Shown here: one piece after another, positions 1-64,000 of the stretch
Numbering within the stretch: the first letter of the stretch is position 1
Layout of the letters: every line of letters begins with the position of its first letter
Assembly: GCA_020053105.1 (NCBI GenBank)
Contig: JAGVNU010000042.1
Location: forward strand, 15,502-79,501
DNA length: 64,000 bases
Direction of reading: 5' to 3'
DNA from: Thermodesulfovibrionia bacterium
Lineage (GTDB): Bacteria > Nitrospirota > Thermodesulfovibrionia > UBA6902
Program-made: the position numbers and the translations under genes
Notes under the pieces: generated by a model
What the model saw: only the letters and a program-made list of their open reading frames with translations
Database searches by the model: none
What the model was told of the DNA's origin: nothing

Positions 1-655
1 TCGAAAAATGGACGTTATACCAGTGCCATATAAACAGGAACAGAGCGGCCAGAAGCGCTTCATCACTATGGGCGATTAATAAAAAGTTCAAGACCCCTCC
101 CGGCAGTATTTGTGTGAAAAGTTCCTTGTTCCACAAAATAACTCCTGAAGCCCCGATGACAACCATACCCCAGAAAGGGGCCCAGTAATCAAATTTTTCT
201 TTCCATGTCATCTCATCCCCGTCAGGTCGTTTAGCAGTAAGAAACAGGAGATACTTCATTAGGTCCCTTATATCATATGCATCCTTCAGATTGGGCGCCA
301 TCTTTTGGGTAAGCACAATTTTTAAAGCTCCAAACTTCTTTAACGCACCTTTCTTTTTAGCCGGCTCAATATAATATTTACGGATTACATAAATCAGGTA
401 AAAAATATGGTAGAAAAATAATCCCACCAATATGGCGCCGTTGACTTTATGGACGGTCGGGGCATACTGAATGCCGCCGAACAGAGAATAAAGATAGGGG
501 GCCCATGAAGCTTCATTAAATTTAAGGGGCATGCCGGTTAAGACAAGAATAACGATTGTGAAGGCCAGAATAAAATGCTGTATCCTCTGGTTAAGGGAAA
601 ACCTGTAAAAGTATTTTTGACCGTCTTTTATCTTTATTGCCGGATATTTTTCCAT
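1..655 (-). CDS. Di-haem b-type cytochrome membrane subunit (FdnI/PhsC/CbcB-like), 3' end beyond window edge
   Basis: Not in the ORF track because it runs off the window. Reverse-strand ATG at 655-653 lies directly after the stop of the 659..1717 gene. My translation is MEKYPAIKIKDGQKYFYRFSLNQRIQHFILAFTIVILVLTGMPLKF...HSDEALLAALFLFIWHWYNVHFS. It is a clear paralogue of the 6251..7129 product (shared QHF, LTG, FGG, YH, H[AS]DEA, WHW[SY]NVH blocks) and has several hydrophobic helices with conserved His. Confidence 0.75.
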   Translation of the reverse strand, partial: MEKYPAIKIKDGQKYFYRFSLNQRIQHFILAFTIVILVLTGMPLKFNEASWAPYLYSLFGGIQYAPTVHKVNGAILVGLFFYHIFYLIYVIRKYYIEPAKKKGALKKFGALKIVLTQKMAPNLKDAYDIRDLMKYLLFLTAKRPDGDEMTWKEKFDYWAPFWGMVVIGASGVILWNKELFTQILPGGVLNFLLIAHSDEALLAALFLFIWHWYNVHFS

Positions 656-658
656 GGT

Positions 659-1717
659 CTATTTCCTCCGTCCTATTGTTGCATGCGGAAAGAACCTCCT
701 TACCAAATCAAGGAATATAATCCCCATGAGGGGAAGCAATGTGCCGCCGGTCAGGACAATAAAGAAAAACGTGAAAAAATACTGTGCCGGGCTCTGCGTC
801 AGGTTGAATTCAGAATGGACCCCGTAGTTTGCAAGCTTTGGTGAAGCACTCGGATGGCAATCTATGGTAGCGCAGACTTTACCTTTATTGGTTTCATGTA
901 TGGATGATAAAGGGTCCTTGTGACTAAGCATCTGGTGAACGGATTCTCCCTTATTAACATGACAGTCAAGACAGTCAGGAACCCGTTCGTCAAGGAAAGT
1001 GGCCGCCTTGCCGTGGAAGGTCTCTCCGTATGAAAAAACTGCCTTTGTCGACAGGCCGTGCCTTGTTACTAAAGAGGAATCGTCGTGGCATCTTCCGCAC
1101 ATTTCCGCAATATTCAGGGGGTTCCTGCTTTTGTGCAGCCTTGTTGTCACATGGTTATAAAACTGATAAATGAAATCATCTTTTTTGTGACATACCCTGC
1201 ATCTGCCGAGAGATGCTTCAGAGATGCCGGGCCGTACTTTTTTAAAGAACGAAAGAGGTCTGTATAACGGCTCGTCATGACAGTCTTTGCATGAAGGATA
1301 ATCCTCAGAAAATTTCTTGTCGTTGCCGATCTTATCAACTTTCCCGTGTACACTGGTTTTTATGAAAGTAGCCACATCTTTATGTGAGAATTTTGTTTCG
1401 GTGGTGGGCTCTATAATGTGGCATTCTACGAGGCAATCGACCTTTTTAGCAGCTTTATGTGGAATTTCGGTAATGTCGGTATGGCAACCTTCACATTTAA
1501 CCTTTGCGTGAACGCCGTTATTATAGATAGACTCATTAATAAAAAACAGTCTCATGCGTCCTTCTTCATCGACTCTGCTCAGTCCTGGATATTTGTGGCA
1601 CAAGAGACAGTTGCCGATGTCTGCTGCAAAAGAAGTTTTTTGTACTGAATCAGAGATGAGAATCAGGAACGATAAAGAGAAGATGAAGCATATTTTCTTA
1701 GCCCGGGTTAAATTCAT
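659..1717 (-). CDS. Membrane-anchored multihaem c-type cytochrome (6 CxxCH + CX3CH + CX4CH), Cbc-type partner of the downstream cytochrome b
   Basis: 352-aa ORF with an N-terminal signal/anchor. Motifs: CLLCH, CEGCH, CKDCH, CRVCH, CGRCH, CLDCH plus CLVECH and CATIDCH. C-terminal TM helix (YFFTFFFIVLTGGTLLPLMGIIFL). Paralogue of 7174..8256 (NCLLCHKYPGLSRVDEEGR vs NCLMCHKYRQIGRIDEKGR). Confidence 0.85.
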   Translation of the reverse strand: MNLTRAKKICFIFSLSFLILISDSVQKTSFAADIGNCLLCHKYPGLSRVDEEGRMRLFFINESIYNNGVHAKVKCEGCHTDITEIPHKAAKKVDCLVECHIIEPTTETKFSHKDVATFIKTSVHGKVDKIGNDKKFSEDYPSCKDCHDEPLYRPLSFFKKVRPGISEASLGRCRVCHKKDDFIYQFYNHVTTRLHKSRNPLNIAEMCGRCHDDSSLVTRHGLSTKAVFSYGETFHGKAATFLDERVPDCLDCHVNKGESVHQMLSHKDPLSSIHETNKGKVCATIDCHPSASPKLANYGVHSEFNLTQSPAQYFFTFFFIVLTGGTLLPLMGIIFLDLVRRFFPHATIGRRK

Positions 1718-1967
1718 ATGTTCAACCCTCCTGAGTTGAAATTGACTTTAATCATGCAGCCTGCCCACGATACTAAAATATAGTAACCCCTCTGGTAAAA
1801 CTATGTTTAACTAATGGACAAGTATAATTTGTTCTATCCCATAAACTCATGCAAGCCATGAGTAACTCAGATTACAAAAATTGACTTAACTATTTTTACT
1901 ACAATAAATTCTGTTTGTAAAATAATTAATTATTATAGGACTATTAAACGGGAATTGCGTGCTGATA

Positions 1968-4262
1968 TTATTCGATGAATTTAATCAGTGAAGCAGGGGG
2001 TTCAACTCTTTCATTGGGGTCATGAAAGTATTTATATCTGAAGATCGCGTCAAGGCCGTGGCAGTCTATGCAGATATTATTATAGCTTACATTCCGAAGA
2101 AAGCTGTTTGTTGCATTGCCTTCAAGGTTTTTGTTGACACCTTTTTCTTTAACGAGAGGGCTCCACTGATGAGCATTATGACATGAAGGACAGGAGATGT
2201 TCCCGACGTTTACTTCGGCCCCGGTTATTTTGTCGAATATAGGGGAGAAATCGAGAGACTGTCTGTCACTGCGCAGGACATTATTTATTAATCTTTCTTC
2301 GGGATGAGAAGCGATCGCGGGTATTTTAGTTTTCGCGATTCCATCTGAGGAATGACATCCGTTACATAGAGAGTCTATCAGATCCTCATCGCCGGTTATT
2401 TTTCCGTATGCCCGGCCCCATAGTTTCATATTATTGGGACTGTTATGGACAAGGTGGCATACTCCGCACTGCCCCGATTCCCTGACTGTCTGGCCTAGCA
2501 GGTTTTTCGCTTCCGGACCAGTGATATTCATATCGTGGTCGGTCCCATCAACAAATGCCTTTTCTTTATGACAGGTCTTACACAGGTCGGATGATGGAGA
2601 GTTGGATTTTCTAAGGAAACTGTTTCCGGCGTCCCCTTCAACATTTTCAGATGTATAATTCTGCACAGGATTAATTGGGTCCCACGTGTGAGGGTCATGG
2701 CATGTTAAGCATGCGATTTTCCCGTCGGCTGTTTTATTCCCTTCATTGTCAAACAACGGCAGGGTCGTCGTAATATTGAACTTGTCCAACGTTACTCCCA
2801 CTGCGTGATAGTTGTCTCCGAGAAGTTTGGCCTTTGCCGCTCCGTTGCTGTTGTGGCAACCTGTACAAAGCTGTGAGGCGGTATCTTTATCGCTGGAGAT
2901 TTTTTTTGCCCATAAACGGTTTGATACAGCGTTATGGGGGATATGACATACGCCGCAGGGGCCGGAAACGAGAGGGGTAAAACCCTGCACGTTTTTTTCT
3001 TCGGGTGCGGTTACCGCAAGGTTGTGGTCGGATGTTGCCAATTGTTCTTTGTCAGTATGACACTTAAGACATAGAATGGAAGAGTCATTGGCTAGTCTGA
3101 GAAAACTGTTCGAAGAATCTCCCTCAACATCTTTGCCGCCTTTATTAATGAGCGAGTTCGGGTCCCATCTGTGAATATCATGACAGGTAAAACACTGAAC
3201 ATTTCCTTTTGGATTTTTGGCGCCGTCTTCTGAAAATAAAGGAAGTTCATCAGACAGTTTTACGTCTGAAGCCAGCTTTGCATTAATAGGGTGTGAATAT
3301 TCTCCTATGCGCTTTGTCTTATAATCAGTATTTTCTCCGTGGCATGTAAGACACATCTGTGATGCTGGATTCCCTTCTTTAATCGGTCTTGCCCAAAGCC
3401 TGTTGCCGGCTGCGTTATGCGGTGTGTGACAAGCACTGCAGGGGCCTGAATCAGATAGCTGCTGTTTCTTGATGTTCTTTTCATCCGGGAGGGTTGTACG
3501 CAGATCATGTTTTGTATCGACCAGGGATTTCTGCTTTTCGTGGCAGAGAGAACATAGGTCCGAGTTTCTGTTGTCGACGATCAGAATCTTGTTCCCTTTG
3601 GCCCCATGTACTTTGTGGCAGGACTGACATACTACCTTATTTTTTTCTGATGCGGGTTTTGCGCCTAATTCAAATAGCTTCACAGGCAGTTCGAGTGCTT
3701 TAGTATGCACAGGATGCCCGTTTGAGAACTTAAATGAAGCTTCATTCCGATGGCACTTCTCGCACAGACTGGAATCAATATTAACTTCCCTGAAAACAGA
3801 GGTCCTTCCGGTAGGGTCACCGTGCTGCGCAGCTGCGCCTTTTCCGTGGGCTGAATGGCAGGTGCCACAGTATATTTCGTCTTTCACACTCAGAGGCAGG
3901 TCTATGGGGACCGTTATATTTTTTGAGGGCTTCACAAAAACCGGATGCCGGTTATAGGTCCACGTAATGTGACGTGATTCCATTACATATCCGTCATGAC
4001 AGCTGTAACATATTTCTTCGGAGCTGACAACGCCCTGAGTATCCTTCATCAGGACATTGCCAGATGGAAATTCTACAAGCGTTTCCTGGTCGGTCCTGAA
4101 GTCTTCCATCCACTCGATATGACAGACAACACAGTCTCTTTTAGAAGACATTTCAAGGGCAAACGTGTAATGATTGAAAATAAGAAAAAAGAAGGCAGTG
4201 AGTAAAATATATAATGAGTACTTATTGAATCTGACGTTGGAAATCATTAGCTTTAATTCCAA
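1968..4262 (-). CDS. 18-haem c-type cytochrome built from repeated 4-haem modules
   Basis: 764-aa ORF with an N-terminal hydrophobic signal (YSLYILLTAFFFLIFNHYTFA). I counted 18 CxxCH motifs. A repeating unit recurs (CxxCH-xPHN..NRLW, CxxCH, CxTCHD[IP]H.WDP, NSFLR...CxxCH). Start may be Met1 (4262) or Met6 (4247). Confidence 0.9.
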   Translation of the reverse strand: MELKLMISNVRFNKYSLYILLTAFFFLIFNHYTFALEMSSKRDCVVCHIEWMEDFRTDQETLVEFPSGNVLMKDTQGVVSSEEICYSCHDGYVMESRHITWTYNRHPVFVKPSKNITVPIDLPLSVKDEIYCGTCHSAHGKGAAAQHGDPTGRTSVFREVNIDSSLCEKCHRNEASFKFSNGHPVHTKALELPVKLFELGAKPASEKNKVVCQSCHKVHGAKGNKILIVDNRNSDLCSLCHEKQKSLVDTKHDLRTTLPDEKNIKKQQLSDSGPCSACHTPHNAAGNRLWARPIKEGNPASQMCLTCHGENTDYKTKRIGEYSHPINAKLASDVKLSDELPLFSEDGAKNPKGNVQCFTCHDIHRWDPNSLINKGGKDVEGDSSNSFLRLANDSSILCLKCHTDKEQLATSDHNLAVTAPEEKNVQGFTPLVSGPCGVCHIPHNAVSNRLWAKKISSDKDTASQLCTGCHNSNGAAKAKLLGDNYHAVGVTLDKFNITTTLPLFDNEGNKTADGKIACLTCHDPHTWDPINPVQNYTSENVEGDAGNSFLRKSNSPSSDLCKTCHKEKAFVDGTDHDMNITGPEAKNLLGQTVRESGQCGVCHLVHNSPNNMKLWGRAYGKITGDEDLIDSLCNGCHSSDGIAKTKIPAIASHPEERLINNVLRSDRQSLDFSPIFDKITGAEVNVGNISCPSCHNAHQWSPLVKEKGVNKNLEGNATNSFLRNVSYNNICIDCHGLDAIFRYKYFHDPNERVEPPASLIKFIE

Positions 4263-4387
4263 ATCGCAAGCACTAAATAATAAATAAATGCCAATTCATA
4301 ACGAGGGGGAAATTTGAAATACTGGAAAGTTTTGTAATTGGAATTTATTTGTTAAATGGGACTTGTGTGAATTATTTTTTTTTGTTT

Positions 4388-5305
4388 TCATTCTAATATC
4401 TTCAGTACGCTTATTGCGTTTCCTCTCATTTCCACTACGAGTAGTCTATCATTTTTATCAGCAATAATTCCTACCGGAGACTTAAATTTTTTTATCCTGT
4501 TGTTTTCGCAAATGACCCCGAGGAACCGCCCCAGGTCCGTAAATGCCTGTATCACTCCCATATAACTGTCGCTTATGAACACCCTGTTTTTCTTGCCCAG
4601 GGCCACCCCCTTAGGTCTGAACAGATGTCCCTGCAGTACCCCCCATGAACCAATAGACACGATATGTTTTCCGAACGGATCAAATTTCTGGACCCTGGTA
4701 TTAAGCACATCAACGATAAAGATTTCATTGTATTCATTTAATGTCATAATTCCAGGGTATCTGAATTCCCCGGAGGTCTCTCCGAATCCTCCCCACTCGA
4801 AATCATACGTGCCGTTTTGTTTGTACACCTTAATCTTATGGTTATTATTATCAGATACATAGAGGAAATTATTTAAGTTAGAGGCAGCAACATCGACTGG
4901 TTCAGAAGGCGCCTCCCCGTGGCCGGCCTTAACCGTAAACATGTATAAAAAATTGCCTTCGGAATCAAAAACCTGAATCCTGCTATTCCCGGTATCGGCA
5001 ATAAAAACTTTCCCTGAGTCAGATATATCAATTCCGAGGGGCAGCTTGAACTGTCCCTTTTCAGTCCCCTCGCTGCCAAAAGAGAATTTCCATCCCCCGT
5101 TATCGTTAACTACAATTATCCGGCTGTTAACTCCATCTACGAGGTATATGTTCCCCTTTGAATCCAGGGCGATATCACTTGGCTGATTTGCTCCAGGCTT
5201 GATGTCGAAGAGAAATTTGGTGTTGATGCATTCTATTGCAAATGAACTCGCTGGCAGGAAAAGAACAACAATAATTAATATTAATTGAACAAGAAAAGGT
5301 AGCAA
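4388..5305 (-). CDS. Secreted NHL-repeat beta-propeller protein
   Basis: 305-aa ORF with a signal peptide (LILIIVVLFLPASSFA). Repeated NHL-type blades, e.g. PSDIALDSKGNIYLVDGVNSRIIVV, PLGIDISDSGKVFIADTGNSRIQVF, YPGIMTLNEYNEIFIVDVLNTRVQKF, PKGVALGKKNRVFISDSYMGVIQAF. Confidence 0.85.
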   Translation of the reverse strand: MLPFLVQLILIIVVLFLPASSFAIECINTKFLFDIKPGANQPSDIALDSKGNIYLVDGVNSRIIVVNDNGGWKFSFGSEGTEKGQFKLPLGIDISDSGKVFIADTGNSRIQVFDSEGNFLYMFTVKAGHGEAPSEPVDVAASNLNNFLYVSDNNNHKIKVYKQNGTYDFEWGGFGETSGEFRYPGIMTLNEYNEIFIVDVLNTRVQKFDPFGKHIVSIGSWGVLQGHLFRPKGVALGKKNRVFISDSYMGVIQAFTDLGRFLGVICENNRIKKFKSPVGIIADKNDRLLVVEMRGNAISVLKILE

Positions 5306-5345
5306 GGCGATTATTTTCAGTAATGTTTTTGTTTTATATTAACAT

Positions 5346-5386
5346 TCCCACAGAGATTTCCGAAATGTCAGGAAATCTCTGTGGGA
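5346..5386 (-). other. Perfect 16-bp stem / 9-nt loop hairpin between tri-haem cytochrome gene and NHL gene
   Basis: tcccacagagatttcc (5346-5361), loop gaaatgtca, ggaaatctctgtggga (5371-5386). No U-tract follows on either strand. Confidence 0.6.
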
Positions 5387-5403
5387 GAGAATTGCAAGAA
5401 AGA

Positions 5404-6234
5404 CTATTCTGAAAACAGGTTAGGGATGTAGAACTCTTCATATTTAGTCACCATCCCTTTAATGTTTAACTGCTCAAGGTCTATGATTCTGTTTGCTGAG
5501 AACCCCAAGGTTCTAAAATCAAGAATGCCATTTCTTGAGTGGCAAACTTTGCATTCATGTCCTTTAGCTTTAATATGCACATGGAATTTCTTTTTAACGT
5601 TATCTCTCTGCTCAGGAGTAAGTTTGTCCCTGACCTTTACATAATCCTGAGCCAAATCTGAATCCTGTATCTGAATCGCCGACTTGAATTTATCTCCGCT
5701 TCTGTAAAAGGGAGATATCTTGGAAAACTGGTCTTCAACCTCAACCAGGTTTCCGGACTCAGTATCATATGAAGTACCAAAAAATGGTCCCTTTGGATTT
5801 TCGTTCAAAGGGTTATACCACTTATAAATTACGCTCATTCCTGGTTGTTCTTCGATATGACATGTTTCGCATACGAAAAATTGTGTGTGCATGTTCAACA
5901 TTGCCCGTACTTTCTTATTTTTGCTGTGGGGGTAGTCGGAATGACATATGTAACAGACAGGGCGCATATTTTCAGGGAGTTGGGGATATTCGACAACATG
6001 ATGAAAATGCCTGTGCTTCTCGTATTCCTCCTGCTGCCTCACTTCATCGAGGATCGCTGATTTTTGAGATTCTTCGATCTTCTCCTTTATCGGTACTAAA
6101 ACAGCAGGGCCGTGAGGAGAAAAAGTGATCTGGTATATAACTGCTATCAATACTGAAAGCGTAATAATCTTAAAAATAAACCCGATTACATAAACTGATT
6201 TGGGATGTTCTAATCGCTTTGGTTCGCCTGGCAC
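5404..6234 (-). CDS. Membrane-anchored tri-haem c-type cytochrome
   Basis: 276-aa ORF with one N-terminal TM helix (VYVIGFIFKIITLSVLIAVIY). Motifs CYICH, CETCH, CKVCH. I do not recognise the family more precisely. Confidence 0.7.
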   Translation of the reverse strand: MPGEPKRLEHPKSVYVIGFIFKIITLSVLIAVIYQITFSPHGPAVLVPIKEKIEESQKSAILDEVRQQEEYEKHRHFHHVVEYPQLPENMRPVCYICHSDYPHSKNKKVRAMLNMHTQFFVCETCHIEEQPGMSVIYKWYNPLNENPKGPFFGTSYDTESGNLVEVEDQFSKISPFYRSGDKFKSAIQIQDSDLAQDYVKVRDKLTPEQRDNVKKKFHVHIKAKGHECKVCHSRNGILDFRTLGFSANRIIDLEQLNIKGMVTKYEEFYIPNLFSE

Positions 6235-6250
6235 TTTAAAGTCACCTCCT

Positions 6251-7129
6251 TTAGTTCGTGTCGTAGCCGTTTTCTCTTAAGATTTTTTTCATATATTCTC
6301 TTTCTTCCGGAAACTCTTTCAGATTGTAAACGTATTCCAGGAAGTGCTCTTCTATTTGATGTTCTCTGGTAATTCTTCCAGTCAGAAAAGACCACTGAAG
6401 AGGGAATCTGCCGGGGACCAGGTGTACATTTGACCAGTGCCAAAAGACAATAACTGTAATTGCCATGATCGCTTCATCGGCGTGCATCAACCTGGCCAGG
6501 TCCTGACCGAATCTGGGGTTAGGCCAGATAGTTGCCATTGTCTCGGGAAACAATAATGACGTTCCCGCTGATACCAGCACAAAGGTCCCCCATAAAATCG
6601 CAACGTAGTGAAGTTTCTGCTTGTACATGAATTTATACATCTTGGGACGTTGCTCCTCTTTCCCCAAGAAATATTTAATATCGTGGACCATATCATGAGC
6701 ATCCTTTATAAGGGGAATCTGTGTCCTGTTAATATTAAATTTTTTTGTCATGATTTTGTGGAGGGTCCCGCCGATAATTGTTATAAGGTGGTATACGCTT
6801 GCAATAACCATTAATGCTGCTGCTATTCTATGGATAAGTCGTGCCGTGTCCGGTCCGCCAAAAAGCTTCATCACGAGAGGCGCCCACCATAGGCTGGCGA
6901 AGTGTAAAGTCAGCCCAGTGGCTGCAAGGATGAGGAATGTTATAAATGTTAAAAAATGCTGGATAACTATATGATATGAGTAACGCGGGAGGTCTCCCAG
7001 CGGATCTGATTTTACATATTTATATATGTCTCTCGGGATATTTCCCACGCCTTCAACGTATGTATAGTATTCATCAGCCCCCGCCTCTTTGGAAGAAGCC
7101 GCGATATTTTCACTAGATGTTGACATCAT
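6251..7129 (-). CDS. Di-haem b-type cytochrome membrane subunit (FdnI/PhsC/CbcB-like)
   Basis: 292-aa ORF with multiple TM helices carrying conserved His (HIVIQHF, HRIAAALMV..YH, HADEAIMAITVIVFWHWSNVH). Lies immediately downstream of the multihaem gene 7174..8256. Paralogue of the partial gene at 1..655. Confidence 0.8.
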   Translation of the reverse strand: MMSTSSENIAASSKEAGADEYYTYVEGVGNIPRDIYKYVKSDPLGDLPRYSYHIVIQHFLTFITFLILAATGLTLHFASLWWAPLVMKLFGGPDTARLIHRIAAALMVIASVYHLITIIGGTLHKIMTKKFNINRTQIPLIKDAHDMVHDIKYFLGKEEQRPKMYKFMYKQKLHYVAILWGTFVLVSAGTSLLFPETMATIWPNPRFGQDLARLMHADEAIMAITVIVFWHWSNVHLVPGRFPLQWSFLTGRITREHQIEEHFLEYVYNLKEFPEEREYMKKILRENGYDTN

Positions 7130-7173
7130 CCCTCCTTATATATAGAGATATTCCTGTATTTCGTCTCATGATA

Positions 7174-8256
7174 TTATTTGGATTTCTTCCGCTTCGATTC
7201 TCCGCGCCAGGATGTTCCACGTACGATCTGCATGCTAATCCCGTCTTTTCTTCTGCCGTAGGATTCGAGCATTGCAAGGCCTATCAAGCTGAAAACTGAT
7301 CCATAAAATACAAATCCCAAAATAACATTCACAGAATATAAAAACGGTTTTTCATGCGGCCCGATTTCTGAATGCACATCAATTTGAGCAAACCTTTCAG
7401 TTACGTTTTCATGACACTGTTTGCACGTTTTTACAAGGTTTGCTTTATTCACTGTGGCGTGCGGTTCATCTTTCTTGTAAATGTCATGTATTGAGCTTGT
7501 GGCATGACAACTCACACAGTCGGCAGCTGTTTGCGATCCCAAGCCTATAGCTTTGCCATGGATTGACTCATTATAAGTTTTTACCGCCTCCATGCTTTCC
7601 CTGGAGACCTTCAGCTTTTTCATTAGCACAAGATCAGCATGGCAATTCTTGGCGCACAACTGGACAATTTCCTGAGGCGAGCGTGAGGTCTTGGACCGCA
7701 GGCGATGGGTTATATGTTTATAAGCTTGCGTAACGCCTTTTCTTTCATGACAATTCAAACAACGGCTTAAGGTCTCTTCAAAGGCGATCCTTTGTTCATC
7801 GACCCGTGTATAAATAGGATTAAGATGACAATATTTGCAATATGGTTTTGCCGCCTTTAATTCTGCAGAGTCATCGTCTTTGGAGCCGTGAACGCTCCTG
7901 TTATATACATCTATAATTTTCTTATGAGAAAAATTTTCATTCGAGAAGGGGGGCTTGATGTGACACTCGTTGGCACAATTGACTTCTTGTGTTACAGGAT
8001 CATGAGGAAGTTTATCTATATATGTGTGGCAGTCTCTGCAGGGGACGTTTCTGTGGACAGCATTAGCGTAAATATTTTCACTGACAAAATAACTCCTCTT
8101 ACGTCCCTTCTCATCAATCCGCCCGATCTGGCGATACTTATGACACATAAGGCAATTCTCTTTGTCTGCTGCATCAACACCGGGAGCCATAAAAGAGAAC
8201 AAAAGGAATATCGCAAGGAATAAAGTTTTACTAGTTAAAATTTTTATAAATTCCAA
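7174..8256 (-). CDS. Membrane-anchored multihaem c-type cytochrome (6 CxxCH + 2 CX3CH), Cbc-type
   Basis: 360-aa ORF with a signal peptide (LFLAIFLLFSFMAPGVDA). Motifs: CLMCH, CRDCH, CKYCH, CLNCH, CVSCH, CKQCH plus CANECH and CAKNCH. C-terminal TM helix (VILGFVFYGSVFSLIGLAML). Confidence 0.85.
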   Translation of the reverse strand: MEFIKILTSKTLFLAIFLLFSFMAPGVDAADKENCLMCHKYRQIGRIDEKGRKRSYFVSENIYANAVHRNVPCRDCHTYIDKLPHDPVTQEVNCANECHIKPPFSNENFSHKKIIDVYNRSVHGSKDDDSAELKAAKPYCKYCHLNPIYTRVDEQRIAFEETLSRCLNCHERKGVTQAYKHITHRLRSKTSRSPQEIVQLCAKNCHADLVLMKKLKVSRESMEAVKTYNESIHGKAIGLGSQTAADCVSCHATSSIHDIYKKDEPHATVNKANLVKTCKQCHENVTERFAQIDVHSEIGPHEKPFLYSVNVILGFVFYGSVFSLIGLAMLESYGRRKDGISMQIVRGTSWRGESKRKKSK

Positions 8257-8576
8257 ATCCCTCTCCTCCTATTCATGCAAAGATATTTATTGGTTTTGAG
8301 GTCTATCGGGGCCACATATCATGCCAGCGGAGATCTACCCCTGAATAGCAACTGTTAATAATAACATATGGAATACATATGTTTGCTTAAATTATATTAA
8401 TAAAATTATAAGTCATTCTTTTGAGAGTTTACAAAAGTGAGTATTATTAACATTTGAAATATCTTTTGTCAAGAATCGTGGCTTCTCATTTTATGATGTT
8501 GAAATTTGCAACCAGAATGATTTTCAATAAAGTGGAAATAAAGTAGGTGGCCTGGCGTGTATGTTATATTTAAGTA

Positions 8577-10097
8577 ATGTTTAATAGTCTGAAGTTTAAA
8601 ATAAGTATTACTGCCTTCCTTATTATATCAGTCATAATGACTTTATCCACATGGCGGGACATTAAAGAAACTGAACGGAAGCTTCTTGAAGGTCAGAAGG
8701 AAAAAGTAGTATTGCTTTCCGAAAGGATATCACACAGCATAATGGTGCTTATGTTGAAGAACAGGTGGCAGGATTTACAAGCTTTTTTAGAAAGTATGAC
8801 CAATGATTCCCGTGAGCTGAGGTCCATTAGAATATCTGAGCCGGATAAAGGAGTTATAGTAGCATCTTCAACCAGGCAGGATATAGGCGGACATATTAAT
8901 AGACGGGATAGAGATATGTTTAATAAGAAGGCAATAAATGATGCTTATCTGACGGAAAAAAATGCTCAGGGTTTTGCTTCGAAACTCACTGTTATCCAGA
9001 ATCAGACGATCTGTCACCGGTGCCACGGTTCTGAAAAAGAGATATTAGGGGTGATGGGAGTGGATATTTCCCTGGATGAAGTATATAAGTCCATAAATCA
9101 ATTTCAAAAAGAACGGTTATTGGATGCCGCGATGGGATTCTTGATGATCGGTGGAGGATTTATGCTCGTTATAGGGTTGTTAATAGACAGACCTATAAAG
9201 AAAATGATCCGGATTATACGTAGAATTGAAGGCGGGGACTTGTCTGCCAGGATGGAGGAAGATAAGAAAGATGAGTTCGGTCTTATGGCAAAAAGTTTTA
9301 ATAGTATGCTTGAATCGCTTGATGCGGCTAAACAGGAAATAGAAATGTGCCATTCAGAACAAATGCAGAGGGCGGCAAAACTGGCATCTCTTGGAGAGAT
9401 TATCTCCGGAATTGCTCATGAAATAAAAAATCCACTTACTGGAATAAGTTGTGCTGTGCAGGTTTTTCAGTCGGAAATGAGTGAAGATGATAGCAGGAAA
9501 GCTGTCACCACTGAAATATTGAATCACATAAAAAGACTTGACCGGACAGTTAAGGATTTGCTGAATTATGCTAAACCCAAGCCCCCTAATTTCTTGGCTC
9601 TTAATATTAATGATGCATTGAATAAGGCTGTTTTTTTCGTTTATCCTGAGGCCAAAAAACAGAATGTATCTATAGATACCATTGTTGAAGGAGAAATCCC
9701 GGATATTATGATGGATCCCGACCAGATGCAGCAGGTCTTCTTAAATTTAATGATAAACGCAGTGCAGGCCATGCCGGATGGAGGAAAGCTTAAGATAACA
9801 ACGTTAAAATCCGACATAGATAAGGAAGAGCATATTGAAATTATTAAATTACTGCACGGAGAAAAGGCGGTTATCGTTAGATTTGAAGATACGGGCAAAG
9901 GGATAGAAGGCGAATATCTGAATAGTATATTTGATCCATTCTTTACAAAAAAATCAAAAGGAACAGGGCTTGGTTTAGCAATAAGCAGGAGAATTATACA
10001 TGAGCATGGTGGCGAGATTGATGTGGAAAGTAAAGTCGGAAAAGGGAGTGTATTCTCTATATACTTGCCGTTAATGCAAAAAAGAGAAGGCGTGTAA
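8577..10097 (+). CDS. Sensor histidine kinase with a periplasmic CxxCH (c-haem) sensor domain, HAMP, HisKA and HATPase domains
   Basis: 506-aa ORF. TM1 (ISITAFLIISVIMTL), then a roughly 150-aa periplasmic segment containing QTICHRCHGSEKEILGVMGVDISL, which resembles the Tll0287/DUF3365-type haem-c sensor as I recall it. TM2, HAMP, H-box SGIAHEIKNPLTGI, G-boxes GTGLGLAISRRI. Confidence 0.85.
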   Translation: MFNSLKFKISITAFLIISVIMTLSTWRDIKETERKLLEGQKEKVVLLSERISHSIMVLMLKNRWQDLQAFLESMTNDSRELRSIRISEPDKGVIVASSTRQDIGGHINRRDRDMFNKKAINDAYLTEKNAQGFASKLTVIQNQTICHRCHGSEKEILGVMGVDISLDEVYKSINQFQKERLLDAAMGFLMIGGGFMLVIGLLIDRPIKKMIRIIRRIEGGDLSARMEEDKKDEFGLMAKSFNSMLESLDAAKQEIEMCHSEQMQRAAKLASLGEIISGIAHEIKNPLTGISCAVQVFQSEMSEDDSRKAVTTEILNHIKRLDRTVKDLLNYAKPKPPNFLALNINDALNKAVFFVYPEAKKQNVSIDTIVEGEIPDIMMDPDQMQQVFLNLMINAVQAMPDGGKLKITTLKSDIDKEEHIEIIKLLHGEKAVIVRFEDTGKGIEGEYLNSIFDPFFTKKSKGTGLGLAISRRIIHEHGGEIDVESKVGKGSVFSIYLPLMQKREGV

Positions 10098-10138
10098 GAA
10101 GTTATTAACTCATTATAAATCAACCGGCACAGTGAAGA

Positions 10139-11554
10139 TTGTGCAGAATATTAATTGTTCCGTTATGTTATGGAGGGTTATTGGCTCAAAGCAAGATACT
10201 TGTCATTGATGATGAGGAATTTATAACCAGGAGTCTTAAGCAGCATCTGGAAAAAGAGGAATATGAGGTAGCTACCGCTGCTACCGGGGAAGAGGGAATT
10301 GAGATGTTCAAGGCTGAACCCCCCGATATTATTATCCTAGATCTAAATATGCCCGGGATGGGTGGTATTGAGACACTGAAGACCATCAGAAACCTGAGCA
10401 GTGATGTTGTTGTAATTATAATAACTGCCCATGGTGACATAGAAACCGCAGTTTCGGCTATAAAATTAGGGGCTTATGACTTTGTGGAGAAACCTTTTGA
10501 ACTGGACAGAATTTCTGTTCTCATCAGGAAGGCTTCTGAAACGGTACATCTAAAAAGAGAAGTTACTTTCCTCAGAGAGGAAAAATTCGACACTTACAGC
10601 TTCAATAATATTATAGGGAATTCTCAAATAATGAAGGATGTTATCAATCTTGCAAAAAAAGTAGCTGCAAGTGATGCTAATACGATTCTCATTCAGGGTG
10701 AGAGCGGGACCGGCAAAAGTCTGCTCGCAAGGGCAATTCATTATCATAGTGCGAGGGCCTCGGGACCATTTGTCGAAATAACCTGTACGGCGATACCTGA
10801 GGCGCTGATAGAGAGTGAGCTTTTCGGCCATGAAAGAGGTTCATTTACAGATGCTAAAGTATCCAAAAAAGGGCTATTTGAGGTTGCCAGCGGAGGAACT
10901 ATATATCTGGATGAAATAGGAGATATTAAATTGTCAACACAGGCCAAGCTATTGAGGGCCCTTGAAGAAAAGACATTTAAAAGGGTTGGCGGACTTAAAG
11001 ATATTAAAGTTAATGTACGGATTGTCGCAACAACGAACAAAAAAAACCTGGAAGGGGCAGTAAGAGAGGGGTCTTTCAGGGCAGACCTTTATTACAGGCT
11101 AAAGGTATTTCCGATCTTCCTTTCACCCTTGAGAGAACGAAGGGAAGATATTATCCCTCTCGCAATGCATCACATTAATAGATTCAATAAGGAATTCAAA
11201 AAAAATGTTAAGATGATCTCTCCTGACTCCGAAAAGCTGTTGTTGAATTACCCCTGGTTTGGTAATGCCCGGGAACTTAGGAACATTGTTGAGAGAATAT
11301 GCATTCTGGAAGATACCGATATAATTTATCCCAGACATCTTCCCTCTGAAATAGTTGAGTATGTTAATTCGGAAGCGGAGGAAGGCGGTTCAATAGATTT
11401 TCCCAGCGAGGGCCTTTCTCTGAGAAATGTGGAAAAGGATCTTATTGTCCAGGCCCTCAAGAAGGCCGACAATAACCAGACAAAGGCTGCCAAGTTGCTC
11501 AGTATTTCACGAGATGCATTGAGATATAAGATGCAGAAGTTCAATTTGCTTTGA
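10139..11554 (+). CDS. Sigma54-dependent response regulator (REC + AAA+ + Fis-type HTH; NtrC family)
   Basis: 471-aa ORF. REC domain (ILVIDDEE...DLNMPGMGG), Walker A GESGTGKS, ESELFGHERGSFTDA (GAFTGA-region), RADLYYRL, C-terminal HTH NQTKAAKLLSISRDALRYKMQKF. Start is uncertain (TTG at 10139; no good SD). Confidence 0.9.
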   Translation: MCRILIVPLCYGGLLAQSKILVIDDEEFITRSLKQHLEKEEYEVATAATGEEGIEMFKAEPPDIIILDLNMPGMGGIETLKTIRNLSSDVVVIIITAHGDIETAVSAIKLGAYDFVEKPFELDRISVLIRKASETVHLKREVTFLREEKFDTYSFNNIIGNSQIMKDVINLAKKVAASDANTILIQGESGTGKSLLARAIHYHSARASGPFVEITCTAIPEALIESELFGHERGSFTDAKVSKKGLFEVASGGTIYLDEIGDIKLSTQAKLLRALEEKTFKRVGGLKDIKVNVRIVATTNKKNLEGAVREGSFRADLYYRLKVFPIFLSPLRERREDIIPLAMHHINRFNKEFKKNVKMISPDSEKLLLNYPWFGNARELRNIVERICILEDTDIIYPRHLPSEIVEYVNSEAEEGGSIDFPSEGLSLRNVEKDLIVQALKKADNNQTKAAKLLSISRDALRYKMQKFNLL

Positions 11555-11859
11555 AATATGTTAACAGGCAATAAACCCAACGGGAGGAACATATATTGTT
11601 TTTCATTATTAACTTATAAGGCTGTCCCCTTTTATAATGAAAGTAGATATAATAGAAAAATTATCTTGCCTGATACGCTGAAATGGTTATGAGTCATTAT
11701 TCACAACTGTGTCAAATAACACGCTTAGAAGTGATGATGACTAAGCTGGCTAAGAGTCAGTTTGCAATCATCTAATAATGATTAATCCCTTTATGTTATA
11801 TCATACTAAGAGCATGAATAATGACAGGAAGAAGATTAATTGCCTATAGAACTCAAGAC

Positions 11860-11875
11860 TGGCATATGAATTGCT
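11860..11875 (+). promoter_or_regulatory. Sigma54 -24/-12 promoter (TGGCAT-N5-TTGCT) upstream of first OmcS-like gene
   Basis: tggcatatgaattgct. GG at 11861-62 and GC at 11873-74 give the canonical 12-nt offset. About 115 nt upstream of the ATG at 11990, next to a sigma54 activator gene. Confidence 0.75.
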
Positions 11876-11989
11876 TATGTTAAGGTAGTATAAATGACTT
11901 TATGATTGCTTAATTCTTAAGCTAAAATAAAAAAGGAGGTGGCTAAAACAAAAATGAAGACAAACCAAAAAACAAAGGAGGTAATTAAA

Positions 11990-12985
11990 ATGAGAAAAAT
12001 AATTATGGCAGTATTGCTGGCGTTTCTTTCAGTCACGCTGGTAAGTGTGTCTGCTTATGCAGCCATTAGTGGCACATGTAGTGACTGCCACACAATGCAC
12101 AACAGCCAGGACGGGGCTGCGGTTGACAGTAGTGGTACGAATGATAATCTTACAAAATTCGATTGTATCGGTTGTCATAGCGGAAATATTGCTGCTGCAC
12201 CCAATGTGACCGGCGAAGGAGCGACTATGACAGCGGGAGGTACATTTAAGAGCAGCATAGTCGGAAGCACTTCCAGCCGGACACATAATGTTCGTGACAT
12301 ATCTTGGACTGTTGATGAAGTAGCTCTTCTTAACACGACACCGGGTTCGGTGGCTGGAGGTTTTACAGAGCCTGCCGGCGCTACTGAATTGACCTGTGCA
12401 GGAACAACTGGCTGCCACGGGCAGGCCACAGGCGGATTTTCGGGCTTTCATCACAATGCTTATCCGAATGCATACCGGTTTCTCAGAATCAATGACGGCG
12501 CTAGCTACACGGATGTAAATGGAGTGGGTTCAGCCGACTGGGAGGTAGGCGGAGCTACAACAACAAATCACAACATATATGACGGTGATGGAACCAACAG
12601 CATAAGCACATTTTGCGCAATGTGTCATGGTGGTTTCCATGGAGGCAGCAATACCGCCAGTTCAAGTCCCTTTCAGAGACACCCGACTGACGAAGAAGCT
12701 TTAATTGATAACGTTGACGGAGCAGGAATCACAATAACATCTGCTACAATTAACGAGACTCCATTCGGTTTCACGAGCGCTCAAATTGCCTTAGGGATGG
12801 TGACTACCGATGTTACTACGGGATCAGCCTACACTGCTCCTAATGGATTAGTTACCTGCCTGTCTTGCCACAGGGCACATGGTTCAGCACAGAGTGACCT
12901 TCTGAGGTTCGACTATAGTACTATGAATGCCGGCAACAGTGTAGACAACGGAGGTTGTGAGACCTGTCATACAGCTCAAAGGTAG
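11990..12985 (+). CDS. OmcS-family multihaem (5 CxxCH + CX5CH) cytochrome, paralogue 1
   Basis: ORF track 11939..12985. I prefer the ATG at 11990 (AAGGAGG 9 nt upstream). Signal peptide ...SVSAYA, then [18 protein letters not shown]. Further motifs: [49 protein letters not shown]-terminal CETCHTAQR. These blocks match, in the same order, the G. sulfurreducens OmcS sequence as I remember it (CEGCHTMHNS ... LRHP ... NCLSCHRAHASG ... CNKCHAKD). Confidence 0.8.
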   Translation: MRKIIMAVLLAFLSVTLVSVSAYAAISGTCSDCHTMHNSQDGAAVDSSGTNDNLTKFDCIGCHSGNIAAAPNVTGEGATMTAGGTFKSSIVGSTSSRTHNVRDISWTVDEVALLNTTPGSVAGGFTEPAGATELTCAGTTGCHGQATGGFSGFHHNAYPNAYRFLRINDGASYTDVNGVGSADWEVGGATTTNHNIYDGDGTNSISTFCAMCHGGFHGGSNTASSSPFQRHPTDEEALIDNVDGAGITITSATINETPFGFTSAQIALGMVTTDVTTGSAYTAPNGLVTCLSCHRAHGSAQSDLLRFDYSTMNAGNSVDNGGCETCHTAQR

Positions 12986-12996
12986 AGATGAAGGGT

Positions 12997-13030
12997 AAAA
13001 AGGAGCCGGTATCTTGCCGGCTCCTTTTTT
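12997..13030 (+). terminator. Rho-independent terminator after OmcS-like gene 1
   Basis: Stem ggagccgg (13002-09) / ccggctcc (13017-24), 7-nt loop, A-run before and tttttt (13025-30) after. Confidence 0.8.
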
Positions 13031-13100
13031 AAGGTTCATCAAAAAATGTAATATGATGGGGAATTAAGAAGGTTCTGAAAATCAATTCTTGGAAATTACT

Positions 13101-14141
13101 ATGGGCCCTCAAATAAAAATAATAATAAGTCTGATAGGCATTTTACTTGCTTTTCTACCGGTACAGGTTTCATCAAAGGTAGCAGGACCATGTGTGAATT
13201 GTCATACTATGCATAATTCACAGGATGGAGCAAATGTCAGCGGGGCAGGCCCTAATCAATATTTGATGAACGTCGGAGCAAATATATGTGTAGCCTGTCA
13301 TTCATCAGATGTTGCAAATGAGACAATCAAGGATATAGGCGGCGGCACCAGAATACCGATTGTCTATAATACTTCCGGTTATCCGACAAATCCGCTTGCA
13401 GGTGGAAATTTCTATTATGTTTCCACAGGCAGCCCAAAGGTAGATAAAGACGCTTACGGGCATAATGTATATGGCATTTCAGCTCAGGATGCAAATATCT
13501 CTACTGTCGAAGGGGCTCCGGGCAACAAGAGTTGCGGCGGTGTTGCCAATGTATGCCATCGTACCCTTGCTGTAGAGCCGCAATCAAACAACTTTGATAA
13601 GGGCGGCTGTCAGGGGTGCCATGTTAATGTGTTTCATCATACCGATAATAATGAATACCGCTTTCTGAGTGGTCATGAAGGAACAAATTATTATGTTGAG
13701 GGAGTTGAAGATGCAAACTGGGAACAGACCCCGACACTGGCTAATCACAATGTATATAAAGGATATGACGGACCTGTCGGAGATAGTGTGACTTTAGAGA
13801 CTACAAAAAGTATAAGCTCCTATTGCGGTGGATGCCATTACTATTTTCATAGAGAAACTGCAACGGGCGGACCATCAAGCCCGTGGTTAAGGCATCCAAC
13901 TGACATTAAATTGCCTGAGACCGGTGAGTATGCGGCGTACAACCCGCCCACCGAATATAATAACCAGACGCCTGTTGCTTATACGAATCCATCAAGCCCG
14001 ACAAGGGCCACAGCCATTGTCATGTGTTTGTCATGTCATAGACCGCATGGTTCTGATCAGCCTGACATGCTGAGGTGGGATTATAGTACAAGCGAATTAG
14101 GCGGTTCAGGCGGGTGTTTAAACTGTCACACGACAAAATAG
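13101..14141 (+). CDS. OmcS-family multihaem (6 CxxCH + CX6CH) cytochrome, paralogue 2
   Basis: ORF track 13089..14141; ATG at 13101 preferred. Signal peptide, then [18 protein letters not shown]. Further motifs: [77 protein letters not shown] at the C-terminus. Confidence 0.8.
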   Translation: MGPQIKIIISLIGILLAFLPVQVSSKVAGPCVNCHTMHNSQDGANVSGAGPNQYLMNVGANICVACHSSDVANETIKDIGGGTRIPIVYNTSGYPTNPLAGGNFYYVSTGSPKVDKDAYGHNVYGISAQDANISTVEGAPGNKSCGGVANVCHRTLAVEPQSNNFDKGGCQGCHVNVFHHTDNNEYRFLSGHEGTNYYVEGVEDANWEQTPTLANHNVYKGYDGPVGDSVTLETTKSISSYCGGCHYYFHRETATGGPSSPWLRHPTDIKLPETGEYAAYNPPTEYNNQTPVAYTNPSSPTRATAIVMCLSCHRPHGSDQPDMLRWDYSTSELGGSGGCLNCHTTK

Positions 14142-14251
14142 GTCGCTGATTGTTATGAGATCTTTGTATATGCCCGGATGATGCAAAAAGGTCAGATTAA
14201 TCAAGGAATAGCTAAAAGAGCGATTATTTGTTAGATATAGAGGAGCAAACA

Positions 14252-15370
14252 ATGGAAGACAAATATTTCAACGATAAAAGGATCCTGATATTTTGTAGTG
14301 CAGTAATAATGTCACTATTTCTGACAGGCATCCCTTTTTCACTTTTTGCCGCAATTACCGGGGAATGCGCCAACTGCCACACTATGCACAACAGTCAGGA
14401 TGCATCGGTCATGGCAGATTACGGGGCATCCGGCAAGCCATGGAAAGGCAGTGGTCCAAATGATGCGCTGACTCGTGGTGATTGTCTCGGATGTCACGGC
14501 ATTGGTACTTCCAAAGTTGTAACCTTAGGCACAAGTGAGATACCTCAGGTTTATCATACTGATGCAACCGGTGATCTGGCAGGCGGCAACTTTGCTTATA
14601 TACTTGGTACAAAGGGTAGTGGCGCATCTGATGCTAAGGGACATAATATAGTAGAAATTGGTGATGCTGAAAGTACATTATCAGAGCCTCCGGGGCACCA
14701 TTCACCCAGCAGCATAAGAGTTAATATCACCTGTTCAGGAATAACCGGCTGTCATGGTAAACGAGCTTCAGGGGAAATCTTGAAAGGGGTCCATCATAAA
14801 AATGTTGATGGTGCGCTTGATACCTCTGACCAGGTTTATAACAGTTACAGATTTCTTTACGGGGTCAAGGGCTTTGAAAATACGACAGGTTCTTATAAAT
14901 GGCAGAACTTTGATAAAGATAATCATAATGAGTATTTTGGTGCAACTACCCCCATGAGTTACACCGGTTGTAATATCTGCCATACTCCGCAGGGGATCCA
15001 GCCTACTAATCATACAATAAGCGGTTTCTGTGGAACATGTCATCGAGAATTTCACACGGTTGAGGGTATTGGCGGCGACACCAGTACTCCGTTCCAGAGA
15101 CATCCAACGGATGTGATCTTGCCTGGCAGCGGTGAGTACGCAAGTTACAATGGGGTCGGCAATCAATATAGTGTACAGGCCCCGGTAGCCAGAACAGCGA
15201 ATCCTATTATTTCCATTAGCGATACGGTCATTCCTGGAACAGATGTAGTCATGTGTCTCTCCTGCCATATGGCACACGCGTCCAATTATCCTGACATGCT
15301 GAGGTGGGATTACAGTGCGATAGAATTAGGTGGTTCAGGAGGTTGCCTTATATGCCACACATCAAAATAA
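14252..15370 (+). CDS. OmcS-family multihaem (6 CxxCH + CX5CH) cytochrome, paralogue 3
   Basis: ORF track 14228..15370; ATG at 14252 follows GAGGAG. Signal ...SLFA, then [17 protein letters not shown]. Further motifs: [91 protein letters not shown]. Confidence 0.8.
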
Positions 15371-15394
15371 AATACTGTTAATATGGTTCTTAAA

Positions 15395-15425
15395 GAAGCC
15401 CGGTTGATTATGTCAGCCGGGCTTC
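15395..15425 (+). terminator. Terminator-like hairpin after OmcS-like gene 3 (weak U-tract)
   Basis: gaagcccgg (15395-15403) / ccgggcttc (15417-15425), 13-nt loop, followed by ttcagtat. Confidence 0.5.
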
Positions 15426-15700
15426 TTCAGTATATGGCCAGCGATATTTTCTGTAGTTTGTTAACGCAATGATCTCTCCATGATTGTGATATTTCCTGAA
15501 ATATATTAATAAAACTATAAGTACATTGAATTACATAACAACTTATTGCTATTATTTAAAACTTGATCTGATAGTTCGTTGTAAAATCACAATATTTTTT
15601 GCGACGCTTAACATAAGAATAAAGCAGGGGAAATCAGTCGCCACCTTAATGATTTGGTGCTTATTTGCAAAGCGCAGCTGAATCGCATTTTGTACCCATA

Positions 15701-16672
15701 ATGGAAAAAAAAACCAATCAAGCGAGAATCCTGTTACAGAGGACAACTTATTTTCTTTCTTCTGTTCTAGTTGTGCTGTCGTTGGTCCCTTCAGCTCTGG
15801 AGTCCCAGCAGCTTGGTTCTGCCATTATTACCTATCAGGAGAGCATCACTACTGATGAAGAGGACAGAAATCTGGTATTGCCCTCGTTTATTTATGCAGA
15901 TTTATTAACAGGTGAAGTTTATGTTATAGATGGTAAGGGCAGAATTATTATATTTTCACCCGAGCTGTTTCCGTTAATTACACTCGGCAAAAGGGACGGA
16001 GTTGAAGCGCCTCAGGGGTTGACTGTGGATGCTGAAGGTAATCTTTATATTGCCCAGGCCGCATCAAAAAGCAATCCGAAAAACAGGATTTCGGTTTACA
16101 ATGCATGCCTGAAGTGGGAAAGGGATATATATTTGGAGGATTTTGAGGGGAGCGGTTCATTTGCCCCTTATCGCCTTGCAATAGACAAGAAGGGGAATCT
16201 GTATGTGGCGGCAAGCCATTTCCCCGGTGTCGTGTATGTAGATACAACGGGTCGTTTTATTGATATTATTGCACCTGAGGAGGATGGGAAAAAAATAAAA
16301 TTAAATAGTGTCGTTATTGACAAGGCAGGGAAAATATATGTTGTAAGTGAGGATCAGAGTCATATTTATGTTTATGATGAAAATAGAAAATTTATTAATA
16401 AATTCGGTGAAAAAGGCGGAAGCACGGGTAAACTCAGCCGTCCCAAGGCCATTGGGGTGGATGACCGAACAGGCAGAAGCTTTGTCGTGGATTATATGCG
16501 CCACACGGTAACTTCATATGATAAGGAAGGTAAGTACCTTTTTGAATTTGGTGGGCTCGGGTGGAGCGAAGGATGGTTCCAGCACCCGGTCAATTTAGCG
16601 ATTGACAATAAAGGCAGGATCTTTGTGGCAGATTTATTTAATCAGCGGGTACAGGTGTTTAATTCCTGGTAA
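15701..16672 (+). CDS. Secreted NHL-repeat beta-propeller protein
   Basis: ORF track 15665..16672; ATG at 15701 preferred. Hydrophobic signal (YFLSSVLVVLSLVPSALE). NHL-type blades, e.g. PQGLTVDAEGNLYIAQ, PYRLAIDKKGNLYVA, PKAIGVDDRTGRSFVVDYMRHTVTSYD, PVNLAIDNKGRIFVADLFNQRVQVF. Confidence 0.85.
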   Translation: MEKKTNQARILLQRTTYFLSSVLVVLSLVPSALESQQLGSAIITYQESITTDEEDRNLVLPSFIYADLLTGEVYVIDGKGRIIIFSPELFPLITLGKRDGVEAPQGLTVDAEGNLYIAQAASKSNPKNRISVYNACLKWERDIYLEDFEGSGSFAPYRLAIDKKGNLYVAASHFPGVVYVDTTGRFIDIIAPEEDGKKIKLNSVVIDKAGKIYVVSEDQSHIYVYDENRKFINKFGEKGGSTGKLSRPKAIGVDDRTGRSFVVDYMRHTVTSYDKEGKYLFEFGGLGWSEGWFQHPVNLAIDNKGRIFVADLFNQRVQVFNSW

Positions 16673-16853
16673 CTTATAATTAGAGTTTTTTTTATAAAGA
16701 CGCCAAGCTGGATTCGTATATAATTTCCGCGAAGGCGGCAATCAGGAATTCTGGGTCTAATATGATACTCCGGCTTTCTGCCGTAACGCGTACCGGGTCA
16801 ATACGGTGACTAAAATTAGGCAAAAACTTTATTTAATATAGGGCAGTAGAAAC

Positions 16854-18431
16854 ATGAAAAATACTAAATATATCTTAAGACTCCGGCTTTTCATGATATT
16901 TTTTGCAACTGTCATTTTTCCCCCGGGTTGTATGACTCCGGAAGAGCAGGCAAGTCACCCTGAGATGTTTAAGTGTCAGGTGTCCCTTTTTTTTAACGGC
17001 CCTGACATGGCTGCCAGTGATATCACCTTTGAGCTGGCGGGAGTCAATATAGTAGCAGAAGATGGGACTTCCAGAGAAGTTGTGCGCGCTCCTCTCCGTA
17101 TTAATTCCAATGATATAAAAGGCCGTCAAATATTTCTGGGTGAAAAATCTTTACCTGAAGGCAAGTACGAAAAGCTTCAGTTTGTCATAAAGGAAGCGTC
17201 TATCAGTAAAAAAGGGAAGACCTCACATCTAGCGTTGCCGCCCGGGGGAGTGGAGTTAGGCATTGATGTTTCCTTAAGAAGAAATCAGAGTACCACATTA
17301 TTTCTGAACTGGAATGCTGATGCATCTGTCAGTGAGGACTACCTATTCAACCCTGTATTTACGGTAAAGAGTCAGGGCGCTGAATTAAGTTCTCTGCTTA
17401 TTTACGTAACTAATGAGGATTCGGACTCCGTCTCGGTGATTAACAGGCAGGCCGGTGAGATAGCCGCGACAGTATTGGTGGGGAAAAAGCCGAGGGGGAT
17501 TGCGACTTCAATTACGGGAGAGCGCCTTAAGGTTTATGTTGTGAATTCAGGCTCAAACAGTATCTCAGTAATCGACCCTACAACGAATAAAATAGAGAAT
17601 GAGATCCCTATCAGGTTCGGCAGGCAGCCGGAAGCTATCGCTGTAGCAGGCATATCCGCTGATAAGGAGCTGATATTTGTCGCCAATTACGGCTCCAATT
17701 CAGTTTCCCTGGTGGACGCATCCACTTATCAGGAGCTGGAGAAGATAGATGTAGGGCGAGGCCCAATAGCAATTGCAACAGACCCACCGGTGGAGGATCT
17801 TATGGGATCGAGGTTTCTCAGCTTTGATGATATTAACTTATTAAGAAGTTACAGGGAAAGGTTTTTTAATGTTTATGTAGTCAATCAAAATTCCAACAGC
17901 GTTTCCGTGTTGAGGATTGACGCTGTGGCTAAGAAGAGCGTGGAAGTTATTAATCTAAGCGTGGAATGGAGACCCGTCGCGCTAAGCGTGGATTATCAAA
18001 GGGGCAAGGTTTATATAGCCAATTATGATTCTGACAAACTGTCTGTTATAGATATCCCCAAAACAGTAAAGGGCATTACGTCAGATGCTGTCAGCACCAT
18101 TAATAATGTGGGATTTTCTATAATAGGTGTCATCGCTGACCCGGCCTTCGACAGGCTGTATTTATTAAAAGAACGTACCGGGGAGGTAGTGATTGTCAGA
18201 CCTTTTACAGACAACCTTGATACCCTCAGGACAGTGATGCCTCCGGTAATGGGGACTATTGCCGTGGGGAGTTCGCCAAGAGCACTCGTTTTAGATCCTG
18301 AAGCCAGAAAGCTGTATGTAGTTAACAGCGGATCAGACAATATTTCAGTTATAGATAAAACCACAATAAATGAAGAGCAGATCATCCCTGTAGGCAAGAA
18401 GCCTTACGGTATAACATTTTTCCAGAAATGA
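16854..18431 (+). CDS. Lipoprotein with N-terminal DUF4382-like domain and YVTN-type beta-propeller
   Basis: 525-aa ORF with a lipobox-like FPPGC. The N-terminal roughly 170 aa resemble the DUF4382 pattern (LPEGKYEKLQFVI...LALPPGGVELGIDV...LFLNWNADASV). Then repeated YVTN-like blades (IYVTNEDSDSVSVINRQAGEI, VYVVNSGSNSISVIDPTTNKI, IFVANYGSNSVSLVDASTYQ, VYVVNQNSNSVSVL, VYIANYDSDKLSVID, LYVVNSGSDNISVIDKTT). Confidence 0.8.
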   Translation: MKNTKYILRLRLFMIFFATVIFPPGCMTPEEQASHPEMFKCQVSLFFNGPDMAASDITFELAGVNIVAEDGTSREVVRAPLRINSNDIKGRQIFLGEKSLPEGKYEKLQFVIKEASISKKGKTSHLALPPGGVELGIDVSLRRNQSTTLFLNWNADASVSEDYLFNPVFTVKSQGAELSSLLIYVTNEDSDSVSVINRQAGEIAATVLVGKKPRGIATSITGERLKVYVVNSGSNSISVIDPTTNKIENEIPIRFGRQPEAIAVAGISADKELIFVANYGSNSVSLVDASTYQELEKIDVGRGPIAIATDPPVEDLMGSRFLSFDDINLLRSYRERFFNVYVVNQNSNSVSVLRIDAVAKKSVEVINLSVEWRPVALSVDYQRGKVYIANYDSDKLSVIDIPKTVKGITSDAVSTINNVGFSIIGVIADPAFDRLYLLKERTGEVVIVRPFTDNLDTLRTVMPPVMGTIAVGSSPRALVLDPEARKLYVVNSGSDNISVIDKTTINEEQIIPVGKKPYGITFFQK

Positions 18432-18449
18432 TAAATTGCAGAAGATATA

Positions 18450-18465
18450 TGGAATCAGAATTGCG
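18450..18465 (+). promoter_or_regulatory. Candidate sigma54 -24/-12 element (TGGAAT-N5-TTGCG) upstream of the OM barrel gene
   Basis: tggaatcagaattgcg. GG 18451-52 and GC 18463-64 have the correct 12-nt offset, but the -24 hexamer deviates from TGGCAC at two positions. Confidence 0.35.
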
Positions 18466-18540
18466 GACTTCACATTTCATGCCCCGGATTATTATTGCTT
18501 GCATATCTGAAATGTTAAATCCGGGACAAAAAGATGACCT

Positions 18541-20829
18541 ATGAGGATTATATTATGCAATATTTCAGTCCTTATAATGTCCGTATTTTTATTAAACTCT
18601 TTTTCTCACTCACAGGGATTGAGCGGATATTTTGATATAAATAAAAATATCACTAAAGAATATGAGGATGGTGAAAGGACATCATCTTCCGAAGCATTAA
18701 ACCGTAATTTATATCTTAAGTTGCAGGAACCGATTACACCGGTGCTTTCTTATCAGTTTAACTTACGGACAAATTTTCTGGATTCAGAGACAACGGACTC
18801 CCTGGACGTGACTTCGACAAGGTACACCAGGTCGCTTGAGCCGGCGCTGGATCTGATTCTCGGGAACCCGGGGTATAATTTTAGTGCAGGCGCACGCCGC
18901 AGGGAACAATGGACCGCAGCGCATATGAATAATGACAACAGAAAGACAAATGAATATTATTATTCCAGATTCAGCCTGTCCCCCGAGGCATTGCCTTCTT
19001 TGACACTTCAGATAGACAAACAGAAGAACTATGATTATCTTTCTCCGAGGGCCGTGGATGACAGCAACACGGTATATTCCATCAACTCAGCGTATGATTT
19101 GCCGCCCGGAGATGTGAAGTTCAGATATACGGTCAATTATTCATATACTATAAACCAGACCCCTTTAAAGCTTAACAATAAAACTGTAATTGATAATTTT
19201 AACACCACGTATAACATTGGATATTCCAGCCGCTTCTGGCAAAATAAAGCCGACTACTCCATAGGCTATCAGGGGAATTATTCAAGGAGCAAGAGTGAGC
19301 AGTTTGTTACTCAAACGGGCATTGTCCTGAATGAGAGGGTCCCTTTTGCTGGGCTTTATATATTTGACGATATACCTGTTGATCCCACTACCGGGGCCTT
19401 AAATACTGAAAACAATCTCATAAATAATGATGTTACTACACCGATAACAAGCATAAACATCGGCCCAATCAGCCCCGCTACAACCCATATAAATCATAAT
19501 ATAGGCATCTGGGTTTCACAGGAAAATTCTGTAGACCGGTTATATATTTATGTTGATAGAGACGTAAGCGGCGATATAAATCTGGGAAACGTCAGCAACT
19601 GGAAGGTTTATAAGAGCAATTCAAATACAGCAGTAACAACCTGGACAGAGGTGGCCATAAACCAGGTGACGATTTCTATTAATACCCTTGATGGCATATT
19701 CCGCTATGAGCTAAAATTTTTGACCGAGCAAAATGCCGCCTATTTTAAGGCCGTTAACCTGGCGACTGTTAACTCCAGCAATGTAGGACCGACCGATCCG
19801 GTATATGTGACGGAGATTGAGGCCCTCGGCAATGATCTGGCGGATGAGGAAAAACTCGTTGACGCATCTAATACTTTTTCACAGCAACTAAGTTTAAATA
19901 CCAGTTTCAGGCCCACAAGCAAGCTGACCTTCGCACTTTATTATTCTATAGACAGGTCGGACCAGAACATGGTTTCAGTTGTAAATTCTGTAGGAGGCGT
20001 TTTCGAAAATATCTTCAGTGATTCCTTCGGGGACGATAAATGGGATTTCACAAGTAATGTAACAAGGGGCTACAGCGCGTCTTCTACCTGGCTGACGCAC
20101 AGGTTCCTTACCACCTCATTCCGTGTACAACGGAATGAATCCTTTGACAATATAGAAGAGACAGACTTTAATTCAAATTCCTACAGTCTGTCTTTTTTCA
20201 CTGAGCCGCTTCCGACACTTAATGCCAATTTATCATTAATCAGAAGTGACAATTTCAGTTTCGGTGATAAGGCCTCTGCGAATGATTCTATTCTGTTAAG
20301 TGTAGGTTCCAGACTATACAGGGACCTGAACATGATCACGGATGCAGTTTATACCAGGGCATACTCATTTGCGAGTGAGACCACTTCTACAACCCAGCAG
20401 ATAAACGGGACACTGGACGCCCTTCTTACCCGGAAATTGTCAGGGACCTTTACTTATCATATCAGCCGGACCTTGTCTGACGGCACGCCTTCAGATTTAA
20501 AGGATGGGTCTGTTTTTATTACTTACCGGCCGGGGAAGCTGATCAATTTCTCCGGCAATTTTAAAATAACAGATTCAGATGGGGAAACATCAATCGCAGA
20601 GGGAATGCTGATGGACTGGCTTCCTCTGCCTGCTATCAGATTAAATGCAAACTATCAGCACAGTGATTCAGAGCCGGGACCTGTAAAGACGGACACTATT
20701 AACGGATATGTAATATGGTATGTAACAAAGTTTGCAGATGTCCGCTTTATAAACAGTTACTCGAAACAGGTTGATAATAAAGAGACGGAAAATTACAGTA
20801 TGAGCGCAAGCTTAAATTGCAGATTCTGA
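18541..20829 (+). CDS. Large outer-membrane beta-barrel protein with an inserted jelly-roll (discoidin/F5-8C-like) domain
   Basis: 762-aa ORF with a signal peptide (VLIMSVFLLNSFSHSQG). Long runs of alternating-hydrophobicity strands (FTYHISRT, VFITYRPG, INFSGNFKIT, VIWYVTKFADVRFINSY). C-terminal OMP beta-signal ending ...YSMSASLNCRF. The central roughly 160 aa (nt about 19350-19830) end in VYVTEIEALG, typical of discoidin-like domains. Confidence 0.7.
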   Translation: MRIILCNISVLIMSVFLLNSFSHSQGLSGYFDINKNITKEYEDGERTSSSEALNRNLYLKLQEPITPVLSYQFNLRTNFLDSETTDSLDVTSTRYTRSLEPALDLILGNPGYNFSAGARRREQWTAAHMNNDNRKTNEYYYSRFSLSPEALPSLTLQIDKQKNYDYLSPRAVDDSNTVYSINSAYDLPPGDVKFRYTVNYSYTINQTPLKLNNKTVIDNFNTTYNIGYSSRFWQNKADYSIGYQGNYSRSKSEQFVTQTGIVLNERVPFAGLYIFDDIPVDPTTGALNTENNLINNDVTTPITSINIGPISPATTHINHNIGIWVSQENSVDRLYIYVDRDVSGDINLGNVSNWKVYKSNSNTAVTTWTEVAINQVTISINTLDGIFRYELKFLTEQNAAYFKAVNLATVNSSNVGPTDPVYVTEIEALGNDLADEEKLVDASNTFSQQLSLNTSFRPTSKLTFALYYSIDRSDQNMVSVVNSVGGVFENIFSDSFGDDKWDFTSNVTRGYSASSTWLTHRFLTTSFRVQRNESFDNIEETDFNSNSYSLSFFTEPLPTLNANLSLIRSDNFSFGDKASANDSILLSVGSRLYRDLNMITDAVYTRAYSFASETTSTTQQINGTLDALLTRKLSGTFTYHISRTLSDGTPSDLKDGSVFITYRPGKLINFSGNFKITDSDGETSIAEGMLMDWLPLPAIRLNANYQHSDSEPGPVKTDTINGYVIWYVTKFADVRFINSYSKQVDNKETENYSMSASLNCRF

Positions 20830-20872
20830 AGTTGTAACATATAATACTGCCTGTTTAATAGAATAAACTTGA

Positions 20873-21487
20873 ATGGGAATGAACATGATTGACAGGGTGA
20901 CCAAGGGAAAATGCGGCCGGTTTCAGATATATGTATTAACGGTCCTTTGTTTTTTTATATTTTTTACAGGCGGGTGCAGCACCACCTCGAAGAAATATAC
21001 CCGCCCTGACTTCGACATAAACTCGATTAACACCATTGCGGTGCTTCCCCTTGAGAACTTCACTTCAGACAATTACGCGGACGAAAAGATCAGAAGTAAA
21101 ATAAGCATTGAACTCTTATCACGGGACCTTAACATTATTGAGCCCGGCGAAATCATTTCGGTCTTAAGGGAACTGAAGATTAAATCCGTTGATTCCATTC
21201 GAAATAAGGACATGGTGAGCATAGGAAGCATGTTAAATGTTGAGGCTGTTCTCACCGGGTCGGTGGAAGCATTCGGGATAAGCAGAGGAATTGCGGCGTC
21301 ATATCCCGAGGTGTCTGTCCATCTGATGATGTTTGACACGGTCACAGGGAATATTGTCTGGTCGGCCTGGCATACAAGCGGCGGCGCAAGTTTCTGGACG
21401 AGGCATTTCGGCGCAGAAGGCAGCACCCTCGATAACGTATCTGAAAGGGTAATTAAAGAGGCATTTGATGCTCTATATAGTCGTTAA
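20873..21487 (+). CDS. Lipoprotein with a CsgG/LpoB/TolB-N-like alpha/beta domain (family shared with next two genes)
   Basis: 204-aa ORF with lipobox FFTGGC. Domain starts NTIAVLPLENFTSDNYADEKIR. C-terminal block HTSGGASFWTRHFGAEGSTLDNVSERVIKEAFDALY is paralogous to the 21573..22160 product. Confidence 0.7.
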   Translation: MGMNMIDRVTKGKCGRFQIYVLTVLCFFIFFTGGCSTTSKKYTRPDFDINSINTIAVLPLENFTSDNYADEKIRSKISIELLSRDLNIIEPGEIISVLRELKIKSVDSIRNKDMVSIGSMLNVEAVLTGSVEAFGISRGIAASYPEVSVHLMMFDTVTGNIVWSAWHTSGGASFWTRHFGAEGSTLDNVSERVIKEAFDALYSR

Positions 21488-21572
21488 CTGCCGGTCATGG
21501 GGAAAATTAATTATAAGGCCTGCCGGCGGAGAATTACATAACTGGAAATTGATACTTGATGAATAAAGGAGA

Positions 21573-22160
21573 ATGGCTATGCGTTTATTGAAAAAATATG
21601 TACCGGCATTAATGGGTTTAATCCTGTTTATTATTTCGGGATGCCGAGGCGATATCCCGGTTTATCATATCAGTGAGGACATAGATTTCAGTTATTACAA
21701 GAGAGTAGCGGTTGTTCCTTTTGATAATCTGACAAATGACAAATATGCCGATGAGATCGTGAGGCAGGTGGTTGTGAGCGAGCTTTTGGCATCAGGCCTT
21801 GTTGACGTTGTGTTTCCAGGTGAAGTCAAGAGCGCCATTGCCGAGCTGGGCATTAAATCCGTCTCTGCACTGACGGCAAACCAAATCAAGTCGCTGTGTA
21901 ATACACTTAAGGTGGAAGCGCTCATTGTCGGGGCGGTTGAAGAATACGGCGAAGTGAGGATGGGAAATATCTCAGCGCCCCAGGTTACGTTGAGCTTAAT
22001 GATGGCGGATGCGAACACCGGGTCTATCGTGTGGTCCATTACGAAAACACGCGGAGGCGCAGGTTTTATGGCACGGCATTTTGGAGCAAGGCATGAAACA
22101 GTCAGTGAAACTGTGTTGTTGCTTGTAAGAGAATCAATCAGGACTCTATATAAGCAGTAA
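21573..22160 (+). CDS. Lipoprotein, paralogue of 20873..21487
   Basis: 195-aa ORF with lipobox FIISGC. Motifs KRVAVVPFDNLTNDKYADEIVR and KTRGGAGFMARHFGARHETVSETVLLLVRESIRTLY. Confidence 0.7.
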   Translation: MAMRLLKKYVPALMGLILFIISGCRGDIPVYHISEDIDFSYYKRVAVVPFDNLTNDKYADEIVRQVVVSELLASGLVDVVFPGEVKSAIAELGIKSVSALTANQIKSLCNTLKVEALIVGAVEEYGEVRMGNISAPQVTLSLMMADANTGSIVWSITKTRGGAGFMARHFGARHETVSETVLLLVRESIRTLYKQ

Positions 22161-22284
22161 TTGGTCATTGCCTTATGATCAGCTGTTAACATCCACTGAC
22201 ATTTAACCTGTGTCGGTCTAAAGACTAAACGATTACCATGGCCAACATACAAATATCAAAGGTTTCTGTCCTGGGATTTATATA

Positions 22285-24126
22285 ATGAAGAAAGTAATTA
22301 TCAGCTTCATTATATTTATTGTCGGGGCACTGTCTCTCTTTATATATTCCTCGAATAATGAGGGAAGGGCCACCCGATTATCAGGTGAGGAAATGACTTC
22401 TGAGAAGAAGGTATCGACGTCCCCTGCAAAAGGTCCCACCGGTTCTGCGGAAGTACCCTTGATCACGGGCCCAGAAATCAAAGAGCCTGCAACAAGCAGG
22501 GATGAGACCGAAAAACCTATTGAAGATGCTATTCATAAGAAAGAGCCGGCGATAAAAGCTGAAGCAAGATTGGAAGCGGCCCTGCCGGTGCAAGAGATAA
22601 AAGAAAAAGGAGAACAGCCTGCGACTTTTACTGCTGAAGTTTCCCCGGGGGAAATGAATAGAAAAGACGAAGCCAGGCCTCTCGAAAAAGAGACGGACCG
22701 GTTTGTTGAGAAAAAGGAATTAATTATTAAAGAAGAACCTGTCGGAACGGCTGAAAAAATAACGGTAGCCGCGCCCGTAGAGGAGATAATAATAACTGTC
22801 GATAAGCCGGTCCTTATTAAGGAAGTGGAAAAGGCCGCAATACCCCGTGAGGAAATTAAACAGCCGATCATAAAGACAGCATTGGCCAGGGAAGAGTCAC
22901 GTGTTGTGGAAGAAAAAGCGGAGACCATGCCTGCCGGAGGATTGATTATAATGCCGATTGAAACTCCGGCGACTGTCCTTAGCAAACTATCGTCTGCAGG
23001 ATCGAAGGATATAATGCCTGAGAGGGCAAAAGAGCAGCCTTCTGTAAAGATGGAACCGGCTGTTGCTGTTGTCTCTACTGAGAAGGCCACGGTCAAGGGA
23101 GAAATAATTTCCCTGGCAGAGAAAACGAAAGGGGACATGGAAAAGCCTGGGCCGTTTACCGGTGAGATGTTGATTGAAGGGAATAACAAAAGGATTGCGA
23201 TATTCCCATTTGAAAACTTATCTGATAACAGGGACGCATTCAAACATGTTTTACCGCTTTTGATAGATAAGCTGGAAAAAAGAGGGTTTGAAGTTGTTGA
23301 TGAGGACGACCTCAACAATTTTTTATGCGGGGAAAGGGTCCGGTCCACGGGTTATATTTCAAGAGAACTCTCCGGGAAAATACGAAAGAGATTTAACGTA
23401 TCAACTATTCTGGCAGGGGCCATAATTTCCTTCTCCGATGAAGATATCCCAGAGTTTGGAATCCTTGCGCGCATGGTAGAAACATCCGGCGGCACAATCA
23501 TCTGGGCGGATTATTCCGCTGCAACAGGGGAGGATTTCATTGCGGTCCTGGAGCTGGGGAGATTGAAGACGGTATTCAGTTTAATTCCAAAGGTCATTGA
23601 TATATTGTTTGCATCATATAAAGACGGAGATATTAACAGGGAAACAAAACATTTGCACAGAATTGCCGTGATGCCTTTCAAGAATAACACCGGCTTCAAT
23701 AATGCGGGAATTATCGCCACCTATATGTTCATAGTGGAAATATTTAAAAGCCGGCTTTTTATACCTGTAGAATATGGTGATATCAGAGATATAATCATTA
23801 AACAGGGCATAAGGCTTAAAGGTGATATCGGTTATGAAAATATCAGCGAGCTTTCAAATGAATTGAAAGCAAGGGGTATCCTGGTGGGTGTAGTCGATAA
23901 TTATTCGAACGGCGCCGATGGTTCCATGTCCCCGAATGCTGGCATTACCGCAAGGCTTGTCGATGGCAGTAATAAAAAAATTATGTGGTATAATAGCAGC
24001 CAATTGAGCGGAGAAGATAACATTATTGCCCTTGACTGGGGCAGGATCAGGTCAGTCCATTCAGTTGCTTATAAGGCTGTTTCCGGTTTAGTGAAAGAAA
24101 TGAGCAGGAAAAAATGGCGTGATTAG
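22285..24126 (+). CDS. Envelope protein: signal/anchor + about 290-aa E/K/P/A-rich low-complexity linker + two copies of the same lipoprotein alpha/beta domain
   Basis: 613-aa ORF with an N-terminal hydrophobic helix (VIISFIIFIVGALSLFIY). Residues about 30-320 are rich in E, K, P, I, A. Two domain starts: KRIAIFPFENLSDNRDAF and HRIAVMPFKNNTGFNNAG. Confidence 0.7.
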   Translation: MKKVIISFIIFIVGALSLFIYSSNNEGRATRLSGEEMTSEKKVSTSPAKGPTGSAEVPLITGPEIKEPATSRDETEKPIEDAIHKKEPAIKAEARLEAALPVQEIKEKGEQPATFTAEVSPGEMNRKDEARPLEKETDRFVEKKELIIKEEPVGTAEKITVAAPVEEIIITVDKPVLIKEVEKAAIPREEIKQPIIKTALAREESRVVEEKAETMPAGGLIIMPIETPATVLSKLSSAGSKDIMPERAKEQPSVKMEPAVAVVSTEKATVKGEIISLAEKTKGDMEKPGPFTGEMLIEGNNKRIAIFPFENLSDNRDAFKHVLPLLIDKLEKRGFEVVDEDDLNNFLCGERVRSTGYISRELSGKIRKRFNVSTILAGAIISFSDEDIPEFGILARMVETSGGTIIWADYSAATGEDFIAVLELGRLKTVFSLIPKVIDILFASYKDGDINRETKHLHRIAVMPFKNNTGFNNAGIIATYMFIVEIFKSRLFIPVEYGDIRDIIIKQGIRLKGDIGYENISELSNELKARGILVGVVDNYSNGADGSMSPNAGITARLVDGSNKKIMWYNSSQLSGEDNIIALDWGRIRSVHSVAYKAVSGLVKEMSRKKWRD

Positions 24127-24154
24127 TTATAGCCTTGCTATTGGATCGTAAATT

Positions 24155-25816
24155 ATGAAAGCCGTCTTGAATATGCGGAGTGTTTTGATAATGCGCGGGA
24201 ATAATTTGTCTTTTTTTTGCCTTTGCTCATTGTTCTGTGTTCTGGTTGTTTCCGGCTGTGCATCGGTCCCCGGAGAGGGGAAAAATGCACTGGCATGGGT
24301 CGATGGAGAGCCGGTCACCAGAGAAGATCTCGGATATTCACTGCAGATTGCCCATCGCCGGGAGGACCTCTCAAATGCGAAGAAATTCGATATGTCCCAG
24401 TATATACAGAAGTTGATAGATGACAGATTGATTGTGCAGGAAGCGCTGCGTATGGGACTGGAAGATTCTCCAGAGCTCCAGGAGAAGATCAGGGAATATG
24501 TACTGAGGGAGTCGGTAGTAAAACTTTATAATGAGGAAATTGTCGGCAAGGCTTCTGTGACCCCGGAAGATGTGAAAAAATACTACAGGGAAAACTACGA
24601 GGGTTTTACTTTAAACATTATCGAGGCAGGCAGTGAGGATGAAGCAGGTGAGATAATACGCAAACTTCAGGGCGGTGAAGGGTTTGATAAATTTGCCCTT
24701 GATTATGCTTCTCATTCAGAAAACCAGAATCCCAAAGATCTTGTAGTCAAAAAAAAGAACCTGAGGCCGGCCATACAGGAGGCTGTTTCCGGTTTAAAAC
24801 CTGGAGACATAAGCGGTGTTATAAAAGACCAGGACAAATATTACATTGTGAAATTATTAGACAGACAGGCTGCGCTGGATGAGGACCTGGCATCTGTCCG
24901 TGCCAGCATTGCGAGCATTCTAAGAGATGAGAAGATTAAGAAACGAAGCGATGATTATCTCGCTGAACTTCGCAAAAAATCAGATGTTAAAATTGACAGG
25001 GACCTTTTGGCCTCTATTAAACTGGAAGAAGGAAATAAGACACGCGAAGAATGGTTAAATGATAAAAGGCCCCTTGTGCAGGTAAATAACATGACTCTTG
25101 CAGCCGGCGATTTTGCCGCTATGCTCCCGGAAAAGCCTCTTAAATCAAACGAAGAAATCCTCGATCAGTGGATTGACCGCAAGGTTGTAGATATTGAGGC
25201 GCTGGGCCGGCATTATGATATAAACACAGACCTGAAAGACATGTTGCAGCGTTATAAAAATGTGCTTCTTAAGACCGCATTTGTGAGGAAAGTAATTAAC
25301 CCTCAAATAAAGGTATCAGATAAAGATGCGGAAGATTATTACCATGGCCACCAGAATGAGTACGCCAAACAAGGTAAATACAAGATCCAGCAGATTACAT
25401 TGAAGTCTCAGGAAGACGCACAAGCGGTACTTAATAGTCTGGCAGGCGGCGCCAGTTTCTCCTGGCTTGCCAAGACCAAATCAAATGACCCATTAGCCCC
25501 ATCCGGCGGGGTCTCGGATTGGCAGACTAAAGCTCAATTGCCCGGGCCTGTAAAGGATATTATTGATGATCTTAAGCAGGGAGAGGTTAGCCCGGTATTT
25601 CAAATTGACGGGGAATATCTGATAATCAGACTCATGGAGAAGTCCGGGTTTGAAATTGAGGAATTCCGTAATGTGAAGGTAACCGTTTTAAATTCAGTTT
25701 ACAAGGAAAAATATAATGAAATATACGATGCATATATTAATAAATTAAGAAATGAAGCCAGGATAGAGCTGAATGATGAGGCTATCCGGTCTTTTGAAGA
25801 AACCTTTATAAAATAG
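24155..25816 (+). CDS. SurA/PpiD-like periplasmic chaperone lipoprotein with parvulin-like PPIase domain(s)
   Basis: 553-aa ORF with lipobox VVSGC. SurA-N-like helical region (SQYIQKLIDDRLIVQEALRMG). Parvulin-like segments (PEDVKKYYRENYEGF...GDISGVIKDQDKYYIVKLLD and DAEDYYHGHQNEY...GGVSDW...GEVSPVFQIDGEYLIIRLME). The first lacks the GGDLG signature. Confidence 0.7.
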   Translation: MKAVLNMRSVLIMRGNNLSFFCLCSLFCVLVVSGCASVPGEGKNALAWVDGEPVTREDLGYSLQIAHRREDLSNAKKFDMSQYIQKLIDDRLIVQEALRMGLEDSPELQEKIREYVLRESVVKLYNEEIVGKASVTPEDVKKYYRENYEGFTLNIIEAGSEDEAGEIIRKLQGGEGFDKFALDYASHSENQNPKDLVVKKKNLRPAIQEAVSGLKPGDISGVIKDQDKYYIVKLLDRQAALDEDLASVRASIASILRDEKIKKRSDDYLAELRKKSDVKIDRDLLASIKLEEGNKTREEWLNDKRPLVQVNNMTLAAGDFAAMLPEKPLKSNEEILDQWIDRKVVDIEALGRHYDINTDLKDMLQRYKNVLLKTAFVRKVINPQIKVSDKDAEDYYHGHQNEYAKQGKYKIQQITLKSQEDAQAVLNSLAGGASFSWLAKTKSNDPLAPSGGVSDWQTKAQLPGPVKDIIDDLKQGEVSPVFQIDGEYLIIRLMEKSGFEIEEFRNVKVTVLNSVYKEKYNEIYDAYINKLRNEARIELNDEAIRSFEETFIK

Positions 25817-25826
25817 TAATCTTCTG

Positions 25827-27803
25827 TTGAGGGCTATGAGGATGAAATCCGGATTTAAACATATCATTTTTAAAATTTCTTTGTTGGCAGTTGTATTTCT
25901 TTTTGTCCAGTGCGCGCCAGAAATAAAACCTTCCAGAAAAGGTTTTGTGCCTAAACCATGCATGGACTGCCATACCGAGACCCAGAGCGAGTTTTCAAAA
26001 CAGTACGTGCATGATCCTATGAGTAAGCGTGATTGTGAGGCATGTCATCTTCGCCACGGAAGACTGGCAGTTAAATCATTTGTCGAAAGGGAAGAAAGAA
26101 AGCTCTGTTTTATTTGTCACACGAAGATGGCCTCAGATGTTGAAGGGATGACAAGCGTACATACAGTCCTGAAACAGGGCAAGTGCCTGCCGTGCCACAA
26201 CGCCCATGCGTCTGATAATAAAGCCCTTCAGAAAAAGGTGGGGAACGAGCAGTGTTTTATGTGTCATGATAAGGCCCCTTTTGAAAGGACGAAGCGGCAT
26301 AAGCCGCTTGATGACGGGTGCATTGCATGTCATGCGGCTCATGGGTCTCAATATAATGGCAACCTGATCAAAGCGGAAGTGGATCTGTGCCGGTCCTGTC
26401 ATAAATATGAGGAGGACGGTTTCAGAAATGCCCATAAAAAATATCCCGTTGAAAAGGGTAACTGCTCCGGATGCCACACATCTCACAGTTCCTCAAACGA
26501 CAGGCTTTTGAGAGAATCGGTCCATGAACCTCTCATTTCGGGACAGTGTAATTCATGCCACAAACCGGATACGGACCCGGAACCTTTTGCGGTCATTGCC
26601 CCGGACGGTAAACTTTGTTATACATGCCATGAAAAAGAAGAAAAAAAATATAAGACTGCATACGTGCATCCCCTGACGAATGAGGGCAAATGCCTGAGCT
26701 GTCACAGTCCTCATGCATCAGACTATCCCAGGGTCACAATTAGAGATAAAAATGATCTTTGCACGGACTGCCATATGGAAAAGCCGAATATTAAGGTCAG
26801 CAACCTCCATGCACCTATAAAAAAAGACGGCTGCACTGCCTGCCATAATCCGCATGCATCGGAAAATAAGTTTTACCTGAAAGCAGCGGAAAAAAAGATA
26901 TGTTTTTCGTGCCATCCCAAAGTAGAAGAAGAGTTGATAAAGGCGGCATATTCACACAAGCCTTTTCTGGACATCGAATGCTCAAAATGCCATGATTCCC
27001 ATGGTTCAAACAATGCTGCAATGGTCAGGATGCCGCTGACCGACCTGTGTTATGAGTGTCATAAAGACGCGGCAGAAAAATATTTCAAGACCTATGTCCA
27101 TAAACCGGTGAGTGACAGGCAATGCTCAGCCTGCCATGCGTCACATGCCTCAGAATATGATAAATTATTAAAGAATTCAGAGGCGGATCTGTGTATGAAG
27201 TGCCATGAGAGCATGTATCTTGAAATGGAAGAGGAAGGCACCCATCCGCTGTTTAAAGACAAAAAGTGCGGCACCTGCCACGATCCGCATGCAAGCGACA
27301 ATGTTGCATCCACCATTATGCCGGCCAATAAACTTTGCTTTACGTGTCACGAAGCTGTAATGGCAGGGATAACTAAAAGCGCTGTTAAGCATCTTCCTGT
27401 AGAAGAGGGCAAATGTTCTGAGTGTCACAGTCCTCACGGGACGAAGCTTAAATATCAGTTATTAAACCGCCCCAATGAACTATGTCTCTCGTGCCATGAG
27501 AGGATAATTACTACAACAGCGAGAAAGGGCCATATATACATGGAAAACGGTGACTGCCTAAGCTGCCATAGTTCGCATTATTCAGACATGAAGCATCTAC
27601 TCAAGGGCGCTGACCCTGCAATATGTGTTCAATGTCACTCTACAGATACGGAAAGACTGCTGAAAGTGCACCGGGAATCGATAAACAAAATAGGCCGCTG
27701 CACAAGTTGTCATGAACCTCATGTAACGGAACGCCAGGGCTTACTGAGAGAGATAATGCACGAACCGTTTACCAGGGGAGATTGTGAGGCCTGCCATGTA
27801 TAG
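25827..27803 (+). CDS. 26-haem c-type cytochrome (probable lipoprotein)
   Basis: 658-aa ORF. I counted 26 CxxCH motifs, regularly spaced about 20-25 aa apart, many as CxxCHxxH[AG]S pairs. Possible lipobox LFVQC. The last haem motif (CEACHV) is the C-terminus. Start is uncertain (TTG 25827, ATG 25836 or 25842). Confidence 0.9.
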   Translation: MRAMRMKSGFKHIIFKISLLAVVFLFVQCAPEIKPSRKGFVPKPCMDCHTETQSEFSKQYVHDPMSKRDCEACHLRHGRLAVKSFVEREERKLCFICHTKMASDVEGMTSVHTVLKQGKCLPCHNAHASDNKALQKKVGNEQCFMCHDKAPFERTKRHKPLDDGCIACHAAHGSQYNGNLIKAEVDLCRSCHKYEEDGFRNAHKKYPVEKGNCSGCHTSHSSSNDRLLRESVHEPLISGQCNSCHKPDTDPEPFAVIAPDGKLCYTCHEKEEKKYKTAYVHPLTNEGKCLSCHSPHASDYPRVTIRDKNDLCTDCHMEKPNIKVSNLHAPIKKDGCTACHNPHASENKFYLKAAEKKICFSCHPKVEEELIKAAYSHKPFLDIECSKCHDSHGSNNAAMVRMPLTDLCYECHKDAAEKYFKTYVHKPVSDRQCSACHASHASEYDKLLKNSEADLCMKCHESMYLEMEEEGTHPLFKDKKCGTCHDPHASDNVASTIMPANKLCFTCHEAVMAGITKSAVKHLPVEEGKCSECHSPHGTKLKYQLLNRPNELCLSCHERIITTTARKGHIYMENGDCLSCHSSHYSDMKHLLKGADPAICVQCHSTDTERLLKVHRESINKIGRCTSCHEPHVTERQGLLREIMHEPFTRGDCEACHV

Positions 27804-29127
27804 GGAAAAAATTAAAAATATAATATTAAAAATGAAAAATAACGGGAATGAAAAAGTTTTCAATTCAATGACCTGCAGTTTGCAATTTGCGGTTTACTTT
27901 TTTATAGTCGGTTTTCTGCTCTTGTGGGGCAGTGCCGTCCATGCGCAGGTTAAACTGAAAACAAAAGTGCCTGACCTTTGTTTTGAATGCCATAAAGAGC
28001 TGAAAAAGGCCCAGTCAGATCCGTTTGTACATTTTTTGTTTAAAGAAGGAAAATGCGTTACCTGTCACGACGCTCATGTTGGCAAGAGAAAGGGCCTGCT
28101 GGTTGATCAGGTTGATACTATCTGCCTCGGATGTCATGACAGCATAAGGAATCTGGTTGAAAATACGATAGTCCACGGCGCTCTCAGGGAACATAACTGC
28201 ACAGAATGCCACTCCGCGCACAGTGCGAAAAATAAGTATCTGCTGGCCAAAGAGGAAAAGGGCCTCTGTCTGACTTGTCATGAAAATTTAAACCAACAAT
28301 TGCAGAAGCCATATATATGCCGTCCTTTTAAGGACGGGGAGTGTTCAGCCTGTCACAATTCTCATGCATCTTCGGTTAATAGTCTTCTGGTCTCCCCGCC
28401 TGATAAGCTGTGCAAAAAATGTCACGAACCAAAATGCAGGGCCGGCTCGGTATCTATCGCTTCTGCAGTGGAAGAGATGGATTGTACTACATGTCATTCC
28501 GGTCATAGTTCCCTTGATAAAGGCCTTCTCGGTCCCTTCGGTCATAAGGTCTTTCTCGACAAGAATTGTGAGGAGTGCCATAATCCGATCAAATCACCGC
28601 GAGACATAACCACTAAGTTAAAAGGGGCGGATTTATGTTTCAAATGCCATAAAAGAAACATGTCAAAATATGAATATGTCGACAATGACATACATGTTAA
28701 AGATGCCAGGAACCCGTGCAGTGTCTGTCATGATGAGCATGCTTCAACCCAGAAGAATCTCACAAAGAAGGAATCCGATGTTTGCGCAAAGTGCCATGAA
28801 AGTACGGAAAGAAGGACAGCGGCAATGGAAAGGGCACTGAAATCAGCAGGATGTGAGCCGATAAAGAACAGAAAGTGTTTCGAGTGTCATATACCTTCTC
28901 ACTCATCCCGTCCGCTTGATTACCGGGCAGATGAAATTCCGCTTTGCGCCCGATGTCATTCAGCACAGCATAAGATTACTCATCCGGTTGGAAGTGATAT
29001 TAAAGATCCCCGCAACGGCCGGCCTTTGACCTGTAATTCATGCCATAGTATGCATTCTGCCAATGCCGACTTTATGCTTACTCATGACAGAAAGAGGGCA
29101 CTCTGTATCCAGTGTCACAAGATGTGA
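27796..29127 (+). CDS. 16-haem c-type cytochrome
   Basis: ORF track 27784..29127. The ATG at 27796 follows GAGG and overlaps the upstream stop codon. TM/signal FAVYFFIVGFLLLWGSAVHA. I counted 16 CxxCH motifs. Confidence 0.9.
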   Translation: MYREKIKNIILKMKNNGNEKVFNSMTCSLQFAVYFFIVGFLLLWGSAVHAQVKLKTKVPDLCFECHKELKKAQSDPFVHFLFKEGKCVTCHDAHVGKRKGLLVDQVDTICLGCHDSIRNLVENTIVHGALREHNCTECHSAHSAKNKYLLAKEEKGLCLTCHENLNQQLQKPYICRPFKDGECSACHNSHASSVNSLLVSPPDKLCKKCHEPKCRAGSVSIASAVEEMDCTTCHSGHSSLDKGLLGPFGHKVFLDKNCEECHNPIKSPRDITTKLKGADLCFKCHKRNMSKYEYVDNDIHVKDARNPCSVCHDEHASTQKNLTKKESDVCAKCHESTERRTAAMERALKSAGCEPIKNRKCFECHIPSHSSRPLDYRADEIPLCARCHSAQHKITHPVGSDIKDPRNGRPLTCNSCHSMHSANADFMLTHDRKRALCIQCHKM

Positions 29128-29189
29128 GATATGGGGGAGGAATGCCGCTTGTCCATCCAAAATATCTGGCTAATTCCAGGTCAACCGTA

Positions 29190-29205
29190 AGGCATTATTA
29201 TTGCA
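29190..29205 (+). promoter_or_regulatory. Sigma54 -24/-12 promoter (AGGCAT-N5-TTGCA) upstream of OmcS-like gene 4
   Basis: aggcattattattgca. GG 29191-92 and GC 29203-04 have the 12-nt offset. About 48 nt upstream of the TTG start at 29253. Confidence 0.6.
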
Positions 29206-29252
29206 TAAATTGCGGCCTGATATATAAACTATAGAAGGAGCGTTGTGTAAAT

Positions 29253-30344
29253 TTGATCAGATTAAAACGTTACATATTCCTTCCGGTAGTCATCCTGGTA
29301 ATTGCTCTATTTTCGGCTGAACTGCCGGCTGTGATTACGGGACAATGCAGCGATTGCCATACTATGCATAACAGTCAGAACGGGGCTGCCATGGTTTCGT
29401 ATGTATTCGGTTCTGAAACAACAGACGCAAAGGAGTATCTCCTCGTTGGAACGTGTTTAGGCTGCCACGCCCAGGGGGGGGCAAGCATGGTTGCAAATGT
29501 AAACGGCATTGATACACCCCAGGTTTATCACACTGATGCAACAGGCGATTTAGCGGGTGGTAACTTTGCCTATATTCTTGGCACAAAGGGATCAGGCGCA
29601 TCTGATGCGAAGGGGCATAATGTTGTCGATTTTGGCAATACTGAAGATACCCTTTTGTCTCCACCGGGGCATCATGAGCCTGACGGGATAGGGATAAATA
29701 TTACCTGCGCAGGGATAGCCGGCTGTCACGGAGTTCGAACATCCAGTGGCGGCATCTATGGTAATCATCACCGCAATGAAGACGGAAAGCTCACAACTGC
29801 TGATCAGGCATATAACAGTTACAGGTTTTTGACTGGAGTAAAAGGACTTGAGGACTCTGACTGGGAGAAAACAAAAAGTGTGTCAGACCACAATGAGTAT
29901 TTCGGGGCGACCTCACCGATGACTTTCAGTTCAAACTGCAATATCTGCCATAATCCACAGGGGATACGACCTTCAAATAATACAATTAGCGGATTCTGCG
30001 GGACCTGTCACAGATATTTTCATGTGTCAGATCAAGTTAATGGGATTTCTTCCCCCTCTCCTTTTACAAGGCATCCTACCGATGTGATTTTGCCGGGAAG
30101 TGGTGAGTATGCAAGTTATAACGGGGGAAGTAATCCGTATAGTTTAGTGGCCCCTGTGGCCCGGACTACAATTCCTGATGTTCCTGGGGATACCGTTGCA
30201 CCTGGCACGGATGTTGTTATGTGCCTGTCATGTCATACTGCTCATGCAAGTGACAACTCTGACATGATGAGATGGGACTATAAGAGTACAACCCTGGCAA
30301 CGGCCATTTCGGGATGTAATGTATGTCATACAGCAAAAAATTAA
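29253..30344 (+). CDS. OmcS-family multihaem (6 CxxCH + CX5CH) cytochrome, paralogue 4
   Basis: 363-aa ORF with a TTG start 12 nt after GAAGGAG. Signal ...AELPA, then [18 protein letters not shown]. Further motifs: [91 protein letters not shown]. Closest paralogue of 14252..15370. Confidence 0.8.
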   Translation: MIRLKRYIFLPVVILVIALFSAELPAVITGQCSDCHTMHNSQNGAAMVSYVFGSETTDAKEYLLVGTCLGCHAQGGASMVANVNGIDTPQVYHTDATGDLAGGNFAYILGTKGSGASDAKGHNVVDFGNTEDTLLSPPGHHEPDGIGINITCAGIAGCHGVRTSSGGIYGNHHRNEDGKLTTADQAYNSYRFLTGVKGLEDSDWEKTKSVSDHNEYFGATSPMTFSSNCNICHNPQGIRPSNNTISGFCGTCHRYFHVSDQVNGISSPSPFTRHPTDVILPGSGEYASYNGGSNPYSLVAPVARTTIPDVPGDTVAPGTDVVMCLSCHTAHASDNSDMMRWDYKSTTLATAISGCNVCHTAKN

Positions 30345-30397
30345 TGAGAGGGAGAGAATCTACAGGGATGAGAAGACGGCATAACGAAGAGTACATA

Positions 30398-31735
30398 ATG
30401 GATACTGTGAAATCGTCAACTTTTTATAAGTTGAAGACATTATTATTGACGATATTGAGTTCACTTGCCTTATCCGGAATGTATTATATTGAACCGGCCA
30501 ATGCCGGAACATACCTGAATTCCGCTCATGGCAATTCTACATACGGAGTTAAAAGAAGCGCATCGGGTTTTCCAACTGACTATACAAAAGGTCTCTGCGG
30601 TCACTGCCATGAGCAGCACTCCAGTGTGGATGGATCTGAACCGGAGCCGATTGACGGGTCCCCGTCTACTTATGAGTTATTTTATAGCAACTATGTGAAT
30701 CAGACAGATAATATTTGCTTTCAATGCCATAAAGATATCAGTTCGTATCAGACCGGCGGCAGTCTGGTAAACCGGAGCTACAGCTTCAGGGCTGGTGGAT
30801 GGACTGCTGATTCGCTCAATGATCTCCTTGAAGCTTTTTCAGTTGCTTCTCCTGGTTCATCACATTATCTTGATAATGTAACTACGTTAATTACTGCGAA
30901 AAGCTGGAATTATACATCTGACTCTAATCCCTGCGATGCATGCCATAATCCTCACGCAGCCCAGGGTGATCCAGTCGGCGCCCCAAACAGCGCCAAAAGT
31001 TCCGGCACAAGGGGCTGGCCTGTTTCCCGTCCAAGCCTGCACAGTGAAGACAATAGTGTATGGGGCCTCTGGGGAGATAGCTCAGGGGAAAAGATGAGCG
31101 ATTACGCCGGAGTACTCACATATCAGGCCCCTTACCGGTATAATTCCACAACCACGTATGAACCTGATGGCTCTACAACACAGAATGGGTCCAACCTGAC
31201 GGATTATGTTACCTTCTGTACAGACTGCCATAATACTACAAATACAATCTATAGCACTACGCTTGGAAGGAACCTGCGCGCTGTTGACTGGACCGCAGCC
31301 AAGCACGGCAAAGGGGCTGCTGTACTGGATAGCGCTTCCGACATTTTCCCGCCTTATCAGGACGCCCAGTTAGGTAATTATGTTATGTCCTGTACGGATT
31401 GTCACGAGCCGCATGGGTCTACAAATGTATTCTTTATCAGGGGAGAGGTGAATGGCAGCGTTCCGGTCACTGTTCTTACAGAGGCAGGAACAAACGACGG
31501 TCCGGGCAGCAGGTGCAACAGTGAGTGGACCTACCTTTGCGGTAAATGCCATAAAAGGCTTGTCAGTTCGGATGGACATGCGCATCCTTCATTTATTCCG
31601 CCGGATACTGAAGGCTGTTCAGACGCATCCTGTCATAGCGGTGATGACGGGTGTATTTACACGTCATGCGGCACATGTCACTATCATGAATCCGACACTG
31701 TTTTCGGAACACCCTACGGCGAAAAATTATTTTGA
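30398..31735 (+). CDS. Secreted multihaem c-type cytochrome (7 CxxCH + CX4CH), family distinct from OmcS-like genes
   Basis: ORF track 30323..31735. Start is uncertain (ATG 30368 or 30398). Signal LLLTILSSLALSGMYYIEPANA. Motifs: CGHCH, CFQCH, CDACH, CTDCH x2, CGKCH, CSDASCH, CGTCH. Ser/Thr/Asn/Gly-rich. Confidence 0.8.
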   Translation: MDTVKSSTFYKLKTLLLTILSSLALSGMYYIEPANAGTYLNSAHGNSTYGVKRSASGFPTDYTKGLCGHCHEQHSSVDGSEPEPIDGSPSTYELFYSNYVNQTDNICFQCHKDISSYQTGGSLVNRSYSFRAGGWTADSLNDLLEAFSVASPGSSHYLDNVTTLITAKSWNYTSDSNPCDACHNPHAAQGDPVGAPNSAKSSGTRGWPVSRPSLHSEDNSVWGLWGDSSGEKMSDYAGVLTYQAPYRYNSTTTYEPDGSTTQNGSNLTDYVTFCTDCHNTTNTIYSTTLGRNLRAVDWTAAKHGKGAAVLDSASDIFPPYQDAQLGNYVMSCTDCHEPHGSTNVFFIRGEVNGSVPVTVLTEAGTNDGPGSRCNSEWTYLCGKCHKRLVSSDGHAHPSFIPPDTEGCSDASCHSGDDGCIYTSCGTCHYHESDTVFGTPYGEKLF

Positions 31736-31759
31736 ATTAATTTATGGAGGACACTAATA

Positions 31760-32014
31760 ATGGCCAAGTGTTTATTCACAATCGTCGGGACCTGCTTATG
31801 CGTGATATTCAGTTTGCAAACCAATTTGGTATATGCTGCCTCAAAAGGCAATCCTGTTGTTATGCAGGACCATATCGAAAAAGTAAAGCGTAAGAACCCT
31901 GCTGGATACCAGGAGATGGTTGACAAGGCAGGAGGGAACATAACAAGCTGCGTAAGCTGCCATACAGACATAGGCAAAAAGAAAAACGGCCCCAGCCAGA
32001 TAAATCCCAGATAG
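31760..32014 (+). CDS. Small secreted monohaem cytochrome c
   Basis: 84-aa ORF. GGAGGA SD, signal peptide (CLFTIVGTCLCVIFSLQTNLVYA), single CVSCH motif. Confidence 0.6.
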   Translation: MAKCLFTIVGTCLCVIFSLQTNLVYAASKGNPVVMQDHIEKVKRKNPAGYQEMVDKAGGNITSCVSCHTDIGKKKNGPSQINPR

Positions 32015-32109
32015 ACATATCAGATAAATACCAGAACTGTATAATGTTACTGATTGTCGTTTGCTACAGTTATTATGGTATGGTCTTTTCCCAACGCAAG
32101 ATATAACTA

Positions 32110-33006
32110 TTAAAACTTGTCCTTATGGCAGGCTACGCAAATCTGCAGGTTGACCCCGGACAACCGTAGTCTGTATTTCTCGCTTGCGCCCTTTGAACTT
32201 GCCCTGTCCCTCGGAATAACGCCTCTTTCATGCGGATTATGACACGTGGGGCAGGTAATTTTGCCTTCATAATTAAGCGGAAGAATGATCCCGAATTTCG
32301 TTTCCGTTTCCTTCATGTTTTCTACAATGGTAGGATTTGGAGTGACCAGGTGGTTGGCATTAATAGGATGAAACTGACTTTGCTTGTAATGACATCTGAA
32401 ACATAACACTTCAAGGTTGCCGATTAGTTTGACTTCTTTGAAAGTAGCATGCTGCTCATCGGGCTTTTCCGCGTGGCAGTATAAACATTTATCGACAATA
32501 ATAGCTCCAGCTTCCGTGATCTGGTTGTGCGGGTCGAGCATTGTGTATTTCTTTTCATCATGGCATCTGAAACAAAGGGTTGTACGGCTCACATACGGCG
32601 CTCCCCTCAAGAACCTTTTATTAATGGTTTTATATCGGGGACTTTTTTGACATTGCAAGTACATATCATGACATGTGGCGCAAGTAACCTTCCCGTCTTT
32701 TAATGGGAAGTCTCCAGGAATTTTCCTCTTTTTTTCCTCAGTAGGAACTATATCTACGGGATGTATGTATGTGCCGGGAGTATAGCCGTGGCACTTGCAT
32801 AGCTGTGTATAATCACCGCCGAATTTCAGGAATTGCTCGCCGCCTTCGTCAGGGGTCTTTTCGTGACACTCGCTGCAGTATTTACCTGAATAATGTACGT
32901 CAGTCTTGTCCGTAACCTCTTCCGTACCATTTACAGCTGCTTGTGCGGATGTCAACAGCGCCAGGAGAATGACGGGGAATATTATTTTAATTACCAATTT
33001 ATTCAT
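32110..33006 (-). CDS. Periplasmic 7-haem c-type cytochrome
   Basis: 298-aa ORF with a signal peptide (IIFPVILLALLTSAQA). Motifs: CSECH, CATCH, CFRCH x2, CLYCH, CPTCH, CVACH. Confidence 0.85.
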   Translation of the reverse strand: MNKLVIKIIFPVILLALLTSAQAAVNGTEEVTDKTDVHYSGKYCSECHEKTPDEGGEQFLKFGGDYTQLCKCHGYTPGTYIHPVDIVPTEEKKRKIPGDFPLKDGKVTCATCHDMYLQCQKSPRYKTINKRFLRGAPYVSRTTLCFRCHDEKKYTMLDPHNQITEAGAIIVDKCLYCHAEKPDEQHATFKEVKLIGNLEVLCFRCHYKQSQFHPINANHLVTPNPTIVENMKETETKFGIILPLNYEGKITCPTCHNPHERGVIPRDRASSKGASEKYRLRLSGVNLQICVACHKDKF

Positions 33007-33058
33007 CTTATCGATAATTATTTTCTGTTTAATGAAAAAAATTAAGATGGGTTATATG

Positions 33059-33730
33059 TCAGGATATTAAATCCTTGTTTATCTGAATATCCATGTGACG
33101 CTTAACGGTCTCAATATACGCCTGTATTGTCTGATTGCTTTTTGAAGAGCGGAAGATGGACCTCAACTGGTCCTTGTTTTCTACATTCATAGACTCAAGA
33201 ATTTGTAATTCTTCTGAAGAAAGCTCTGCAGTCTCTCCGATTAAATTGCTCATTTTGGAAATAAGCAAGTCGTTTCTCATCGTGTTTTCAAAGGACTGGG
33301 TGGTTAAGCGGTTTAATTTCAGCGCCCTTTTATATACCTCAGGGTCAAATATGCCGTTTCTCTGAAAATAAGGGGTGCTTACTATAGCTTCCTGAAGCTC
33401 TTTTTCGGTCACCGTTATCCCGGCTTTTGAAGCGGCGGCAACCAGTACCATCCTGTTTACCAGTGTAGCAAGGACCCGGTCTTTAAGGTTTAACTTTTCA
33501 ATTTCCTCAGGGCTCTTCTTCTGTTCTTTAAGACGGTTGACTTCATTATCATATGCCCTCCAGTATTCATCGATGGTTATCTTTTCATCCTCAACACTGG
33601 CGACAAATGCTGACTGAATATTATCTTTTGGCCCAATACCCCAGAATATGAATGCAACAGAGATCATTATGGTGATAGCGCCGAGAACGAACACCGTGAA
33701 GAACTTATGGCTCTGCATTATTTTTAGCAT
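33059..33730 (-). CDS. Membrane-anchored SurA-N/PpiD-N-like periplasmic chaperone (no PPIase domain)
   Basis: 223-aa ORF with an N-terminal TM helix (FFTVFVLGAITIMISVAFIFWGI), then a PpiD-like helical region (ITIDEYWRAYDNEV...RVLATLVNRMVLVAAASKAGITVTEKELQEAI). Confidence 0.6.
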   Translation of the reverse strand: MLKIMQSHKFFTVFVLGAITIMISVAFIFWGIGPKDNIQSAFVASVEDEKITIDEYWRAYDNEVNRLKEQKKSPEEIEKLNLKDRVLATLVNRMVLVAAASKAGITVTEKELQEAIVSTPYFQRNGIFDPEVYKRALKLNRLTTQSFENTMRNDLLISKMSNLIGETAELSSEELQILESMNVENKDQLRSIFRSSKSNQTIQAYIETVKRHMDIQINKDLIS

Positions 33731-33777
33731 AGGATAATATAGCTTATAGGGCAGTTAAAGGGCAAGACTGCAGAAAA

Positions 33778-34716
33778 TTAATGGCCGTATACTTCATCCA
33801 GGATTTTCCCGGCGCCTTGTGCGAGGAGCTTTTCAGCCAGTGCTGTTCCAAGAGATTCGGCATTTTCAGGATCGCCCTCTAATATATCTTTAATAAGTGT
33901 TTTACCGTCCAGGCTTCCAACTAACCCTTCAATAACAATCCTGCCGTCCTTTAATTTTGCATAAGCGGCGATAGGCACCTGGCATCCGCCTTCAAGTTTT
34001 TTAAGGAACGCGCGTTCGGCCCTGACGCAGACTGAGGTCTCTTCATGATTCAATTTCTTCAGAAGTCCGTTAATGAATTCATCATCCACCCGGCACTCAA
34101 TTCCTACTGCACCCTGTCCAATGGCGGGAAGACTGACTTCAACCGGCAGTATTTCCGTAATCCTGGCTGCAAAGCCGAGCCTCTTTACCCCGGCTGTGGC
34201 AAGAATGACGGCGTCGAATTCACCTTCAGCGACCTTCCTGAGCCTTGTATCGACATTACCCCGGAGCTGTGTGATCTTAAGGTCAGGACGCAGGTTTAAC
34301 AATTGGCAGATTCTTCTGAGGCTGCTTGTGCCGATATTTGCTCCCTGGGGCAGATCACCAAAACTTTTTATACCTTTCCTTGCAATAAATGCATCCCTCG
34401 GGTCTTCCCGTTTGGTGATCGCGGAAAGATGAAGGCCCTCGGGCAGATCAGTCGGGACATCCTTCATACTGTGTACAGCCAGGTCGGCCTCTCCCCTGAG
34501 CATCGCTTCTTCAATTTCCTTTACAAAAAGCCCTTTCCCACCGACCTGCGCGAGCGGGACGTCGAGGATCTTGTCCCCCGTTGTCTTTATCTTGTTCAGT
34601 TCAATATCAAAATCCGGGCCCATTTCCAGAAGCAGGGACTTTATCCATTCCGCCTGCCATAAAGCCAGTTTGCTTCCCCTTGTTGCGATAACTATTTTAC
34701 GTTTTGTCATTATCAT
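33778..34716 (-). CDS. hemC: Hydroxymethylbilane synthase (porphobilinogen deaminase)
   Basis: 312-aa ORF. Motifs: KIVIATRGSKLALWQA, TTGDKILDVPLAQVGGKGLFVKEIE, AVHSMKDVP, GTSSLRR, RGNVDTRL, GGCQVPIA. Confidence 0.95.
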   Translation of the reverse strand: MIMTKRKIVIATRGSKLALWQAEWIKSLLLEMGPDFDIELNKIKTTGDKILDVPLAQVGGKGLFVKEIEEAMLRGEADLAVHSMKDVPTDLPEGLHLSAITKREDPRDAFIARKGIKSFGDLPQGANIGTSSLRRICQLLNLRPDLKITQLRGNVDTRLRKVAEGEFDAVILATAGVKRLGFAARITEILPVEVSLPAIGQGAVGIECRVDDEFINGLLKKLNHEETSVCVRAERAFLKKLEGGCQVPIAAYAKLKDGRIVIEGLVGSLDGKTLIKDILEGDPENAESLGTALAEKLLAQGAGKILDEVYGH

Positions 34717-35977
34717 CCTCTATTTGTAAATTATACAGTTTCTGGATAATACCCAGCATTTGTTCCTTGTCTTCCTCCTCTGCCTTTAGCGCGGCGGTCG
34801 GGGGATGGATGAGCTTGTTAACAATGGAGGAGGTAAGCTGTTCTATAGCTCTAATGGTTTTTTCTTCCAGCGGGCCCATCTTCATGAGGGTTTTTTCCAG
34901 CTCGCTCTTTCTTATTTCCTCTGCCTTGTTCCTGAGGGCAACAATGGTCGGCGTTGCAGTCAACGAAGCAGTCCATTTCAGGAAGGACCCGATTTCGTCA
35001 TCCACGATCTGCTCTGCCTTTTCAGCCTCTTTGGCCCTCTCCTGAATGTTTGTTTCGATGATCCCCTGAAGGTTATCTACATCATACAGGTATACATTAT
35101 CGAGGTCGTTGATTTCAGGATCGATGTTTCTCGGCACCGAGATATCAATGATGAACATGGGCTTCTGCTTTCTTTCTTTCATTATCCTGTGGACCTGTTC
35201 TTTCATTAAGATATAATGCGGGGCCCCGGTAGAGCAGATGACAATATCAATATGTCGCAATTCCTGCGTAAAATTATCAAACAGGACCACCTTCCCGCGG
35301 AACTCATGGGCAAGCTCTTCCGCCCGTGCCGTTGTACGATTGGTTACATAACCGTCTTTTATCCCGCTGTTTATCAGATGCCTGGCAGCGAGTTCCGCCA
35401 TCTCGCCGGCGCCGATAAGCATAAAGGATTTTGAGGACAGGTCGTCAAATATTTTTTTGGCGAGTTCAACGGCCGCAAAACTGATACTGACGGCGCTTTC
35501 CGCGATCTTTGTCTCTGTCCTGACACGCTTTGCCACGGAAACGGATTTCCGCATCAGTTTGTTGAGATACATGCCGGTAGTTTTATTCTGAAGGGCAGCG
35601 TCATAAGCATCCTTTAACTGGCCGAGGATCTGCGGCTCTCCGACAACCATGGAGTCAAGGCTTGCCGCAACCCTGTACATGTGTCTGATCGCTTCCTGGC
35701 CTTTATGGATGTACAGGGATTTATCAAGGAGCGCCTTCGGCACTTTATGGAAATCCGATATGAAATCTTTTATGCCCTCGACCCCGGCATTGATTTCATT
35801 TACCCCCGCATATATTTCAACCCTGTTGCATGTTGATAATATGATATTTTCTTTTACCACATCGGAGGTCTTCAGGATATTCACGGCCTCTTCAAGCTTG
35901 GGGCCGTTAAAGGCCACTTTTTCCCTGACCTCGATAGGCGCTGTCTTGTGGTTTAGTCCGACTACTAATATTTCCAT
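34697..35977 (-). CDS. hemA: Glutamyl-tRNA reductase
   Basis: ORF track 34697..36016. The internal ATG at 35977 gives MEILVVGLNHKTAPIEVREK. Further motifs: STCNRVEIY, GEPQILGQ, LIGAGEMAELAARHL. Overlaps hemC by 20 nt. Confidence 0.95.
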   Translation of the reverse strand: MEILVVGLNHKTAPIEVREKVAFNGPKLEEAVNILKTSDVVKENIILSTCNRVEIYAGVNEINAGVEGIKDFISDFHKVPKALLDKSLYIHKGQEAIRHMYRVAASLDSMVVGEPQILGQLKDAYDAALQNKTTGMYLNKLMRKSVSVAKRVRTETKIAESAVSISFAAVELAKKIFDDLSSKSFMLIGAGEMAELAARHLINSGIKDGYVTNRTTARAEELAHEFRGKVVLFDNFTQELRHIDIVICSTGAPHYILMKEQVHRIMKERKQKPMFIIDISVPRNIDPEINDLDNVYLYDVDNLQGIIETNIQERAKEAEKAEQIVDDEIGSFLKWTASLTATPTIVALRNKAEEIRKSELEKTLMKMGPLEEKTIRAIEQLTSSIVNKLIHPPTAALKAEEEDKEQMLGIIQKLYNLQIEDDNDKT

Positions 35978-36042
35978 ATTTAATAAAAGTGATGAGTAAT
36001 GAGTAAGAGTAGTCACATATCACGCATTACTCATCACATCAC

Positions 36043-36870
36043 TTACATGAATACATGACTTCCTTTCAGGATAAGGGTAACACCATAGAAGGCGAATATT
36101 ATTATTACAAAGCCGACGATCGAGAGAATGGCCGCCTTTTTGCCGCGCCATCCGACGGTAAGCCGCAAATGGAGTACAAGCGCATAAATAAGCCATGTTA
36201 TGAGGGACCATACCTCTTTTGGGTCCCATCTCCAGTAAGTTCCCCAGGCGGAGTTGGCCCATATTACACCGGTGATCATCGCAAAGGTCAAAAGCGGAAA
36301 CCCCAGTGTTATGAGGTGGTAGTTAATATCGTCAAGGACCTGAAGGCTCGGCAGCTTCTGAAACAGCCCTCCCAGGTGCTTTGATTTCACGAAACGCTCC
36401 TGCAGGAGATACATGATTCCGATGCCGCAAGCCATTGCAAAAGCGGCATCGCCCAGAAAGGCCAGTATCACATGGATACCGAACCAGTAGCTTTGAAGCA
36501 CCGGGCTTAAGGCCTTTATCTCACGAGGGAAAATTGAAGCTGAAAACATAAGTAGAAAAACTATGGGCATGATAAACGAACTCAGCAGCCCGAGCTTATA
36601 ACGGAGTTCATGGAAAAAGAACAATATCAGCACACACCATGAAAAGAATGAGGTTGCCTCGTGCATGTTCGTGACGGGGATATGCCCGCCCTGAATGTAC
36701 CTTACAATTATATTTGCGGTGTGAAAAAGAAAACCCGTTGCCGCAAGATAAAACGCCAGCCGGGAAGAGGTTTTTTTCCCCCGGAAGATCTCTACTATTC
36801 CTGCGATTGTGGCTATAAAATAAAAGGTAAGCGCCAGTTCAAATAAAAGGACATTTATTTCCATCTGCAA
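36043..36870 (-). CDS. ccsA: System II cytochrome c biogenesis haem-handling protein (CcsA/HemX-type)
   Basis: 275-aa polytopic membrane ORF with the Trp-rich WWD motif WANSAWGTYWRWDPKEVWSLITWL and conserved His residues. First gene of the ccsA-hemA-hemC operon. Confidence 0.85.
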   Translation of the reverse strand: MQMEINVLLFELALTFYFIATIAGIVEIFRGKKTSSRLAFYLAATGFLFHTANIIVRYIQGGHIPVTNMHEATSFFSWCVLILFFFHELRYKLGLLSSFIMPIVFLLMFSASIFPREIKALSPVLQSYWFGIHVILAFLGDAAFAMACGIGIMYLLQERFVKSKHLGGLFQKLPSLQVLDDINYHLITLGFPLLTFAMITGVIWANSAWGTYWRWDPKEVWSLITWLIYALVLHLRLTVGWRGKKAAILSIVGFVIIIFAFYGVTLILKGSHVFM

Positions 36871-36911
36871 AATTATATACTCCTTAGCTGTCGGATGTTT
36901 ATCGACCAGAC

Positions 36912-36936
36912 AATTAATGTAGTTTACACATTAATT
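36912..36936. promoter_or_regulatory. Perfect 9-bp inverted repeat (AATTAATGT-N7-ACATTAATT) upstream of ccsA-hemA-hemC
   Basis: aattaatgt (36912-20), agtttac, acattaatt (36928-36). About 45-65 nt upstream of the ccsA start (36870, minus strand). Candidate operator for an unknown regulator. Confidence 0.4.
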
Positions 36937-36988
36937 ATATCTCGGCGTTAATCAGAATATTCTTAATTCTATTATATTGTACCTGTAA

Positions 36989-37546
36989 TTAGTTTATATA
37001 TTTTTTGATATAGGCAATGAATTTGTCAATTTCGCCCTGTTTTTTTATCAGGTCTATCCGGAAAGTCAGGGCATTTTTTTGTGATAGAGAGGTCATTGAA
37101 GAAGAATTTTTTATTTGCCGGGGGGAATTAATAACGATGACATCTGCCTTTTCACTCAGCTCTCTGGCCGATGGTTTTATCTGTCCGTCCTCTCCGATAA
37201 TAAATATAATCAGATCGGGATTCAGATATTTTGCAGGACTGTTACCCTCAAACACTACACCTTTAAGCCCATCCATCATGCCCATCGCAAGACCCAAATC
37301 ATGTTCCAGATCGCTGCCGCTGCTTTTTACCCATACAACCTTTTCAGCGCCGGACCGGGACATGATTGCGGTATCTTTGTCTTTTTGCATGATGATGTCA
37401 GGATCATCAATGACAGAAGTATAGAGAGGGGTCTTTGTGAATTTGACAGCACCGAAGCCTTTGAGGTTTTCAAGCAGGATCGAGCAGAGCGTTGTCTTTC
37501 CCACGCTGCTGTGGGCCCCGGTTACGGAGATTATTTTAAATGACAT
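36989..37546 (-). CDS. MobB-like P-loop NTPase
   Basis: ORF track 36989..37582; ATG at 37546 gives MSFKIISVTGAHSSVGKTTLCSILLENL. The layout resembles MobB (P-loop, then AVKFTK.., KDTAIMSRSGAEKVVWV). Assignment is tentative. Confidence 0.45.
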   Translation of the reverse strand: MSFKIISVTGAHSSVGKTTLCSILLENLKGFGAVKFTKTPLYTSVIDDPDIIMQKDKDTAIMSRSGAEKVVWVKSSGSDLEHDLGLAMGMMDGLKGVVFEGNSPAKYLNPDLIIFIIGEDGQIKPSARELSEKADVIVINSPRQIKNSSSMTSLSQKNALTFRIDLIKKQGEIDKFIAYIKKYIN

Positions 37547-37600
37547 AAATACAGGATACAGGATGCAGGATGTAAGGCGCAAGATTTGGCGGCAATATAG

Positions 37601-38024
37601 TCAATTTGACGAGGGTTTTTGCTTTTCCTCAATACTACCGTCATGGCTACGGGCCCAGTCAATAGAGCCGTGTAGTTTGTAAAGGTGGAAAACACCTTCA
37701 AGGTAACTTCCTTGATCTTCGCTGGCACGTGGGCGTCCTACGATGTCGTACCCAAAAAAACGGGGAATCGTAATTGCGCAGTTGCATGAAAGAAAACCCG
37801 TCAATGACCACTAATCCCAGGTCGCCAGCCGCCCGTTCAAAGCACAAGTCATAGTTTGTTGTGAAAATTTTCAGGCGTGGATCAAGAATGACCTTCTTAC
37901 AATCACCGACAAAATTAGATACATCCGTGTCTTTATTTACTTGTAAAAAGGCATCACAGCGGGAAAGAAATTCTTCGATATTGGGGGTAAGTGTTTTTAA
38001 ATCATATGTAATTTTGCCAGCCAA
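37601..38024 (-). pseudogene. Frameshifted, truncated SIR2-like (SIR2_2 / defence-type) gene remnant
   Basis: Two overlapping minus-strand ORFs in different frames. One has KIFTTNYDLCFERAAGDLGLVVIDGFSF (TTNYD motif). The other has VFHLYKLHGSIDWARSHDGS (KLHGS motif). No C-terminal effector or continuation. Confidence 0.6.
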
Positions 38025-38163
38025 CGTAATTGCTGCTTCTATTGGTGTCTTACCGATTGCCGCATCCCATAAAATCTACCATCAGGTTAAACAGCAAGAA
38101 TTAAATAGCAACATGAGGAGCATTATTCAAGTATGCTTGAATAATGAGGAAGGAACGTCCGGC

Positions 38164-39126
38164 TTACTCCTTCTTTTCTCCCTGCGTACCCTCAGGCCTT
38201 TTTTCACAGCGGTCCAGATCGAGGTCTTCGTATGAAGCAGGGTCATGCAGGGACTCCAGATGAGTAAATGCGCTGACATTCGGCAGGGCGCTGCGGATGT
38301 CGGCCTCTATACATTCCAGGAGCTGATGCCCGCGCTCGACAGTCCACATGCCGGGGACAAGTACATGGAGTGATACAAAACGGCGGGACCCTGCCTGACG
38401 GGTGCGGATGGCGTGGCATTCTACGCCGTCGTGGATGTAAGGCTGCAGGGCTTTCATCACCGCATCCTGTTCTTCTGCAGGCAGCGCCGTATCCATCAGC
38501 CCCAGCATGGACTCACGCACAATGCGGACACCTGACCAGACGATATTGCCCGCGACAATTAAGGCGACTACAGGATCTAAACGTTGCCATCCGGTCAGCG
38601 CCACTGCGCCGACACCGGCCAACACGCCGACTGACGTCCACACATCCGTAAGCAGGTGATGTGCGTTTGCCTTGAGAGTGATTGAGTTATGGCGTTTACC
38701 TGCCTTTAACAGGACAAGCGCAACGAATAAGTTGACGAAAGAAGCCGCTACTGAAACCATCAGTCCCAATCCGATCTGCTCAAGCGGTCTTGGCGAGATA
38801 AGCCGTTGCCCTGCCGCAACACCGATGCTTACAGCAGCGATAAGAATCAATGTCCCTTCCACCCCGCTCGAAAAATACTCGGCCTTGCTGTGTCCGTAGG
38901 CATGGTCCTCATCAGCAGGACGGGCGGCTATCGTCAGCATCGCCAGCGCCATGATTGCGCCGACAAGGTTTACAATTGACTCCAGCGCGTCTGAAAGCAG
39001 TCCCACCGAACCTGTCAGCAGGTACGCTATAGTCTTGAGCGCAATGGTGACAATTGCGGCGGAAATCGACAGCCACGCAAAGCGCGTTAGAAATGAACGG
39101 TCAGTAGTTGTATTGTCCTGTGTCAT
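38164..39126 (-). CDS. Cation diffusion facilitator (CDF) family metal efflux transporter
   Basis: 320-aa ORF with six TM helices. CDF motifs: [39 protein letters not shown]-terminal cytoplasmic domain ([21 protein letters not shown]). Visibly higher GC than its neighbours. Confidence 0.85.
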
Positions 39127-39233
39127 TGTTCAATCTAGATTGTAACATATGCGTTTAATGACCTGAGCCCCAAAGATTATGCCCGTAATCAAACGCAAAG
39201 CTGTCTCATGGAAACGCCTATTTTATGGATTAA

Positions 39234-40637
39234 TCAAGCAGGCAGAATGATTGTAAAGCAGCTCCCATGTCCTGCCTCGCTCTCTGCCTTTATACCCCCG
39301 TTATGCGCCTCGATGATTGCCTTTGCTATACTGAGTCCAAGCCCTGATCCTTCAACGCTGCGTGAAACATCCGAACGGTAGAACCTGTCAAATATTCTGT
39401 CCATATCATCTCTTCGGATGCCGGAGCCGGTATCTTTTATCATGACAGTAATATGGCCTCTGTTTTTTGAAAGGGCAACATCTACGGCGCCCCCCGGCTT
39501 GTTATACCTTACCGCATTTTCAATCACATTGAGAAAGGCCTCTGTTAATGTATTCTGATCGCCTGTTATGTCCATATCTTCCGCGTCCCTGAATCGCGGA
39601 TTGATTTTTACTCCGGTCTTGCCGGCAAGGACTCCCGCCAATTGCACGGCCTTTTCAAGAATATTTTTTATGGGAATCATTTGAAAACTTCCGGATGAGA
39701 GTATGCCTGAATCGAGCCGGGCCAGGGAAAGCATGTCTTCCACAATCTTCTTCATCGTGTCAGATGTATGTCTGATTGTGTTTAATGCCGCCGTGTATTC
39801 ATCTGTTGTCCTGTCCTTTTGCAGGAGGACATCGCACTTGGTTTTGATCACGGACAAAGGGGTCTTTAATTCATGGGAGGCGTCTGCTATTAACCGTTTC
39901 TCCGCGTCAAAGGCGGACTGGAGCCTTTCAAGCATTTTATTGAATGACGACGCGATCCCGATCAGCTCTCTTGCCTCCGCTTCCGTTTCTATCCTTTCAT
40001 TGAGTGTCTTGTGTGTTATCGTCTCTATCTTTGAGGAAAATATACTGAGAGGGTCCAGAGATTTTTTTGTTATCCATAAACTGACAAGTCCGCCTGTCAG
40101 AATGCTTAACGGGATTATGATAAACAGAAAGTATCTGAACCTGTTTATCATGCTGAGACTCTCTCTCAGGCTTTCAGCGGTAAATATACTGACCGGCTGT
40201 CCCATGAAATCCAGGTCATGCTGAAGCACACGCAAAGGTTCATTGTCAGGCCCGACGGACAGGTAGATCTTCTCTCCGAGTTTTTCATCACCGGAGACAA
40301 TTTTCCCTGACGCCAGATTAAATTCACTGCTCACGAGTGAGTGGGATATTGCCGCAGGTTCGCCGTTTATCAAAACCTTATAGTAATGCCCTGACCGCGG
40401 GATTGAGTATTCACCTGAAATGACCTCTGAAAGTTCAAGATTAATCCCTCCATCTTCTTCGTGCAGAAGCCCTACGATAAGCTGGGTCTGGGAGTGGAGT
40501 ATATCATCAACCGATGAAATTACTATGTCCCCTATTTTATTGTACAGAAAGAACCCGAGTGCAATCAGCAGAAGCGACGCAAATGAGAACAACCATAATA
40601 GCAGTCTTCCCTTTATGGACCCCGGTACAAGTTTCAT
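39234..40637 (-). CDS. Sensor histidine kinase (heavy-metal CusS-like architecture)
   Basis: 467-aa ORF. Two TM helices flank a periplasmic domain. HAMP, H-box DASHELKTPLSVI, N/G boxes (NAVRYNKPGG, DTGSGI, GSGLGLSIAKAI). 4-nt overlap with the regulator gene. Confidence 0.85.
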   Translation of the reverse strand: MKLVPGSIKGRLLLWLFSFASLLLIALGFFLYNKIGDIVISSVDDILHSQTQLIVGLLHEEDGGINLELSEVISGEYSIPRSGHYYKVLINGEPAAISHSLVSSEFNLASGKIVSGDEKLGEKIYLSVGPDNEPLRVLQHDLDFMGQPVSIFTAESLRESLSMINRFRYFLFIIIPLSILTGGLVSLWITKKSLDPLSIFSSKIETITHKTLNERIETEAEARELIGIASSFNKMLERLQSAFDAEKRLIADASHELKTPLSVIKTKCDVLLQKDRTTDEYTAALNTIRHTSDTMKKIVEDMLSLARLDSGILSSGSFQMIPIKNILEKAVQLAGVLAGKTGVKINPRFRDAEDMDITGDQNTLTEAFLNVIENAVRYNKPGGAVDVALSKNRGHITVMIKDTGSGIRRDDMDRIFDRFYRSDVSRSVEGSGLGLSIAKAIIEAHNGGIKAESEAGHGSCFTIILPA

Positions 40638-41308
40638 TTTCCTTCTTTCAGGACATATCCGGCGCCCCTGACTGTGTGGATTAACTGCACGGCAAAATCT
40701 TTGTCTATCTTGTTTCTCAGATAGTTGATGTAGACATCTATAATGTTGCTGTCAGGGTCCGCGTCCATTTCGTAAATATGCTCCATGAGTTCTGTCCTGC
40801 CGATGACCCTGTTCTTGTTCAGCGCGAGATACTCAAGCATGTTGTATTCTCTGGATGAAAGCTTTATGTCCCTCCCGCCTCTCCTGATTTCCCTGGAATT
40901 TGTATCCATAGTAAGGTCTCCTATAACAATCACAGGGGCCGGTTTCCCCTTGCTTCTTCTGATCACGGACCTGAGCCTTGCAAGCAGCTCCGAAAAATCA
41001 AAGGGCTTTGCGATATAGTCATCAGCCCCGATGTTCAACCCCTTTATCCTGTCTTCGACCTCGCCTCTGGCCGTAAGCATCACCACCGGCATGTCGATCT
41101 TTTTCTTTCGTAATGTGTTGAGTATTGCAAGACCATCCATTTTCGGAAGCATGATATCCAGAAGCAGAACGTCATAGGGATAGTTCTCTGCCATAAACAA
41201 CCCCTCCTCCCCGTCATAGGACACATCCACTGCAAAGGAATTTTCCTCGAGCCCTTTTTTCAGGGTGAGCGCCAGATCTTTTTCGTCTTCTACAATCAGT
41301 ACCTTCAT
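40634..41308 (-). CDS. OmpR-family response regulator (CusR-like)
   Basis: 224-aa ORF. REC domain (MKVLIVEDE...DVLLLDIMLPKMDG...LTARG) plus a winged-helix trans_reg_C domain (LSSREYNMLEYLALNKNRV...IHTVRGAGYVL). Confidence 0.9.
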   Translation of the reverse strand: MKVLIVEDEKDLALTLKKGLEENSFAVDVSYDGEEGLFMAENYPYDVLLLDIMLPKMDGLAILNTLRKKKIDMPVVMLTARGEVEDRIKGLNIGADDYIAKPFDFSELLARLRSVIRRSKGKPAPVIVIGDLTMDTNSREIRRGGRDIKLSSREYNMLEYLALNKNRVIGRTELMEHIYEMDADPDSNIIDVYINYLRNKIDKDFAVQLIHTVRGAGYVLKEGK

Positions 41309-41360
41309 GTATCAGCCGCCATCCTTTTCTTTATACCTGAGATTGTAACATCCGGCATAC

Positions 41361-41694
41361 TTAGTCGTCATCGTTTTTCTGATGATCGCGGTCCCTGCCT
41401 TCGTGTTTTTCTGCCTTGTCCTCGTTTTCGCCCAGTTGAACTGAGATTCCGATGCCCGGCACAGTCGTCTGCCCGGAGTTCGGATCGTAGCCGTTAAAAA
41501 GACCTGCTGTCCAGAATCCGGTCAAAAGCAGAAAGAGAACTCCTGCAAGCGGCCTGGCCAAGAAGCGCATGAATATGAAATAGAGGGGCCTCGTCCGACG
41601 TGAATTGTGCAATGCTGAAGGCTGCCGCAAAGGTGACTGCCAACAGCCAGTGGAACAATCGTGTCGGAAAATCCCAGACTTTAATGCGTGTCAT
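41361..41694 (-). pseudogene. Possible frameshifted/truncated cytochrome b561-family membrane protein
   Basis: MTRIKVWDFPTRLFHWLLAVTFAAAFSIAQF...FHIHALLG is a typical N-terminus of the b561/PF01292-type family. The reading continues in another frame (PLAGVLFLLLTGFWTAG...) and stops far short of the usual 4-TM length. Confidence 0.35.
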
Positions 41695-41774
41695 CTCAAA
41701 ACTCCTTTTTTTTCGAACTACTTGTTGTTCTTCCGGGTGCGGGGCAAATGCCCTGCACCGCATCGTTGACCTTG

Positions 41775-42362
41775 TTATTTTTTGTCCTTTCTGATGTCAA
41801 TCCGGTAGGCATGGAATGTCTTTCCTGAAAGAATGCCTGTGACTTCCGCAATAGCTCCGACCCCGGCCATGCCGGACTCTTCATTAATCACTGTGTCCTT
41901 TGATACGAACACTTCCTTGCCGCTGACAATCCATGTGCCTAACAGACCTTCGGGAATTCTCTCCACTTTGCCGGAGATCCTGAGTTCACTTCCATCCGTC
42001 TGCATTCTATTTTCATTTCCAGATGGCTGCATTCTAATTTCACTTCCAACAGGCTGCTCGGACAAGGCCCTTTTCACCTCAATCTCATATGCCGTAAATG
42101 CCTTACCCGAGAGATTGCCTTCAACCTCCACATATGCCCCGACCGCGGCCTTGCCATGCTTTTCTTTAATGATCGTGTCCTTTGTTACAAGCACTTCCTT
42201 CCCGTTCACAACCCATACTCCGTCAATCCCTTCGGGCATTTTTTCAACAGTCCCGTAAAACTTGCTCTCATATCTTGCGCCCCATACCGCGCCGGCATAC
42301 ACCATGCCGCCTGTTAAGGCCAGGAGTAAAAATACTGCCAGAACATTTAATAAGGTTTTCAT
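41775..42362 (-). CDS. Secreted protein with two DUF5666-like repeats
   Basis: 195-aa ORF with a signal peptide. Internal duplication: FYGTVEKMPEGIDGVWVVNGKEVLVTKDTIIKEKHGKAAVGAYVEVEGNLSGKAFTAYEIEV versus ISGKVERIPEGLLGTWIVSGKEVFVSKDTVINEESGMAGVGAIAEVTGILSGKTFHAYRIDI. Confidence 0.55.
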   Translation of the reverse strand: MKTLLNVLAVFLLLALTGGMVYAGAVWGARYESKFYGTVEKMPEGIDGVWVVNGKEVLVTKDTIIKEKHGKAAVGAYVEVEGNLSGKAFTAYEIEVKRALSEQPVGSEIRMQPSGNENRMQTDGSELRISGKVERIPEGLLGTWIVSGKEVFVSKDTVINEESGMAGVGAIAEVTGILSGKTFHAYRIDIRKDKK

Positions 42363-42562
42363 TGTGTTCTCCTTTCCTGCTGATTGTTTGAATTTATTTT
42401 AATTCGTCTTTGACTTCATCATATCAGGTGGAAGATTAAAGGAAGATTAGAGCTTGATCAAAGAGCAATAGAGAGACCCGGATTGTTGCTGCTGACCGGT
42501 TCAGCCTGTCTTAAAGGGGGGACATTAATATAAATTTTCCACATGGGTCAAAAGACGCTTTA

Positions 42563-42592
42563 TTGACAGGCCTGCTGCAAAGATTGTAGATT
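42563..42592 (+). promoter_or_regulatory. Candidate sigma70 promoter for the fmdE-like gene
   Basis: TTGACA (42563-68), 18-nt spacer, TAGATT (42587-92). About 65 nt upstream of the ATG at 42659. Confidence 0.4.
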
Positions 42593-42658
42593 TGATTACA
42601 CAGAGGCCGGAAAGAAATTTCTGCATGTGTCATTTTAAAAGAATTAGAATTATCAGCT

Positions 42659-43249
42659 ATGTCAACGTATATGGATTTTGAAAAACTGCTCGAAGAATCA
42701 GTAAGGACACACGGCCATCTTTGCCCCGGACAGGTGCTGGGCGTGCGGTTGAGCATACACGGACTGGCCCTCATTGGAATAAATGACCCAAAGGGAGCTG
42801 ACAGGAAAAAGCTGGTGGTCTATGTTGAAATCGACAGGTGCGCCACTGATGCCATCCAGTCTGTGACCGGGTGCAGCCTTGGGAAAAGGTCCCTGAAATT
42901 TATGGATTACGGAAAGATGGCGGCGACTTTCGTAAACCTTGAAACAGGCAGGGCAGTGAGGATACTCGCTAAAGAGGAGGCCAAAGTCATAGCCAAGAAT
43001 TATATCCCGGACATTGAGGATAAATATAAATGCCAGCTTGAAGCTTATAAGATAATGCCCGTTGAAGAGCTTTTTAAATGGAAGGAAGTTGAAGTCAAAA
43101 TTCCTGAAGAGGACATGCCGGGGAGACCCAAAAGAAGGGTCAAATGTGTGAATTGCGGAGAGCATGTCCAGGACAACAGAGACGTTGTTTCAGAAGGCAG
43201 GACGCTTTGCAAGGCCTGTGCGATAGGATCATATTATAGGGCATTGTAG
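42659..43249 (+). CDS. FmdE-family protein with C-terminal zinc-ribbon
   Basis: 196-aa ORF. Has the hallmark THGHLCPGQVLGVR, DRCATDAIQSVTGCSLGKR, and C-terminal CVNCGEHV...CKAC. Confidence 0.8.
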   Translation: MSTYMDFEKLLEESVRTHGHLCPGQVLGVRLSIHGLALIGINDPKGADRKKLVVYVEIDRCATDAIQSVTGCSLGKRSLKFMDYGKMAATFVNLETGRAVRILAKEEAKVIAKNYIPDIEDKYKCQLEAYKIMPVEELFKWKEVEVKIPEEDMPGRPKRRVKCVNCGEHVQDNRDVVSEGRTLCKACAIGSYYRAL

Positions 43250-43275
43250 GGGCGGGATTTTCCCGCCCTATTTTA
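43250..43275 (+). terminator. Rho-independent terminator 1 after fmdE-like gene
   Basis: gggcggga (43250-57) ttt tcccgccc (43261-68), followed by tatttta. Confidence 0.65.
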
Positions 43276-43295
43276 TGTGTACGTTTGTTAACATC

Positions 43296-43328
43296 AGGGG
43301 CGAGACAACCTCGCCCCTATATTTTTTT
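43296..43328 (+). terminator. Rho-independent terminator 2
   Basis: aggggcgag (43296-304) acaac ctcgcccct (43310-18), followed by atattttttt. Confidence 0.75.
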
Positions 43329-43334
43329 CTGGAC

Positions 43335-43362
43335 ACCGTTATGACATATATGTTATAACGGT
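43335..43362. promoter_or_regulatory. 28-bp near-perfect palindrome resembling a ModE (molybdate regulator) box
   Basis: accgttatgacata|tatgttataacggt (13 of 14 arm positions pair). Contains CGTTAT-N12-ATAACG. Ends 4 nt before the ATG of the ModE-N-like gene. Confidence 0.5.
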
Positions 43363-43365
43363 AGC

Positions 43366-43713
43366 ATGGAAGTGAGATCAAAGATATGGATTGAGGCGGA
43401 GGGGAAACCATTATTCGGCAGCGGCAGGGAAGCGCTCCTCAAGGCTATCGACAGATTGGGATCTATCAATAAGGCAGCGAAAGACATCCATATCTCATAC
43501 AGGAAGGCATTGAGTTATATTCAGTCCATGGAAGAGCGTATCGGGAGCAGGCTTGTGGAAAGGCAGGCAGGAGGCGTTAATGGCGGCGGAGCAGTATTGA
43601 CCGAGGAAGCTAAAGACTTTCTAAGAAAATTTGAACTGCTCGAAGAGGGGATAAATGAACTGCTCGACAAGAAGTTCCTTGATATTTTCGGCAACAGTAA
43701 AAAGAAAAGATAA
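43366..43713 (+). CDS. ModE N-terminal-domain-like winged-helix regulator (molybdate-responsive family)
   Basis: 115-aa ORF. Motifs: GREALLKAIDRLGSINKAAKDIHISYRKALSYIQSMEERIGSRLVERQAGGVNGGGAVLTEEA. No Mop domains. Confidence 0.7.
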   Translation: MEVRSKIWIEAEGKPLFGSGREALLKAIDRLGSINKAAKDIHISYRKALSYIQSMEERIGSRLVERQAGGVNGGGAVLTEEAKDFLRKFELLEEGINELLDKKFLDIFGNSKKKR

Positions 43714-43725
43714 TTAGGAGGGACC

Positions 43726-44823
43726 ATGTGTGACGCCTGTCAAACAGATAACAATAACAGCGGTTCCGGCACAAAAACAGTTCCCGTTGCCGAAGCTGTG
43801 GGGATGATACTGCCCCATGATATTACGGAGATAAGACCGGGTGACTTCAAGGGCAGGGCCTTTAAAAAAGGGCATATCGTACGTGAAGAAGATATCGAAC
43901 ATTTAAAACGACTGGGGAAGGAACACCTCTTTATCCTCGAAATCAAAGAGGACGAAATGCATGAAAACGACGCAGCCGGCGCTATGGCAGTAGCGCTGGC
44001 CGGCAAGGGGGTGAAGCCGGCCGGAGAGCCGAACGAGGGCAAGATAAACCTTGTTGCAGAGAGAGACGGCCTGCTGAACATCAACCGTGAAGCGCTCCTC
44101 GGATTCAACATGCTCGGCGAAGTTATGTGCGCAACCATCCACAATAATTCAGTTGTAAAAAAGGGGCAGCTTGTGGCCGGTACACGGGCGGTCCCTCTTG
44201 TGGTGAAAAAATCCATAGTTGATGAAGCGGTAAAAATAGCTGAGAGCGCTCATGGAGTCCTGAGTGTAAAGGAAATCCGAAAGCCGAAGGCAGGGATAGT
44301 CATCACAGGCAATGAAGTATATCACGGCAGGATCAAGGACGCCTTTGAGACTGTAATAAGGAAAAAAATAAAAGCCTTTGACGGAGAAATCATCGGTGTG
44401 CGCTTTGCCCCGGATGATGTAAAGATAATCGAAGACAGGATCAGGGAACTGATTGATGCCGGGGCCGACCTTATCATAACATCAGGCGGCATGTCCGTAG
44501 ACCCGGACGATGTTACGAGGTTTGCAATCAGGAATTTAGGAGTTGAAGAAATGCATTACGGATCGCCGGTCCTGCCCGGCTCGATGTTTCTGGTAGCATA
44601 TTTAGGCAGGGGAGTATCGCAGCATGCCCCAACAGGAATAATCCCGATTCTCGGCATTCCCGCCTGCGGCATGTACGCGGACATCACCGTATTTGATCTG
44701 GTCCTGCCGAGGATACTGGCGGGAGAGAAGATCGGCAGAAGGGAGCTTGCCGAACTGGGACACGGCGGACTTTGCCTGAAGTGTGAAACATGCCGTTATC
44801 CGGTATGTCCGTTCGGGAAGTAA
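43726..44823 (+). CDS. MoeA-like molybdopterin-binding (MoCF-biosynthesis domain) protein
   Basis: 365-aa ORF. MoeA-like N-terminus (VPVAEAVGMILPHDITEIRPGDFKGRAF). MoCF domain (KPKAGIVITGNEVYHGRIKDAF...GADLIITSGGMSVDPDDVT). Cys-rich C-terminus (CLKCETCRYPVCPFGK). Confidence 0.65.
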   Translation: MCDACQTDNNNSGSGTKTVPVAEAVGMILPHDITEIRPGDFKGRAFKKGHIVREEDIEHLKRLGKEHLFILEIKEDEMHENDAAGAMAVALAGKGVKPAGEPNEGKINLVAERDGLLNINREALLGFNMLGEVMCATIHNNSVVKKGQLVAGTRAVPLVVKKSIVDEAVKIAESAHGVLSVKEIRKPKAGIVITGNEVYHGRIKDAFETVIRKKIKAFDGEIIGVRFAPDDVKIIEDRIRELIDAGADLIITSGGMSVDPDDVTRFAIRNLGVEEMHYGSPVLPGSMFLVAYLGRGVSQHAPTGIIPILGIPACGMYADITVFDLVLPRILAGEKIGRRELAELGHGGLCLKCETCRYPVCPFGK

Positions 44824-44851
44824 AAGCTGACAGCTAGTTACAATCAGCCAA

Positions 44852-45850
44852 ATGAAGAAAATAACTCAGCCCATAAAGGATTCATACAACCGCAGGATTG
44901 ATTATCTGCGGGTATCGATAACGGACAAATGCAATCTTAAGTGCATTTACTGCATGCCCTCAAAGGGCCTCAAGTACTTTAAAGAATCCGAGGTCCTGAC
45001 TGATGAGGAAATAGTCAGGTTCGTCCGGATCGCCCACAATCATGGGCTGAGAAAGGTCCGTATCACCGGCGGAGAACCCCTTGTAAGAAAAAATATCCTT
45101 CAACTGGTCTCATCGCTCAAGAAAACAGGCATACGTGATTTAAGCCTCACAACCAACGGGATGCTTCTTGCAGGACTTGCGGGAGACCTCAAACAGGCGG
45201 GGCTTGATCGTGTAAATATAAGCCTTGACACAATGGACGCAAAAATCTACAGGAAGATAACAAAAGAAGGGGACATTGAACGAGTCTGGGAATCCATCAG
45301 GGAAGCTGAAAGGGTCAACCTGACTCCGGTAAAGATAAATGTCGTTCCTATCCGCGGCATCAACGACGGCGAAATATCATCCTTCGCGTCTCTTACGTTG
45401 AAAAACAATTTCCATATAAGATTCATCGAATTCATGCCTGCCAGCTGTAACGGAGTCTGGGCCAAAGACAAATGCGTAAGTTCAGCCGAGATACTGAAAC
45501 AGATATCGGGCCTCGGCAATCTGGAGCGTCTTAAATTCAAGGGAAGGGGCCCTTCAAGGAATTACAGGTTCAAAGGCGCCGCGGGAGTTATAGGTATAAT
45601 CAGCCCCTTAAGCGACCATTTCTGCGGCTATTGCAACCGGCTCAGGCTCACTGCTGACGGAAAGATCAGGCCGTGTCTCTTTTCCAAAGACGAAGTCGAC
45701 ATCAAGACCCCCATGAGGGAAGGCGCCTCAGATGATGAAATGGAAAAATTATTTCTCAGGGCGGTCAAAATCAAGCCCCAAAGACATCTTCTTAATGAAG
45801 ACCCCTCCGCCGGCGGACATTTAAAAGCAATGTCCAAAATTGGCGGGTAA
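44852..45850 (+). CDS. moaA: GTP 3',8-cyclase (radical SAM, molybdenum cofactor biosynthesis protein A)
   Basis: 332-aa ORF. Motifs: YLRVSITDKCNLKCIYCMP, VRITGGEPLVR, LSLTTNG, VNISLDT, second cluster CGYCNRLRLTADGKIRPCL, C-terminal GG. Confidence 0.95.
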   Translation: MKKITQPIKDSYNRRIDYLRVSITDKCNLKCIYCMPSKGLKYFKESEVLTDEEIVRFVRIAHNHGLRKVRITGGEPLVRKNILQLVSSLKKTGIRDLSLTTNGMLLAGLAGDLKQAGLDRVNISLDTMDAKIYRKITKEGDIERVWESIREAERVNLTPVKINVVPIRGINDGEISSFASLTLKNNFHIRFIEFMPASCNGVWAKDKCVSSAEILKQISGLGNLERLKFKGRGPSRNYRFKGAAGVIGIISPLSDHFCGYCNRLRLTADGKIRPCLFSKDEVDIKTPMREGASDDEMEKLFLRAVKIKPQRHLLNEDPSAGGHLKAMSKIGG

Positions 45851-45887
45851 GTTAGTATCATTTAAACCAATATAATTCTTTTAGAAT

Positions 45888-46033
45888 AATGCAGGTGTTG
45901 GGAAATAATTTATTTTTCGATACCTTAAACGCAATTCAAATCAAGGTATTTATATATGTTCCATTCAACGATACATGCATAATTTGATAATGAGTTCATC
46001 GAGTTAAATAGATTATTTACCAATGTCTGCATT
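45888..46033. repeat. MITE-like element copy 1 (about 146 bp, 28-bp terminal inverted repeats)
   Basis: Left end aatgcaggtgttgggaaataatttattt. Reverse complement of the right end is aatgcagacattggtaaataatctattt. The whole element aligns with 53051..53197 (shared core gataccttaaacgcaatt..aatcaagg...atgcataat...gttaaata). Confidence 0.75.
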
Positions 46034-46090
46034 ATTCGGGTAAATATAATTCTGTTTACAAACAAAACCATTTTCTGTAGAATTATCAGC

Positions 46091-46735
46091 ATGCGATTAC
46101 AATCAGCTTATAACCTTTTCCTGTTTATCGCTCTTTCCCTGTGTCTTTCATCTGTCAATAGCTATGCCCAGAAGCCCACGGCAGCAACCTTCTTTGACAT
46201 CGGGATGGAGAATGCAGCGAATGCGGAATATTCGGAAGCAATCGACGCCTTTAAGCATGCAATTAAATTAAACCCCGACTATGCGGAGGCGTATTTCTCC
46301 CTGGGACAATCATATTACAGCATTCACCGGTATGATGAAGCGCTGGCTTCATATAAAAACGCCGTTAAAATCGATCCGAAGTTTGAGGAGGCACTTGTAT
46401 CTTTAGGAATTGTGTCTTCAATGCTCGGCAACGAGAAGGAAGCTGTTAACGCCATGGAATCCGCTATCAGGGTCAATCCCGGTAACGCGGAAACTCACTA
46501 TACGTTCGGCAATTTATTAAGTGATCTCAAACGATATCAGGAAGCGGCTGAAGCATACAAGAAGGCCCTGAAAATAAGACCGCAATTCGCCGAGGCACAC
46601 TTTCATCTCGGAATCGTTTATGTAAAACTGGGCGGGTCTTTGCTCCCTGCCGCTAAAAAGGAGCTTGAGGCGCTAAAGGCATTAAACAAGGCACTTGCAG
46701 AGGAACTTGATGCGATGATAAAAAGCCGGAAATAG
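46091..46735 (+). CDS. Secreted TPR-repeat protein
   Basis: 214-aa ORF with a signal peptide (FIALSLCLSSVNSYA). Four to five TPR units (AEAYFSLGQSYYSIHRYDEALASYKNAVKIDP, AETHYTFGNLLSDLKRYQEAAEAYKKALKIRP, etc.). Confidence 0.85.
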   Translation: MRLQSAYNLFLFIALSLCLSSVNSYAQKPTAATFFDIGMENAANAEYSEAIDAFKHAIKLNPDYAEAYFSLGQSYYSIHRYDEALASYKNAVKIDPKFEEALVSLGIVSSMLGNEKEAVNAMESAIRVNPGNAETHYTFGNLLSDLKRYQEAAEAYKKALKIRPQFAEAHFHLGIVYVKLGGSLLPAAKKELEALKALNKALAEELDAMIKSRK

Positions 46736-46762
46736 AAATTCTCTCTAATCCGGATGGCTCCT

Positions 46763-49261
46763 TTAAAACAGCAGTTTTGAATTCCTCATTTCATCCCTCC
46801 AGGACTCGACCCTTTTAAACACGCTGTCTTCATATGTTTTGACCTGATAAGAATTCCGGCTGCGGCTTATGGTAACAACTCCGTTCATGTCTGTCCTGAA
46901 GACCCTCGTCCCACCCCTTTCATATCTCTCAAGGGTGTCCTTATGCGGATGTCCGAAGGAATTGCCCCTGCCAACGCTTATGACCGCTATTTGAGGGCCG
47001 ACAGCATTAATGAAAGCCCCGGAGCTTGAGGTCCTTCCTCCGTGATGGGGGACTTTAATTATATCGCTTTTGAGGCGGCTGCCAAGATGTAAAATGTCCT
47101 CTTCAGCCTCTTGTTCAATGTCCCCGGTAAATAGAAGCGAGGCATCTTCGGATTCTATTTTCAGGACCAGGGAATCGCTGTTCCTGGTGGAATATTCCTC
47201 TGTGGCCGAGCTTGCGTAGAATTCATCATAAGGATGGAACGCGTAAATCTTGTATCCATTACCTTCAAGCATATCTCCCCGCTTTAGAATTTCGTATGGG
47301 ATGCTTCTTATTGCTGCCCTCCTGAATAATTCCTCCGCTCCATCAGATATAATGCCGTTAAACCATATCTCTCCGACATCCATATTGTCCGCAACATATA
47401 TAAGTCCGCCGTAATGGTCAGGATGAGGATGGCTCATTACCATATAGTCAACCTTCCTTATACCCTTTGACCACAGATATGGCGCAATGACCATGCGCCC
47501 CATATCCGGCTCCAGTGTGCTTCCGTCGATAAGCATAATCTTTCCGTCAGGCAGCTCAACTACAGCAGAGTCCCCCTGCCCTGCATCTAAAAAAGTGACT
47601 GACAGCTTGTCCTCTTTCAGATATGGACCGGCCAAATAAATGCCGATGATAAGGGCCAGGGGCACAGCTCTCCATTTCCGTTTGCTTTTAACAAGAAATA
47701 TCAATGAAAAGAAGTACCCCGCTATTATCAGAAATGAAGGGTTGTGGATGTGAACATTCGCATACGGAATATTCGTAAAACTTTTTATGAGTCTCAGCGT
47801 AAAATTCGTCAGTGTATCAATTAACCCATTTAACGGCATAAAAGACATATTAAATATAAGCGCGATAAAGCTGGAAACAAGTCCGAGCGGGAGGACCACA
47901 AAACAGATAAGCGGGGTCACGACAAGGTTTGTCAGCGGCGATATCAATGGGAACTGTTTGAAATAAAGGGCGACAAACGGCGCTGTCCCCAGTACAGCGG
48001 CAATAGTCATGAATGTCCCTGTTCCAATTTTTTCATATATGCTCTTGAGCGCTTCTTTGATCCCCTCCCTGCTAAAAAGAGACCCCGGGTTATCTAAACT
48101 TGTAATTGAAGCTCCCCCTTTTTTAAAGGGGGACTGAGGGGGATTATCTTCTGCAATTCTCGTCCTTTGCTCCAAAACATACCCGATGGAAAGGACCGCT
48201 GCAAAGGACAGTATAAATGACAGCTCAAACAGCGCATCCGGATTCCAGAGGAGAATAAGGGTTGCCGCAATGGACAGGGAATTAAGCCATTGTTCCCTTC
48301 TACCAAGCAGTAATGCGAGCATGTAAATAAAAACCATTATGAAAGACCTGATCGTCGGAGTGCTCAAGCCTGAAAGCGCCGCATATACGGCCAGCACAGG
48401 CAATGTTAATCCGACGGCTATCTGGGACGGAGTTATATATAACGTCATCCTGGTGAGGCATTTGATTGGAAGACACTTGATGCCTGACTTCGTGATTGTA
48501 AAGAAGATAAAGGCAAGCAGACCGAAGTGGGTGCCGGAGATGCTGAGGACATGCGCCAGCCCTGTTGAGCCGAAGGCGTCTCTCATTTCCCGGCTGATGC
48601 CGCCTGTCAGTCCCGTTATCATGGCATTGTGAAAAGACGCGTTTTCCCTGCTCAGGCTCTTCTCTATTACCCTGCCGAGTTCCTGTCGTATTCTGGATAT
48701 CCAGGCCAGAAGGCCGCCTTCCCTGTCAATAATTTTCATCTGCTTTATATAGCCAGTGGCGATAATACCTTCCTTCTTCAGATCATATGAATACACTCCG
48801 GGATTTCGGTAGGTGCCCGGCTCTCTCAGTCTGGCGAAAGCCGTGATCCTGTCGCCCGGTCCGGCCCGGCTTTCATCAAAATCATCTCCATACAACTCCG
48901 GTATAACCACAAGGCGTACATTGCCATCAATACCATGATCTTCTATAACTACCTCACTAATCGTGAAGCGCAGCTTTTCTCCGGACATCTCAGGGACATC
49001 AATTATTGTTCCTTCAATGTATATATCTTTGTCTGGAAACTTTATCTCCGGGAGGGTGTCCTGCCTGAGATGGCTGTAGAAAAAACCGAATACCACGGTG
49101 AAGATAAATAAAATGATCTTTTTCTTGTTTGCATATCGGCTGAAAAACAGAAAACTTGCTGTCACAATAAAGAGTGCACTAATTGATACGGGGAAACATG
49201 AGAAGAAGTTGAAGGCGGCAATCCCGGATATAAAAGATAAGGCAAAGTTTATCATGCTCAT
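46763..49261 (-). CDS. comEC: DNA internalisation competence protein ComEC/Rec2 (OB-fold/DUF4131 + competence TM domain + metallo-beta-lactamase)
   Basis: 832-aa ORF. Many TM helices. Motifs: GLAHVLSISGTHFGLL. C-terminal MBL domain (VTFLDAGQGDSAVVELPDGK, MSHPHPDHYGG, KVPHHGGRTSSS). Confidence 0.9.
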   Translation of the reverse strand: MSMINFALSFISGIAAFNFFSCFPVSISALFIVTASFLFFSRYANKKKIILFIFTVVFGFFYSHLRQDTLPEIKFPDKDIYIEGTIIDVPEMSGEKLRFTISEVVIEDHGIDGNVRLVVIPELYGDDFDESRAGPGDRITAFARLREPGTYRNPGVYSYDLKKEGIIATGYIKQMKIIDREGGLLAWISRIRQELGRVIEKSLSRENASFHNAMITGLTGGISREMRDAFGSTGLAHVLSISGTHFGLLAFIFFTITKSGIKCLPIKCLTRMTLYITPSQIAVGLTLPVLAVYAALSGLSTPTIRSFIMVFIYMLALLLGRREQWLNSLSIAATLILLWNPDALFELSFILSFAAVLSIGYVLEQRTRIAEDNPPQSPFKKGGASITSLDNPGSLFSREGIKEALKSIYEKIGTGTFMTIAAVLGTAPFVALYFKQFPLISPLTNLVVTPLICFVVLPLGLVSSFIALIFNMSFMPLNGLIDTLTNFTLRLIKSFTNIPYANVHIHNPSFLIIAGYFFSLIFLVKSKRKWRAVPLALIIGIYLAGPYLKEDKLSVTFLDAGQGDSAVVELPDGKIMLIDGSTLEPDMGRMVIAPYLWSKGIRKVDYMVMSHPHPDHYGGLIYVADNMDVGEIWFNGIISDGAEELFRRAAIRSIPYEILKRGDMLEGNGYKIYAFHPYDEFYASSATEEYSTRNSDSLVLKIESEDASLLFTGDIEQEAEEDILHLGSRLKSDIIKVPHHGGRTSSSGAFINAVGPQIAVISVGRGNSFGHPHKDTLERYERGGTRVFRTDMNGVVTISRSRNSYQVKTYEDSVFKRVESWRDEMRNSKLLF

Positions 49262-49339
49262 TCCTGCCTTCTTGTCAGAAAGTCATGTCCCCTGTGGTAA
49301 CTTACAGATTTACAAAGACGATTAATTATCTCTTAATCT

Positions 49340-49860
49340 CTTTTAGGGTATAATTCCCCGCCGCTTGCGGCGAGTATAATAGATGGGATGAGCATCTATA
49401 TACATAAGAGCCATAATGTAACAATATTACTATATCATATTGTATTACCAACCAAGTATCGACGAGTGGTTATAGACAATAAAGTAGATACAGCGATACG
49501 GGATATTTGCTTAGAGATGCAAAAGAGGTATGAGGTACATTTTGTTGAGATAGGAACAGATCGAGATCATGTATATTTTCTTGTGCAATCAGTACTGACA
49601 AAACTGGTAACTATGATAAAAAGCATAACAGCACGCTATGTGTTGGAGCGTTATGCCTGAACTGAAGAAGAAATTGTGGGGAGCACATTTGTGGACAAGT
49701 GGATATTATGTTTCAACAGTAGGTAAACAAGGGAATGAAACCACAATCACCAAATATGTCAAAGAGCAAGGGCGCACAAACGAGTACGAACAATTACACA
49801 AAGATCAGTTGTCACTGTTTCTTTAGATACCCCGTAGGCTTGCCTCGGGGAGTATCATTA
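49340..49860 (+). mobile_element. Decayed IS200/IS605-family element with flanking subterminal hairpins
   Basis: Related hairpin motifs on both sides in the same orientation: ccccgccgcttgcggcgagtat (about 49356-49377) and ccccgtaggcttgcctcggggagtat (about 49830-49855). These flank a Y1-transposase-like gene. Confidence 0.65.
49388..49826 (+). pseudogene. IS200-type TnpA (HUH/Y1 transposase) pseudogene
   Basis: Two ORFs in different frames. First: YHIVLPTKYRRVVI...DRDHVYFLVQ, where the HUH motif reads H-V-Y. Second: PELKKKLWGAHLWTSGYYVSTVGKQGNETTITKYVKEQ. Frameshift near 49640-49660. Confidence 0.7.
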
Positions 49861-50451
49861 TACGCTTTTCTTTGTAATCCAGGTTTAGAAAACAGGCCTT
49901 ATCGAGAAATAGCTGCAGAAGCAGATGTGGCCCTCGGAACTGTTGGATGGATAATGAGAGATTTAAAGGAAATGGGATATCTTCTGGATATGGACAAAGG
50001 TGGGAAAAAATTTGTTGATAGAGATAAGTTTTTTGCGCTGTGGGTAACTACCTACCCCCAACAGCTGCGGCCAAAGCTACTATTGGGCCGGTTCAAAGGG
50101 GAGGAGGACTGGAGGCAAAACAAAAAACTGGACCATGAAATAGCACAATGGGGTGGAGAAGTTGCAGCAGCAAAAATAACACATTACCTTCAACCGGCAG
50201 TAGCAACCATTTATACAGACCGGGCACATTTGAATAATTTTCTTATTGATAATCGATTAAGAAAAGATCCGGCAGGAAATATAGAAGTACTGGAAGGATT
50301 TTGGAAACCAACAAAGCAAACTAATTATGAAGAAACCGTACATCCTTTGCTTGTTTATGCAGATTTAATAGCAACAAACGACCAGAGAAATATAAATGCT
50401 GCAAAAATTATATATGAGCAACATATCATTCGACTTGTCAGGGAAGATTGA
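49852..50451 (+). pseudogene. wHTH (AbiEi-like antitoxin-type) gene, 5' end apparently separated by the IS200 remnant
   Basis: The ORF track entry 49735..50451 starts inside the IS. The meaningful part is LYAFLCNPGLENRPYREIAAEADVALGTVGWIMRDLKEMGYL...VHPLLVYADLIATNDQRNINAAKIIYEQ, with no start codon after the IS. A 21-codon ORF (ATG 49285, MSPVVTYRFTKTINYLLISFR) sits just before the IS in the same absolute frame. Family assignment is from memory. Confidence 0.4.
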
Positions 50452-51283
50452 TCCCGATACCGTTGATGTTCTTCGAGAGATCAAAGAAGTTGCCGATTCT
50501 TTGAATATAGCCTTCTTTGTTGTAGGAGCCACTGCAAGGGACCTCATATTACAGCACTGCTACAATGTAAAACCGCATCGCGCTACTATGGATGTATATA
50601 TTGGGGTAGATGTCGTTGACTGGAATCAATCAACGAACTGTCAAAATCTCTCATTGCAACGGGAAAGTTTGCTGATGCAAAAGAAGCGCAAAGGCTCCTA
50701 TACAACGAGAGACCTGTTGATATCGTCCCCTTTACTCCTATAACAGACAAGAATAAGAAAGTGACCTGGCCTCCTGAACATGAGATATTCATGAGCATGA
50801 TGGGATTCGAAGAGGCTTATGAATATTCCATTTTAGTGCGAATATGCAGCGATCCTATTCTTGACATTAAACTCCCAACCTTGCCGGGACTGGTCCTTAT
50901 GAAGTTAATATCTTGGGAAGAAAAATACCCGGAGAGAAAATTGGATGCTGATGACATACTATTCATTATGAACAACTATAATCGGGCGGATGTCGAAAAC
51001 AGGCTCTATGAAGATGAAATAATAGATCTACTTAAAGAAAGTGAATTTAACATAAGGAAGGCTGGGATTCAGCCTTCTCGGCAGTGATATGGCAAAAATC
51101 GCTGATCAATACACACTCGAAAAGGTAAAAGAAATATTAGATAATGAAACGGGCGAGCATTCCAAATTCAGATTGGTTCAGGCTATGATCAGTGGATCAC
51201 TGGATAGGGCTGCCAAATTTGAAGATATATTGTCACAGTTGAACAGACTGAAAGAGGGCATCTCTGCTGCAAGAACAACCTAA
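50414..51283 (+). pseudogene. Nucleotidyltransferase-fold (TA-toxin-like) gene with at least two frameshifts
   Basis: Three consecutive ORFs in frames 2, 1, 2. Segments: MSNISFDLSGKIDPDTVDVLREIKEVADSLNIAFFVVGATARDLIL...TMDVYIGV; then ...VTWPPEHEIFMSMMGFEEAYE...LVLMKLISWEEKYPERKLDADDILFIM; then MAKIADQYTLEKVKEILD.... Frame switches are near 50630 and 51070. Confidence 0.5.
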
Positions 51284-51287
51284 TGTT

Positions 51288-53015
51288 TCATTTCCTCTTA
51301 AACATCTTCTTCAGATCATCCAGTGAAAGATAGATCCTTGTCGGACGTCCGTGGGGGCATTTATCGGGCTCGTCTGCCTTATCGAGATCAGACATCATCC
51401 TTGAGAGTTCTTCATTGTTGAGGTGCTCGCTGCCCCTGACTGATTTGTGGCAGGCTATCCTGGCGGCTATATTTTTTAAAAGGGCCTCTTCTGTTATATC
51501 TCTTTTAACGCCGATGGTCTCCTCCTCAAGAATGGCTGATGCGATGTCCAGGAGCAGCCCCTTCGTATCCGCCTTACTAAGCGCCCGTGGTATCGACCTG
51601 ACAATGATGTTATTACCACCGAACTCCTCGATATCAAGCCCAAGGCCCTGGAGGATAGCTTTGTGCTTGATTATTAGATTATATTCCTTCACCGGCAGTT
51701 CTATCCTTAAAGGAAGAAAAAGCGGCTCTGACTCAATCGAAGTCTTCTTCAGGAACTTTTCGTACATAATTCTTTCGTGGGCCGCATGCTGGTCGATGAT
51801 CAGCAGACCATCTTTTGCTGCAGTCGCAATGAATGATTCCCCTATATGAAAAAAAGACGCTATATCGGGAGTAATACCGGAAGAAAAAATGTCCGTTTGT
51901 GAATTATTAAATATCCCGGAGGCGGGCTCACTTACAGACGGATAATCCCTCTGTATATTTTGATATCCTGTGCTTCTTCGGAATCCGGCACTCTGAAATA
52001 CTGAAGGAGCGGTTACGTCTATCTCTTGCCCGGGATTAAGCGCTTCATAGACAGCTGCCCTCACAAACCGGTGTATGTCATCCGGCCGTTCAAACTTCAC
52101 CTCACGTTTTGCCGGATGGACATTAACATCAACATTCCGGGGATCAATATCAATGAACAGGAAATATGCCGGATGCCGGTCCCTCGGTATCTGGTTGTCA
52201 TACGCATTGTAGACCGCGTGGTTGACCGTCGGATTTTTTACAGGACGCTTATTAATAAATATGAGCTGATGACTCCGGGCAGCCCGTGTAAAATCAGGCG
52301 ATGAAGTAAAACCATGGACCGTTATTGCTTTAGACTCTTTTTTTACATCCAGAAATTCAGCGGCCATTTCATCCCCGTATAACTGCCTGAACCTCTCCTT
52401 GATATCTGACGCAGAAGGCGCGTTCAGCACCTCGCTGTCATTGTGAATTAGCCTGAAGGAGATCCCCGGATATGCAAATGCCTTCTGGACCACTGTTTCA
52501 ATTACATGAGAAAGTTCTGTCGGGTTGGTCTTTAAAAACTTCCGCCTCGCAGGGGTGTTGTAAAATATGTCCCTGACCTCCATTGTCGTCCCGTTGATCG
52601 GCGGGGCGTCGGAAATCTCCTTATTGTGGTCCGCCCCGATTTCCACCTTTATTCCGTAATCAGCCCCTGCGGCAGCTGTCGTAAGCGTTATCTTAGAAAC
52701 CGACGCTATCGCAGGCAATGCCTCTCCCCTGAACCCGAGTGTGGAAATATCAAAAAGCTCTTCCTCTGTTTTGATTTTGCTTGTAGCATGCCTTTCAAAA
52801 CACATTACCGCGTCTTCCCTGTCCATGCCGCAGCCGTTGTCCGAAACCTTGATCAGTTTCTTGCCGCCGTGCAGCACTTCAACTTCTATTTCAGTGGCGC
52901 CTGCATCAATGGCATTGTCGATAAGCTCTCTGGCAACAGACGCTGGCCGCTCTATTACTTCACCGGCGGCTATTTTATTTATCAGAAGGTCAGGCAAGAC
53001 TGAAATTATTGACAT
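51288..53015 (-). CDS. mutL: DNA mismatch repair protein MutL
   Basis: 575-aa ORF. Motifs: INKIAAGEVIERPASVARELIDNAIDAGA, DNGCGM, TLGFRGEALPAIASVS, NVHPAKREVKF, C-terminal dimerisation domain (DQHAAHERIMYE...CPHGRPT). Confidence 0.95.
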   Translation of the reverse strand: MSIISVLPDLLINKIAAGEVIERPASVARELIDNAIDAGATEIEVEVLHGGKKLIKVSDNGCGMDREDAVMCFERHATSKIKTEEELFDISTLGFRGEALPAIASVSKITLTTAAAGADYGIKVEIGADHNKEISDAPPINGTTMEVRDIFYNTPARRKFLKTNPTELSHVIETVVQKAFAYPGISFRLIHNDSEVLNAPSASDIKERFRQLYGDEMAAEFLDVKKESKAITVHGFTSSPDFTRAARSHQLIFINKRPVKNPTVNHAVYNAYDNQIPRDRHPAYFLFIDIDPRNVDVNVHPAKREVKFERPDDIHRFVRAAVYEALNPGQEIDVTAPSVFQSAGFRRSTGYQNIQRDYPSVSEPASGIFNNSQTDIFSSGITPDIASFFHIGESFIATAAKDGLLIIDQHAAHERIMYEKFLKKTSIESEPLFLPLRIELPVKEYNLIIKHKAILQGLGLDIEEFGGNNIIVRSIPRALSKADTKGLLLDIASAILEEETIGVKRDITEEALLKNIAARIACHKSVRGSEHLNNEELSRMMSDLDKADEPDKCPHGRPTRIYLSLDDLKKMFKRK

Positions 53016-53050
53016 TAAAACCTCTTCAACACTGATAATGCCTTTGCAAT

Positions 53051-53197
53051 AATGCAGGCGTTGGAAAATGAATTATTTTTTGATACCTTAAACGCAATTT
53101 CAATCAAGGGAGTGATGTATATTTTTATTCAAAGCTATATGCATAATCTAATTAATAATTCATCAAGTTAAATAATTCATTTTCCAATGACTGCATT
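53051..53197. repeat. MITE-like element copy 2 (147 bp, 28-bp terminal inverted repeats, 25/28 paired)
   Basis: Left end aatgcaggcgttggaaaatgaattattt. Reverse complement of the right end is aatgcagtcattggaaaatgaattattt. Aligns with 45888..46033. Lies between the UbiD stop (53207) and the mutL start (53015). Confidence 0.75.
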
Positions 53198-53206
53198 ATA
53201 GCCCAA

Positions 53207-54979
53207 CTACCTCCACTTTGCAGGCACTATCGCGGCAATCTTTCCATCCACCTTTTCTTTTGTCTCTTTATCCACCTCCAGCACCGGCGGGTACCAGGGT
53301 TTCATGCGGCAGTCAAAGACCACCGGTTCGCTCAGCCTTGTATGAAACCTGCGGCTCTCAGGTTTATTCCCAGAGATATCACCGGCAGGTTCGAATCGTG
53401 TGAAAAAGGTCCAGAGAAACTCTTTCATATTGAGCGTTGCGGCCCTGCTGTCGTCAACGAGCAGGATTACCGGCCACTCTTCAAGCCCTTTGTGATTTGC
53501 AACCTTACCGCCCAGTGCCGGGTCGTATTCATAATTCCTGCACTGAAGCACGAGAGTACCGGGCAGAAATACCACGGGCTTTTCACAGCCGTCAGGCAAT
53601 GTCCCTTTAAAATCCCCCGGCAGCTTCCTGAGAGGATCTTTCCCCAAGCCCATGAGCACGGCCTTTGAGCCTCTGTTTACCGACGGACCTGTATAATCAA
53701 GCGTGTCCTGTGAAACATTGTCAAATACGAACAGGTCTGTCTGCCAATTGGCCCGTTCAAGGACATGTTCCCAGAGCTTCGCGAAATCAGTTATATCAAT
53801 GTCCCCGTCAGTCACGATCAGGAATTTTGTAAGCGATAACTGGCCTTCACCGAGTATCCTCATCGCAGCTGCAAAGGCCTCTCTCGGGTAACGATTATTG
53901 ACTTTGGCAGCAGCAAGGGAATGGAAGCCGGTGTCGCCGAAAGTCTTTAACTGTTTGACACCGGTCATGACAAGCGGAAAAAGCGGTGAGAGCAGCTCCT
54001 GAAGATAGTCGCCGATATAATAGTCCTCCTGCCGGGGCCTGCCCACAACCGTTGCCGGATAGATTGCATCATTGCGGTGGTAGAGGCGATTTACATTAAA
54101 TACCGGGTAGTCGTGACGCAGAGAGTTATAACCGAAGTGGTCGCCGAACGGACCTTCAGGCCGCCTGATAAATGGTGGAACCTCACCCTTGATAGCAAAC
54201 TCCACATCAGCCACGAGCGCATGTCCGCCGAGGGGATCATCTATCATGTCAAGCCGCTTTCCCAAAAGGAGTGATGCCAGAACAAGTTCAGGAACATCTT
54301 CTGGTACAGGGGCTATTGCCGAAAGAATAAGCGCCGGCGGCCCCCCGATGAAGAGGCTTACAGGGAGGGATTCGTTTCTTTGTTCGGCAACGTTATAGTG
54401 ATATCCTCCGCCTTTATGTATCTGCCAATGTATACCAGTTGTACTGTCATCGTATCTGTGTATCCTGTACATACCAAGGTTATGGCCTTTGCCTTCAGGG
54501 TGTTCTGTATAAACCAGCGGCAGGGTAACAAACGCGCCGCCGTCTGAATGCCATGAAGTGAGCATCGGCAGTTCTGTCAAACGCGGCGGCCTCTGAAGGT
54601 TATCGAGTATGGGAGCGTTCCTGACCTTCTTCGTGCCGATCTTAAGGCCCTGCATTAGAAGCCCTTTCCCGCTCCAGAGCTTGCCCATGTCCGGCGGCAT
54701 GATTCTTTCAGCAAATTTGACCACGTCATTGACAAATTTCACAGGCCGCTTTCCAAAGGCAAGGTCCATCCTGCGTTCCGTGCCGAAGAGGTTTGTTACA
54801 ACAGGGAATCTGCTCCCCTGAACATTTCTGAAAAAGAGCGCAGGTCCACCCTTTTCAATCACCCTTCTGTGTATCTCGGCTATCTCAAGATAAGGATCGA
54901 CAGGGTCATCAACAAAGATCACCTCGTTTTCTTTTTTCAGGATATCGATGTAGGCCCGGAGATCTTTAATGATGTTCAT
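53207..54979 (-). CDS. UbiD-family (prenyl-FMN dependent) decarboxylase
   Basis: 590-aa ORF. UbiD-like blocks: GPALFFRNVQGSRFPVVTNLFG, GGAFVTLPLVYTEHPE, NLGMYR, WQIHKGGGYH, SLLLGKRL, DVEFAIKGEV, EGPFGDHFGYN. Confidence 0.8.
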   Translation of the reverse strand: MNIIKDLRAYIDILKKENEVIFVDDPVDPYLEIAEIHRRVIEKGGPALFFRNVQGSRFPVVTNLFGTERRMDLAFGKRPVKFVNDVVKFAERIMPPDMGKLWSGKGLLMQGLKIGTKKVRNAPILDNLQRPPRLTELPMLTSWHSDGGAFVTLPLVYTEHPEGKGHNLGMYRIHRYDDSTTGIHWQIHKGGGYHYNVAEQRNESLPVSLFIGGPPALILSAIAPVPEDVPELVLASLLLGKRLDMIDDPLGGHALVADVEFAIKGEVPPFIRRPEGPFGDHFGYNSLRHDYPVFNVNRLYHRNDAIYPATVVGRPRQEDYYIGDYLQELLSPLFPLVMTGVKQLKTFGDTGFHSLAAAKVNNRYPREAFAAAMRILGEGQLSLTKFLIVTDGDIDITDFAKLWEHVLERANWQTDLFVFDNVSQDTLDYTGPSVNRGSKAVLMGLGKDPLRKLPGDFKGTLPDGCEKPVVFLPGTLVLQCRNYEYDPALGGKVANHKGLEEWPVILLVDDSRAATLNMKEFLWTFFTRFEPAGDISGNKPESRRFHTRLSEPVVFDCRMKPWYPPVLEVDKETKEKVDGKIAAIVPAKWR

Positions 54980-54985
54980 AATCCG

Positions 54986-56467
54986 TTAGTTCTTTATCAG
55001 TTTTTCCAGCCAGATAAAAAACCTGCCCGAGCGCTTGTAGGCCAGATAAAGGTAAAGCTCAAAAAAACATGTGTAGTTTCGCTTCCTCCATCTCCAGAGA
55101 GACAATGCATGCAGAGGGCCGAATACGATCTTGCTCCAGAAATTCTTTAGAAACCTGTCATACCGGAAAGCCAGAAATGAGTTGATGTAAATGGCATTGA
55201 GCAGACGCGGGTTCTTAATCCACGGGTTTCTCACTTCATCATTGGTAAAGTTCTTCCAGCCTTCAAGATGAGTCGGTGCCTTAAATCCATGCTTTAATGC
55301 TTCCTTATAAAGCAAGGTCCCGGGCAAAGGCACATAAGGCTGGATAGGCACTTCAGCTCCCGGATGTCTTCTGCGTATCTCATCTGCAAAATCCAGGGTC
55401 CTGTTCATCTGTTCTTCTGTCTCGCCCGGCAGTCCAATGAGCAATGAGTACAGGGTCGGGATGTCTCCCCTGGAAGCTACCTCAATACCTGCATCAATCA
55501 TTTTCCTGTTCTGCCCCTTTCTGATAAATTTCAGGACTTCGTCATCAGGTGATTCAACGCCGAAAAAGAGATATACACACCCGCCCTCTTTAAACTTTCT
55601 GATCAGTTCAGGGGTAAAAGTATTTATCCTTACATTGGCGATCCATTTAAAGTTCAGCTCCTTTAAAAGTTCAAGGATATTGACCATCAAATCCTTTTTG
55701 CCAGCTAGGAAGGTATCGTCGTAGAAGGTCAGTTTATTAACTCCGAGTTCTTTGAGTTTCAGCAGCTCGGTCCTGACTTTCTCAAGACTTTTGACCCTGC
55801 AAACATTTTTATGGAAAAAGACGTTATAGCAGAACCCGCATTTATGCGGACACCCCCTTGAGGATTCATATCCGATATTTTCCAGAGTATCAGTCGATCT
55901 TCTTATGTACTCCAAAAGTATTTCTTTCCCTTTACCCTCATATGGGAAGGGCAGGTCTTCTATATTCAGAAAATCCCTGTCCTCGTTCAGTGTATTCTTT
56001 CCATTGCCCTTCCATCCAAGGCCCAGGATGCCGCTGAAATCTTTCTTCCCGTCCTGCATTGCCCTGACGAGTTCCAGCAGCGTCTGTTCTCCTTCCCCTT
56101 TCACAACAAAGTCAACAAGCTCTGACTCAAGCGTCTGCTCTGCCATCATGGATGGATGTGTTCCACCCCATACAAGCGGGATGTCAGGATTGATCCTGCG
56201 GACAAGTTTTGCGAGCCGGAGAGTGTTCTTTATCTGGAAACAGGTCATCGTGGAAAGACCTATCATGAGAGGGTTTCTTGCAACCAGTTCCTTAAATCTT
56301 TCCTTTTTATGTATCCTCTCGTCAAAGTATTCAACAGAAATACCGTGCTGCTCCAGATATGCGCCCAGAGACAGAATTGCCAGTGGGGTCCATGCATGAT
56401 ATGGGAAAGGACTGGCATTTGGATAGGCCAGAAGAATAAAATTGTTCCTGGATTTCATAATATTCAC
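54986..56467 (-). CDS. B12-binding-domain radical SAM enzyme
   Basis: 493-aa ORF. N-terminal cobalamin-binding-like Rossmann region (LMIGLSTMTCFQ...VWGGTHPS), radical SAM cluster motif SSRGCPHKCGFC, then FGVESPDDEVLKFIRKG. Confidence 0.8.
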   Translation of the reverse strand: MNIMKSRNNFILLAYPNASPFPYHAWTPLAILSLGAYLEQHGISVEYFDERIHKKERFKELVARNPLMIGLSTMTCFQIKNTLRLAKLVRRINPDIPLVWGGTHPSMMAEQTLESELVDFVVKGEGEQTLLELVRAMQDGKKDFSGILGLGWKGNGKNTLNEDRDFLNIEDLPFPYEGKGKEILLEYIRRSTDTLENIGYESSRGCPHKCGFCYNVFFHKNVCRVKSLEKVRTELLKLKELGVNKLTFYDDTFLAGKKDLMVNILELLKELNFKWIANVRINTFTPELIRKFKEGGCVYLFFGVESPDDEVLKFIRKGQNRKMIDAGIEVASRGDIPTLYSLLIGLPGETEEQMNRTLDFADEIRRRHPGAEVPIQPYVPLPGTLLYKEALKHGFKAPTHLEGWKNFTNDEVRNPWIKNPRLLNAIYINSFLAFRYDRFLKNFWSKIVFGPLHALSLWRWRKRNYTCFFELYLYLAYKRSGRFFIWLEKLIKN

Positions 56468-56492
56468 GAAAATTTATTTATAGAAGCTTCTC

Positions 56493-57458
56493 TTACTTCT
56501 TAAGCGGATAACTGACGAGTCCGTAAATTGTAGCTACAATAATATCTATGCCTAATAAATAATTCAAGAAAAGCGCCCTGACTGCAAACAAAAGGCCGGC
56601 TTCCCTGCGCATGAAGTTCCACCATTTCAGGTTCGATATAATGAAGATGATTACTAAGGCCCCAAAAATATTCCTGGCCGCCGGTATAGCGGGCATGAAA
56701 AATAGTGAGATAAAACTCAGAAAGGAACAGATCGCCGCAATCCCATTACTCGGTGAGGTTGGCCCTGCGTTGTCTAACTGCCGGTCCTTCAGAAACAAAT
56801 GTATCCACATGACCGCGCGTTTAAAATAATTTCTTACTGCTTCATTGAAATTATTGACAAACTGATGTCTAACCAGCATTTTCGGGTCCAGGAAAATACT
56901 GTCTACCTTGATAATCCTGCGGGCAAGTTCGAAGTCTTCGACATCCGCCCCCTTATATGATTCGTCATACCCTCCTACCCTTTGAAACAATTCCTTCTTA
57001 ATCGCGCCGCACCTCGGGGCAAACACGCTGACCTTGCCTTCCCTTGCGCTGACAAGGTGGATATATTCAAACATCGCCATATAGGTCGGCACAAAACCAC
57101 GGTTTAAAGGTTCTGTCGCGCATACTCCAATCACACAGTTTGCAGAGGGATTTTTTTCAAAGTAGTCCTTAACCTCCCTGACCGTGCCGTCCAGAACGAG
57201 CACATCGGAGTCGAGGAAGAAAATGATATCCCCTTTGGCCTCTTTCACCCCCCTGTTCCTTGCCCTGGCCGGCCCTCCGTTTTTCTCCATCTGAAGGACC
57301 CTTGCCGGATATTTCTTCGCTATTTCTACGGTGTCATCCTTTGAGCAGTCATCAACGATTATGACCTCCATATTATCAACGGCCTGTTTAAAGATCGATT
57401 CCAGAAGGTCAGGCATGAATCTGGACGAATTGTATGTGGGGATTACGATTGAGATCAT
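56493..57458 (-). CDS. Family 2 glycosyltransferase with C-terminal membrane helices
   Basis: 321-aa ORF. Motifs: MISIVIPTYNS, IIVDDCSKDDT, GGPARARNRG, FFLDSDV (DxD). Hydrophobic C-terminal third. Confidence 0.85.
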   Translation of the reverse strand: MISIVIPTYNSSRFMPDLLESIFKQAVDNMEVIIVDDCSKDDTVEIAKKYPARVLQMEKNGGPARARNRGVKEAKGDIIFFLDSDVLVLDGTVREVKDYFEKNPSANCVIGVCATEPLNRGFVPTYMAMFEYIHLVSAREGKVSVFAPRCGAIKKELFQRVGGYDESYKGADVEDFELARRIIKVDSIFLDPKMLVRHQFVNNFNEAVRNYFKRAVMWIHLFLKDRQLDNAGPTSPSNGIAAICSFLSFISLFFMPAIPAARNIFGALVIIFIISNLKWWNFMRREAGLLFAVRALFLNYLLGIDIIVATIYGLVSYPLKK

Positions 57459-57605
57459 TTTTTAAGTATATTATTATACCGTTATGATATGAATTTATAA
57501 ATCCGCACTGTTTTATGATAAATAATAAAAATCAATGTCTTGCAATGGTATCGACTTCCCCTGATAAATCTTTAGGATAAGTATACTTTTGAGCAGCGCC
57601 GTATA

Positions 57606-58574
57606 TCATATTCCGTCAAGGACTTCTTTAACACTGCTTATCACCCTTTTGTTCCAGACTATAGAAATATGATTGACGGGCAAATTAATATGTCTCTCCG
57701 CCCATGGCATTACCGAACTTTCAGCAGTGACCATAAAATCCCCCTTGCCGGGTTTCAGCTCGTCAGGGAGTATGGATGACGGGAATATTTTGATTAATGA
57801 ATCAGGAATTTTCAGGAACGGTTTAGGATACAATTTGTCCCCCTGCTTTTCCCTTCTGTATAGAGTGAGCAGTTCCGTCTTTGTGCCGCCGAATGACATG
57901 TAGTTAATGCCCGCTGATGGAACGTCTTTCAGGCCCTTGAAAAACTCAGATCCCGGCACAAGCTCTTTCAGCGCATTGCCTTCCAGCAGATCTGTCACAT
58001 TTTTAATGACACCGGACACAGTGCCGTGGGTATCTTTTGGAAGAACGCCTTTGAGAAAAGCGGTCAAGGGGGAAAGTTTATTCCCTATCCGTGAAAGAGA
58101 ACTCCCCCCATGCGGGGTCGAGATAGTGATCAGGGCCTTAACTCCGGGGGTCTTCCTTTCCATAGACTTTCTGGCGATCAGGCCTCCCCGGCTGTGTCCG
58201 ATAAGCGCTATCGGTTTGTCGGGGAAAAGCCGCCTTGCCGTATGCATAACTTCATCAAGCTCTTCTACAGCAGCGGCAATCGGCCCCACAGGTCTTCTCT
58301 GACTCCAGCATAAGACATTAAATCCCCTGTCCCTCAATACGGTCCAAAGGGTGTCTACCTTATCCGGGACACTGCCGATAGTGATCATTTTCCCGCCTTT
58401 TAATGGAGTGGGTTTTGGCGGGGTTGCCGCAAATACCCGCAGCGGGATGTTCCTGGCGAATATTTTTGTTCCAAGTGGATCGGTCCAGAAGTTTTTATTC
58501 ATTCCAAGGCCGTGGATGAAGATCACAACGGGTTTGCCTGAGTTGCCCTTATGGACCAATACATCTAATTCCAT
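57606..58574 (-). CDS. Alpha/beta-fold hydrolase (lipase/esterase-like)
   Basis: 322-aa ORF. Motifs: PVVIFIHGLGMNKNFW, nucleophile elbow IALIGHSRGG, TISTPHGGS. Confidence 0.7.
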   Translation of the reverse strand: MELDVLVHKGNSGKPVVIFIHGLGMNKNFWTDPLGTKIFARNIPLRVFAATPPKPTPLKGGKMITIGSVPDKVDTLWTVLRDRGFNVLCWSQRRPVGPIAAAVEELDEVMHTARRLFPDKPIALIGHSRGGLIARKSMERKTPGVKALITISTPHGGSSLSRIGNKLSPLTAFLKGVLPKDTHGTVSGVIKNVTDLLEGNALKELVPGSEFFKGLKDVPSAGINYMSFGGTKTELLTLYRREKQGDKLYPKPFLKIPDSLIKIFPSSILPDELKPGKGDFMVTAESSVMPWAERHINLPVNHISIVWNKRVISSVKEVLDGI

Positions 58575-58593
58575 ATATTAGTTTCGGACTATA

Positions 58594-59025
58594 TTAAAAG
58601 CTTATCTTTTTTAATCCCCCGTCCTTGTCCAGATACACTACCTCTGTTATCTGCGCGTTTCTGATCATGCGGTCACACAGTTTGCAGGGCTTACCCGCAG
58701 CGCAACTCATGTCCTCTTCAAAACCCGCTATATAAATCGTGGCGCCCTTCATCCTCTCAGGAGGGGCATTTATGATTGCATTCTGTTCAGCATGGACCGC
58801 TTCACACAATTCATACCTCTCGCCTGACGGCACGTTGAGTTCCTTTCTTACGCATGTCCCTATGTCTATGCAATTATCTATGCCCCGGGGAGCCCCGTTG
58901 TACCCTGAACTTATCATTACCCTGTCCTTTACAATAACAGCGCCATATTTTCTGCGCAGGCAGGTTGATCTTGATGACACTACCTTTGCTATTTCTATGA
59001 AATAATCATCCCAGTCAGGCCGCAC
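58594..59025 (-). CDS. Deoxycytidylate (dCMP) deaminase / ComEB-type cytidine-deoxycytidylate deaminase
   Basis: 143-aa ORF. Motifs: WDDYFIEIAKVVSSRSTCLRRKYGAVIV, zinc motifs VHAEQNAI and PCKLC. Confidence 0.85.
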   Translation of the reverse strand: MRPDWDDYFIEIAKVVSSRSTCLRRKYGAVIVKDRVMISSGYNGAPRGIDNCIDIGTCVRKELNVPSGERYELCEAVHAEQNAIINAPPERMKGATIYIAGFEEDMSCAAGKPCKLCDRMIRNAQITEVVYLDKDGGLKKISF

Positions 59026-59134
59026 TATATTTCACCTCATATTCCAAAAAATTTGTTCTGTAAATTATAACAGAGACAGCTGTATCCTTCAAAAGCTCAG
59101 GCAGGTATTGCTCTCAAACACTAACAAAGACATT

Positions 59135-59791
59135 TTAGTCTTTGGCCATTATTAATGTGCTGTAACCCTCGTCAGCGAGCTTCCGGGCAAAAACATACGC
59201 GCTGTCATACGTGCTGAACTCCCCTATTCTTACCCTGTGATACTTCTTTCCGTTAAGAGAGACGGCCGTCACGAAAACATCATTATATTCGAATTCAAGT
59301 CCCTTCTTGAGCCGCAGGGCATTTGATTCCTCGATAAATGATCCAACCTGGACAGTTAATGCAGTTGCTACTGTTACGGAAGGTTCAAAGGGCACTCTCT
59401 TTGCGTAGAGCATGTTTCTTCCGAGATCTTCTATCTTGACCTTTCCGACCCCTATTTCCGCAAATCCTATCTGCCTCGCCGCGCCGTAGGAAAGATCCAG
59501 GTCCCGACCCCATATAAACGGGCCCCTGTCATTTACCGTGACGTCCACTGATTTGTCATTTGCCGGGTTTGTAACGCGCAGCCTTGTCCCGAACTTCATT
59601 GTCTTGTGCGCTGCGGTAAACCCATACATGTCATACCGTTCCCCCGAAGACGTGGGCCTGCCGTGAAAGTCCTTGCCGTACCATGAGGCGGTGATGTACC
59701 TTGCCCCAGGCTCGGGTTCATAGTCACGCGGAGGGGTGGAGGCGCAGGATGAGAGAAACACCAGTCCGATTATGACAGCAAGACGTTTCAT
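59135..59791 (-). CDS. rlpA: RlpA-family lipoprotein (double-psi beta-barrel + SPOR domain)
   Basis: ORF track 59135..59848. The ATG at 59791 gives MKRLAVIIGLVFLSSC (lipobox). Motifs: ASWYGKDFHGRPTSSGERYDMYGFTAAHKTMKFGTRLRVTN, VTVNDRGPF, C-terminal SPOR-like VQVGSFIEESNALRLKKGLE...RVRIGEF. Confidence 0.9.
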   Translation of the reverse strand: MKRLAVIIGLVFLSSCASTPPRDYEPEPGARYITASWYGKDFHGRPTSSGERYDMYGFTAAHKTMKFGTRLRVTNPANDKSVDVTVNDRGPFIWGRDLDLSYGAARQIGFAEIGVGKVKIEDLGRNMLYAKRVPFEPSVTVATALTVQVGSFIEESNALRLKKGLEFEYNDVFVTAVSLNGKKYHRVRIGEFSTYDSAYVFARKLADEGYSTLIMAKD

Positions 59792-59893
59792 CGCATTATA
59801 ATAACCAAAATGCTGCCGGGTTTTCCTGCTGTATATTGCTTCCTGCAAGCGCCTAAACAGAGCGTCTTTATATGCTTAATACCGGTTCAAAAA

Positions 59894-62182
59894 TCAACTG
59901 CACTTCGTAAACCCGCAGTCCCTGCACACAGCGCATCCGCCTTCATGCTCAACAGCTCCGCCGCAGTCAGGACACGCGCCGGAGAATATGGCCTTTTCCT
60001 TCTTGGGATGCGAGCCGTTGCCGTTGCTCTTGTTGCCGCGCTCCATATATCTCTCTACGGCCTTTGATATCGCATCAGAGCAGGACGCTATCTTTCCACC
60101 GTTGGCCCATGCAGGGCTGTGGCAGCTTATGCCCCTTAGCTGTTTTTCGATCTCGATGGGTTCGATATTGCTTCTGAAGGCAAGGCTCACAAGCCTGCCG
60201 ATTGCCTCTGCCTGGCTCGAGGCGCAGCCGCCCGCCTTTCCCATTTGAGTGAAGAGTTCGAATAGGTTTCCTTCAGCGTCTTCATTTATTGTGACGTACA
60301 GGTTACCGCAGCCGGTCTTCATCAGCCTCGTTGTGCCTTTGATGACCTCAGGCCTTTTCCTTGGTGTAATTTTAATTGTCGGCTGGACTGCTTCTTTTTC
60401 AGCTTCCTGTTTTGCCGTCTGCCCTGTAGAGAGGACCTGCTCCTCCCTTGAACCATCCCTGTACACCGTAAGTCCCTTGCAGCCAAGGCCATAGGCGAGG
60501 AAATAAACATCCTCAACATCCTTGGGGCATGCGTTGTGGGAGAAATTGACGGTCTTTGAAACCGCGTTATCAACGTGTTTCTGAAAGGCCGCCTGCATCC
60601 TTACATGGTCAAGGGGAGATATATCGTGCGCGGTGATGAACGTCTTTTTCACATCCTCGGGGACTTCATCGATGTCTTTCAGGCTTCCCTTTTCAGCTAT
60701 CCTTTCGATAAGCTCCTTGCTCCAGATTCCCCTTTCCTTTGCTATTCTCTCAAAATGCGGATTCACCTCGTACATCTTTGTGCCTTCAAGGACGTTCCGC
60801 ACAAAAGACACTGCAAACAAAGGCTCTATGCCGCTTGAGCAACCCGCTATTATTGAAAGGGTCCCTGTCGGCGCAATCGTTGTGGTAGTGGCGTTTCTCA
60901 CCGCCATATCATCTGTGTAAATACTCTCTTCAAAATTCGGGAAGACACCCCTTTCAACTGCCAGGAATGCGGACTGTTTTTTGCTTTCCGCCTGGATAAA
61001 TTTCATGACCTCTGATGCAAGCTTTGATGCCTCGACCGAGTTATAGGGAATGCCGAGTTGTATCAGCATGTCGGCCCAGCCCATTACGCCAAGGCCTATT
61101 TTCCGGTTTGCCTTTGTTGCTTCCTCTATTTTTCTCATCGGATACTTGTTTATATCAATAACATTATCAAGGAAATGAACGGAAAGACGCACTGTCTCCC
61201 TGAGGCCGTCCCAGTCTATCATTTCAGAACCCGCACCGGCGCTCCCCTGCTTCCGAGCCTCCGTGCTGTTTGCATTAACGAACCTGGCAAGGTTAATAGA
61301 GCCCAGATTACAAGACTCATACGGCAGAAGCGGCTGCTCTCCGCAGGGATTCGTGCTCTCAATCTGGCCCGCTGCAGGAGTAGGATTGAACTGATTTATC
61401 CTGTCCATGAATATGACACCGGGCTCCCCGTTTTTCCAGGCATGGTTTACGATCAGATTAAATACGCTTCTGGCTTTTAACCGGCGGACAGGCTTCTTTG
61501 TATGGGGATTTATCAGATCATATTCTTCGTCTTTTTCAATTGCCTTCATAAATACATCAGTCAAGGCTACCGACAGGTTGAAATTGTTGAGTTTGGAGAT
61601 ATTGTCTTTTGCAGAGATGAAATCAAGGATATCGGGATGGTCGACACGCAATATCCCCATGTTGGCCCCTCTTCTTGTGCCGCCCTGTTTGATGGCCTCG
61701 GTTGCAGAATCAAAGACCGTCATGAATGAAATCGGGCCCGAGGAGACCCCTTTGGTTGAACCAACGATATCACCTTTTGGTCTTAAATTCGAGAATGAAA
61801 ACCCCGTGCCCCCGCCTGACTTGTGGATGAGGGCCGCGTTTTTCACCGCGTCAAAAATAGATTCCATTGAATCCTCAACAGGGAGAACAAAGCAGGCAGA
61901 TAATTGTCCGAGTCTCCTGCCGGCGTTCATGAGAGTAGGACTGTTTGGCAAAAACTTCAATGACGTCATCAGGGCATAAAACCTGTCCTCAAGGCTGCTG
62001 ATTTCAGCATCGGATTTGCCGTAATTCAGCTCAACTGATGCAACGGCCCTGGCGACCCTGCGGAACAGATCAACCGGCCCCTCAATGGTCTTCCCATCTT
62101 CGTCTTTCTTCAGATATCTCTTCTCAAGGACCTTCATTGCGCTCGGACTTAAATCAATCTGGGTAGATATCATCTCTGCCAT
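59894..62182 (-). CDS. nrdJ: Class II (adenosylcobalamin-dependent) ribonucleotide reductase with C-terminal zinc finger
   Basis: 762-aa ORF. Motifs: LPNSPTLMNAG, SACFVL, GGGTGFSFSNLRPKG, TNPCGEQPLLPYESCNLGSINL, ATTTIAPTGT, KTVNF, C-terminal CPDCGGAVEHEGGCAVCRDCGFTKC. Confidence 0.9.
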   Translation of the reverse strand: MAEMISTQIDLSPSAMKVLEKRYLKKDEDGKTIEGPVDLFRRVARAVASVELNYGKSDAEISSLEDRFYALMTSLKFLPNSPTLMNAGRRLGQLSACFVLPVEDSMESIFDAVKNAALIHKSGGGTGFSFSNLRPKGDIVGSTKGVSSGPISFMTVFDSATEAIKQGGTRRGANMGILRVDHPDILDFISAKDNISKLNNFNLSVALTDVFMKAIEKDEEYDLINPHTKKPVRRLKARSVFNLIVNHAWKNGEPGVIFMDRINQFNPTPAAGQIESTNPCGEQPLLPYESCNLGSINLARFVNANSTEARKQGSAGAGSEMIDWDGLRETVRLSVHFLDNVIDINKYPMRKIEEATKANRKIGLGVMGWADMLIQLGIPYNSVEASKLASEVMKFIQAESKKQSAFLAVERGVFPNFEESIYTDDMAVRNATTTTIAPTGTLSIIAGCSSGIEPLFAVSFVRNVLEGTKMYEVNPHFERIAKERGIWSKELIERIAEKGSLKDIDEVPEDVKKTFITAHDISPLDHVRMQAAFQKHVDNAVSKTVNFSHNACPKDVEDVYFLAYGLGCKGLTVYRDGSREEQVLSTGQTAKQEAEKEAVQPTIKITPRKRPEVIKGTTRLMKTGCGNLYVTINEDAEGNLFELFTQMGKAGGCASSQAEAIGRLVSLAFRSNIEPIEIEKQLRGISCHSPAWANGGKIASCSDAISKAVERYMERGNKSNGNGSHPKKEKAIFSGACPDCGGAVEHEGGCAVCRDCGFTKCS

Positions 62183-62277
62183 TATTCCTCCCTTTTCATT
62201 AACTGCTTATAACATTTTTTCATATATAAATGGATAATAAACCGCGTAGTTATGCTGCTCTGCTTATAATTATTATT

Positions 62278-62324
62278 GCACTCTATTTAGAGGCTGTAGA
62301 AAATTAAACCACAATATGTTGTAT
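62278..62324. promoter_or_regulatory. Two tandem NrdR-box-like 16-mers, 31 bp apart, upstream of nrdJ
   Basis: gcactctatttagagg (62278-93) matches 11/16 and ccacaatatgttgtat (62309-24) matches 13/16 against the remembered consensus acaCwAtATaTwGtgt. They lie about 95-140 nt upstream of the nrdJ ATG (62182, minus strand). Confidence 0.5.
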
Positions 62325-62605
62325 ATGTCAAGCCAAAAAATAAGTATTTTAGAACTATATGATTTTAATGAGGTTTTATTGTGAACAGGCGGTGAATTAA
62401 ATGTGGATTATAACAAGGGGGCCATGTCTGACGGATCTGAGCCGGCCGCTACCCCCCTTATTCTTAACATTTAGATTAATCATTTCGTTTGGAGTTTTCA
62501 GTAAAATAGAAACAATAAACGTAAATTAAATTCTTCCATATAAATGCCGGCAGAATTTTACAATAAATCGCATCCGATTCCAATACTCTTTTCAGGAGGG
62601 AATTT

Positions 62606-63517
62606 ATGGCAGAGGTGAAGATTCAGCGAGTATCCTACGGAGGGTGGGACAACTGCCTGCAGATTTCAAACCGTATTGTCAACCTCATTGTTACGACCGA
62701 TATAGGCCCCAGGATCATTCTATACGGTTTTCCCGGACAGGAAAACGAGATGAGTGAAATTAAATCAACTATGGGATTAACAGGAGGGGACAAATGGAGA
62801 ATTTACGGGGGACATCGTCTCTGGCACAGCCCGGAGGATAGAATCAGGACATATGAACCCGATAACTTCCCGGTGCCGTGGAAGGAAATTACATACGGTG
62901 TCCATACTCTTCAGGCAGTGGAACCAAATACGGGGATAAGGAAAGAGATGGAGATAACGCTCTCTCCTGACAGTACCGCAGTGACGATACTGCACCGTTT
63001 GACAAACAAAGGAAAGTCTCCCGTTGAACTATCGGCATGGAGCATTACCGCAATGGCTCCGGGGGGTAAAGAAGTTGTCCCTCAAACAAATAAAGACACC
63101 AGGTTACTGCCGAACCGCATGATTTCACTCTGGCCCTATACCAGTCTCAACGACAGCCGGGTTTATTTTGGCGGCAAATATATTATCTTGCGCCAGGACC
63201 CGCAGATCAGGCAACCGTTCAAATTCGGCACGTCTAATGAACAGGGATGGGCTGCATATTTCAATCATGACCACCTGTTTGTGAAATATTACAGACACAA
63301 TCCGAATGCCAGATATCCTGATTTAGGAGTATCATACGAGACTTATACAAATGACTACATGCTGGAAATGGAGACACTCTCTCCTCTTACTATGCTGGGA
63401 CCGTCTGCGAGCATTGAGCATGAAGAAAAATGGGAGCTTTTTGACAATTTGCAAATGCCTGATGACGAGGCTGAAATTGAGAGGGTTTTAACAGAGATGA
63501 TTCATATTGCCGGATAA
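62606..63517 (+). CDS. Conserved hypothetical protein (possibly a galactose-mutarotase-like/DUF4380-type fold)
   Basis: 303-aa ORF preceded by AGGAGGG. No signal peptide. GGHRLWHSPE and beta-rich composition. The family call is weak. Confidence 0.5.
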   Translation: MAEVKIQRVSYGGWDNCLQISNRIVNLIVTTDIGPRIILYGFPGQENEMSEIKSTMGLTGGDKWRIYGGHRLWHSPEDRIRTYEPDNFPVPWKEITYGVHTLQAVEPNTGIRKEMEITLSPDSTAVTILHRLTNKGKSPVELSAWSITAMAPGGKEVVPQTNKDTRLLPNRMISLWPYTSLNDSRVYFGGKYIILRQDPQIRQPFKFGTSNEQGWAAYFNHDHLFVKYYRHNPNARYPDLGVSYETYTNDYMLEMETLSPLTMLGPSASIEHEEKWELFDNLQMPDDEAEIERVLTEMIHIAG

Positions 63518-63711
63518 TCCGCTGACCGGCAACAGGCTACCCGTTACACATAACCGTACTGTTATATTCTACTGTCGTTATGCTTCAGTTATTCAATGTC
63601 CCTGCCGAATATATACTTGCAAAGATAACGTTTTTGCGTATTGCGATTGAGATCACAGTTATGTCTTGGATTATCTGATATAAAAGCAGGACTAGAGGTC
63701 AACAATAAACA

Positions 63712-64000
63712 GTGGCTGCGAAACTTGGACAATTGCTTGTCAACGGCAAAATTATTACAGAACCCCAGTTAGACAAGGCCCTTGAATTACAGAAAAAAGA
63801 GGGCGGCCGGGTAGGATCAAATCTTATTAAGCTGGGTTATTTGACTGAGGAATCTTTAGTGGAATTTCTCAGCAGGCAATACGGAGTCCCTGCCGTTGCG
63901 CTTTCAATCCAGGACATTGACCCCTCCATTATTAAATTTGTCCCTTATGAAGTCGCAAATAAATATCAGATATTCCCTATTTCGAAAAATGGCGCTTCGC
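63712..64000 (+). CDS. GspE/PilB-type secretion ATPase, N-terminal (T2SSE_N/MshEN-like) domain, truncated by window edge
   Basis: Not in the ORF track. GTG at 63712 gives VAAKLGQLLVNGKIITEPQLDKALELQKKEGGRVGSNLIKLGYLTEESLVEFLSRQYGVPAVALSIQDIDPSIIKFVPYEVANKYQIFPI, the typical N-terminus of type II secretion / type IV pilus assembly ATPases. Confidence 0.6.
   Translation, partial: MAAKLGQLLVNGKIITEPQLDKALELQKKEGGRVGSNLIKLGYLTEESLVEFLSRQYGVPAVALSIQDIDPSIIKFVPYEVANKYQIFPISKNGAS

Follow-up and report, generated by a model that had tools for sequence, protein, structure and literature searches.

In a 64,000-nt stretch of DNA from a Thermodesulfovibrionia bacterium (the window), a sensor histidine kinase with a haem-c domain and the NtrC-type activator encoded beside it probably form a two-component system dedicated to OmcS-like gene 1, which they would control through a conserved enhancer and a sigma-54 promoter (Table 1). 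Judged from the sequence, this circuit is real in outline but narrower than the first-pass annotation had proposed. The gene order of kinase, activator (a sigma-54 enhancer-binding protein, or EBP), and OmcS-like gene recurs in at least 12 Thermodesulfovibrionia loci, and kinase orthologues that are 51 to 86% identical were found in 23 Nitrospirota loci.

Table 1. Features of the kinase-activator locus and related elements, with positions counted from the first letter of the window
Feature	Position	Strand	Details
Divergent Cbc-like operon	659-8256	-	six genes: cyt360, cytochrome-b-like (292 aa), cyt276, NHL305, cyt764, cyt352
Sigma-70-type promoter of Cbc-like operon	8443-8472	-	TTGACA-18-AATAAT; 11/12 consensus positions
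Sensor histidine kinase gene	8577-10097	+	506 aa; TM1, periplasmic loop, TM2, HAMP, HisKA, HATPase_c (Pfam)
Periplasmic sensor domain	8655-9125	+	aa 27-183, 157 aa; single-Cache fold with haem-c site
Met59	8751-8753	+	candidate distal axial ligand of the haem; GSU0935 has Met60 at the aligned position
CHRCH haem-c attachment motif	9012-9026	+	aa 146-150; C146, C149, proximal His H150
NtrC-type response regulator / sigma-54 EBP	10181-11554	+	REC, AAA+, HTH_8 (Pfam)
Block A	11590-11656	+	conserved, AT-rich, just past activator stop codon; kept in 8 loci
Candidate enhancer (UAS)	11690-11723	+	two adjoining 16-bp inverted repeats: TGAG-N8-CACA, AC, TGTG-N8-CACG
Sigma-54 promoter (-24 GG / -12 GC)	11860-11875	+	TGGCAT-N5-TTGCT; TGGCATATGAATTGCT
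OmcS-like hexahaem cytochrome gene 1 (probable target)	11939-12985	+	possible starts GTG 11939, ATG 11954, ATG 11990
Intrinsic terminator past OmcS-like gene 1	12997-13033	+	hairpin dG -31.1 kcal/mol, z -6.9, then T6
Element upstream of barrel gene (unsupported as promoter)	18450-18465	+	TGGAAT-N5-TTGCG; TGGAATCAGAATTGCG
Sigma-54-type element upstream of OmcS-like gene 4 (29253-30344)	29190-29205	+	AGGCAT-N5-TTGCA; AGGCATTATTATTGCA

The sensor domain of the kinase

Two hydrophobic segments, at about aa 9-26 and 184-206 as read from the sequence, bracket the kinase loop, and the CHRCH motif that the first-pass annotation had placed in a periplasmic loop of roughly 150 aa does lie within it. The relationship of this loop to known structures was visible only with a suitable profile. 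For the sensor, an initial Pfam scan returned just a weak dCache_1 match, the protein falling below the Pfam thresholds for the haem-c sensor family, and when the loop was used as a single-sequence query against the PDB, matches were at chance level and neither 3B42 nor 3B47 was found. A first profile (A1) was dominated by HAMP matches, but a sensor-only profile built from distant homologues succeeded, matching 3B42 (E 4.7e-15) and 3B47 (E 6.9e-11) over their full length. These are the sensor domains of the Geobacter sulfurreducens chemoreceptors GSU0935 and GSU0582 (PF21563, Mcp40H-20_sensor; sCache_heme of PMC12889525), which like the kinase combine one haem-c CXXCH with a single-Cache, PAS-like fold between two transmembrane segments, followed by HAMP.

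The residues that hold the haem in those proteins have counterparts here. In the profile alignment, CHRCH falls on the CQSCH of both structures and His150 on His144, while Met59 aligned to structure chain residue 26, which is Met60 by an offset of 34 fixed via His144. Their roles as ligands, distal for Met60 and proximal for His144, have been described for GSU0935/GSU0582 (PMC8396549). Met59, Asn142, Cys146, Cys149, and His150 are invariant in the sensor alignment (31 sequences, 19 to 56% identity), and the conservation of CXXCH is beyond chance because all 146 homologues that extend over the motif, representing more than 140 clusters, keep it. Across the wider sCache_heme family, histidine kinases included, CXXCH is >99% conserved (PMC12889525).

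Predicted structure agrees with the alignments. The AlphaFold2 model of the sensor (pLDDT 95.5) has an sCache fold, and a Foldseek search with it retrieved the sCache domains of WalK (TM 0.66-0.70), GSU0935 (3B42), and CitA, with identity to the Geobacter haem-c sensor structures of just ~17 to 19%. The single-Cache domain seen in the model lies between the two transmembrane helices read from the sequence, as the family requires, and its CXXCH aligned with the one that GSU0935-type proteins have in a helix inserted ahead of the last beta-strands. The claim of a haem-c sensor in the kinase is thus backed, at the level of sequence, by the 3B42 and 3B47 profile matches and by the invariant CXXCH and Met: the domain is a bona fide member of this sensor family, and we infer that it carries haem. 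That the CXXCH might serve another purpose, such as binding a metal or forming a disulfide in a ligand-binding Cache domain of the usual kind, would fit the weak dCache_1 match of the first Pfam scan, but it is very improbable in view of the full-length homology to two covalent haem-c structures, with Cys, Cys, His, and Met all aligned, the invariance of the motif over those clusters, and a loop facing the periplasm, the compartment of cytochrome c maturation. A CcsA-like gene also lies within the window, at 36043-36870.

The activator, its candidate enhancer, and OmcS-like gene 1

Adjoining the kinase gene is the NtrC-type activator with the receiver, AAA+, and HTH domains ascribed to it, all of them recognized by Pfam (Response_reg, 5.8e-34; Sigma54_activat, 6.6e-66; HTH_8, 3.4e-15; also AAA_lid_14). 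The longest open reading frame begins at 10139, and the true start is likely a TTG at 10181, preceded by the ribosome binding site GGAGGG. Orthologues conserve the receiver Asp (ILDLNMPG) and the Walker A motif GESGTGK, and their HTH regions are near-identical. The sigma-54-contact loop reads GSFTDA, or G(A/S)FTDA among orthologues, compared with the canonical GAFTGA; Phe and Thr are retained, Asp replaces Gly at position 5, and loops of this variant type are presumably functional. In NtrB/NtrC-glnAp2 and ZraS/ZraR, a phosphorylated protein with REC, AAA+, and a Fis-type HTH binds paired inverted repeats 100 to 200 bp upstream of a GG-N10-GC promoter. The activator type and enhancer-promoter layout are the same at our locus, whereas the input domain, the target, the enhancer (TGNG-N8-CACA twice), and the contact loop (GSFTDA versus GAFTGA) differ.

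The promoter-like elements that the first-pass annotation listed at 11860, 29190, and 18450 are all present, but they differ in what supports them. The one at 11860 is the only exact match to the -24/-12 consensus in the window. Such a match is not rare by itself, at least one having turned up in 19 of 100 shuffles, and the promoter is significant because 11 orthologous loci keep it and because it is paired with a unique conserved upstream repeat. Of 20 loci, 12 have TGGCAY-N5-TTGCW past the activator gene, and in 11 of these it precedes a cytochrome gene; the remaining match, in locus L014, was set aside, with no UAS and no haem protein downstream. The original assignment of a sigma-54 promoter to OmcS-like gene 1 is borne out by this conservation. 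Its distance from the candidate start codons is 64 to 115 nt, and transcription of the gene would start from here.

An inverted-repeat UAS had been anticipated at 11650-11800, and a tandem repeat was found there at 11690-11723. Twelve loci conserve it, including two out-of-sample ones, and it scores 23.7 with a leave-one-out position weight matrix (PWM) against a shuffle maximum of 14.2, as the sole match in the window. In 10 loci the repeat sits 123 to 189 bp upstream of the sigma-54 promoter (~150 bp in the window), and it is also present in two loci whose contigs stop short of the promoter (L002 and L012). The IHF consensus is absent between repeat and promoter. On this evidence the repeat is likely an enhancer, and the adjacent activator is its expected ligand. 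Between the activator stop codon and the repeat lies the conserved block A, which contains a sigma-70-like TTAACT-18-TATAAT (11609-11638); tested as a Fur box, it gave no match even when 3 mismatches were allowed.

One could argue that the adjacency is incidental, with the elements at 11690-11875 used by an EBP encoded elsewhere and the two-component system controlling distant genes. Bacteria of this type usually encode many EBPs, and five orthologous kinase-activator pairs (L009, L010, L014, L023, and L024) have unrelated genes downstream, with no promoter or UAS detected nearby; linkage to a cytochrome gene is therefore frequent but not obligatory. However, the repeat starts 136 to 290 bp past the activator stop codon in 12 loci and co-varies little, with a near-identical HTH, and the pairing extends to a distant orthologue (L022), where a sigma-54 promoter and a repeat resembling the UAS stand ahead of another multihaem cytochrome. 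Incidental adjacency is, on balance, unlikely.

The gene that the promoter faces belongs to a family whose profile (26 sequences) matches OmcS (6EF8) with E 5e-24 over residues 8 to 348. Gene 1 has six haem motifs, as OmcS does, and carries the CxxCHTMH motif that is invariant in its family. The second His of this motif is likewise invariant and aligns with OmcS His16, which we take to be the inter-subunit ligand of haem 5. One ligand of that haem is supplied by the neighbouring subunit in OmcS (PMC6584659). Family members differ from OmcS in being ~60 to 75 aa shorter and in their third haem motif, CX5CH (CAGTTGCH) rather than CSSCH.

Gene 1 is followed by a strong intrinsic terminator, with equivalents in L004, L011, and L020. 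Our terminator scan overlooked it, probably because A/T pairs took up the T-tract, and folding confirmed it. Since the enhancer occurs once in the window and gene 1 ends in this terminator, the demonstrable regulon is one monocistronic gene. The earlier idea of a switch governing filament production keeps its circuit in outline and loses its wider reach: from sequence, the main target appears to be OmcS-like gene 1.

Upstream of OmcS-like gene 4, the element at 29190 contains a GGCAT-N6-TTGC island conserved at -62/-63 in two orthologues (L025 and L026), with the rest of the spacer diverged, so that the sigma-54-type footprint claimed there stands. A PWM scan of the window found no UAS copy at this gene, and another activator may therefore be involved. 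One-mismatch -24/-12 matches of the 29190 type are themselves at chance level (7 found versus 5.1 expected in the window). The weaker element proposed at 18450 before the barrel gene did not hold up as a promoter: its PWM score of 7.9 is at background level and below the shuffle range, and L004 and L011 have no conserved equivalent. Two further candidates were rejected, AGGCAT-N5-TTGCT at 13136, which falls within the stretch of OmcS-like gene 2 that encodes the signal peptide, and a minus-strand PWM match at 37289 that is missing the -12 GC. The gene for sigma-54, rpoN, is not among the genes of the window.

The Cbc-like operon and related regulators in Geobacter

Divergent from the kinase gene is an operon that had been called Cbc-like, an assignment consistent with its b-type cytochrome membrane subunit, multihaem c cytochromes, and NHL protein (Pfam Ni_hydr_CYTB/DUF4405, multihaem c families, and NHL). 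The earlier statement that cbcBA of Geobacter depends on sigma-54 and an EBP is correct; in G. sulfurreducens the activator is BccR (GSU0598), a REC-AAA+-HTH protein that turns on respiratory cytochrome genes from a -24/-12 promoter as redox potential falls (bioRxiv 10.1101/2021.04.15.440034). Our activator shares with BccR this domain type and the divergent placement from a bc-type cytochrome operon. A BccR-like activator whose main target is the Cbc-like operon, with the OmcS-like promoter served otherwise, would mirror that layout, and the operon is syntenic with the kinase-activator pair in at least 8 loci. The divergent 320 bp (8257-8576) argue strongly against it: neither strand has a GG-N10-GC with promoter-like context, no UAS copy is present, and the operon has a conserved promoter of another type, TTGACA-17/18-TAATAAT, whose TGTCAA and TAA.A do not vary among the 9 aligned loci. 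We regard this possibility as remote. By its sequence the operon's promoter is sigma-70-type, not sigma-54, and the operon itself is genomic context. In contrast to BccR/cbcBA, the sigma-54 promoter and enhancer here face the OmcS-like gene, and the activator gene shares its operon with that of a cognate haem-c kinase.

A closer parallel in gene order is the sensor kinase GSU2507 and the sigma-54 response regulator GSU2506, which lie immediately upstream of GSU2505-omcS (annotations in PMC10599522 and PMC11077965). Compared by annotation, the order from kinase to sigma-54 activator to omcS-type gene is the same. By those annotations GSU2507 (621 aa), unlike the haem-c kinase here, has a Cache_1 sensor and GSU2506 a PAS domain, and that pair therefore has no haem-c input. 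Our literature search found no paper showing that GSU2507/GSU2506 control omcS, nor any on regulation of an OmcS-type gene by a haem-c kinase or on this locus in Nitrospirota. Every component of the proposed circuit is of a known kind, and in the literature searched the wiring was not previously described.

A model for haem-dependent control of OmcS-like gene 1

These data support a model in which the kinase exposes a periplasmic single-Cache domain that would carry one c-type haem on C146 and C149, with His150 as the proximal ligand and Met59 as a distal ligand that can be exchanged, the arrangement known from GSU0935/GSU0582. When the haem changes state, by reduction or oxidation with Met bound or released or by exchange of Met for NO or CO, the signal would travel along TM2 and HAMP into the kinase core and set the phosphorylation level of the co-transcribed activator. 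Once phosphorylated, the activator would bind the repeat at 11690-11723, oligomerize, and by DNA looping remodel the sigma-54 RNA polymerase waiting at 11860-11875. The resulting transcript of OmcS-like gene 1 would be largely monocistronic, ending at the terminator. The output is what sets this arrangement apart from GSU0935/GSU0582, which signal through an MCP domain, whereas here a HisKA/HATPase kinase feeds a transcription factor.

The haem signal may be a redox state or a gas ligand, and it may turn expression either on or off. The haem of GSU0935/GSU0582 is high-spin (His/water) when oxidized and low-spin (His/Met) when reduced, and both proteins bind NO whether oxidized or reduced, and when reduced also CO, with displacement of Met60 (PMC8396549). 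We tentatively suggest that the kinase directly senses how reduced or oxidized the cytochromes of the periplasm or cell exterior are, gaining or losing electrons through the very chain that it regulates, and feeds back on synthesis of what would be the major OmcS-like filament subunit. The same architecture could perhaps serve a gas-ligand sensor instead (NO/CO, possibly sulfide), the OmcS-like gene then answering nitrosative or gas cues; besides the ligand binding of the Geobacter proteins, this possibility can draw on Pseudomonas sCache_heme domains, which bind NO with sensor-like spectra (PMC12889525). However, the setting fits redox control (compare BccR/cbcBA), since the target gene encodes a cytochrome for extracellular electron transfer and adjoins a quinol-oxidase-like Cbc operon, and the redox-linked spin switch is driven by the distal Met, which is invariant here.

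Little is understood about what turns on cytochrome "nanowire" genes, even in Geobacter, where the kinase/sigma-54-activator pair adjoining omcS has neither a defined signal nor a defined DNA site. The present locus supplies coordinates for a full candidate circuit, from sensor and activator to a 34-bp enhancer, a -24/-12 promoter, and a single target with its terminator, and the cofactor and ligands of its sensor are predictable from solved homologues. The sigma-70-type promoter of the neighbouring operon also corrects a tempting analogy with BccR/cbcBA. Although it comes from an uncultured Nitrospirota lineage, the circuit is testable in heterologous hosts, and it offers a compact expression module that would respond to redox or gas. 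If the kinase does read redox poise, this would be the first defined set of sensor, enhancer, and promoter for any cytochrome-nanowire gene and, in uncultured Thermodesulfovibrionia, a conserved redox homeostat devoted to extracellular electron transfer.

The predicted haem-c sensor kinase and its neighbourhood

Between the divergent cytochrome operon and the OmcS-like hexahaem cytochrome genes, the first-pass annotation had placed a kinase with a CHRCH haem motif and, next to it, an NtrC-type activator with REC, AAA+ and HTH domains. The kinase was confirmed in its coordinates, domains and motif-bearing loop, and domain matches bore out the activator. Two hydrophobic segments read from the kinase sequence (aa ~9-26 and ~184-206) flank a loop of ~157 aa in which C146-H-R-C149-H150 falls. 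For the activator, TTG 10181 is probably the true start, because a GGAGGG ribosome-binding site lies just upstream. The label "Cbc-like" for the divergent operon is fair given its six-gene content, and rpoN is not among the genes of the 64-kb window.

Features of the locus, in window coordinates
Feature	Coordinates	Strand	Content
Cbc-like operon, upstream of the kinase	659-8256	-	Six genes: multihaem c cytochromes, cytochrome-b-like membrane protein, NHL-repeat protein
Sensor histidine kinase	8577-10097	+	506 aa; HAMP aa 205-249, HisKA 272-334, HATPase_c 380-499
NtrC-type activator	10139-11554	+	Complete; Response_reg, Sigma54_activat (E 6.6e-66), AAA_lid_14, HTH_8
Candidate enhancer (UAS)	11690-11723		Tandem inverted repeat
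Sigma-54 promoter element	11860-11875		-24/-12
OmcS-like gene 1	11939-12985		Hexahaem cytochrome
Genes downstream of the activator			Three OmcS-like genes, then NHL and beta-propeller proteins and a 762-aa protein ("barrel"; no Pfam match)
Genes further downstream			Lipoprotein, PPIase, two very haem-rich cytochromes, fourth OmcS-like gene (29253-30344), one more cytochrome
Block within these genes	15665-29127		NHL, beta-propeller and 762-aa proteins, GNA1162-like lipoprotein, two proteins without matches, SurA-like PPIase, two cytochromes with 7-12 or more paired CXXCH units
Multihaem cytochrome	32110-33006
SurA-N-like chaperone	33059-33730
Haem supply genes, adjoining the cytochrome island	33778-36870	-	Porphobilinogen deaminase, glutamyl-tRNA reductase, CcsA-type cytochrome c assembly protein

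A word-indexed search returned only nine close relatives of the sensor, all from Nitrospirota-type MAGs and all carrying CXXCH. Exhaustive HMMER searching with aa 1-200 gave 180 cluster representatives, and CXXCH stood at the equivalent position in every homologue long enough to reach the motif (146 of 146). Across an alignment of 31 sensor domains sharing 19-56% identity, only five columns were invariant: Met59, Asn142, Cys146, Cys149 and His150. The profile of these 31 matched, over full length, the crystallized periplasmic sensor domains of the Geobacter chemoreceptors GSU0935 (3B42, E 4.7e-15) and GSU0582 (3B47, E 6.9e-11), aligning the motif His with chain residue 110 and the invariant Met with chain residue 26. 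The haem ligands of both receptors are His143/144 (proximal) and Met60 (distal), as reviewed in PMC8396549; since chain residue 110 is the proximal His144, the offset is 34 and chain residue 26 is Met60. Their haem is high-spin with water when oxidised and low-spin with Met when reduced, and it binds NO in either redox state and CO when reduced (PMC8396549).

An AlphaFold2 model of the window sensor (pLDDT 95.5) had single-Cache domains as its top structural matches, namely WalK (TM 0.66-0.70), GSU0935 and CitA, and two Pfam families, PF21563 (Mcp40H-20_sensor) and PF11845 (Tll0287-like), score on more distant homologues. The family was named sCache_heme in a 2026 preprint that reports CXXCH conservation above 99%, outputs that include histidine kinases, and two Pseudomonas members that bind NO (PMC12889525). 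On sequence grounds the window sensor is classed as a haem-c Cache domain, and from its homology to the haem-c sensor family we strongly infer that the kinase binds haem. Its signal may be redox state or NO/CO, and the resulting control may be positive or negative.

The kinase gene lacks a Shine-Dalgarno sequence, and a TATGTTATA box ~10 nt 5' of its ATG (8555-8579) is kept in nine loci; together these suggest a leaderless or very short-leader mRNA. In one MAG (L013, 1207-5150), a kinase orthologue truncated at contig level lies back-to-back with a second, unrelated kinase-activator pair.

The promoter at 11860 and its candidate enhancer

Scanning a genome collection with the sensor alignment yielded 23 loci, nearly all labelled Nitrospirota or Thermodesulfovibrionia, with a widely kept gene order: the Cbc-like operon on one strand and the kinase, activator, OmcS-like gene(s), NHL, propeller and barrel genes on the other. 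The -24/-12-like strings first quoted at 11860, 29190 and 18450 are all present. Downstream of the activator gene, TGGCAY-N5-TTGCW occurs in 12 of 20 loci; the element of L014 was excluded from the promoter set because neither a UAS nor a downstream haem protein is present there. All 11 remaining elements precede a cytochrome gene, OmcS-like in 10 cases, and with the element kept across these loci the proposed sigma-54 promoter ahead of OmcS-like gene 1 is supported. The exception, L022, is a distant orthologue (37% sensor identity) whose promoter precedes a different multihaem cytochrome, with four haems and the same Lys-rich leader, and whose UAS-like repeat lies at -212.

Alignment of the intergenic region revealed three conserved blocks amid diverged DNA: an AT-rich block after the activator stop codon, a repeat element and the -24/-12 element. 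Two inverted repeats of 16 bp each make up the repeat element in tandem (consensus TGAG-N8-CACA, 2 bp, TGTG-N8-CACA), and across loci the -24 TGG follows 123-189 bp downstream; the search for an inverted-repeat UAS upstream of 11860, proposed in the first-pass annotation, thus found one. A matrix built without the window copy scored the window site at 23.7, against a shuffle maximum of 14.2, and found no second site within the 64 kb, while the explicit tandem pattern matched once in the window versus 0.02 expected. High-scoring copies also stand at the expected place in L002 and L012, two loci outside the matrix set whose contigs end before the promoter. Repeat and -24/-12 element together show the arrangement typical of an enhancer for an enhancer-binding protein. 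The activator HTH is nearly identical among orthologues sharing the repeat, and linkage suggests that the adjacent activator binds the candidate enhancer. The activator's sigma-54-contact loop is a GSFTDA variant, and in five orthologous loci no cytochrome gene accompanies the kinase-activator pair.

The AT-rich block (11590-11656), directly after the stop codon and conserved in eight loci, is near-palindromic in L005 (ATATCCCCTTTTTCATGAAAAACGGGATAT) and holds a sigma-70-like TTAACT-18-TATAAT. Its role may be that of a second, basal promoter or of an operator for another regulator; a Fur box was ruled out.

The extent of the regulon and its targets

No -24/-12 element occurs in the divergent region 8257-8576, and a TTGACA-17/18-TAATAAT motif on its minus strand is kept in nine loci, which indicates that the Cbc-like operon is not a direct sigma-54 target. 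On the other side, a very stable hairpin with T6 (dG -31.1, z -6.9) lies immediately 3' of OmcS-like gene 1, and L004, L011 and L020 have equivalents after their first OmcS-like gene; because of this terminator, the promoter at 11860 would mainly drive one gene.

The proposal of a second sigma-54 element, at 29190 before OmcS-like gene 4, survives in part. With A at -26 this element departs from the consensus; matches with one mismatch occur at chance level, and no enhancer copy lies within 320 bp of it. In its favour, the two closest orthologous contigs carry TGGCATTATTGTTGCT and GGGCATAATTATTGCA at the matching place (-62/-63 relative to the start codon), and GGCAT-N6-TTGC is their sole conserved island in the gene 4 spacer besides the ribosome-binding site. 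The 29190 element is probably a real sigma-54 promoter, one that another activator may serve. The element suggested at 18450 before the barrel gene was discarded, its score being at background level and its sequence not conserved in L004 or L011.

Elsewhere, extra sigma-54 promoters precede paralogous OmcS-like genes (L008 16229, L021 15502, L018 16899), the L021 copy with a UAS-like repeat. Those of L008 and L021 are intact (CTGGCATGRTGATTGCAT) and lie ahead of an OmcS-3-like gene, where the window keeps only a degenerate remnant (CCCGGATGATGCAAAAAGG, 14160-14200). The second-best match of the orthologue-derived sigma-54 matrix (GATCTGGAACATGATTTGGGTCTT, 37266-37289, minus strand, score 18.1) lacks the -12 GC and falls in an unannotated 197-aa ORF region. 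Within OmcS-like gene 3, 14912-14930 is the window's only Fur-box-like match (GATAAAGATAATCATAATG, 3 mismatches, 0.02 expected).

When 26 OmcS-like sequences, taken from the window and related loci, were built into a profile, it matched residues 8-348 of OmcS (6EF8) with E 5e-24. Six haem motifs characterize the family, the third being CX5CH (CAGTTGCH, at aa ~150 in gene 1 and found in genes 1-4) versus CSSCH in OmcS, with its G..GCH part invariant in the 26 sequences. CxxCHTMH is likewise invariant, and its second His aligns with OmcS His16, which we take to be the haem 5 ligand from the neighbouring subunit. One of the ligands of OmcS haem 5 is supplied by the adjacent subunit (PMC6584659). 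Filament formation by the OmcS-like protein appears plausible.

Two Shine-Dalgarno-like GGAGG boxes with two in-frame starts lie at 11931-11992, as they do equivalently in L003, L004, L005, L020, L021 and L022, and give the protein a conserved Lys-rich extension (MKTNQKTKEVIK-MRK...) N-terminal to its signal peptide, either a long n-region or a leader. The 15665-29127 block, syntenic in L004, L008 and L011, is similar to the genes that follow omcS in Geobacter and may constitute a module for export or assembly.

Relation to known systems

Haem-c Cache sensors are already known from the Geobacter chemoreceptors and sCache_heme, the activator belongs to the known NtrC class, and sigma-54 control of respiratory cytochromes is known from BccR of Geobacter. 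BccR targets cbcBA, whereas the window's Cbc-like operon carries a sigma-70-type motif. As in the window, a kinase and a sigma-54 activator, GSU2507/GSU2506, adjoin omcS in Geobacter; they are annotated with Cache_1 and PAS inputs (PMC10599522, PMC11077965). Our literature search found no paper in which an OmcS-type gene is linked to a haem-c kinase or given a defined enhancer. All parts of the locus are of known kinds, and their architecture is well resolved and testable.

Follow-up and report, generated by a model that had tools for sequence, protein, structure and literature searches.

Gene content and regulation of the locus

The window analysed here is a 64,000-nucleotide stretch of a contig from a Thermodesulfovibrionia bacterium (Nitrospirota). 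It contains four genes for cytochromes of the OmcS superfamily (S1 to S4) surrounded by genes for propellers, a barrel, lipoproteins and further cytochromes. Two regulatory genes open the set: a sensor histidine kinase (8577..10097, + strand) with a CXXCH at residue 146, in a periplasmic sensor, followed by HAMP, HisKA and HATPase domains (Pfam), and a sigma54-dependent response regulator (10139..11554, +) assembling a receiver, an AAA+ sigma54 activator and a Fis-type HTH (Pfam). Homologous kinases adjacent to osc (omcS-companion) genes in other loci likewise carry a single CXXCH in their sensor, and the regulator is 44-51% identical to those found at the same position in loci L014, L016, L018, L047 and L052. 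Conservation, here and below, is given as the number of genome loci, out of 78 examined, in which the neighbourhood of OmcS genes contains a homologue. The haem-sensing sigma54 circuit is conserved among osc loci, the kinase having a homologue in 27 of the 78 and the regulator in 30, and does not distinguish the present one.

A sigma54-type promoter-like element, TGGCATatgaaTTGCT (11860..11875, +), lies about 80 nt upstream of S1, and a second, AGGCATtattaTTGCA (29190..29205, +), upstream of S4. The latter, proposed by the first-pass annotation as a promoter proper to the fourth OmcS-like gene, is kept at equal offset in two related contigs, as AGGCATaattaTTGCT in L081 and TGGCATcattaTTGCT in L082. 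Over the whole window the sigma54 pattern occurs six times for 3.9 expected, i.e. not above chance, and the element preceding S1 is promoter-like by its position and context, not by its frequency. S3 is followed by a 16-bp stem-loop (15393..15427, +; folding energy -29.8 kcal/mol, z = -5.6), possibly a terminator, an attenuator or an mRNA-stabilising hairpin. Because this strong hairpin precedes a 300-nt gap, the genes, first described as one plus-strand array, are probably not transcribed as a single unit, the gene set itself being as described.

The OmcS-like cytochromes

S1 (11939..12985, +; start probably 11954) possesses six haem motifs (5 CXXCH and a CX5CH), S2 (13089..14141, +) seven (6 CXXCH and a CX6CH), S3 (14228..15370, +; start probably 14252) seven (6 CXXCH and a CX5CH), and S4 (29253..30344, +) seven, six of them CXXCH. 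The first three lie in tandem and the fourth apart, as first described, with CXXCH counts of 5, 6, 6 and 6; one further conserved CX5CH/CX6CH motif per paralogue had been overlooked. All the cysteines of the mature proteins are located in haem motifs, and the seventh motif of S2 is placed differently from that of S3 and S4.

These ~350-residue proteins align with OmcS over the ordered haem motifs: a profile built from all four paralogues hits OmcS (PDB 6EF8) with E=2.3e-14, from profile positions 45 to 349 of 358 and OmcS residues 8 to 359 of 407, with haem motifs 1-5 in register. S4 alone matches 6ef8 with E=2.8e-6 (phmmer). The identity of S1-S4 to OmcS is 24-31%, and they share with it (6EF8/6NEF) a full-length similarity and the CHTMHNS, GHN, CHxxxH, RHP and CLSCHxAH signatures, CHTMHNS being invariant across the four. 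S1-S4 thus belong to the OmcS superfamily, with haem sites collinear to the OmcS ones and with the CHTMH histidine kept. That their resemblance to OmcS would be a generic likeness of multihaem motifs, in a coincidental neighbourhood, appears extremely improbable. S2 alone does not find OmcS in a PDB search, and Pfam returns only generic multihaem families for S1-S4, but the profile aligns in register over the full length, and the synteny of eleven neighbour genes, collinear with canonical OmcS companions across phyla, effectively refutes this explanation.

Several features set these proteins apart from OmcS. Its haem-3 site is a CXXCH, whereas that of S1-S4 is a CX5CH (CX6CH in S2); S2-S4 harbor a seventh haem motif, in contrast to the hexahaem OmcS; and all four are shorter by ~70-100 residues (about 310-340 amino acids in the mature form instead of 407). 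They fall outside the canonical OmcS clade, in a large divergent subunit clade whose members are also found as isolated genes, distant from any osc-like cluster. The conserved CHTMH histidine of S1-S4 occupies the position of His16, which we take to be the cross-subunit ligand of OmcS. In the OmcS filament a histidine ligates the haem of the neighbouring subunit (PMC9473688). Among the Geobacter paralogues, polymerisation is known only for OmcS itself, and not for OmcT, OscC or OmcJ, according to the available descriptions; family membership is therefore no proof of filament formation, which is a prediction for S1-S4.

The differences between the paralogues also raise the question of whether the S proteins of an osc homologue might form a structurally different or mixed polymer. 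For example, S4 could be the major subunit and S1-S3 a tip, anchor, terminator or condition-specific component. The seventh haem would provide a branch or an exit exposed to solvent. Consistent with such a scheme, the motif number is six in S1 but seven in S2-S4, and the additional site of S2 lies elsewhere than in S3 and S4; a conserved sigma54 promoter of its own precedes S4, which is the sole subunit gene retained in the more distant relative L082; and the hairpin divides S1-S3 from the remaining genes. Tandem paralogues are, however, frequent in canonical loci (L055 harbors five), where they may be alternative homopolymers or non-polymerising relatives, and we regard a mixed or different polymer as quite unlikely.

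The companion proteins

Downstream of the hairpin, a secreted NHL-repeat β-propeller (15665..16672, +; start probably 15701; Pfam) has homologues flanking osc clusters in 44 of the 78 loci. The following gene, at the OscD position (16854..18431, +), encodes a lipoprotein with a lipobox, an N-terminal domain weakly similar to DUF4382 and a YVTN/YNCE β-propeller (Pfam) matching PDB 1l0q with E=3e-32; full-length homologues are found directly 3' of OmcS genes in 51 loci. Both propellers were correctly recognised from the start, the DUF4382 match being the weak part.

The OscE-position gene (18541..20829, +) encodes a 762-residue outer-membrane β-barrel terminated by a phenylalanine (NCRF), as first described. 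Its AlphaFold model (mean pLDDT 88) exhibits about 29-30 strands and an inserted β domain at approximately residues 260-420. The barrel profile matches full-length ORFs of 735-775 amino acids in 47 of the 78 loci. Since the profile matches barrels of the Geobacter and Geomonas type over the insert domain as well, this insert does not distinguish the locus. The best fold match of the model is MtrB, with TM-scores of 0.39/0.44. MtrB is a cytochrome-sheathing porin and not a secretion channel, which counts against a secretion reading of the OscE-like barrel.

The next three genes had been annotated as paralogous lipoproteins. The first two (20873..21487 and 21573..22160, both +) are OscF-like lipoproteins with a single GNA1162/LpoB-like domain (Pfam), the second being a duplicate of the first (37% identity, E=1e-41); they have homologues in 48 and 54 loci, respectively, the latter at 32-37% identity. 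The third (22285..24126, +) encodes an OscG-like protein of 613 residues, with an N-terminal membrane helix, an E/K/P-rich disordered linker of ~270 residues and two PelC/GNA1162/CsgG-fold domains. Its C-terminal half consists of two tandem copies of the OscF-like domain and matches the OscG-position gene in 44 of the 78 loci. The paralogy hence holds at the level of domains; inspection of the N-terminus of the 613-residue protein revealed no lipobox, and its assignment as a lipoprotein is not retained. The OscH-like lipoprotein (24155..25816, +) combines a lipobox, a SurA_N and two parvulin PPIase (rotamase) domains (Pfam), as expected for the SurA-type PPIase initially described, and has nearly full-length matches in 46 of the 78 loci.

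The initial counts for the two giant cytochromes were accurate. The OscI-like protein (25827..27803, +) contains 26 CXXCH and has homologues in 40 loci; its identity to ORFs of the loci is 37-38% over its own full length, exactly 26 CXXCH being counted in 31 of these ORFs; GSU2495/oscI is itself described as a 26-haem protein. The OscJ-like protein (27784..29127, +) contains 16, and its homologues, with 15-17 motifs, come after the 26-haem gene in osc loci.

The genes beyond S4 also agree with their first description in motifs, domains and orientation. A cytochrome with eight motifs (30323..31735, +; start probably 30398), seven CXXCH and one CX4CH, possesses a region similar to MtrC/MtrF domains II/IV; it is kept 3' of S4 in L081 and L082, and no homologue was found in the 78 canonical osc loci. 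It is followed by a monohaem cytochrome of 84 residues (31760..32014, +), present in L081 and absent in L082. Two genes converge on the array: a 7-haem cytochrome (32110..33006, - strand; 7 CXXCH), kept in both related contigs, and a SurA_N-only chaperone-like protein (33059..33730, -; Pfam). As the latter adjoins hemC in L081 and L082, it could be one of the flanking housekeeping genes, and its link to the osc-like system is uncertain.

The barrel and the cytochromes could alternatively be read as a porin-cytochrome conduit instead of a filament machine. The barrel would sheathe either the 16-haem or the 26-haem cytochrome in the manner of MtrB around MtrA, with S1-S4 and the 8-haem protein docked on it as monomeric surface reductases and the PelC-like lipoproteins and PPIase serving only to assemble the conduit complex. 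MtrB of the Mtr complex as top TM-score, the proximity of the giant periplasmic cytochrome genes to the barrel gene, the MtrC/MtrF-like region and the fact that a single member is known to polymerise among four Geobacter OmcS paralogues all point this way. Yet the TM-score to MtrB is low, TonB-dependent receptors and ushers being similar by E-value, the subunit-bridging histidine motif is invariant in S1-S4, and the homologous Geobacter block is described as acting in the folding, secretion and morphology of OmcS nanowires. We consider a conduit in place of a filament machine unlikely; conduit and anchor roles of the barrel are mutually compatible.

Comparison with known systems

The osc cluster of Geobacter sulfurreducens spans GSU2504-GSU2493 and, as described, comprises the OscD propeller, OscE barrel, OscF/G lipoproteins, OscH PPIase, OscI and OscJ (Shen et al. 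2025, Cell Chem Biol 32:239). Homology was computed against loci of Geobacter sp. H2geo, Geomonas, Citrifermentans and Anaeromyxobacter, G. sulfurreducens being matched by its published description. The loci examined include those of Geobacter sp. H2geo and of Citrifermentans bremense, for which the GSU2500-GSU2493 block, tied to OmcS nanowire maturation and secretion, is reported. Collinear homologues of all the genes that run from the kinase through to the 16-haem cytochrome stand beside canonical OmcS genes. This block, with its order kept, is present in Geobacter, Geomonas, Citrifermentans, Anaeromyxobacter, Acidobacteriota and further Nitrospirota; besides Geobacter relatives, at least five other lineages carry it. 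Contigs of related Nitrospirota conserve the array as a whole. The co-occurrence of the neighbours with OmcS homologues is thus borne out in many phyla, and the gene order agrees with the published cluster, to which the PPIase, channel-like proteins and β-propeller had been tentatively linked.

The locus and the osc cluster, as the latter is described, share OmcS-like gene(s), OscD to OscH, the 26-haem OscI, the ~16-haem OscJ and the NHL propeller, the companions being 22-38% identical. They differ in the position of the NHL gene, after the subunit genes here and before them in osc, in the duplicated OscF, in the membrane helix and ~270-residue disordered linker of OscG, and in the appended genes: a fourth subunit gene preceded by a promoter of its own, and the 8-haem and convergent 7-haem cytochromes. 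Of the "expanded, differently wired" homologous system put forward in the first-pass annotation, the homology therefore stands; the barrel insert, the haem-sensing sigma54 circuit and the multiple subunit paralogues, common in other loci, are not distinguishing. What differs in this lineage is the subunit clade with its CX5CH/CX6CH haem-3 site, the OscF duplicate, the OscG anchor and linker, and the two extra cytochromes.

In structure comparison, the OscG-like domains match PelC, PelBC, GNA1162 and CsgG, and the predicted OscF/G-like domains resemble PelC more than CsgG. In the PelBC exopolysaccharide exporter, a dodecameric ring of the lipoprotein PelC accompanies the PelB barrel (PDB 5T0Z, 5T10, 5T11, 9H80). 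PelC and the OscG-like domains superpose with target TM-scores of 0.6-0.74 (E ~1e-7), although their sequence similarity is not significant. Both systems encode PelC-fold proteins beside a separate outer-membrane barrel, without an ATPase. Pel exports a polysaccharide, whereas the cargo here would be a folded haem protein, and the barrel of the locus, which bears an insert domain, far exceeds the PelB porin in size. The analogy with curli, raised initially, holds for the CsgG/LpoB/GNA1162 fold class: the CsgG periplasmic domain belongs to it (4uv2 and 6l7c matches), and some relatives of the lipoprotein domains have Pfam CsgG (PF03783) matches. The analogy is only partial, as TM-scores to CsgG (0.34-0.44) are below those to PelC, CsgG is itself the channel instead of a separate barrel, and no CsgE or CsgF counterparts were detected at the locus. 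By analogy with the outer-membrane step of curli, export across this membrane may be energy-independent.

OmcE minimal clusters, described as two multihaem cytochromes, two β-propeller lipoproteins, a subunit gene and a large β-barrel (bioRxiv 10.1101/2025.10.22.684050), share their logic with the locus. The tetrahaem OmcE itself has no sequence relationship to the proteins here, and PPIase and PelC-fold genes, both present here, are not mentioned in the available description of these clusters.

Proposed mechanism and identity of the locus

In the proposed mechanism, the haem-c sensor kinase would phosphorylate the sigma54 activator, firing the sigma54 promoters before S1-S3 and S4. The subunits would be carried over the inner membrane by Sec, receive six or seven haems, and be held assembly-competent by the OscH-like SurA_N/parvulin lipoprotein. 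The ~30-strand OscE-like barrel would be their exit or their mount, and the two OscF-like lipoproteins together with the membrane-tethered OscG-like protein could form a periplasmic collar or funnel below it, as PelC under PelB. Outside the cell, the subunits would polymerise head-to-tail, the CHTMH histidine ligating the haem of the next subunit. The propeller proteins may modulate filament morphology, and the 26- and 16-haem cytochromes would transfer electrons through the periplasm to the filament base.

The locus is real and not fundamentally new, as it is a diverged copy of the published Geobacter osc cluster. It is probably a Nitrospirota version of this cluster that would make, export and electrically feed an extracellular OmcS-type multihaem polymer.

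An osc-type gene block in the window

The array of the window belongs to a known kind of system, namely the osc/OmcS nanowire machinery that was published in 2025 as being widespread and ancient (PMC11845295, doi 10.1016/j.chembiol.2024.12.013). The osc (omcS-companion) cluster was defined in Geobacter sulfurreducens as GSU2504-GSU2493 (Shen et al. 2025). An ORF map combined with CXXCH counting reproduced almost exactly the gene list and haem-motif counts of the first-pass annotation. On the plus strand, a sensor kinase whose sensor region has one CXXCH (8577-10097) and a sigma54-dependent response regulator (10139-11554) precede three tandem cytochromes of ~350 amino acids, S1 (11939-12985), S2 (13089-14141) and S3 (14228-15370). 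These are followed by an NHL propeller (15665-16672), a lipoprotein combining a weak DUF4382 match with a YVTN/YNCE propeller (16854-18431; PDB 1l0q, E=3e-32), a 762-aa protein without Pfam hits, hereafter the barrel (18541-20829), two small GNA1162/LpoB-like lipoproteins (20873-21487 and 21573-22160) sharing 37% identity (E=1e-41), a 613-aa protein without Pfam hits (22285-24126), and a lipoprotein PPIase with a SurA_N domain and a double parvulin (24155-25816). The plus-strand array ends with cytochromes harboring 26 (25827-27803) and 16 CXXCH motifs (27784-29127), a fourth such cytochrome, S4, of ~360 residues (29253-30344), an 8-haem cytochrome with 7 CXXCH and one CX4CH (30323-31735), and a monohaem protein (31760-32014). 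Convergent to the array, on the minus strand, are a 7-haem cytochrome (32110-33006) and a SurA_N protein (33059-33730); past the latter lie hemC, hemA and a CcsA-like gene (33778-36870, minus strand). PDB sequence searches gave no useful match for the 8-haem and 7-haem proteins, and an Rfam scan of the window gave no match. As had been claimed, the array encodes no ATPase or inner-membrane translocon, bar the regulatory AAA+ domain.

The proposed co-occurrence of these companion genes with OmcS homologues was borne out by a scan of one genome per species, for which the query was OmcS aligned with S1-S4. It returned at least 78 OmcS-homologue loci from Geobacteraceae, Geomonas, Citrifermentans, Anaeromyxobacter, Desulfobulbaceae, Acidobacteriota, Nitrospirota, Rokubacteria and Schekmanbacteria. 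By tblastn, a collinear order recurs: haem-c kinase and sigma54 regulator (where present), NHL propeller, OmcS gene(s), propeller lipoprotein, large barrel, small lipoprotein, two-domain protein, PPIase, 26-haem cytochrome, ~16-haem cytochrome and NHL propeller. Every companion was matched in the same order by tblastn and profile, in up to 54 of the 78 listed loci. This maximum is that of the small lipoprotein, followed by the propeller lipoprotein (51/78), the PPIase (46/78), the 613-aa protein through its C-terminal half (44/78) and the 26- and 16-haem cytochromes (40/78 each, with exactly 26 CXXCH in 31 ORFs of the former). The barrel was found in 31 of the 78 by tblastn and in 47 by profile, full-length at 735-775 amino acids. 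The sigma54 regulator is present in 30 and the kinase in 27 listed loci, and the kinases adjoining these clusters likewise carry one CXXCH in the sensor.

In the comparison, osc was represented by Geobacter sp. H2geo, Citrifermentans bremense and Geomonas, all of them reported carriers of the block; G. sulfurreducens PCA is not among the loci listed. Counting along the block, hence by position, the propeller lipoprotein corresponds to OscD, the barrel to OscE, the small lipoproteins to OscF, the 613-aa protein to OscG, the PPIase to OscH, and the 26- and 16-haem cytochromes to OscI and OscJ. A 2026 paper equates oscC with GSU2501, oscI with GSU2495 and oscJ with GSU2494, and attributes folding to OscH, secretion to OscE/F/G and morphology to OscD. 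Genetic evidence for a role of the companions in filament folding or secretion is cited for Geobacter only.

The jelly-roll insert of the barrel, a sigma54 circuit that senses haem and the presence of several subunit paralogues had been put forward as distinctive; all three turn out to be common to canonical osc loci. To note, the canonical loci L055 (5659-16239), L003 and L033 harbor up to five tandem OmcS-like genes, indicating that subunit amplification is a general osc trait. The array differs from canonical osc in other respects: its subunits belong to a divergent clade with CX5CH/CX6CH motifs and a seventh haem motif in three of the four paralogues, OscF is duplicated, OscG is membrane-tethered and has a long disordered linker, the NHL gene is displaced, and a module of S4, the 8-haem and the 7-haem cytochromes is added.

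The subunits and their haem sites

On sequence grounds, S1-S4 are OmcS-like, distantly, with 24-31% identity to OmcS. The kinship advanced in the first-pass annotation found support in an alignment over ordered haem motifs: an S1-S4 profile matches the OmcS structure (PDB 6ef8) with E=2.3e-14, profile positions 45-349 of 358 covering OmcS residues 8-359 of 407. S4 alone also matches 6ef8 (E=2.8e-6, residues 30-357 against 7-362), while a PDB search with S2 alone gave no OmcS match, its link needing the profile. An NCBIfam search returned generic multihaem domains only.

The haem layout is of the OmcS type. Six haem-attachment sites of S1-S4 occur in OmcS order, motifs 1-5 being in register in the profile alignment and the sixth, C-terminal, lying beyond the stretch of OmcS that aligns. 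Where OmcS has its haem-3 CXXCH, S1-S4 display C-[AS]-G-x-x-G-C-H, that is CX5CH (CX6CH in S2), a site at which covalent haem would be attached, to judge from the motif. S2, S3 and S4 each possess an extra CXXCH, whose location in S2 differs from that in S3 and S4. All cysteines of the mature proteins, 12 in S1 and 14 in S2-S4, fall within haem motifs, and the histidines suffice for bis-His ligation; S1 is therefore predicted to be a hexahaem and S2-S4 heptahaem cytochromes. The candidate bridging histidine is conserved: the CHTMHNS signature is invariant across S1-S4 and OmcS, and its second histidine, three residues past the first haem motif, corresponds to OmcS His16. In the OmcS filament, haem ligation crosses subunits, a histidine from one chain binding a haem of its neighbor (PMC9473688). 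Of the OmcS paralogues in Geobacter, OmcS alone has a known ability to polymerise.

Relatives of S1-S4 are numerous. A word-indexed search yielded more than 2,084, the best 120 of which all have E<1e-100 and all carry the CX5CH site. An exhaustive search of 50%-identity representatives gave 990 clusters at E<=1e-10, 516 of which reach E<=1e-30. Among the 150 best cluster representatives, CHTMH is kept by nearly all; CX5CH is present in 107, most often beside five CXXCH, and 33 have six or seven CXXCH without CX5CH. In the 78 listed loci, picked for their resemblance to G. sulfurreducens OmcS, the OmcS-family ORFs carry six CXXCH and all lack CX5CH; against these ORFs S1-S4 reach bit scores of 40-85, compared to 250-450 for OmcS itself. 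This score gap, together with the CX5CH contrast, sets S1-S4 apart within the OmcS superfamily, in a clade of their own that is large and uncharacterised.

On two other contigs, L079 and L080, genes of the CX5CH clade occur singly or paired amid unrelated housekeeping genes, a few kb from rpoN in the case of L080. Such isolated genes rule out that the clade is always tied to osc-like clusters. The ccsA-like gene by hemA (36043-36870) was considered as a sign of a haem lyase dedicated to the CX5CH site; this idea was discarded as unsupported, since the pair resembles the hemA-hemX arrangement, which is common.

The proposed outer-membrane step

The 762-aa protein is a large outer-membrane barrel, modeled with a pLDDT of 88. 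From the N-terminus, the model comprises ~11-12 strands, an inserted beta domain (approximately residues 260-420) and 18 further strands, ~29-30 in total, and the C-terminal Phe is conserved. The profile match to Geobacter-/Geomonas-type barrels spans profile positions 8-457, insert included, so the insert is a family feature and not a peculiarity of the window. The link to Geobacter-type barrels derives from tblastn and profile searches of the loci; a word-indexed search with the barrel, whose exact sequence is not on record, reached Nitrospirota only, named relatives including a Thermodesulfovibrio-labelled bin. Another ORF of 762 codons (59894-62182) was considered as a second barrel and ruled out, being a ribonucleotide reductase. 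In the surroundings of ComEC, MutL, UbiD-like and class II-type ribonucleotide reductase genes, an AbiEi-type antitoxin/transcriptional regulator gene (49735-50451) was also observed; it has no relation to the osc-like system.

Foldseek retrieved generic large barrels only. The best TM-score is that of MtrB, ahead of TonB-dependent receptors and ushers, and bears on the main rival to an export channel, namely that the barrel is a porin-cytochrome conduit or an anchor. The MtrB score is low, at 0.39/0.44, and MtrB is a porin of ~26 strands that sheathes a periplasmic decahaem cytochrome, as compared to the ~29-30 strands and insert found here. An MtrA-like decahaem gene was not found in the array, although 16- and 26-haem genes neighbor the barrel. 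Conduit or anchor and export roles could coexist, and published discussion leaves 'secretion or anchor' undecided (bioRxiv 10.1101/2025.10.22.684050).

The OscG-like 613-aa protein starts with a membrane helix (residues 2-25), followed by a disordered E/K/P/A/T-rich linker of ~270 residues (30-299) and by two C-terminal alpha/beta domains of high pLDDT. This C-terminal half represents two tandem copies of the small-lipoprotein domain, while the N-terminal extension and linker are restricted to close Nitrospirota relatives. In length, the linker would suffice to span the periplasm. The best Foldseek match of the two domains is PelC, the ring lipoprotein of the PelBC exporter (5t0z, 5t10, 5t11 and 9h80, including the PelBC transporter; E ~1e-7, target TM-scores 0.6-0.74), followed in order by GNA1162, CsgG in its pre-pore form, LpoB, the TolB N-domain and FlgT. 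Relatives of the 613-aa protein have Pfam hits to FlgO, GNA1162, LpoB or CsgG.

Export had been likened to curli CsgG/E/F, an analogy that stands for the periplasmic fold class alone. CsgG shares only this class with the OscG-like domains, with low TM-scores (0.34-0.44). Whereas the beta-hairpins of CsgG form the channel, the OscG-like models are devoid of membrane hairpins; no CsgE or CsgF homologue was detected by Pfam among the window proteins; and curli CsgG is the channel itself, while the window encodes a separate barrel. Fold similarity and gene adjacency suggest that the outer-membrane step could involve a PelBC-like collar associated with the barrel.

A more complete model, possible though rather doubtful, can be drawn for the short, CHTMH-bearing OmcS-like clade. 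It would form a structurally distinct nanowire, with non-canonical covalent haem and a seventh haem in S2-S4, exported through a PelBC-like collar and barrel with OscG tethered to the inner membrane by its long disordered linker, and S1-S4 would be the major, tip or terminator subunits of one filament.

Transcription signals

Sigma54-like elements are found at 11860 and 29190, the count of consensus matches in the window not exceeding chance. The sequence and offset of the 29190 element are kept in two related Nitrospirota contigs, L081 and L082, amid variable surrounding DNA. Some 15 nt upstream of its -24 box, before S4, the stretch TGGCTAATTCC / TGACTAATTCC (window 29165-29178) is likewise kept in three contigs, at an unchanged offset in L081 and L082, while its flanks vary; a regulator or IHF may bind there. 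A third, relaxed sigma54-like match, AGGCATtttacTTGCT (13136-13151), falls within the opening 60 nt of the S2 frame; it is probably due to chance, or could be an internal promoter if the S2 start is further downstream. Generic sigma70 promoter and terminator scans performed no better than on shuffles. A stem-loop with a 16-bp perfect stem (15393-15427, plus strand; -29.8 kcal/mol, z = -5.6) lies 20 nt past the S3 stop; it has no clear T-run and is followed by a 300-nt AT-rich gap up to the NHL gene. It could set the ratio of subunits to machinery, either as an attenuator or by stabilising the mRNA. The array probably consists of several transcription units.

Conservation in the lineage

The array is kept in L081 (66-76% identity for the two proteins compared) and in L082 (41-52%). 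Common to both are S4, the 8-haem cytochrome, the convergent 7-haem cytochrome, the SurA_N protein and hemC, whose adjacency is retained in L082. The latter contig has no S1-S3 genes and begins with two NHL genes. S4 and the 8-haem protein therefore make up the conserved core of this variant, and S1-S3 represent a more recent expansion.

Divergent from the kinase gene, a minus-strand operon (659-8256) encodes a cytochrome b-like membrane protein (DUF4405/Ni_hydr_CYTB, 6251-7129), two multihaem cytochromes with 6 CXXCH and two CXnCH (7174-8256 and 659-1717), cytochromes with 3 (5404-6234) and 18 CXXCH (1968-4262), and another NHL propeller (4388-5305). The set resembles an electron input module leading from quinol at the inner membrane into the periplasm, and could supply the osc-like system.

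Implications for nanowire biology

The folding, export and anchoring of cytochrome nanowires are described in the literature as largely unresolved. The osc machinery of Nitrospirota is deeply diverged with all components recognisable, and provides a second, distant reference point for its essential features, candidates being the insert-bearing barrel, the proteins of PelC fold, the PPIase, the 26-/16-haem pair, and the haem-c kinase with the sigma54 regulator. The likeness to PelC offers a structural model of the outer-membrane step that can be put to the test and would hold for Geobacter too, and the conservation of CX5CH in the subunit clade raises a concrete question on haem attachment. With caution, the presence of this clade in metagenomes may serve as a marker of extracellular electron transfer.

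Follow-up and report, generated by a model that had tools for sequence, protein, structure and literature searches.

The closest described relatives of the proteins considered here are the OmcS-type cytochromes of Geobacter. G. sulfurreducens carries four OmcS-type paralogues, three of them within the omcS operon, and a wire is known for OmcS only, with none for OmcT or GSU2501. An OmcS-companion (osc) assembly cluster, GSU2500-GSU2493, was reportedly described in Geobacter by Shen et al. in 2025. In OmcS, haem V of a monomer takes His-16 of its neighbour as a ligand (PMC13319180). The OmcE, PcECN and AvECN nanowires follow the same principle, with both subunits at an interface contributing a single His to the haem between them (PMC12954529, PMC9473688). 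The osc block has been linked in Geobacter to the maturation and secretion of the OmcS nanowire; GSU2501 is possibly ancestral, and genes of its type are found with the secretion block in every case, including those that lack omcS (PMC12977616). In the literature on OmcS-like proteins in Nitrospirota we found nothing specific. Here we compare with these systems a locus carrying four OmcS-like genes, A to D, within a 64,000-nucleotide stretch of DNA that we refer to as the window.

Gene organization and haem-binding sites

All four genes are read from the plus strand. Paralogue A (11990..12985) is an OmcS-superfamily cytochrome with six haem sites (five CxxCH and CAGTTGCH), and seven sites each are found in B (13089..14141; six CxxCH and CGGVANVCH), C (14228..15370; six CxxCH and CSGITGCH) and D (29253..30344; six CxxCH and CAGIAGCH). 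The open reading frames span 348-380 aa with the signal peptide counted in. The third haem site is atypical throughout, being CX5CH in A, C and D and CX6CH in B, where an extra site, CQGCH, follows it. In these features A-D depart from OmcS sensu stricto, the hexahaem nanowire subunit, which has six canonical CxxCH sites and a mature length of about 407 aa. Pairwise identity among the four is 31-38% by BLASTP, except for C and D at 58%. The mechanical reading frame of A opens at GTG 11939, and the likelier start is the ATG at 11990 given in the initial annotation, which is preceded by a good ribosome-binding site (AAGGAGG); in the database, the gene call for C (P0001) is 372 aa long and begins with ATG 14252.

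Only 86-103 nt lie between neighbours in the A-B-C group, and the terminator scan, with its sole match within B, gave no convincing terminator in these gaps, so the three genes are probably co-transcribed. Candidate sigma-54 -24/-12 elements, proposed from position only, lie on the plus strand upstream of A (TGGCATATGAATTGCT, 11860..11875) and of D (AGGCATTATTATTGCA, 29190..29205, two mismatches); matches of this type number 29 across the window against a shuffle mean of 32.5, and are not above chance. The eight-site cytochrome downstream of D (E470, 30323-31735) was considered as a fifth paralogue and rejected, since HHalign gives only 56% probability over 40 columns.

Homology to OmcS

Profile and pairwise searches identify A-D as distant homologues within the OmcS superfamily. 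With phmmer against the PDB, C matches OmcS at E=1.2e-7 (residues 45-362 on OmcS 7-347) and D at E=2.8e-6, and for both of them OmcS (6ef8/6nef) is the sole significant sequence match; A matches OmcS alone, at E=0.058, and B as a single query does not match it. B is counted as a member because of its blastp matches to the Geobacter paralogues and because it shares 34-38% identity with the other three proteins. The profile of the clade reaches PDB OmcS at E=3.2e-17, and HHalign aligns the A-D clade with the OmcS clade over 302 columns (probability 99.85%, E=6e-31), placing the N-terminal block that we call the donor block on CeGCHTMHNS and CLSCHxAHA on CLSCHRAHA. Compared by blastp with three Geobacter proteins (OmcS, OmcT and the GSU2501-like protein), A-D give E-values from 2.6e-4 (B with OmcS) to 5.8e-16 (C with OmcS), and the best partner of A, B and D among these is the GSU2501-type protein (E=3.6e-11 for A and 7e-8 for B).

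Fold prediction covered paralogue C. Its AF2 model has a pLDDT of 77.9, and in Foldseek 6ef8_A is the single match at E<=0.001 (probability 0.97). Compared with 6ef8, the model has a TM score of 0.38/0.35 and an rmsd of 11.6 Å, whereas an OmcS orthologue modelled as a control reaches a TM score of 0.86/0.92, so the architecture of C may differ substantially from that of OmcS, or the model may be poor. The donor segment has low confidence in the monomer models (pLDDT <50 for residues 19-49 of the OmcS control and 55-63 for residues 31-80 of C), which we count in favour of assembly in the manner of OmcS.

Donor and acceptor motifs

The initial annotation described a CHTMHNSQ block shared by the four proteins after a signal-peptide-like segment, and the block is indeed identical in all four plus-strand reading frames. 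The donor block, aligned in A with OmcS C9-S18, occupies 12077..12109 in A, 13191..13223 in B, 14366..14398 in C and 29346..29378 in D, and the codon of its second His (TMH, the His16 equivalent) lies at 12098-12100, 13212-13214, 14387-14389 and 29367-29369, respectively. A six-frame scan of the window yields no CxxCHTMH beyond A-D, and the sole other CxxCHxMH is CNSCHSMH at 29032, within the 16-haem protein described below. Ahead of each donor motif come a basic n-region, then a hydrophobic stretch, then a site of small residues. The likely cleavage point, placed by eye, is about 5 residues before the first Cys, at SAYA/AISGTC in A, QVSS/KVAGPC in B, SLFA/AITGEC in C and ELPA/VITGQC in D; in C and D, position -3 is occupied by Leu. 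In the alignment of A-D, in which 73 of 440 columns are invariant, CHTMHNSQ is the longest invariant run at 8 columns, and the next longest, CLSCH and RHPTD, have 5 each.

The mature N-terminus of OmcS given in the initial annotation agrees with that of the Geobacter orthologue (AFA/FHSGGVAECEGCHTMHNS), and in the numbering of PDB chain 6ef8_A the block is aligned as E8-C9, H13 and H16. We aligned Geobacter OmcS, OmcT and the GSU2501-like protein with A-D, and in these seven sequences the TMH His of A-D falls on OmcS His16, column for column. His16, His110, His247, His257, His332 and His335 are invariant, as is the His16 equivalent (H41) in the alignment of the OmcS clade. A TMH His that is not homologous to the OmcS ligand would count against the polymerisation reading and is not what we find, because the alignment equates it with His16. 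The other side of the OmcS link, the haem-5 site C328-H335 that receives His16, is likewise matched by CLSCHxxH in the alignment: CLSCHRAH in A (12857..12880), CLSCHRPH in B (14025..14048), CLSCHMAH in C (15254..15277) and CLSCHTAH in D (30222..30245), all on the plus strand.

Conservation across the superfamily

The superfamily extends to >1,500 sequence clusters, and we scored conservation on 150 diverse representatives. The most conserved 8-mers are CHTMHNSQ (0.944) and CLSCHRAH (0.894); the His16 equivalent is present in 99% of the representatives and the acceptor motif CLSCHxAH in 149 of the 150. Strict conservation in four divergent copies is true, as first stated, but it is not particular to this locus, since 146 of the 150 have CxxCH[T/S/V]MH; the remaining four are fragments that lack the N-terminus, and in two of them the sequence starts with the Met of TMH. 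CHTMHNSQ and CLSCHxxH are the two best-conserved blocks across the >1,500 clusters, a pattern which suggests that haem ligation between subunits, and with it polymerisation, would be ancestral and widespread in the superfamily well beyond Geobacter.

Within the superfamily A-D belong to a distinct shorter clade that is common in Nitrospirota and Thermodesulfobacteriota MAGs, with Nitrospiraceae bacterium UBA6902 (83%) and Nitrospirota MAG082 (82%) as the nearest species representatives. Tandem copies reach six in other genomes: among 79 species-representative loci with ±10 kb flanks, 30 have two motif-bearing reading frames, three have four and one has six. The contrast first drawn between four subunits here and an omcS/omcT pair in Geobacter was mistaken, as G. 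sulfurreducens itself has four paralogues.

The CHTMHNS motif also occurs in Geobacter OmcT and in the GSU2501-like protein. Since it is found in essentially every member, including these two, for which no wire is known, the motif cannot show that each copy polymerises. It may instead be a hallmark of the superfamily, with one paralogue serving as the major wire subunit and the others as non-filamentous carriers or accessory subunits, a reading that we regard as possible, though not the favoured one. The near-universal motif fits it, as do its presence in proteins other than OmcS, the divergence of A-D along with their differences in haem number and in the position of the extra haem, and the GSU2501-type genes that accompany the secretion block even without omcS (PMC12977616), which are compatible with an accessory or ancestral role. 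The wires of OmcT and GSU2501, however, are only unobserved, which is absence of evidence, and expression may be poor; furthermore, every conserved haem Cys and His, those of the donor and acceptor motifs included, is kept in all four paralogues, as expected if each copy both gives and receives the link. The accessory roles proposed for such subunits are those of primer, cap, anchor and periplasmic charging partner.

The companion genes

A sensor histidine kinase (8577-10097) and a sigma-54-dependent response regulator (10139-11554), both on the plus strand and recognized by Pfam and by blastp against their counterparts at the Geobacter locus (L001; E=1.6e-35 and 2e-86), lie directly upstream of A, in an arrangement like that of the Geobacter omcS locus.

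Pfam matches, together with collinearity and pairwise blastp against the same Geobacter locus and that of Geotalea daltonii (L082), identify downstream of C a predicted osc-type assembly cluster, collinear with Geobacter omcS/osc. This companion block (15665..29127, plus strand) consists of an NHL propeller (15665-16672), a YncE/lactonase propeller (16854-18431), a 762-aa protein (18541-20829), two LpoB/GNA1162-like lipoproteins (20873-21487 and 21573-22160), a 613-aa protein (22285-24126), a SurA-like PPIase (24155-25816), a 26-haem cytochrome (25827-27803) and a 16-haem cytochrome (27784-29127). The 26-haem protein shares 36.6% identity over 640 aa with a 657-aa protein of G. daltonii that also has 26 CxxCH motifs. 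The same companion set of propellers, large channel-like protein, lipoproteins, PPIase chaperone and 26-haem cytochrome flanks many of the other loci from species-representative genomes as well.

Do the paralogues form filaments?

We read A-D as secreted multi-haem c-type cytochromes, for which the OmcS mechanism is the most likely mode of assembly. The donor block binds haem 1 and, after export and removal of the signal peptide, its second His would complete the bis-His coordination of the CLSCH haem (the haem-5 equivalent) of a neighbouring subunit; this His-haem link would lock the subunits head to tail into a haem wire. Homology, conservation of donor and acceptor, and collinearity of the assembly cluster make filament formation plausible for at least one paralogue, and we infer that at least one of them probably ligates across subunits and forms filaments. 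The initial proposal that each paralogue can polymerise draws on the same homology, paired motifs and assembly cluster, but the superfamily-wide motif, present also in OmcT and the GSU2501-like protein, weakens it, and cross-subunit ligation and filaments from all four appear doubtful. Against the filament reading more generally, the solved structures among our PDB matches are those of OmcS only, with none from the A-D clade.

The same His could instead serve its own subunit, as the distal ligand of haem 2 for instance, in the style of doubled CXXCH modules, which would make A-D ordinary monomeric multi-haem cytochromes. The doubled CXXCH models TIGR01905/PF09699 do match D at its N-terminal motif and all four proteins at the haem-5/6 pair, and the haem-1 and haem-2 motifs are spaced (29-39 residues) much like those of haems 5 and 6 (about 30-33), although the assignment of ligands within such modules is our own reading. 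We also tried to argue from a count of His residues that the CLSCH haem has no ligand within its own subunit, and this failed: A has 14 His, all of them family-conserved and 14 being likewise shared by OmcS, OmcT and the GSU2501-like protein, against 12 ligand positions for six haems, so the count does not force an intersubunit ligand. Yet in the sole solved homologue the equivalent His ligates haem 5 of the neighbour, no other blocks of the family are as well conserved as the donor and acceptor motifs, and a full nanowire-assembly cluster is present, and we judge a purely intramolecular role to be highly unlikely.

If the paralogues do link across subunits, they might also co-assemble through common donor and acceptor modules into heteropolymeric wires, as their identical donor blocks, nearly identical acceptor blocks and, for A, B and C, probable co-transcription would allow. 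However, OmcS subunits meet over a large interface of about 1900 Å2 (PMC9473688), the paralogues are 31-38% identical beyond the two motifs, and we found no natural heteropolymeric cytochrome wire in the literature; mixed assembly of A-D is hardly to be expected. A broader proposal, that the short clade builds nanowires of a new architecture in Nitrospirota, a phylum not known to make cytochrome nanowires, with six or seven haems per subunit, an atypically attached haem at a CX5-13CH site and paralogues that give one cell either distinct wires of differing properties or a mixed wire, seems to us unlikely.

The window holds a complete and intact set of genes from an uncultured organism resembling Nitrospirota, with the regulator, four candidate subunits and the assembly block. 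The locus bears on which OmcS-like proteins make wires, including subunits with seven haems or a CX5CH site, and on whether arrays of paralogues yield different wires or mixed ones. For annotation, the motif should be read as marking the superfamily and not a proven nanowire subunit.

Comparison with known systems

The tetrahaem nanowires OmcE, PcECN and AvECN, which were absent from the PDB matches, have no detectable relation to A-D in sequence or fold. A closer parallel is found in Geobacter OmcT (GSU2503), GSU2501 and OmcJ (GSU0701), OmcS paralogues with no known filament: as with A-D, several divergent paralogues surround one assembly cluster, but the Geobacter proteins are canonical hexahaem cytochromes of about 430 aa, whereas A-D are shorter, with 6 or 7 sites.

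OmcS itself (GSU2504; PDB 6EF8/6NEF) is, like A-D, a secreted multi-haem c-type cytochrome, and the homology extends along almost all of the sequence. The two share the CxxCHTMHNS block with the His16 equivalent, the CLSCHxAH haem-5 site, the GHN, CxxCHxxxH and RHP histidines, and flanking regulator and assembly genes of the same type. The differences are also considerable. A-D are about 60-100 residues shorter, carry 6 or 7 haem sites against 6, have CX5-6CH in place of CSSCH at haem 3, and have about 5 residues instead of 8 between the cleavage site and the first Cys. OmcS has neither the HH pair that is invariant in the A-D clade nor its HN His, and A and B lack the equivalent of OmcS His63. 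The name "OmcS paralogues" that was first given to A-D is sound with respect to homology, as profile and HHalign comparisons agree, but loose in view of an identity to OmcS of about 25-28%, the altered haem sites and the TM score of 0.38. OmcS is also a solved filament, with none known from the A-D clade.

The companion genes differ from those of Geobacter and Geotalea in a few respects: in the window the fourth OmcS-like gene (D) and the eight-site cytochrome come after the block, two short lipoprotein genes and a 613-aa protein correspond in position to 188-aa and 372-aa proteins in G. daltonii, and the host is a Nitrospirota-like MAG, outside Desulfuromonadia. The likeness to osc extends over the whole block, from the NHL and YncE propellers, the protein of about 720-760 aa and the LpoB/GNA1162 lipoproteins to the SurA-like PPIase, the 26-haem cytochrome and the further multi-haem cytochrome, in the same order, and each companion protein is significantly homologous to its Geobacter or Geotalea counterpart.

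Four Genes with a Common N-Terminal Block

Listing and translation of the open reading frames in the window, together with a motif scan, bore out the four motif-bearing genes of the initial annotation, all on the plus strand and here called A (11990-12985), B (13089-14141), C (14228-15370) and D (29253-30344), which encode multi-haem cytochromes of the OmcS superfamily. The frame of A is open from a GTG at 11939, with a likely start at the ATG at 11990 behind AAGGAGG, and the database gene call for C (P0001) begins at 14252. Each protein has a signal-peptide-like segment, with the cleavage site assigned by eye, followed by five residues and then by the block containing CHTMHNSQ, which we call the donor block. 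Pairwise identities are 31-38%, with the exception of C and D, which share 58% (BLASTP). At 8 columns, CHTMHNSQ is the longest invariant run in the alignment of the four proteins, ahead of CLSCH and RHPTD (5 columns apiece); in total, 73 of the 440 columns are invariant.

Across all six reading frames of the window, CxxCHTMH is confined to A-D, and the only other CxxCHxMH is CNSCHSMH at 29032-29055 (+), in the C-terminus of the 16-haem protein at 27784-29127. Because this motif sits inside a doubled-CXXCH repeat protein, CxxCHxxH alone is a generic multi-haem module, and it is the complete CHTMHNSQ block that specifically marks the OmcS superfamily.

Homology to OmcS

The N-terminus of OmcS with which the four proteins had been compared is correct: an OmcS orthologue reads AFA followed by FHSGGVAECEGCHTMHNS, in which C9, C12, H13 and H16 are numbered as in the PDB entries. 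In the OmcS filament, His-16 is a ligand to haem V of the neighbouring monomer (PMC13319180). Pfam and NCBIfam returned generic multi-haem matches only for A-D (doubled CXXCH, cytochrome c7, MtrC-like), and the sole meaningful match in the PDB was the OmcS filament of Geobacter sulfurreducens (6ef8/6nef), found with C at E = 1.2e-7 along nearly the whole protein, with D at E = 2.8e-6 and with A at E = 0.058; with B alone the OmcS match was not found. A profile of the shorter OmcS-like clade to which the four belong (88 members) found OmcS at E = 3.2e-17, and the next matches, at E of about 4e-3, were NrfA-type cytochromes aligned in their C-terminal part only. None of these PDB searches, with A, B, C, D or the clade profile, returned a structure belonging to the clade itself. 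When the clade was compared profile to profile with 66 proteins of the OmcS clade, the probability was 99.85% (E = 6e-31, 302 aligned columns), with the donor block and CLSCHxAHA each matched residue for residue. In an alignment of seven sequences (the OmcS orthologue, OmcT, a GSU2501-like protein and A-D), the invariant histidines in mature OmcS numbering are H13, H16, H51, H110, H243, H247, H257, H332 and H335, and the last CxxCH histidine is invariant as well. The proposed homology therefore holds: the TMH histidine is the equivalent of His16, the receiving haem site is conserved, and the assembly cluster is present.

The AlphaFold2 model of C (m94239240f196; pLDDT 77.9, pTM 0.78) had a single Foldseek match at E <= 0.001, which was 6ef8_A (probability 0.97), with a TM-score of only 0.38/0.35, so that the fold match to OmcS appears loose. 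A control OmcS orthologue modelled likewise (P0121, model ma09ad87b9e96) superposed well on the same chain (TM 0.86/0.92), and the weak match of C is thus not a general failure of haem-less modelling; either C has truly diverged or its model is of lower quality. The least confidently predicted part of the mature chain is, in each of the two monomers, the N-terminal haem-1 donor segment, with residues 31-80 of C at pLDDT 55-63 and residues 19-49 of the OmcS orthologue below 50. In C the final 22 residues, which include the last haem motif, fall below 50 as well. The low confidence of the modelled donor segment is compatible with ordering only against a neighbouring subunit, without proving such ordering.

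Distribution of the Motif and Paralogue Arrays

A profile search run exhaustively against 1.84 billion representatives gave 1,538 clusters with E <= 1e-3, of which 516 had E <= 1e-30. Among 150 sequences (the four window proteins and 146 top representatives), CxxCH[T/S/V]MH is present in 146, the remaining four being N-truncated fragments, two of which begin at the Met of TMH, and the CLSCHxxH-type acceptor at the haem-5 site is present in 149. No 8-mers in the family are better conserved than CHTMHNSQ (0.944) and CLSCHRAH (0.894), and Geobacter OmcT and the GSU2501-like protein also carry ECEGCHTMHNS. As the motif characterises the superfamily in general and is common to paralogues without a known filament, the step from its conservation to polymerisation of each of the four proteins is not justified. 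The histidine bookkeeping is also compatible with a role of the TMH histidine within its own subunit, since A has 14 conserved histidines for 12 ligand positions. We nevertheless regard OmcS-like polymerisation, at least of the major subunit(s), as the most likely function and a somewhat better than even prospect; these subunits would assemble head to tail through a cross-subunit His-Fe bond.

Species-representative genomes, when scanned, yielded at least 531 stretches encoding such proteins, in Nitrospirota, Thermodesulfobacteriota and other lineages; the nearest of those found is from Nitrospiraceae bacterium UBA6902 (83%). Motif-bearing reading frames within ±10 kb numbered two at 30 of 79 loci, four at 3 of 79 and six at one locus (L017), which comes from an unclassified MAG (isolate Zod_Metabat.896) and has its six tandem paralogues at 8721-17600, about 9 kb. 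Multi-paralogue arrays are common, and the four copies in one locus are accordingly not exceptional. Companion genes were found at many of the fetched loci. At another locus, a 39%-identical homologue is assigned to a Candidatus Methanoperedens (archaeal) MAG, an assignment that either horizontal transfer or a binning error could explain.

Gene Cluster and Neighbours

The four genes sit in a cluster of about 23 kb that runs from a histidine kinase and a sigma-54 response regulator through A, B and C to an NHL propeller, a YncE/lactonase propeller, a 762-aa protein, two LpoB/GNA1162-like lipoproteins, a 613-aa protein, a SurA-like PPIase, a 26-haem cytochrome, a 16-haem cytochrome, D and an 8-site cytochrome. 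It is collinear with both the Geobacter omcS locus and a Geotalea daltonii locus, and blastp gave a significant match for every counterpart gene; the 26-haem proteins share 36.6% identity over 640 residues, with 26 CxxCH in both. Part of the Geobacter locus is reportedly the "osc" cluster of Shen et al. 2025, said to comprise a prolyl-isomerase chaperone, channel-like components and a beta-propeller protein. This eight-gene block, GSU2500-2493, is described as recently linked to maturation and secretion of the OmcS nanowire in a passage of PMC12977616 that cites Shen et al. 2025.

A (TGGCAT-N5-TTGCT, 11860-11875, +) and D (AGGCAT-N5-TTGCA, 29190-29205, +) are each preceded by a candidate sigma-54 -24/-12 element, which fits the sigma-54 activator encoded at 10139-11554; matches of this type occur at chance frequency across the window, with no enrichment. 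The 8-site cytochrome directly 3' of D is 470 aa long (30323-31735, +), and its mechanically called frame shares 22 nt with the end of D. Seven of its sites are CxxCH and the other is CSDASCH (CX4CH). The first of them, CGHCHEQHSS, bears a loose likeness to the donor block, but HHalign to the clade gave only 56% probability over 40 columns and it is not a clear fifth member.

Genes for haem supply and cytochrome maturation adjoin the cluster on the minus strand (33778-36870): those for porphobilinogen deaminase at 33778-34716 and glutamyl-tRNA reductase at 34697-36016, and one at 36043-36870 for a cytochrome c assembly protein of the CcsA type. Upstream, also on the minus strand, the stretch 659-8256 holds a second set of electron-transfer genes. 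These encode multi-haem cytochromes (659-1717, 1968-4262 and 7174-8256), a protein with NHL repeats (4388-5305) and a membrane protein of the cytochrome b561/DUF4405 type (6251-7129).

Haem Sites and Comparison with OmcS

A is predicted to have six haem sites, and the other three proteins seven each. The extra site is CQGCH in B (13608-13622, +) and CNICH in C (14969-14983, +) and D (29937-29951, +), and this different placement of the seventh CxxCH suggests two independent haem gains or losses within the clade. The third haem site, which is CSSCHDPH in OmcS, is CX5CH or CX6CH in the clade, reading CAGTTGCH in A (12395-12418, +), CGGVANVCH in B (13533-13559, +), CSGITGCH in C (14732-14755, +) and CAGIAGCH in D (29706-29729, +) as translated. 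Of the 150 representatives, 104 have CX5CH, 40 the canonical spacing of 2, two CX6CH, and two CX11 or CX13. The CcsA-type gene adjoining the cluster could bear on this atypical CXnCH site.

That the clade forms a structurally distinct nanowire, possibly heptahaem or mixed, seems to us improbable. What is mildly new in the clade is its 6 or 7 haem sites, its CXnCH site and its small size, together with a Nitrospirota-like host whose osc-type cluster is complete. Compared with OmcS, the proteins of the clade are shorter and, unlike OmcS, hold an invariant HH pair and an HN histidine.
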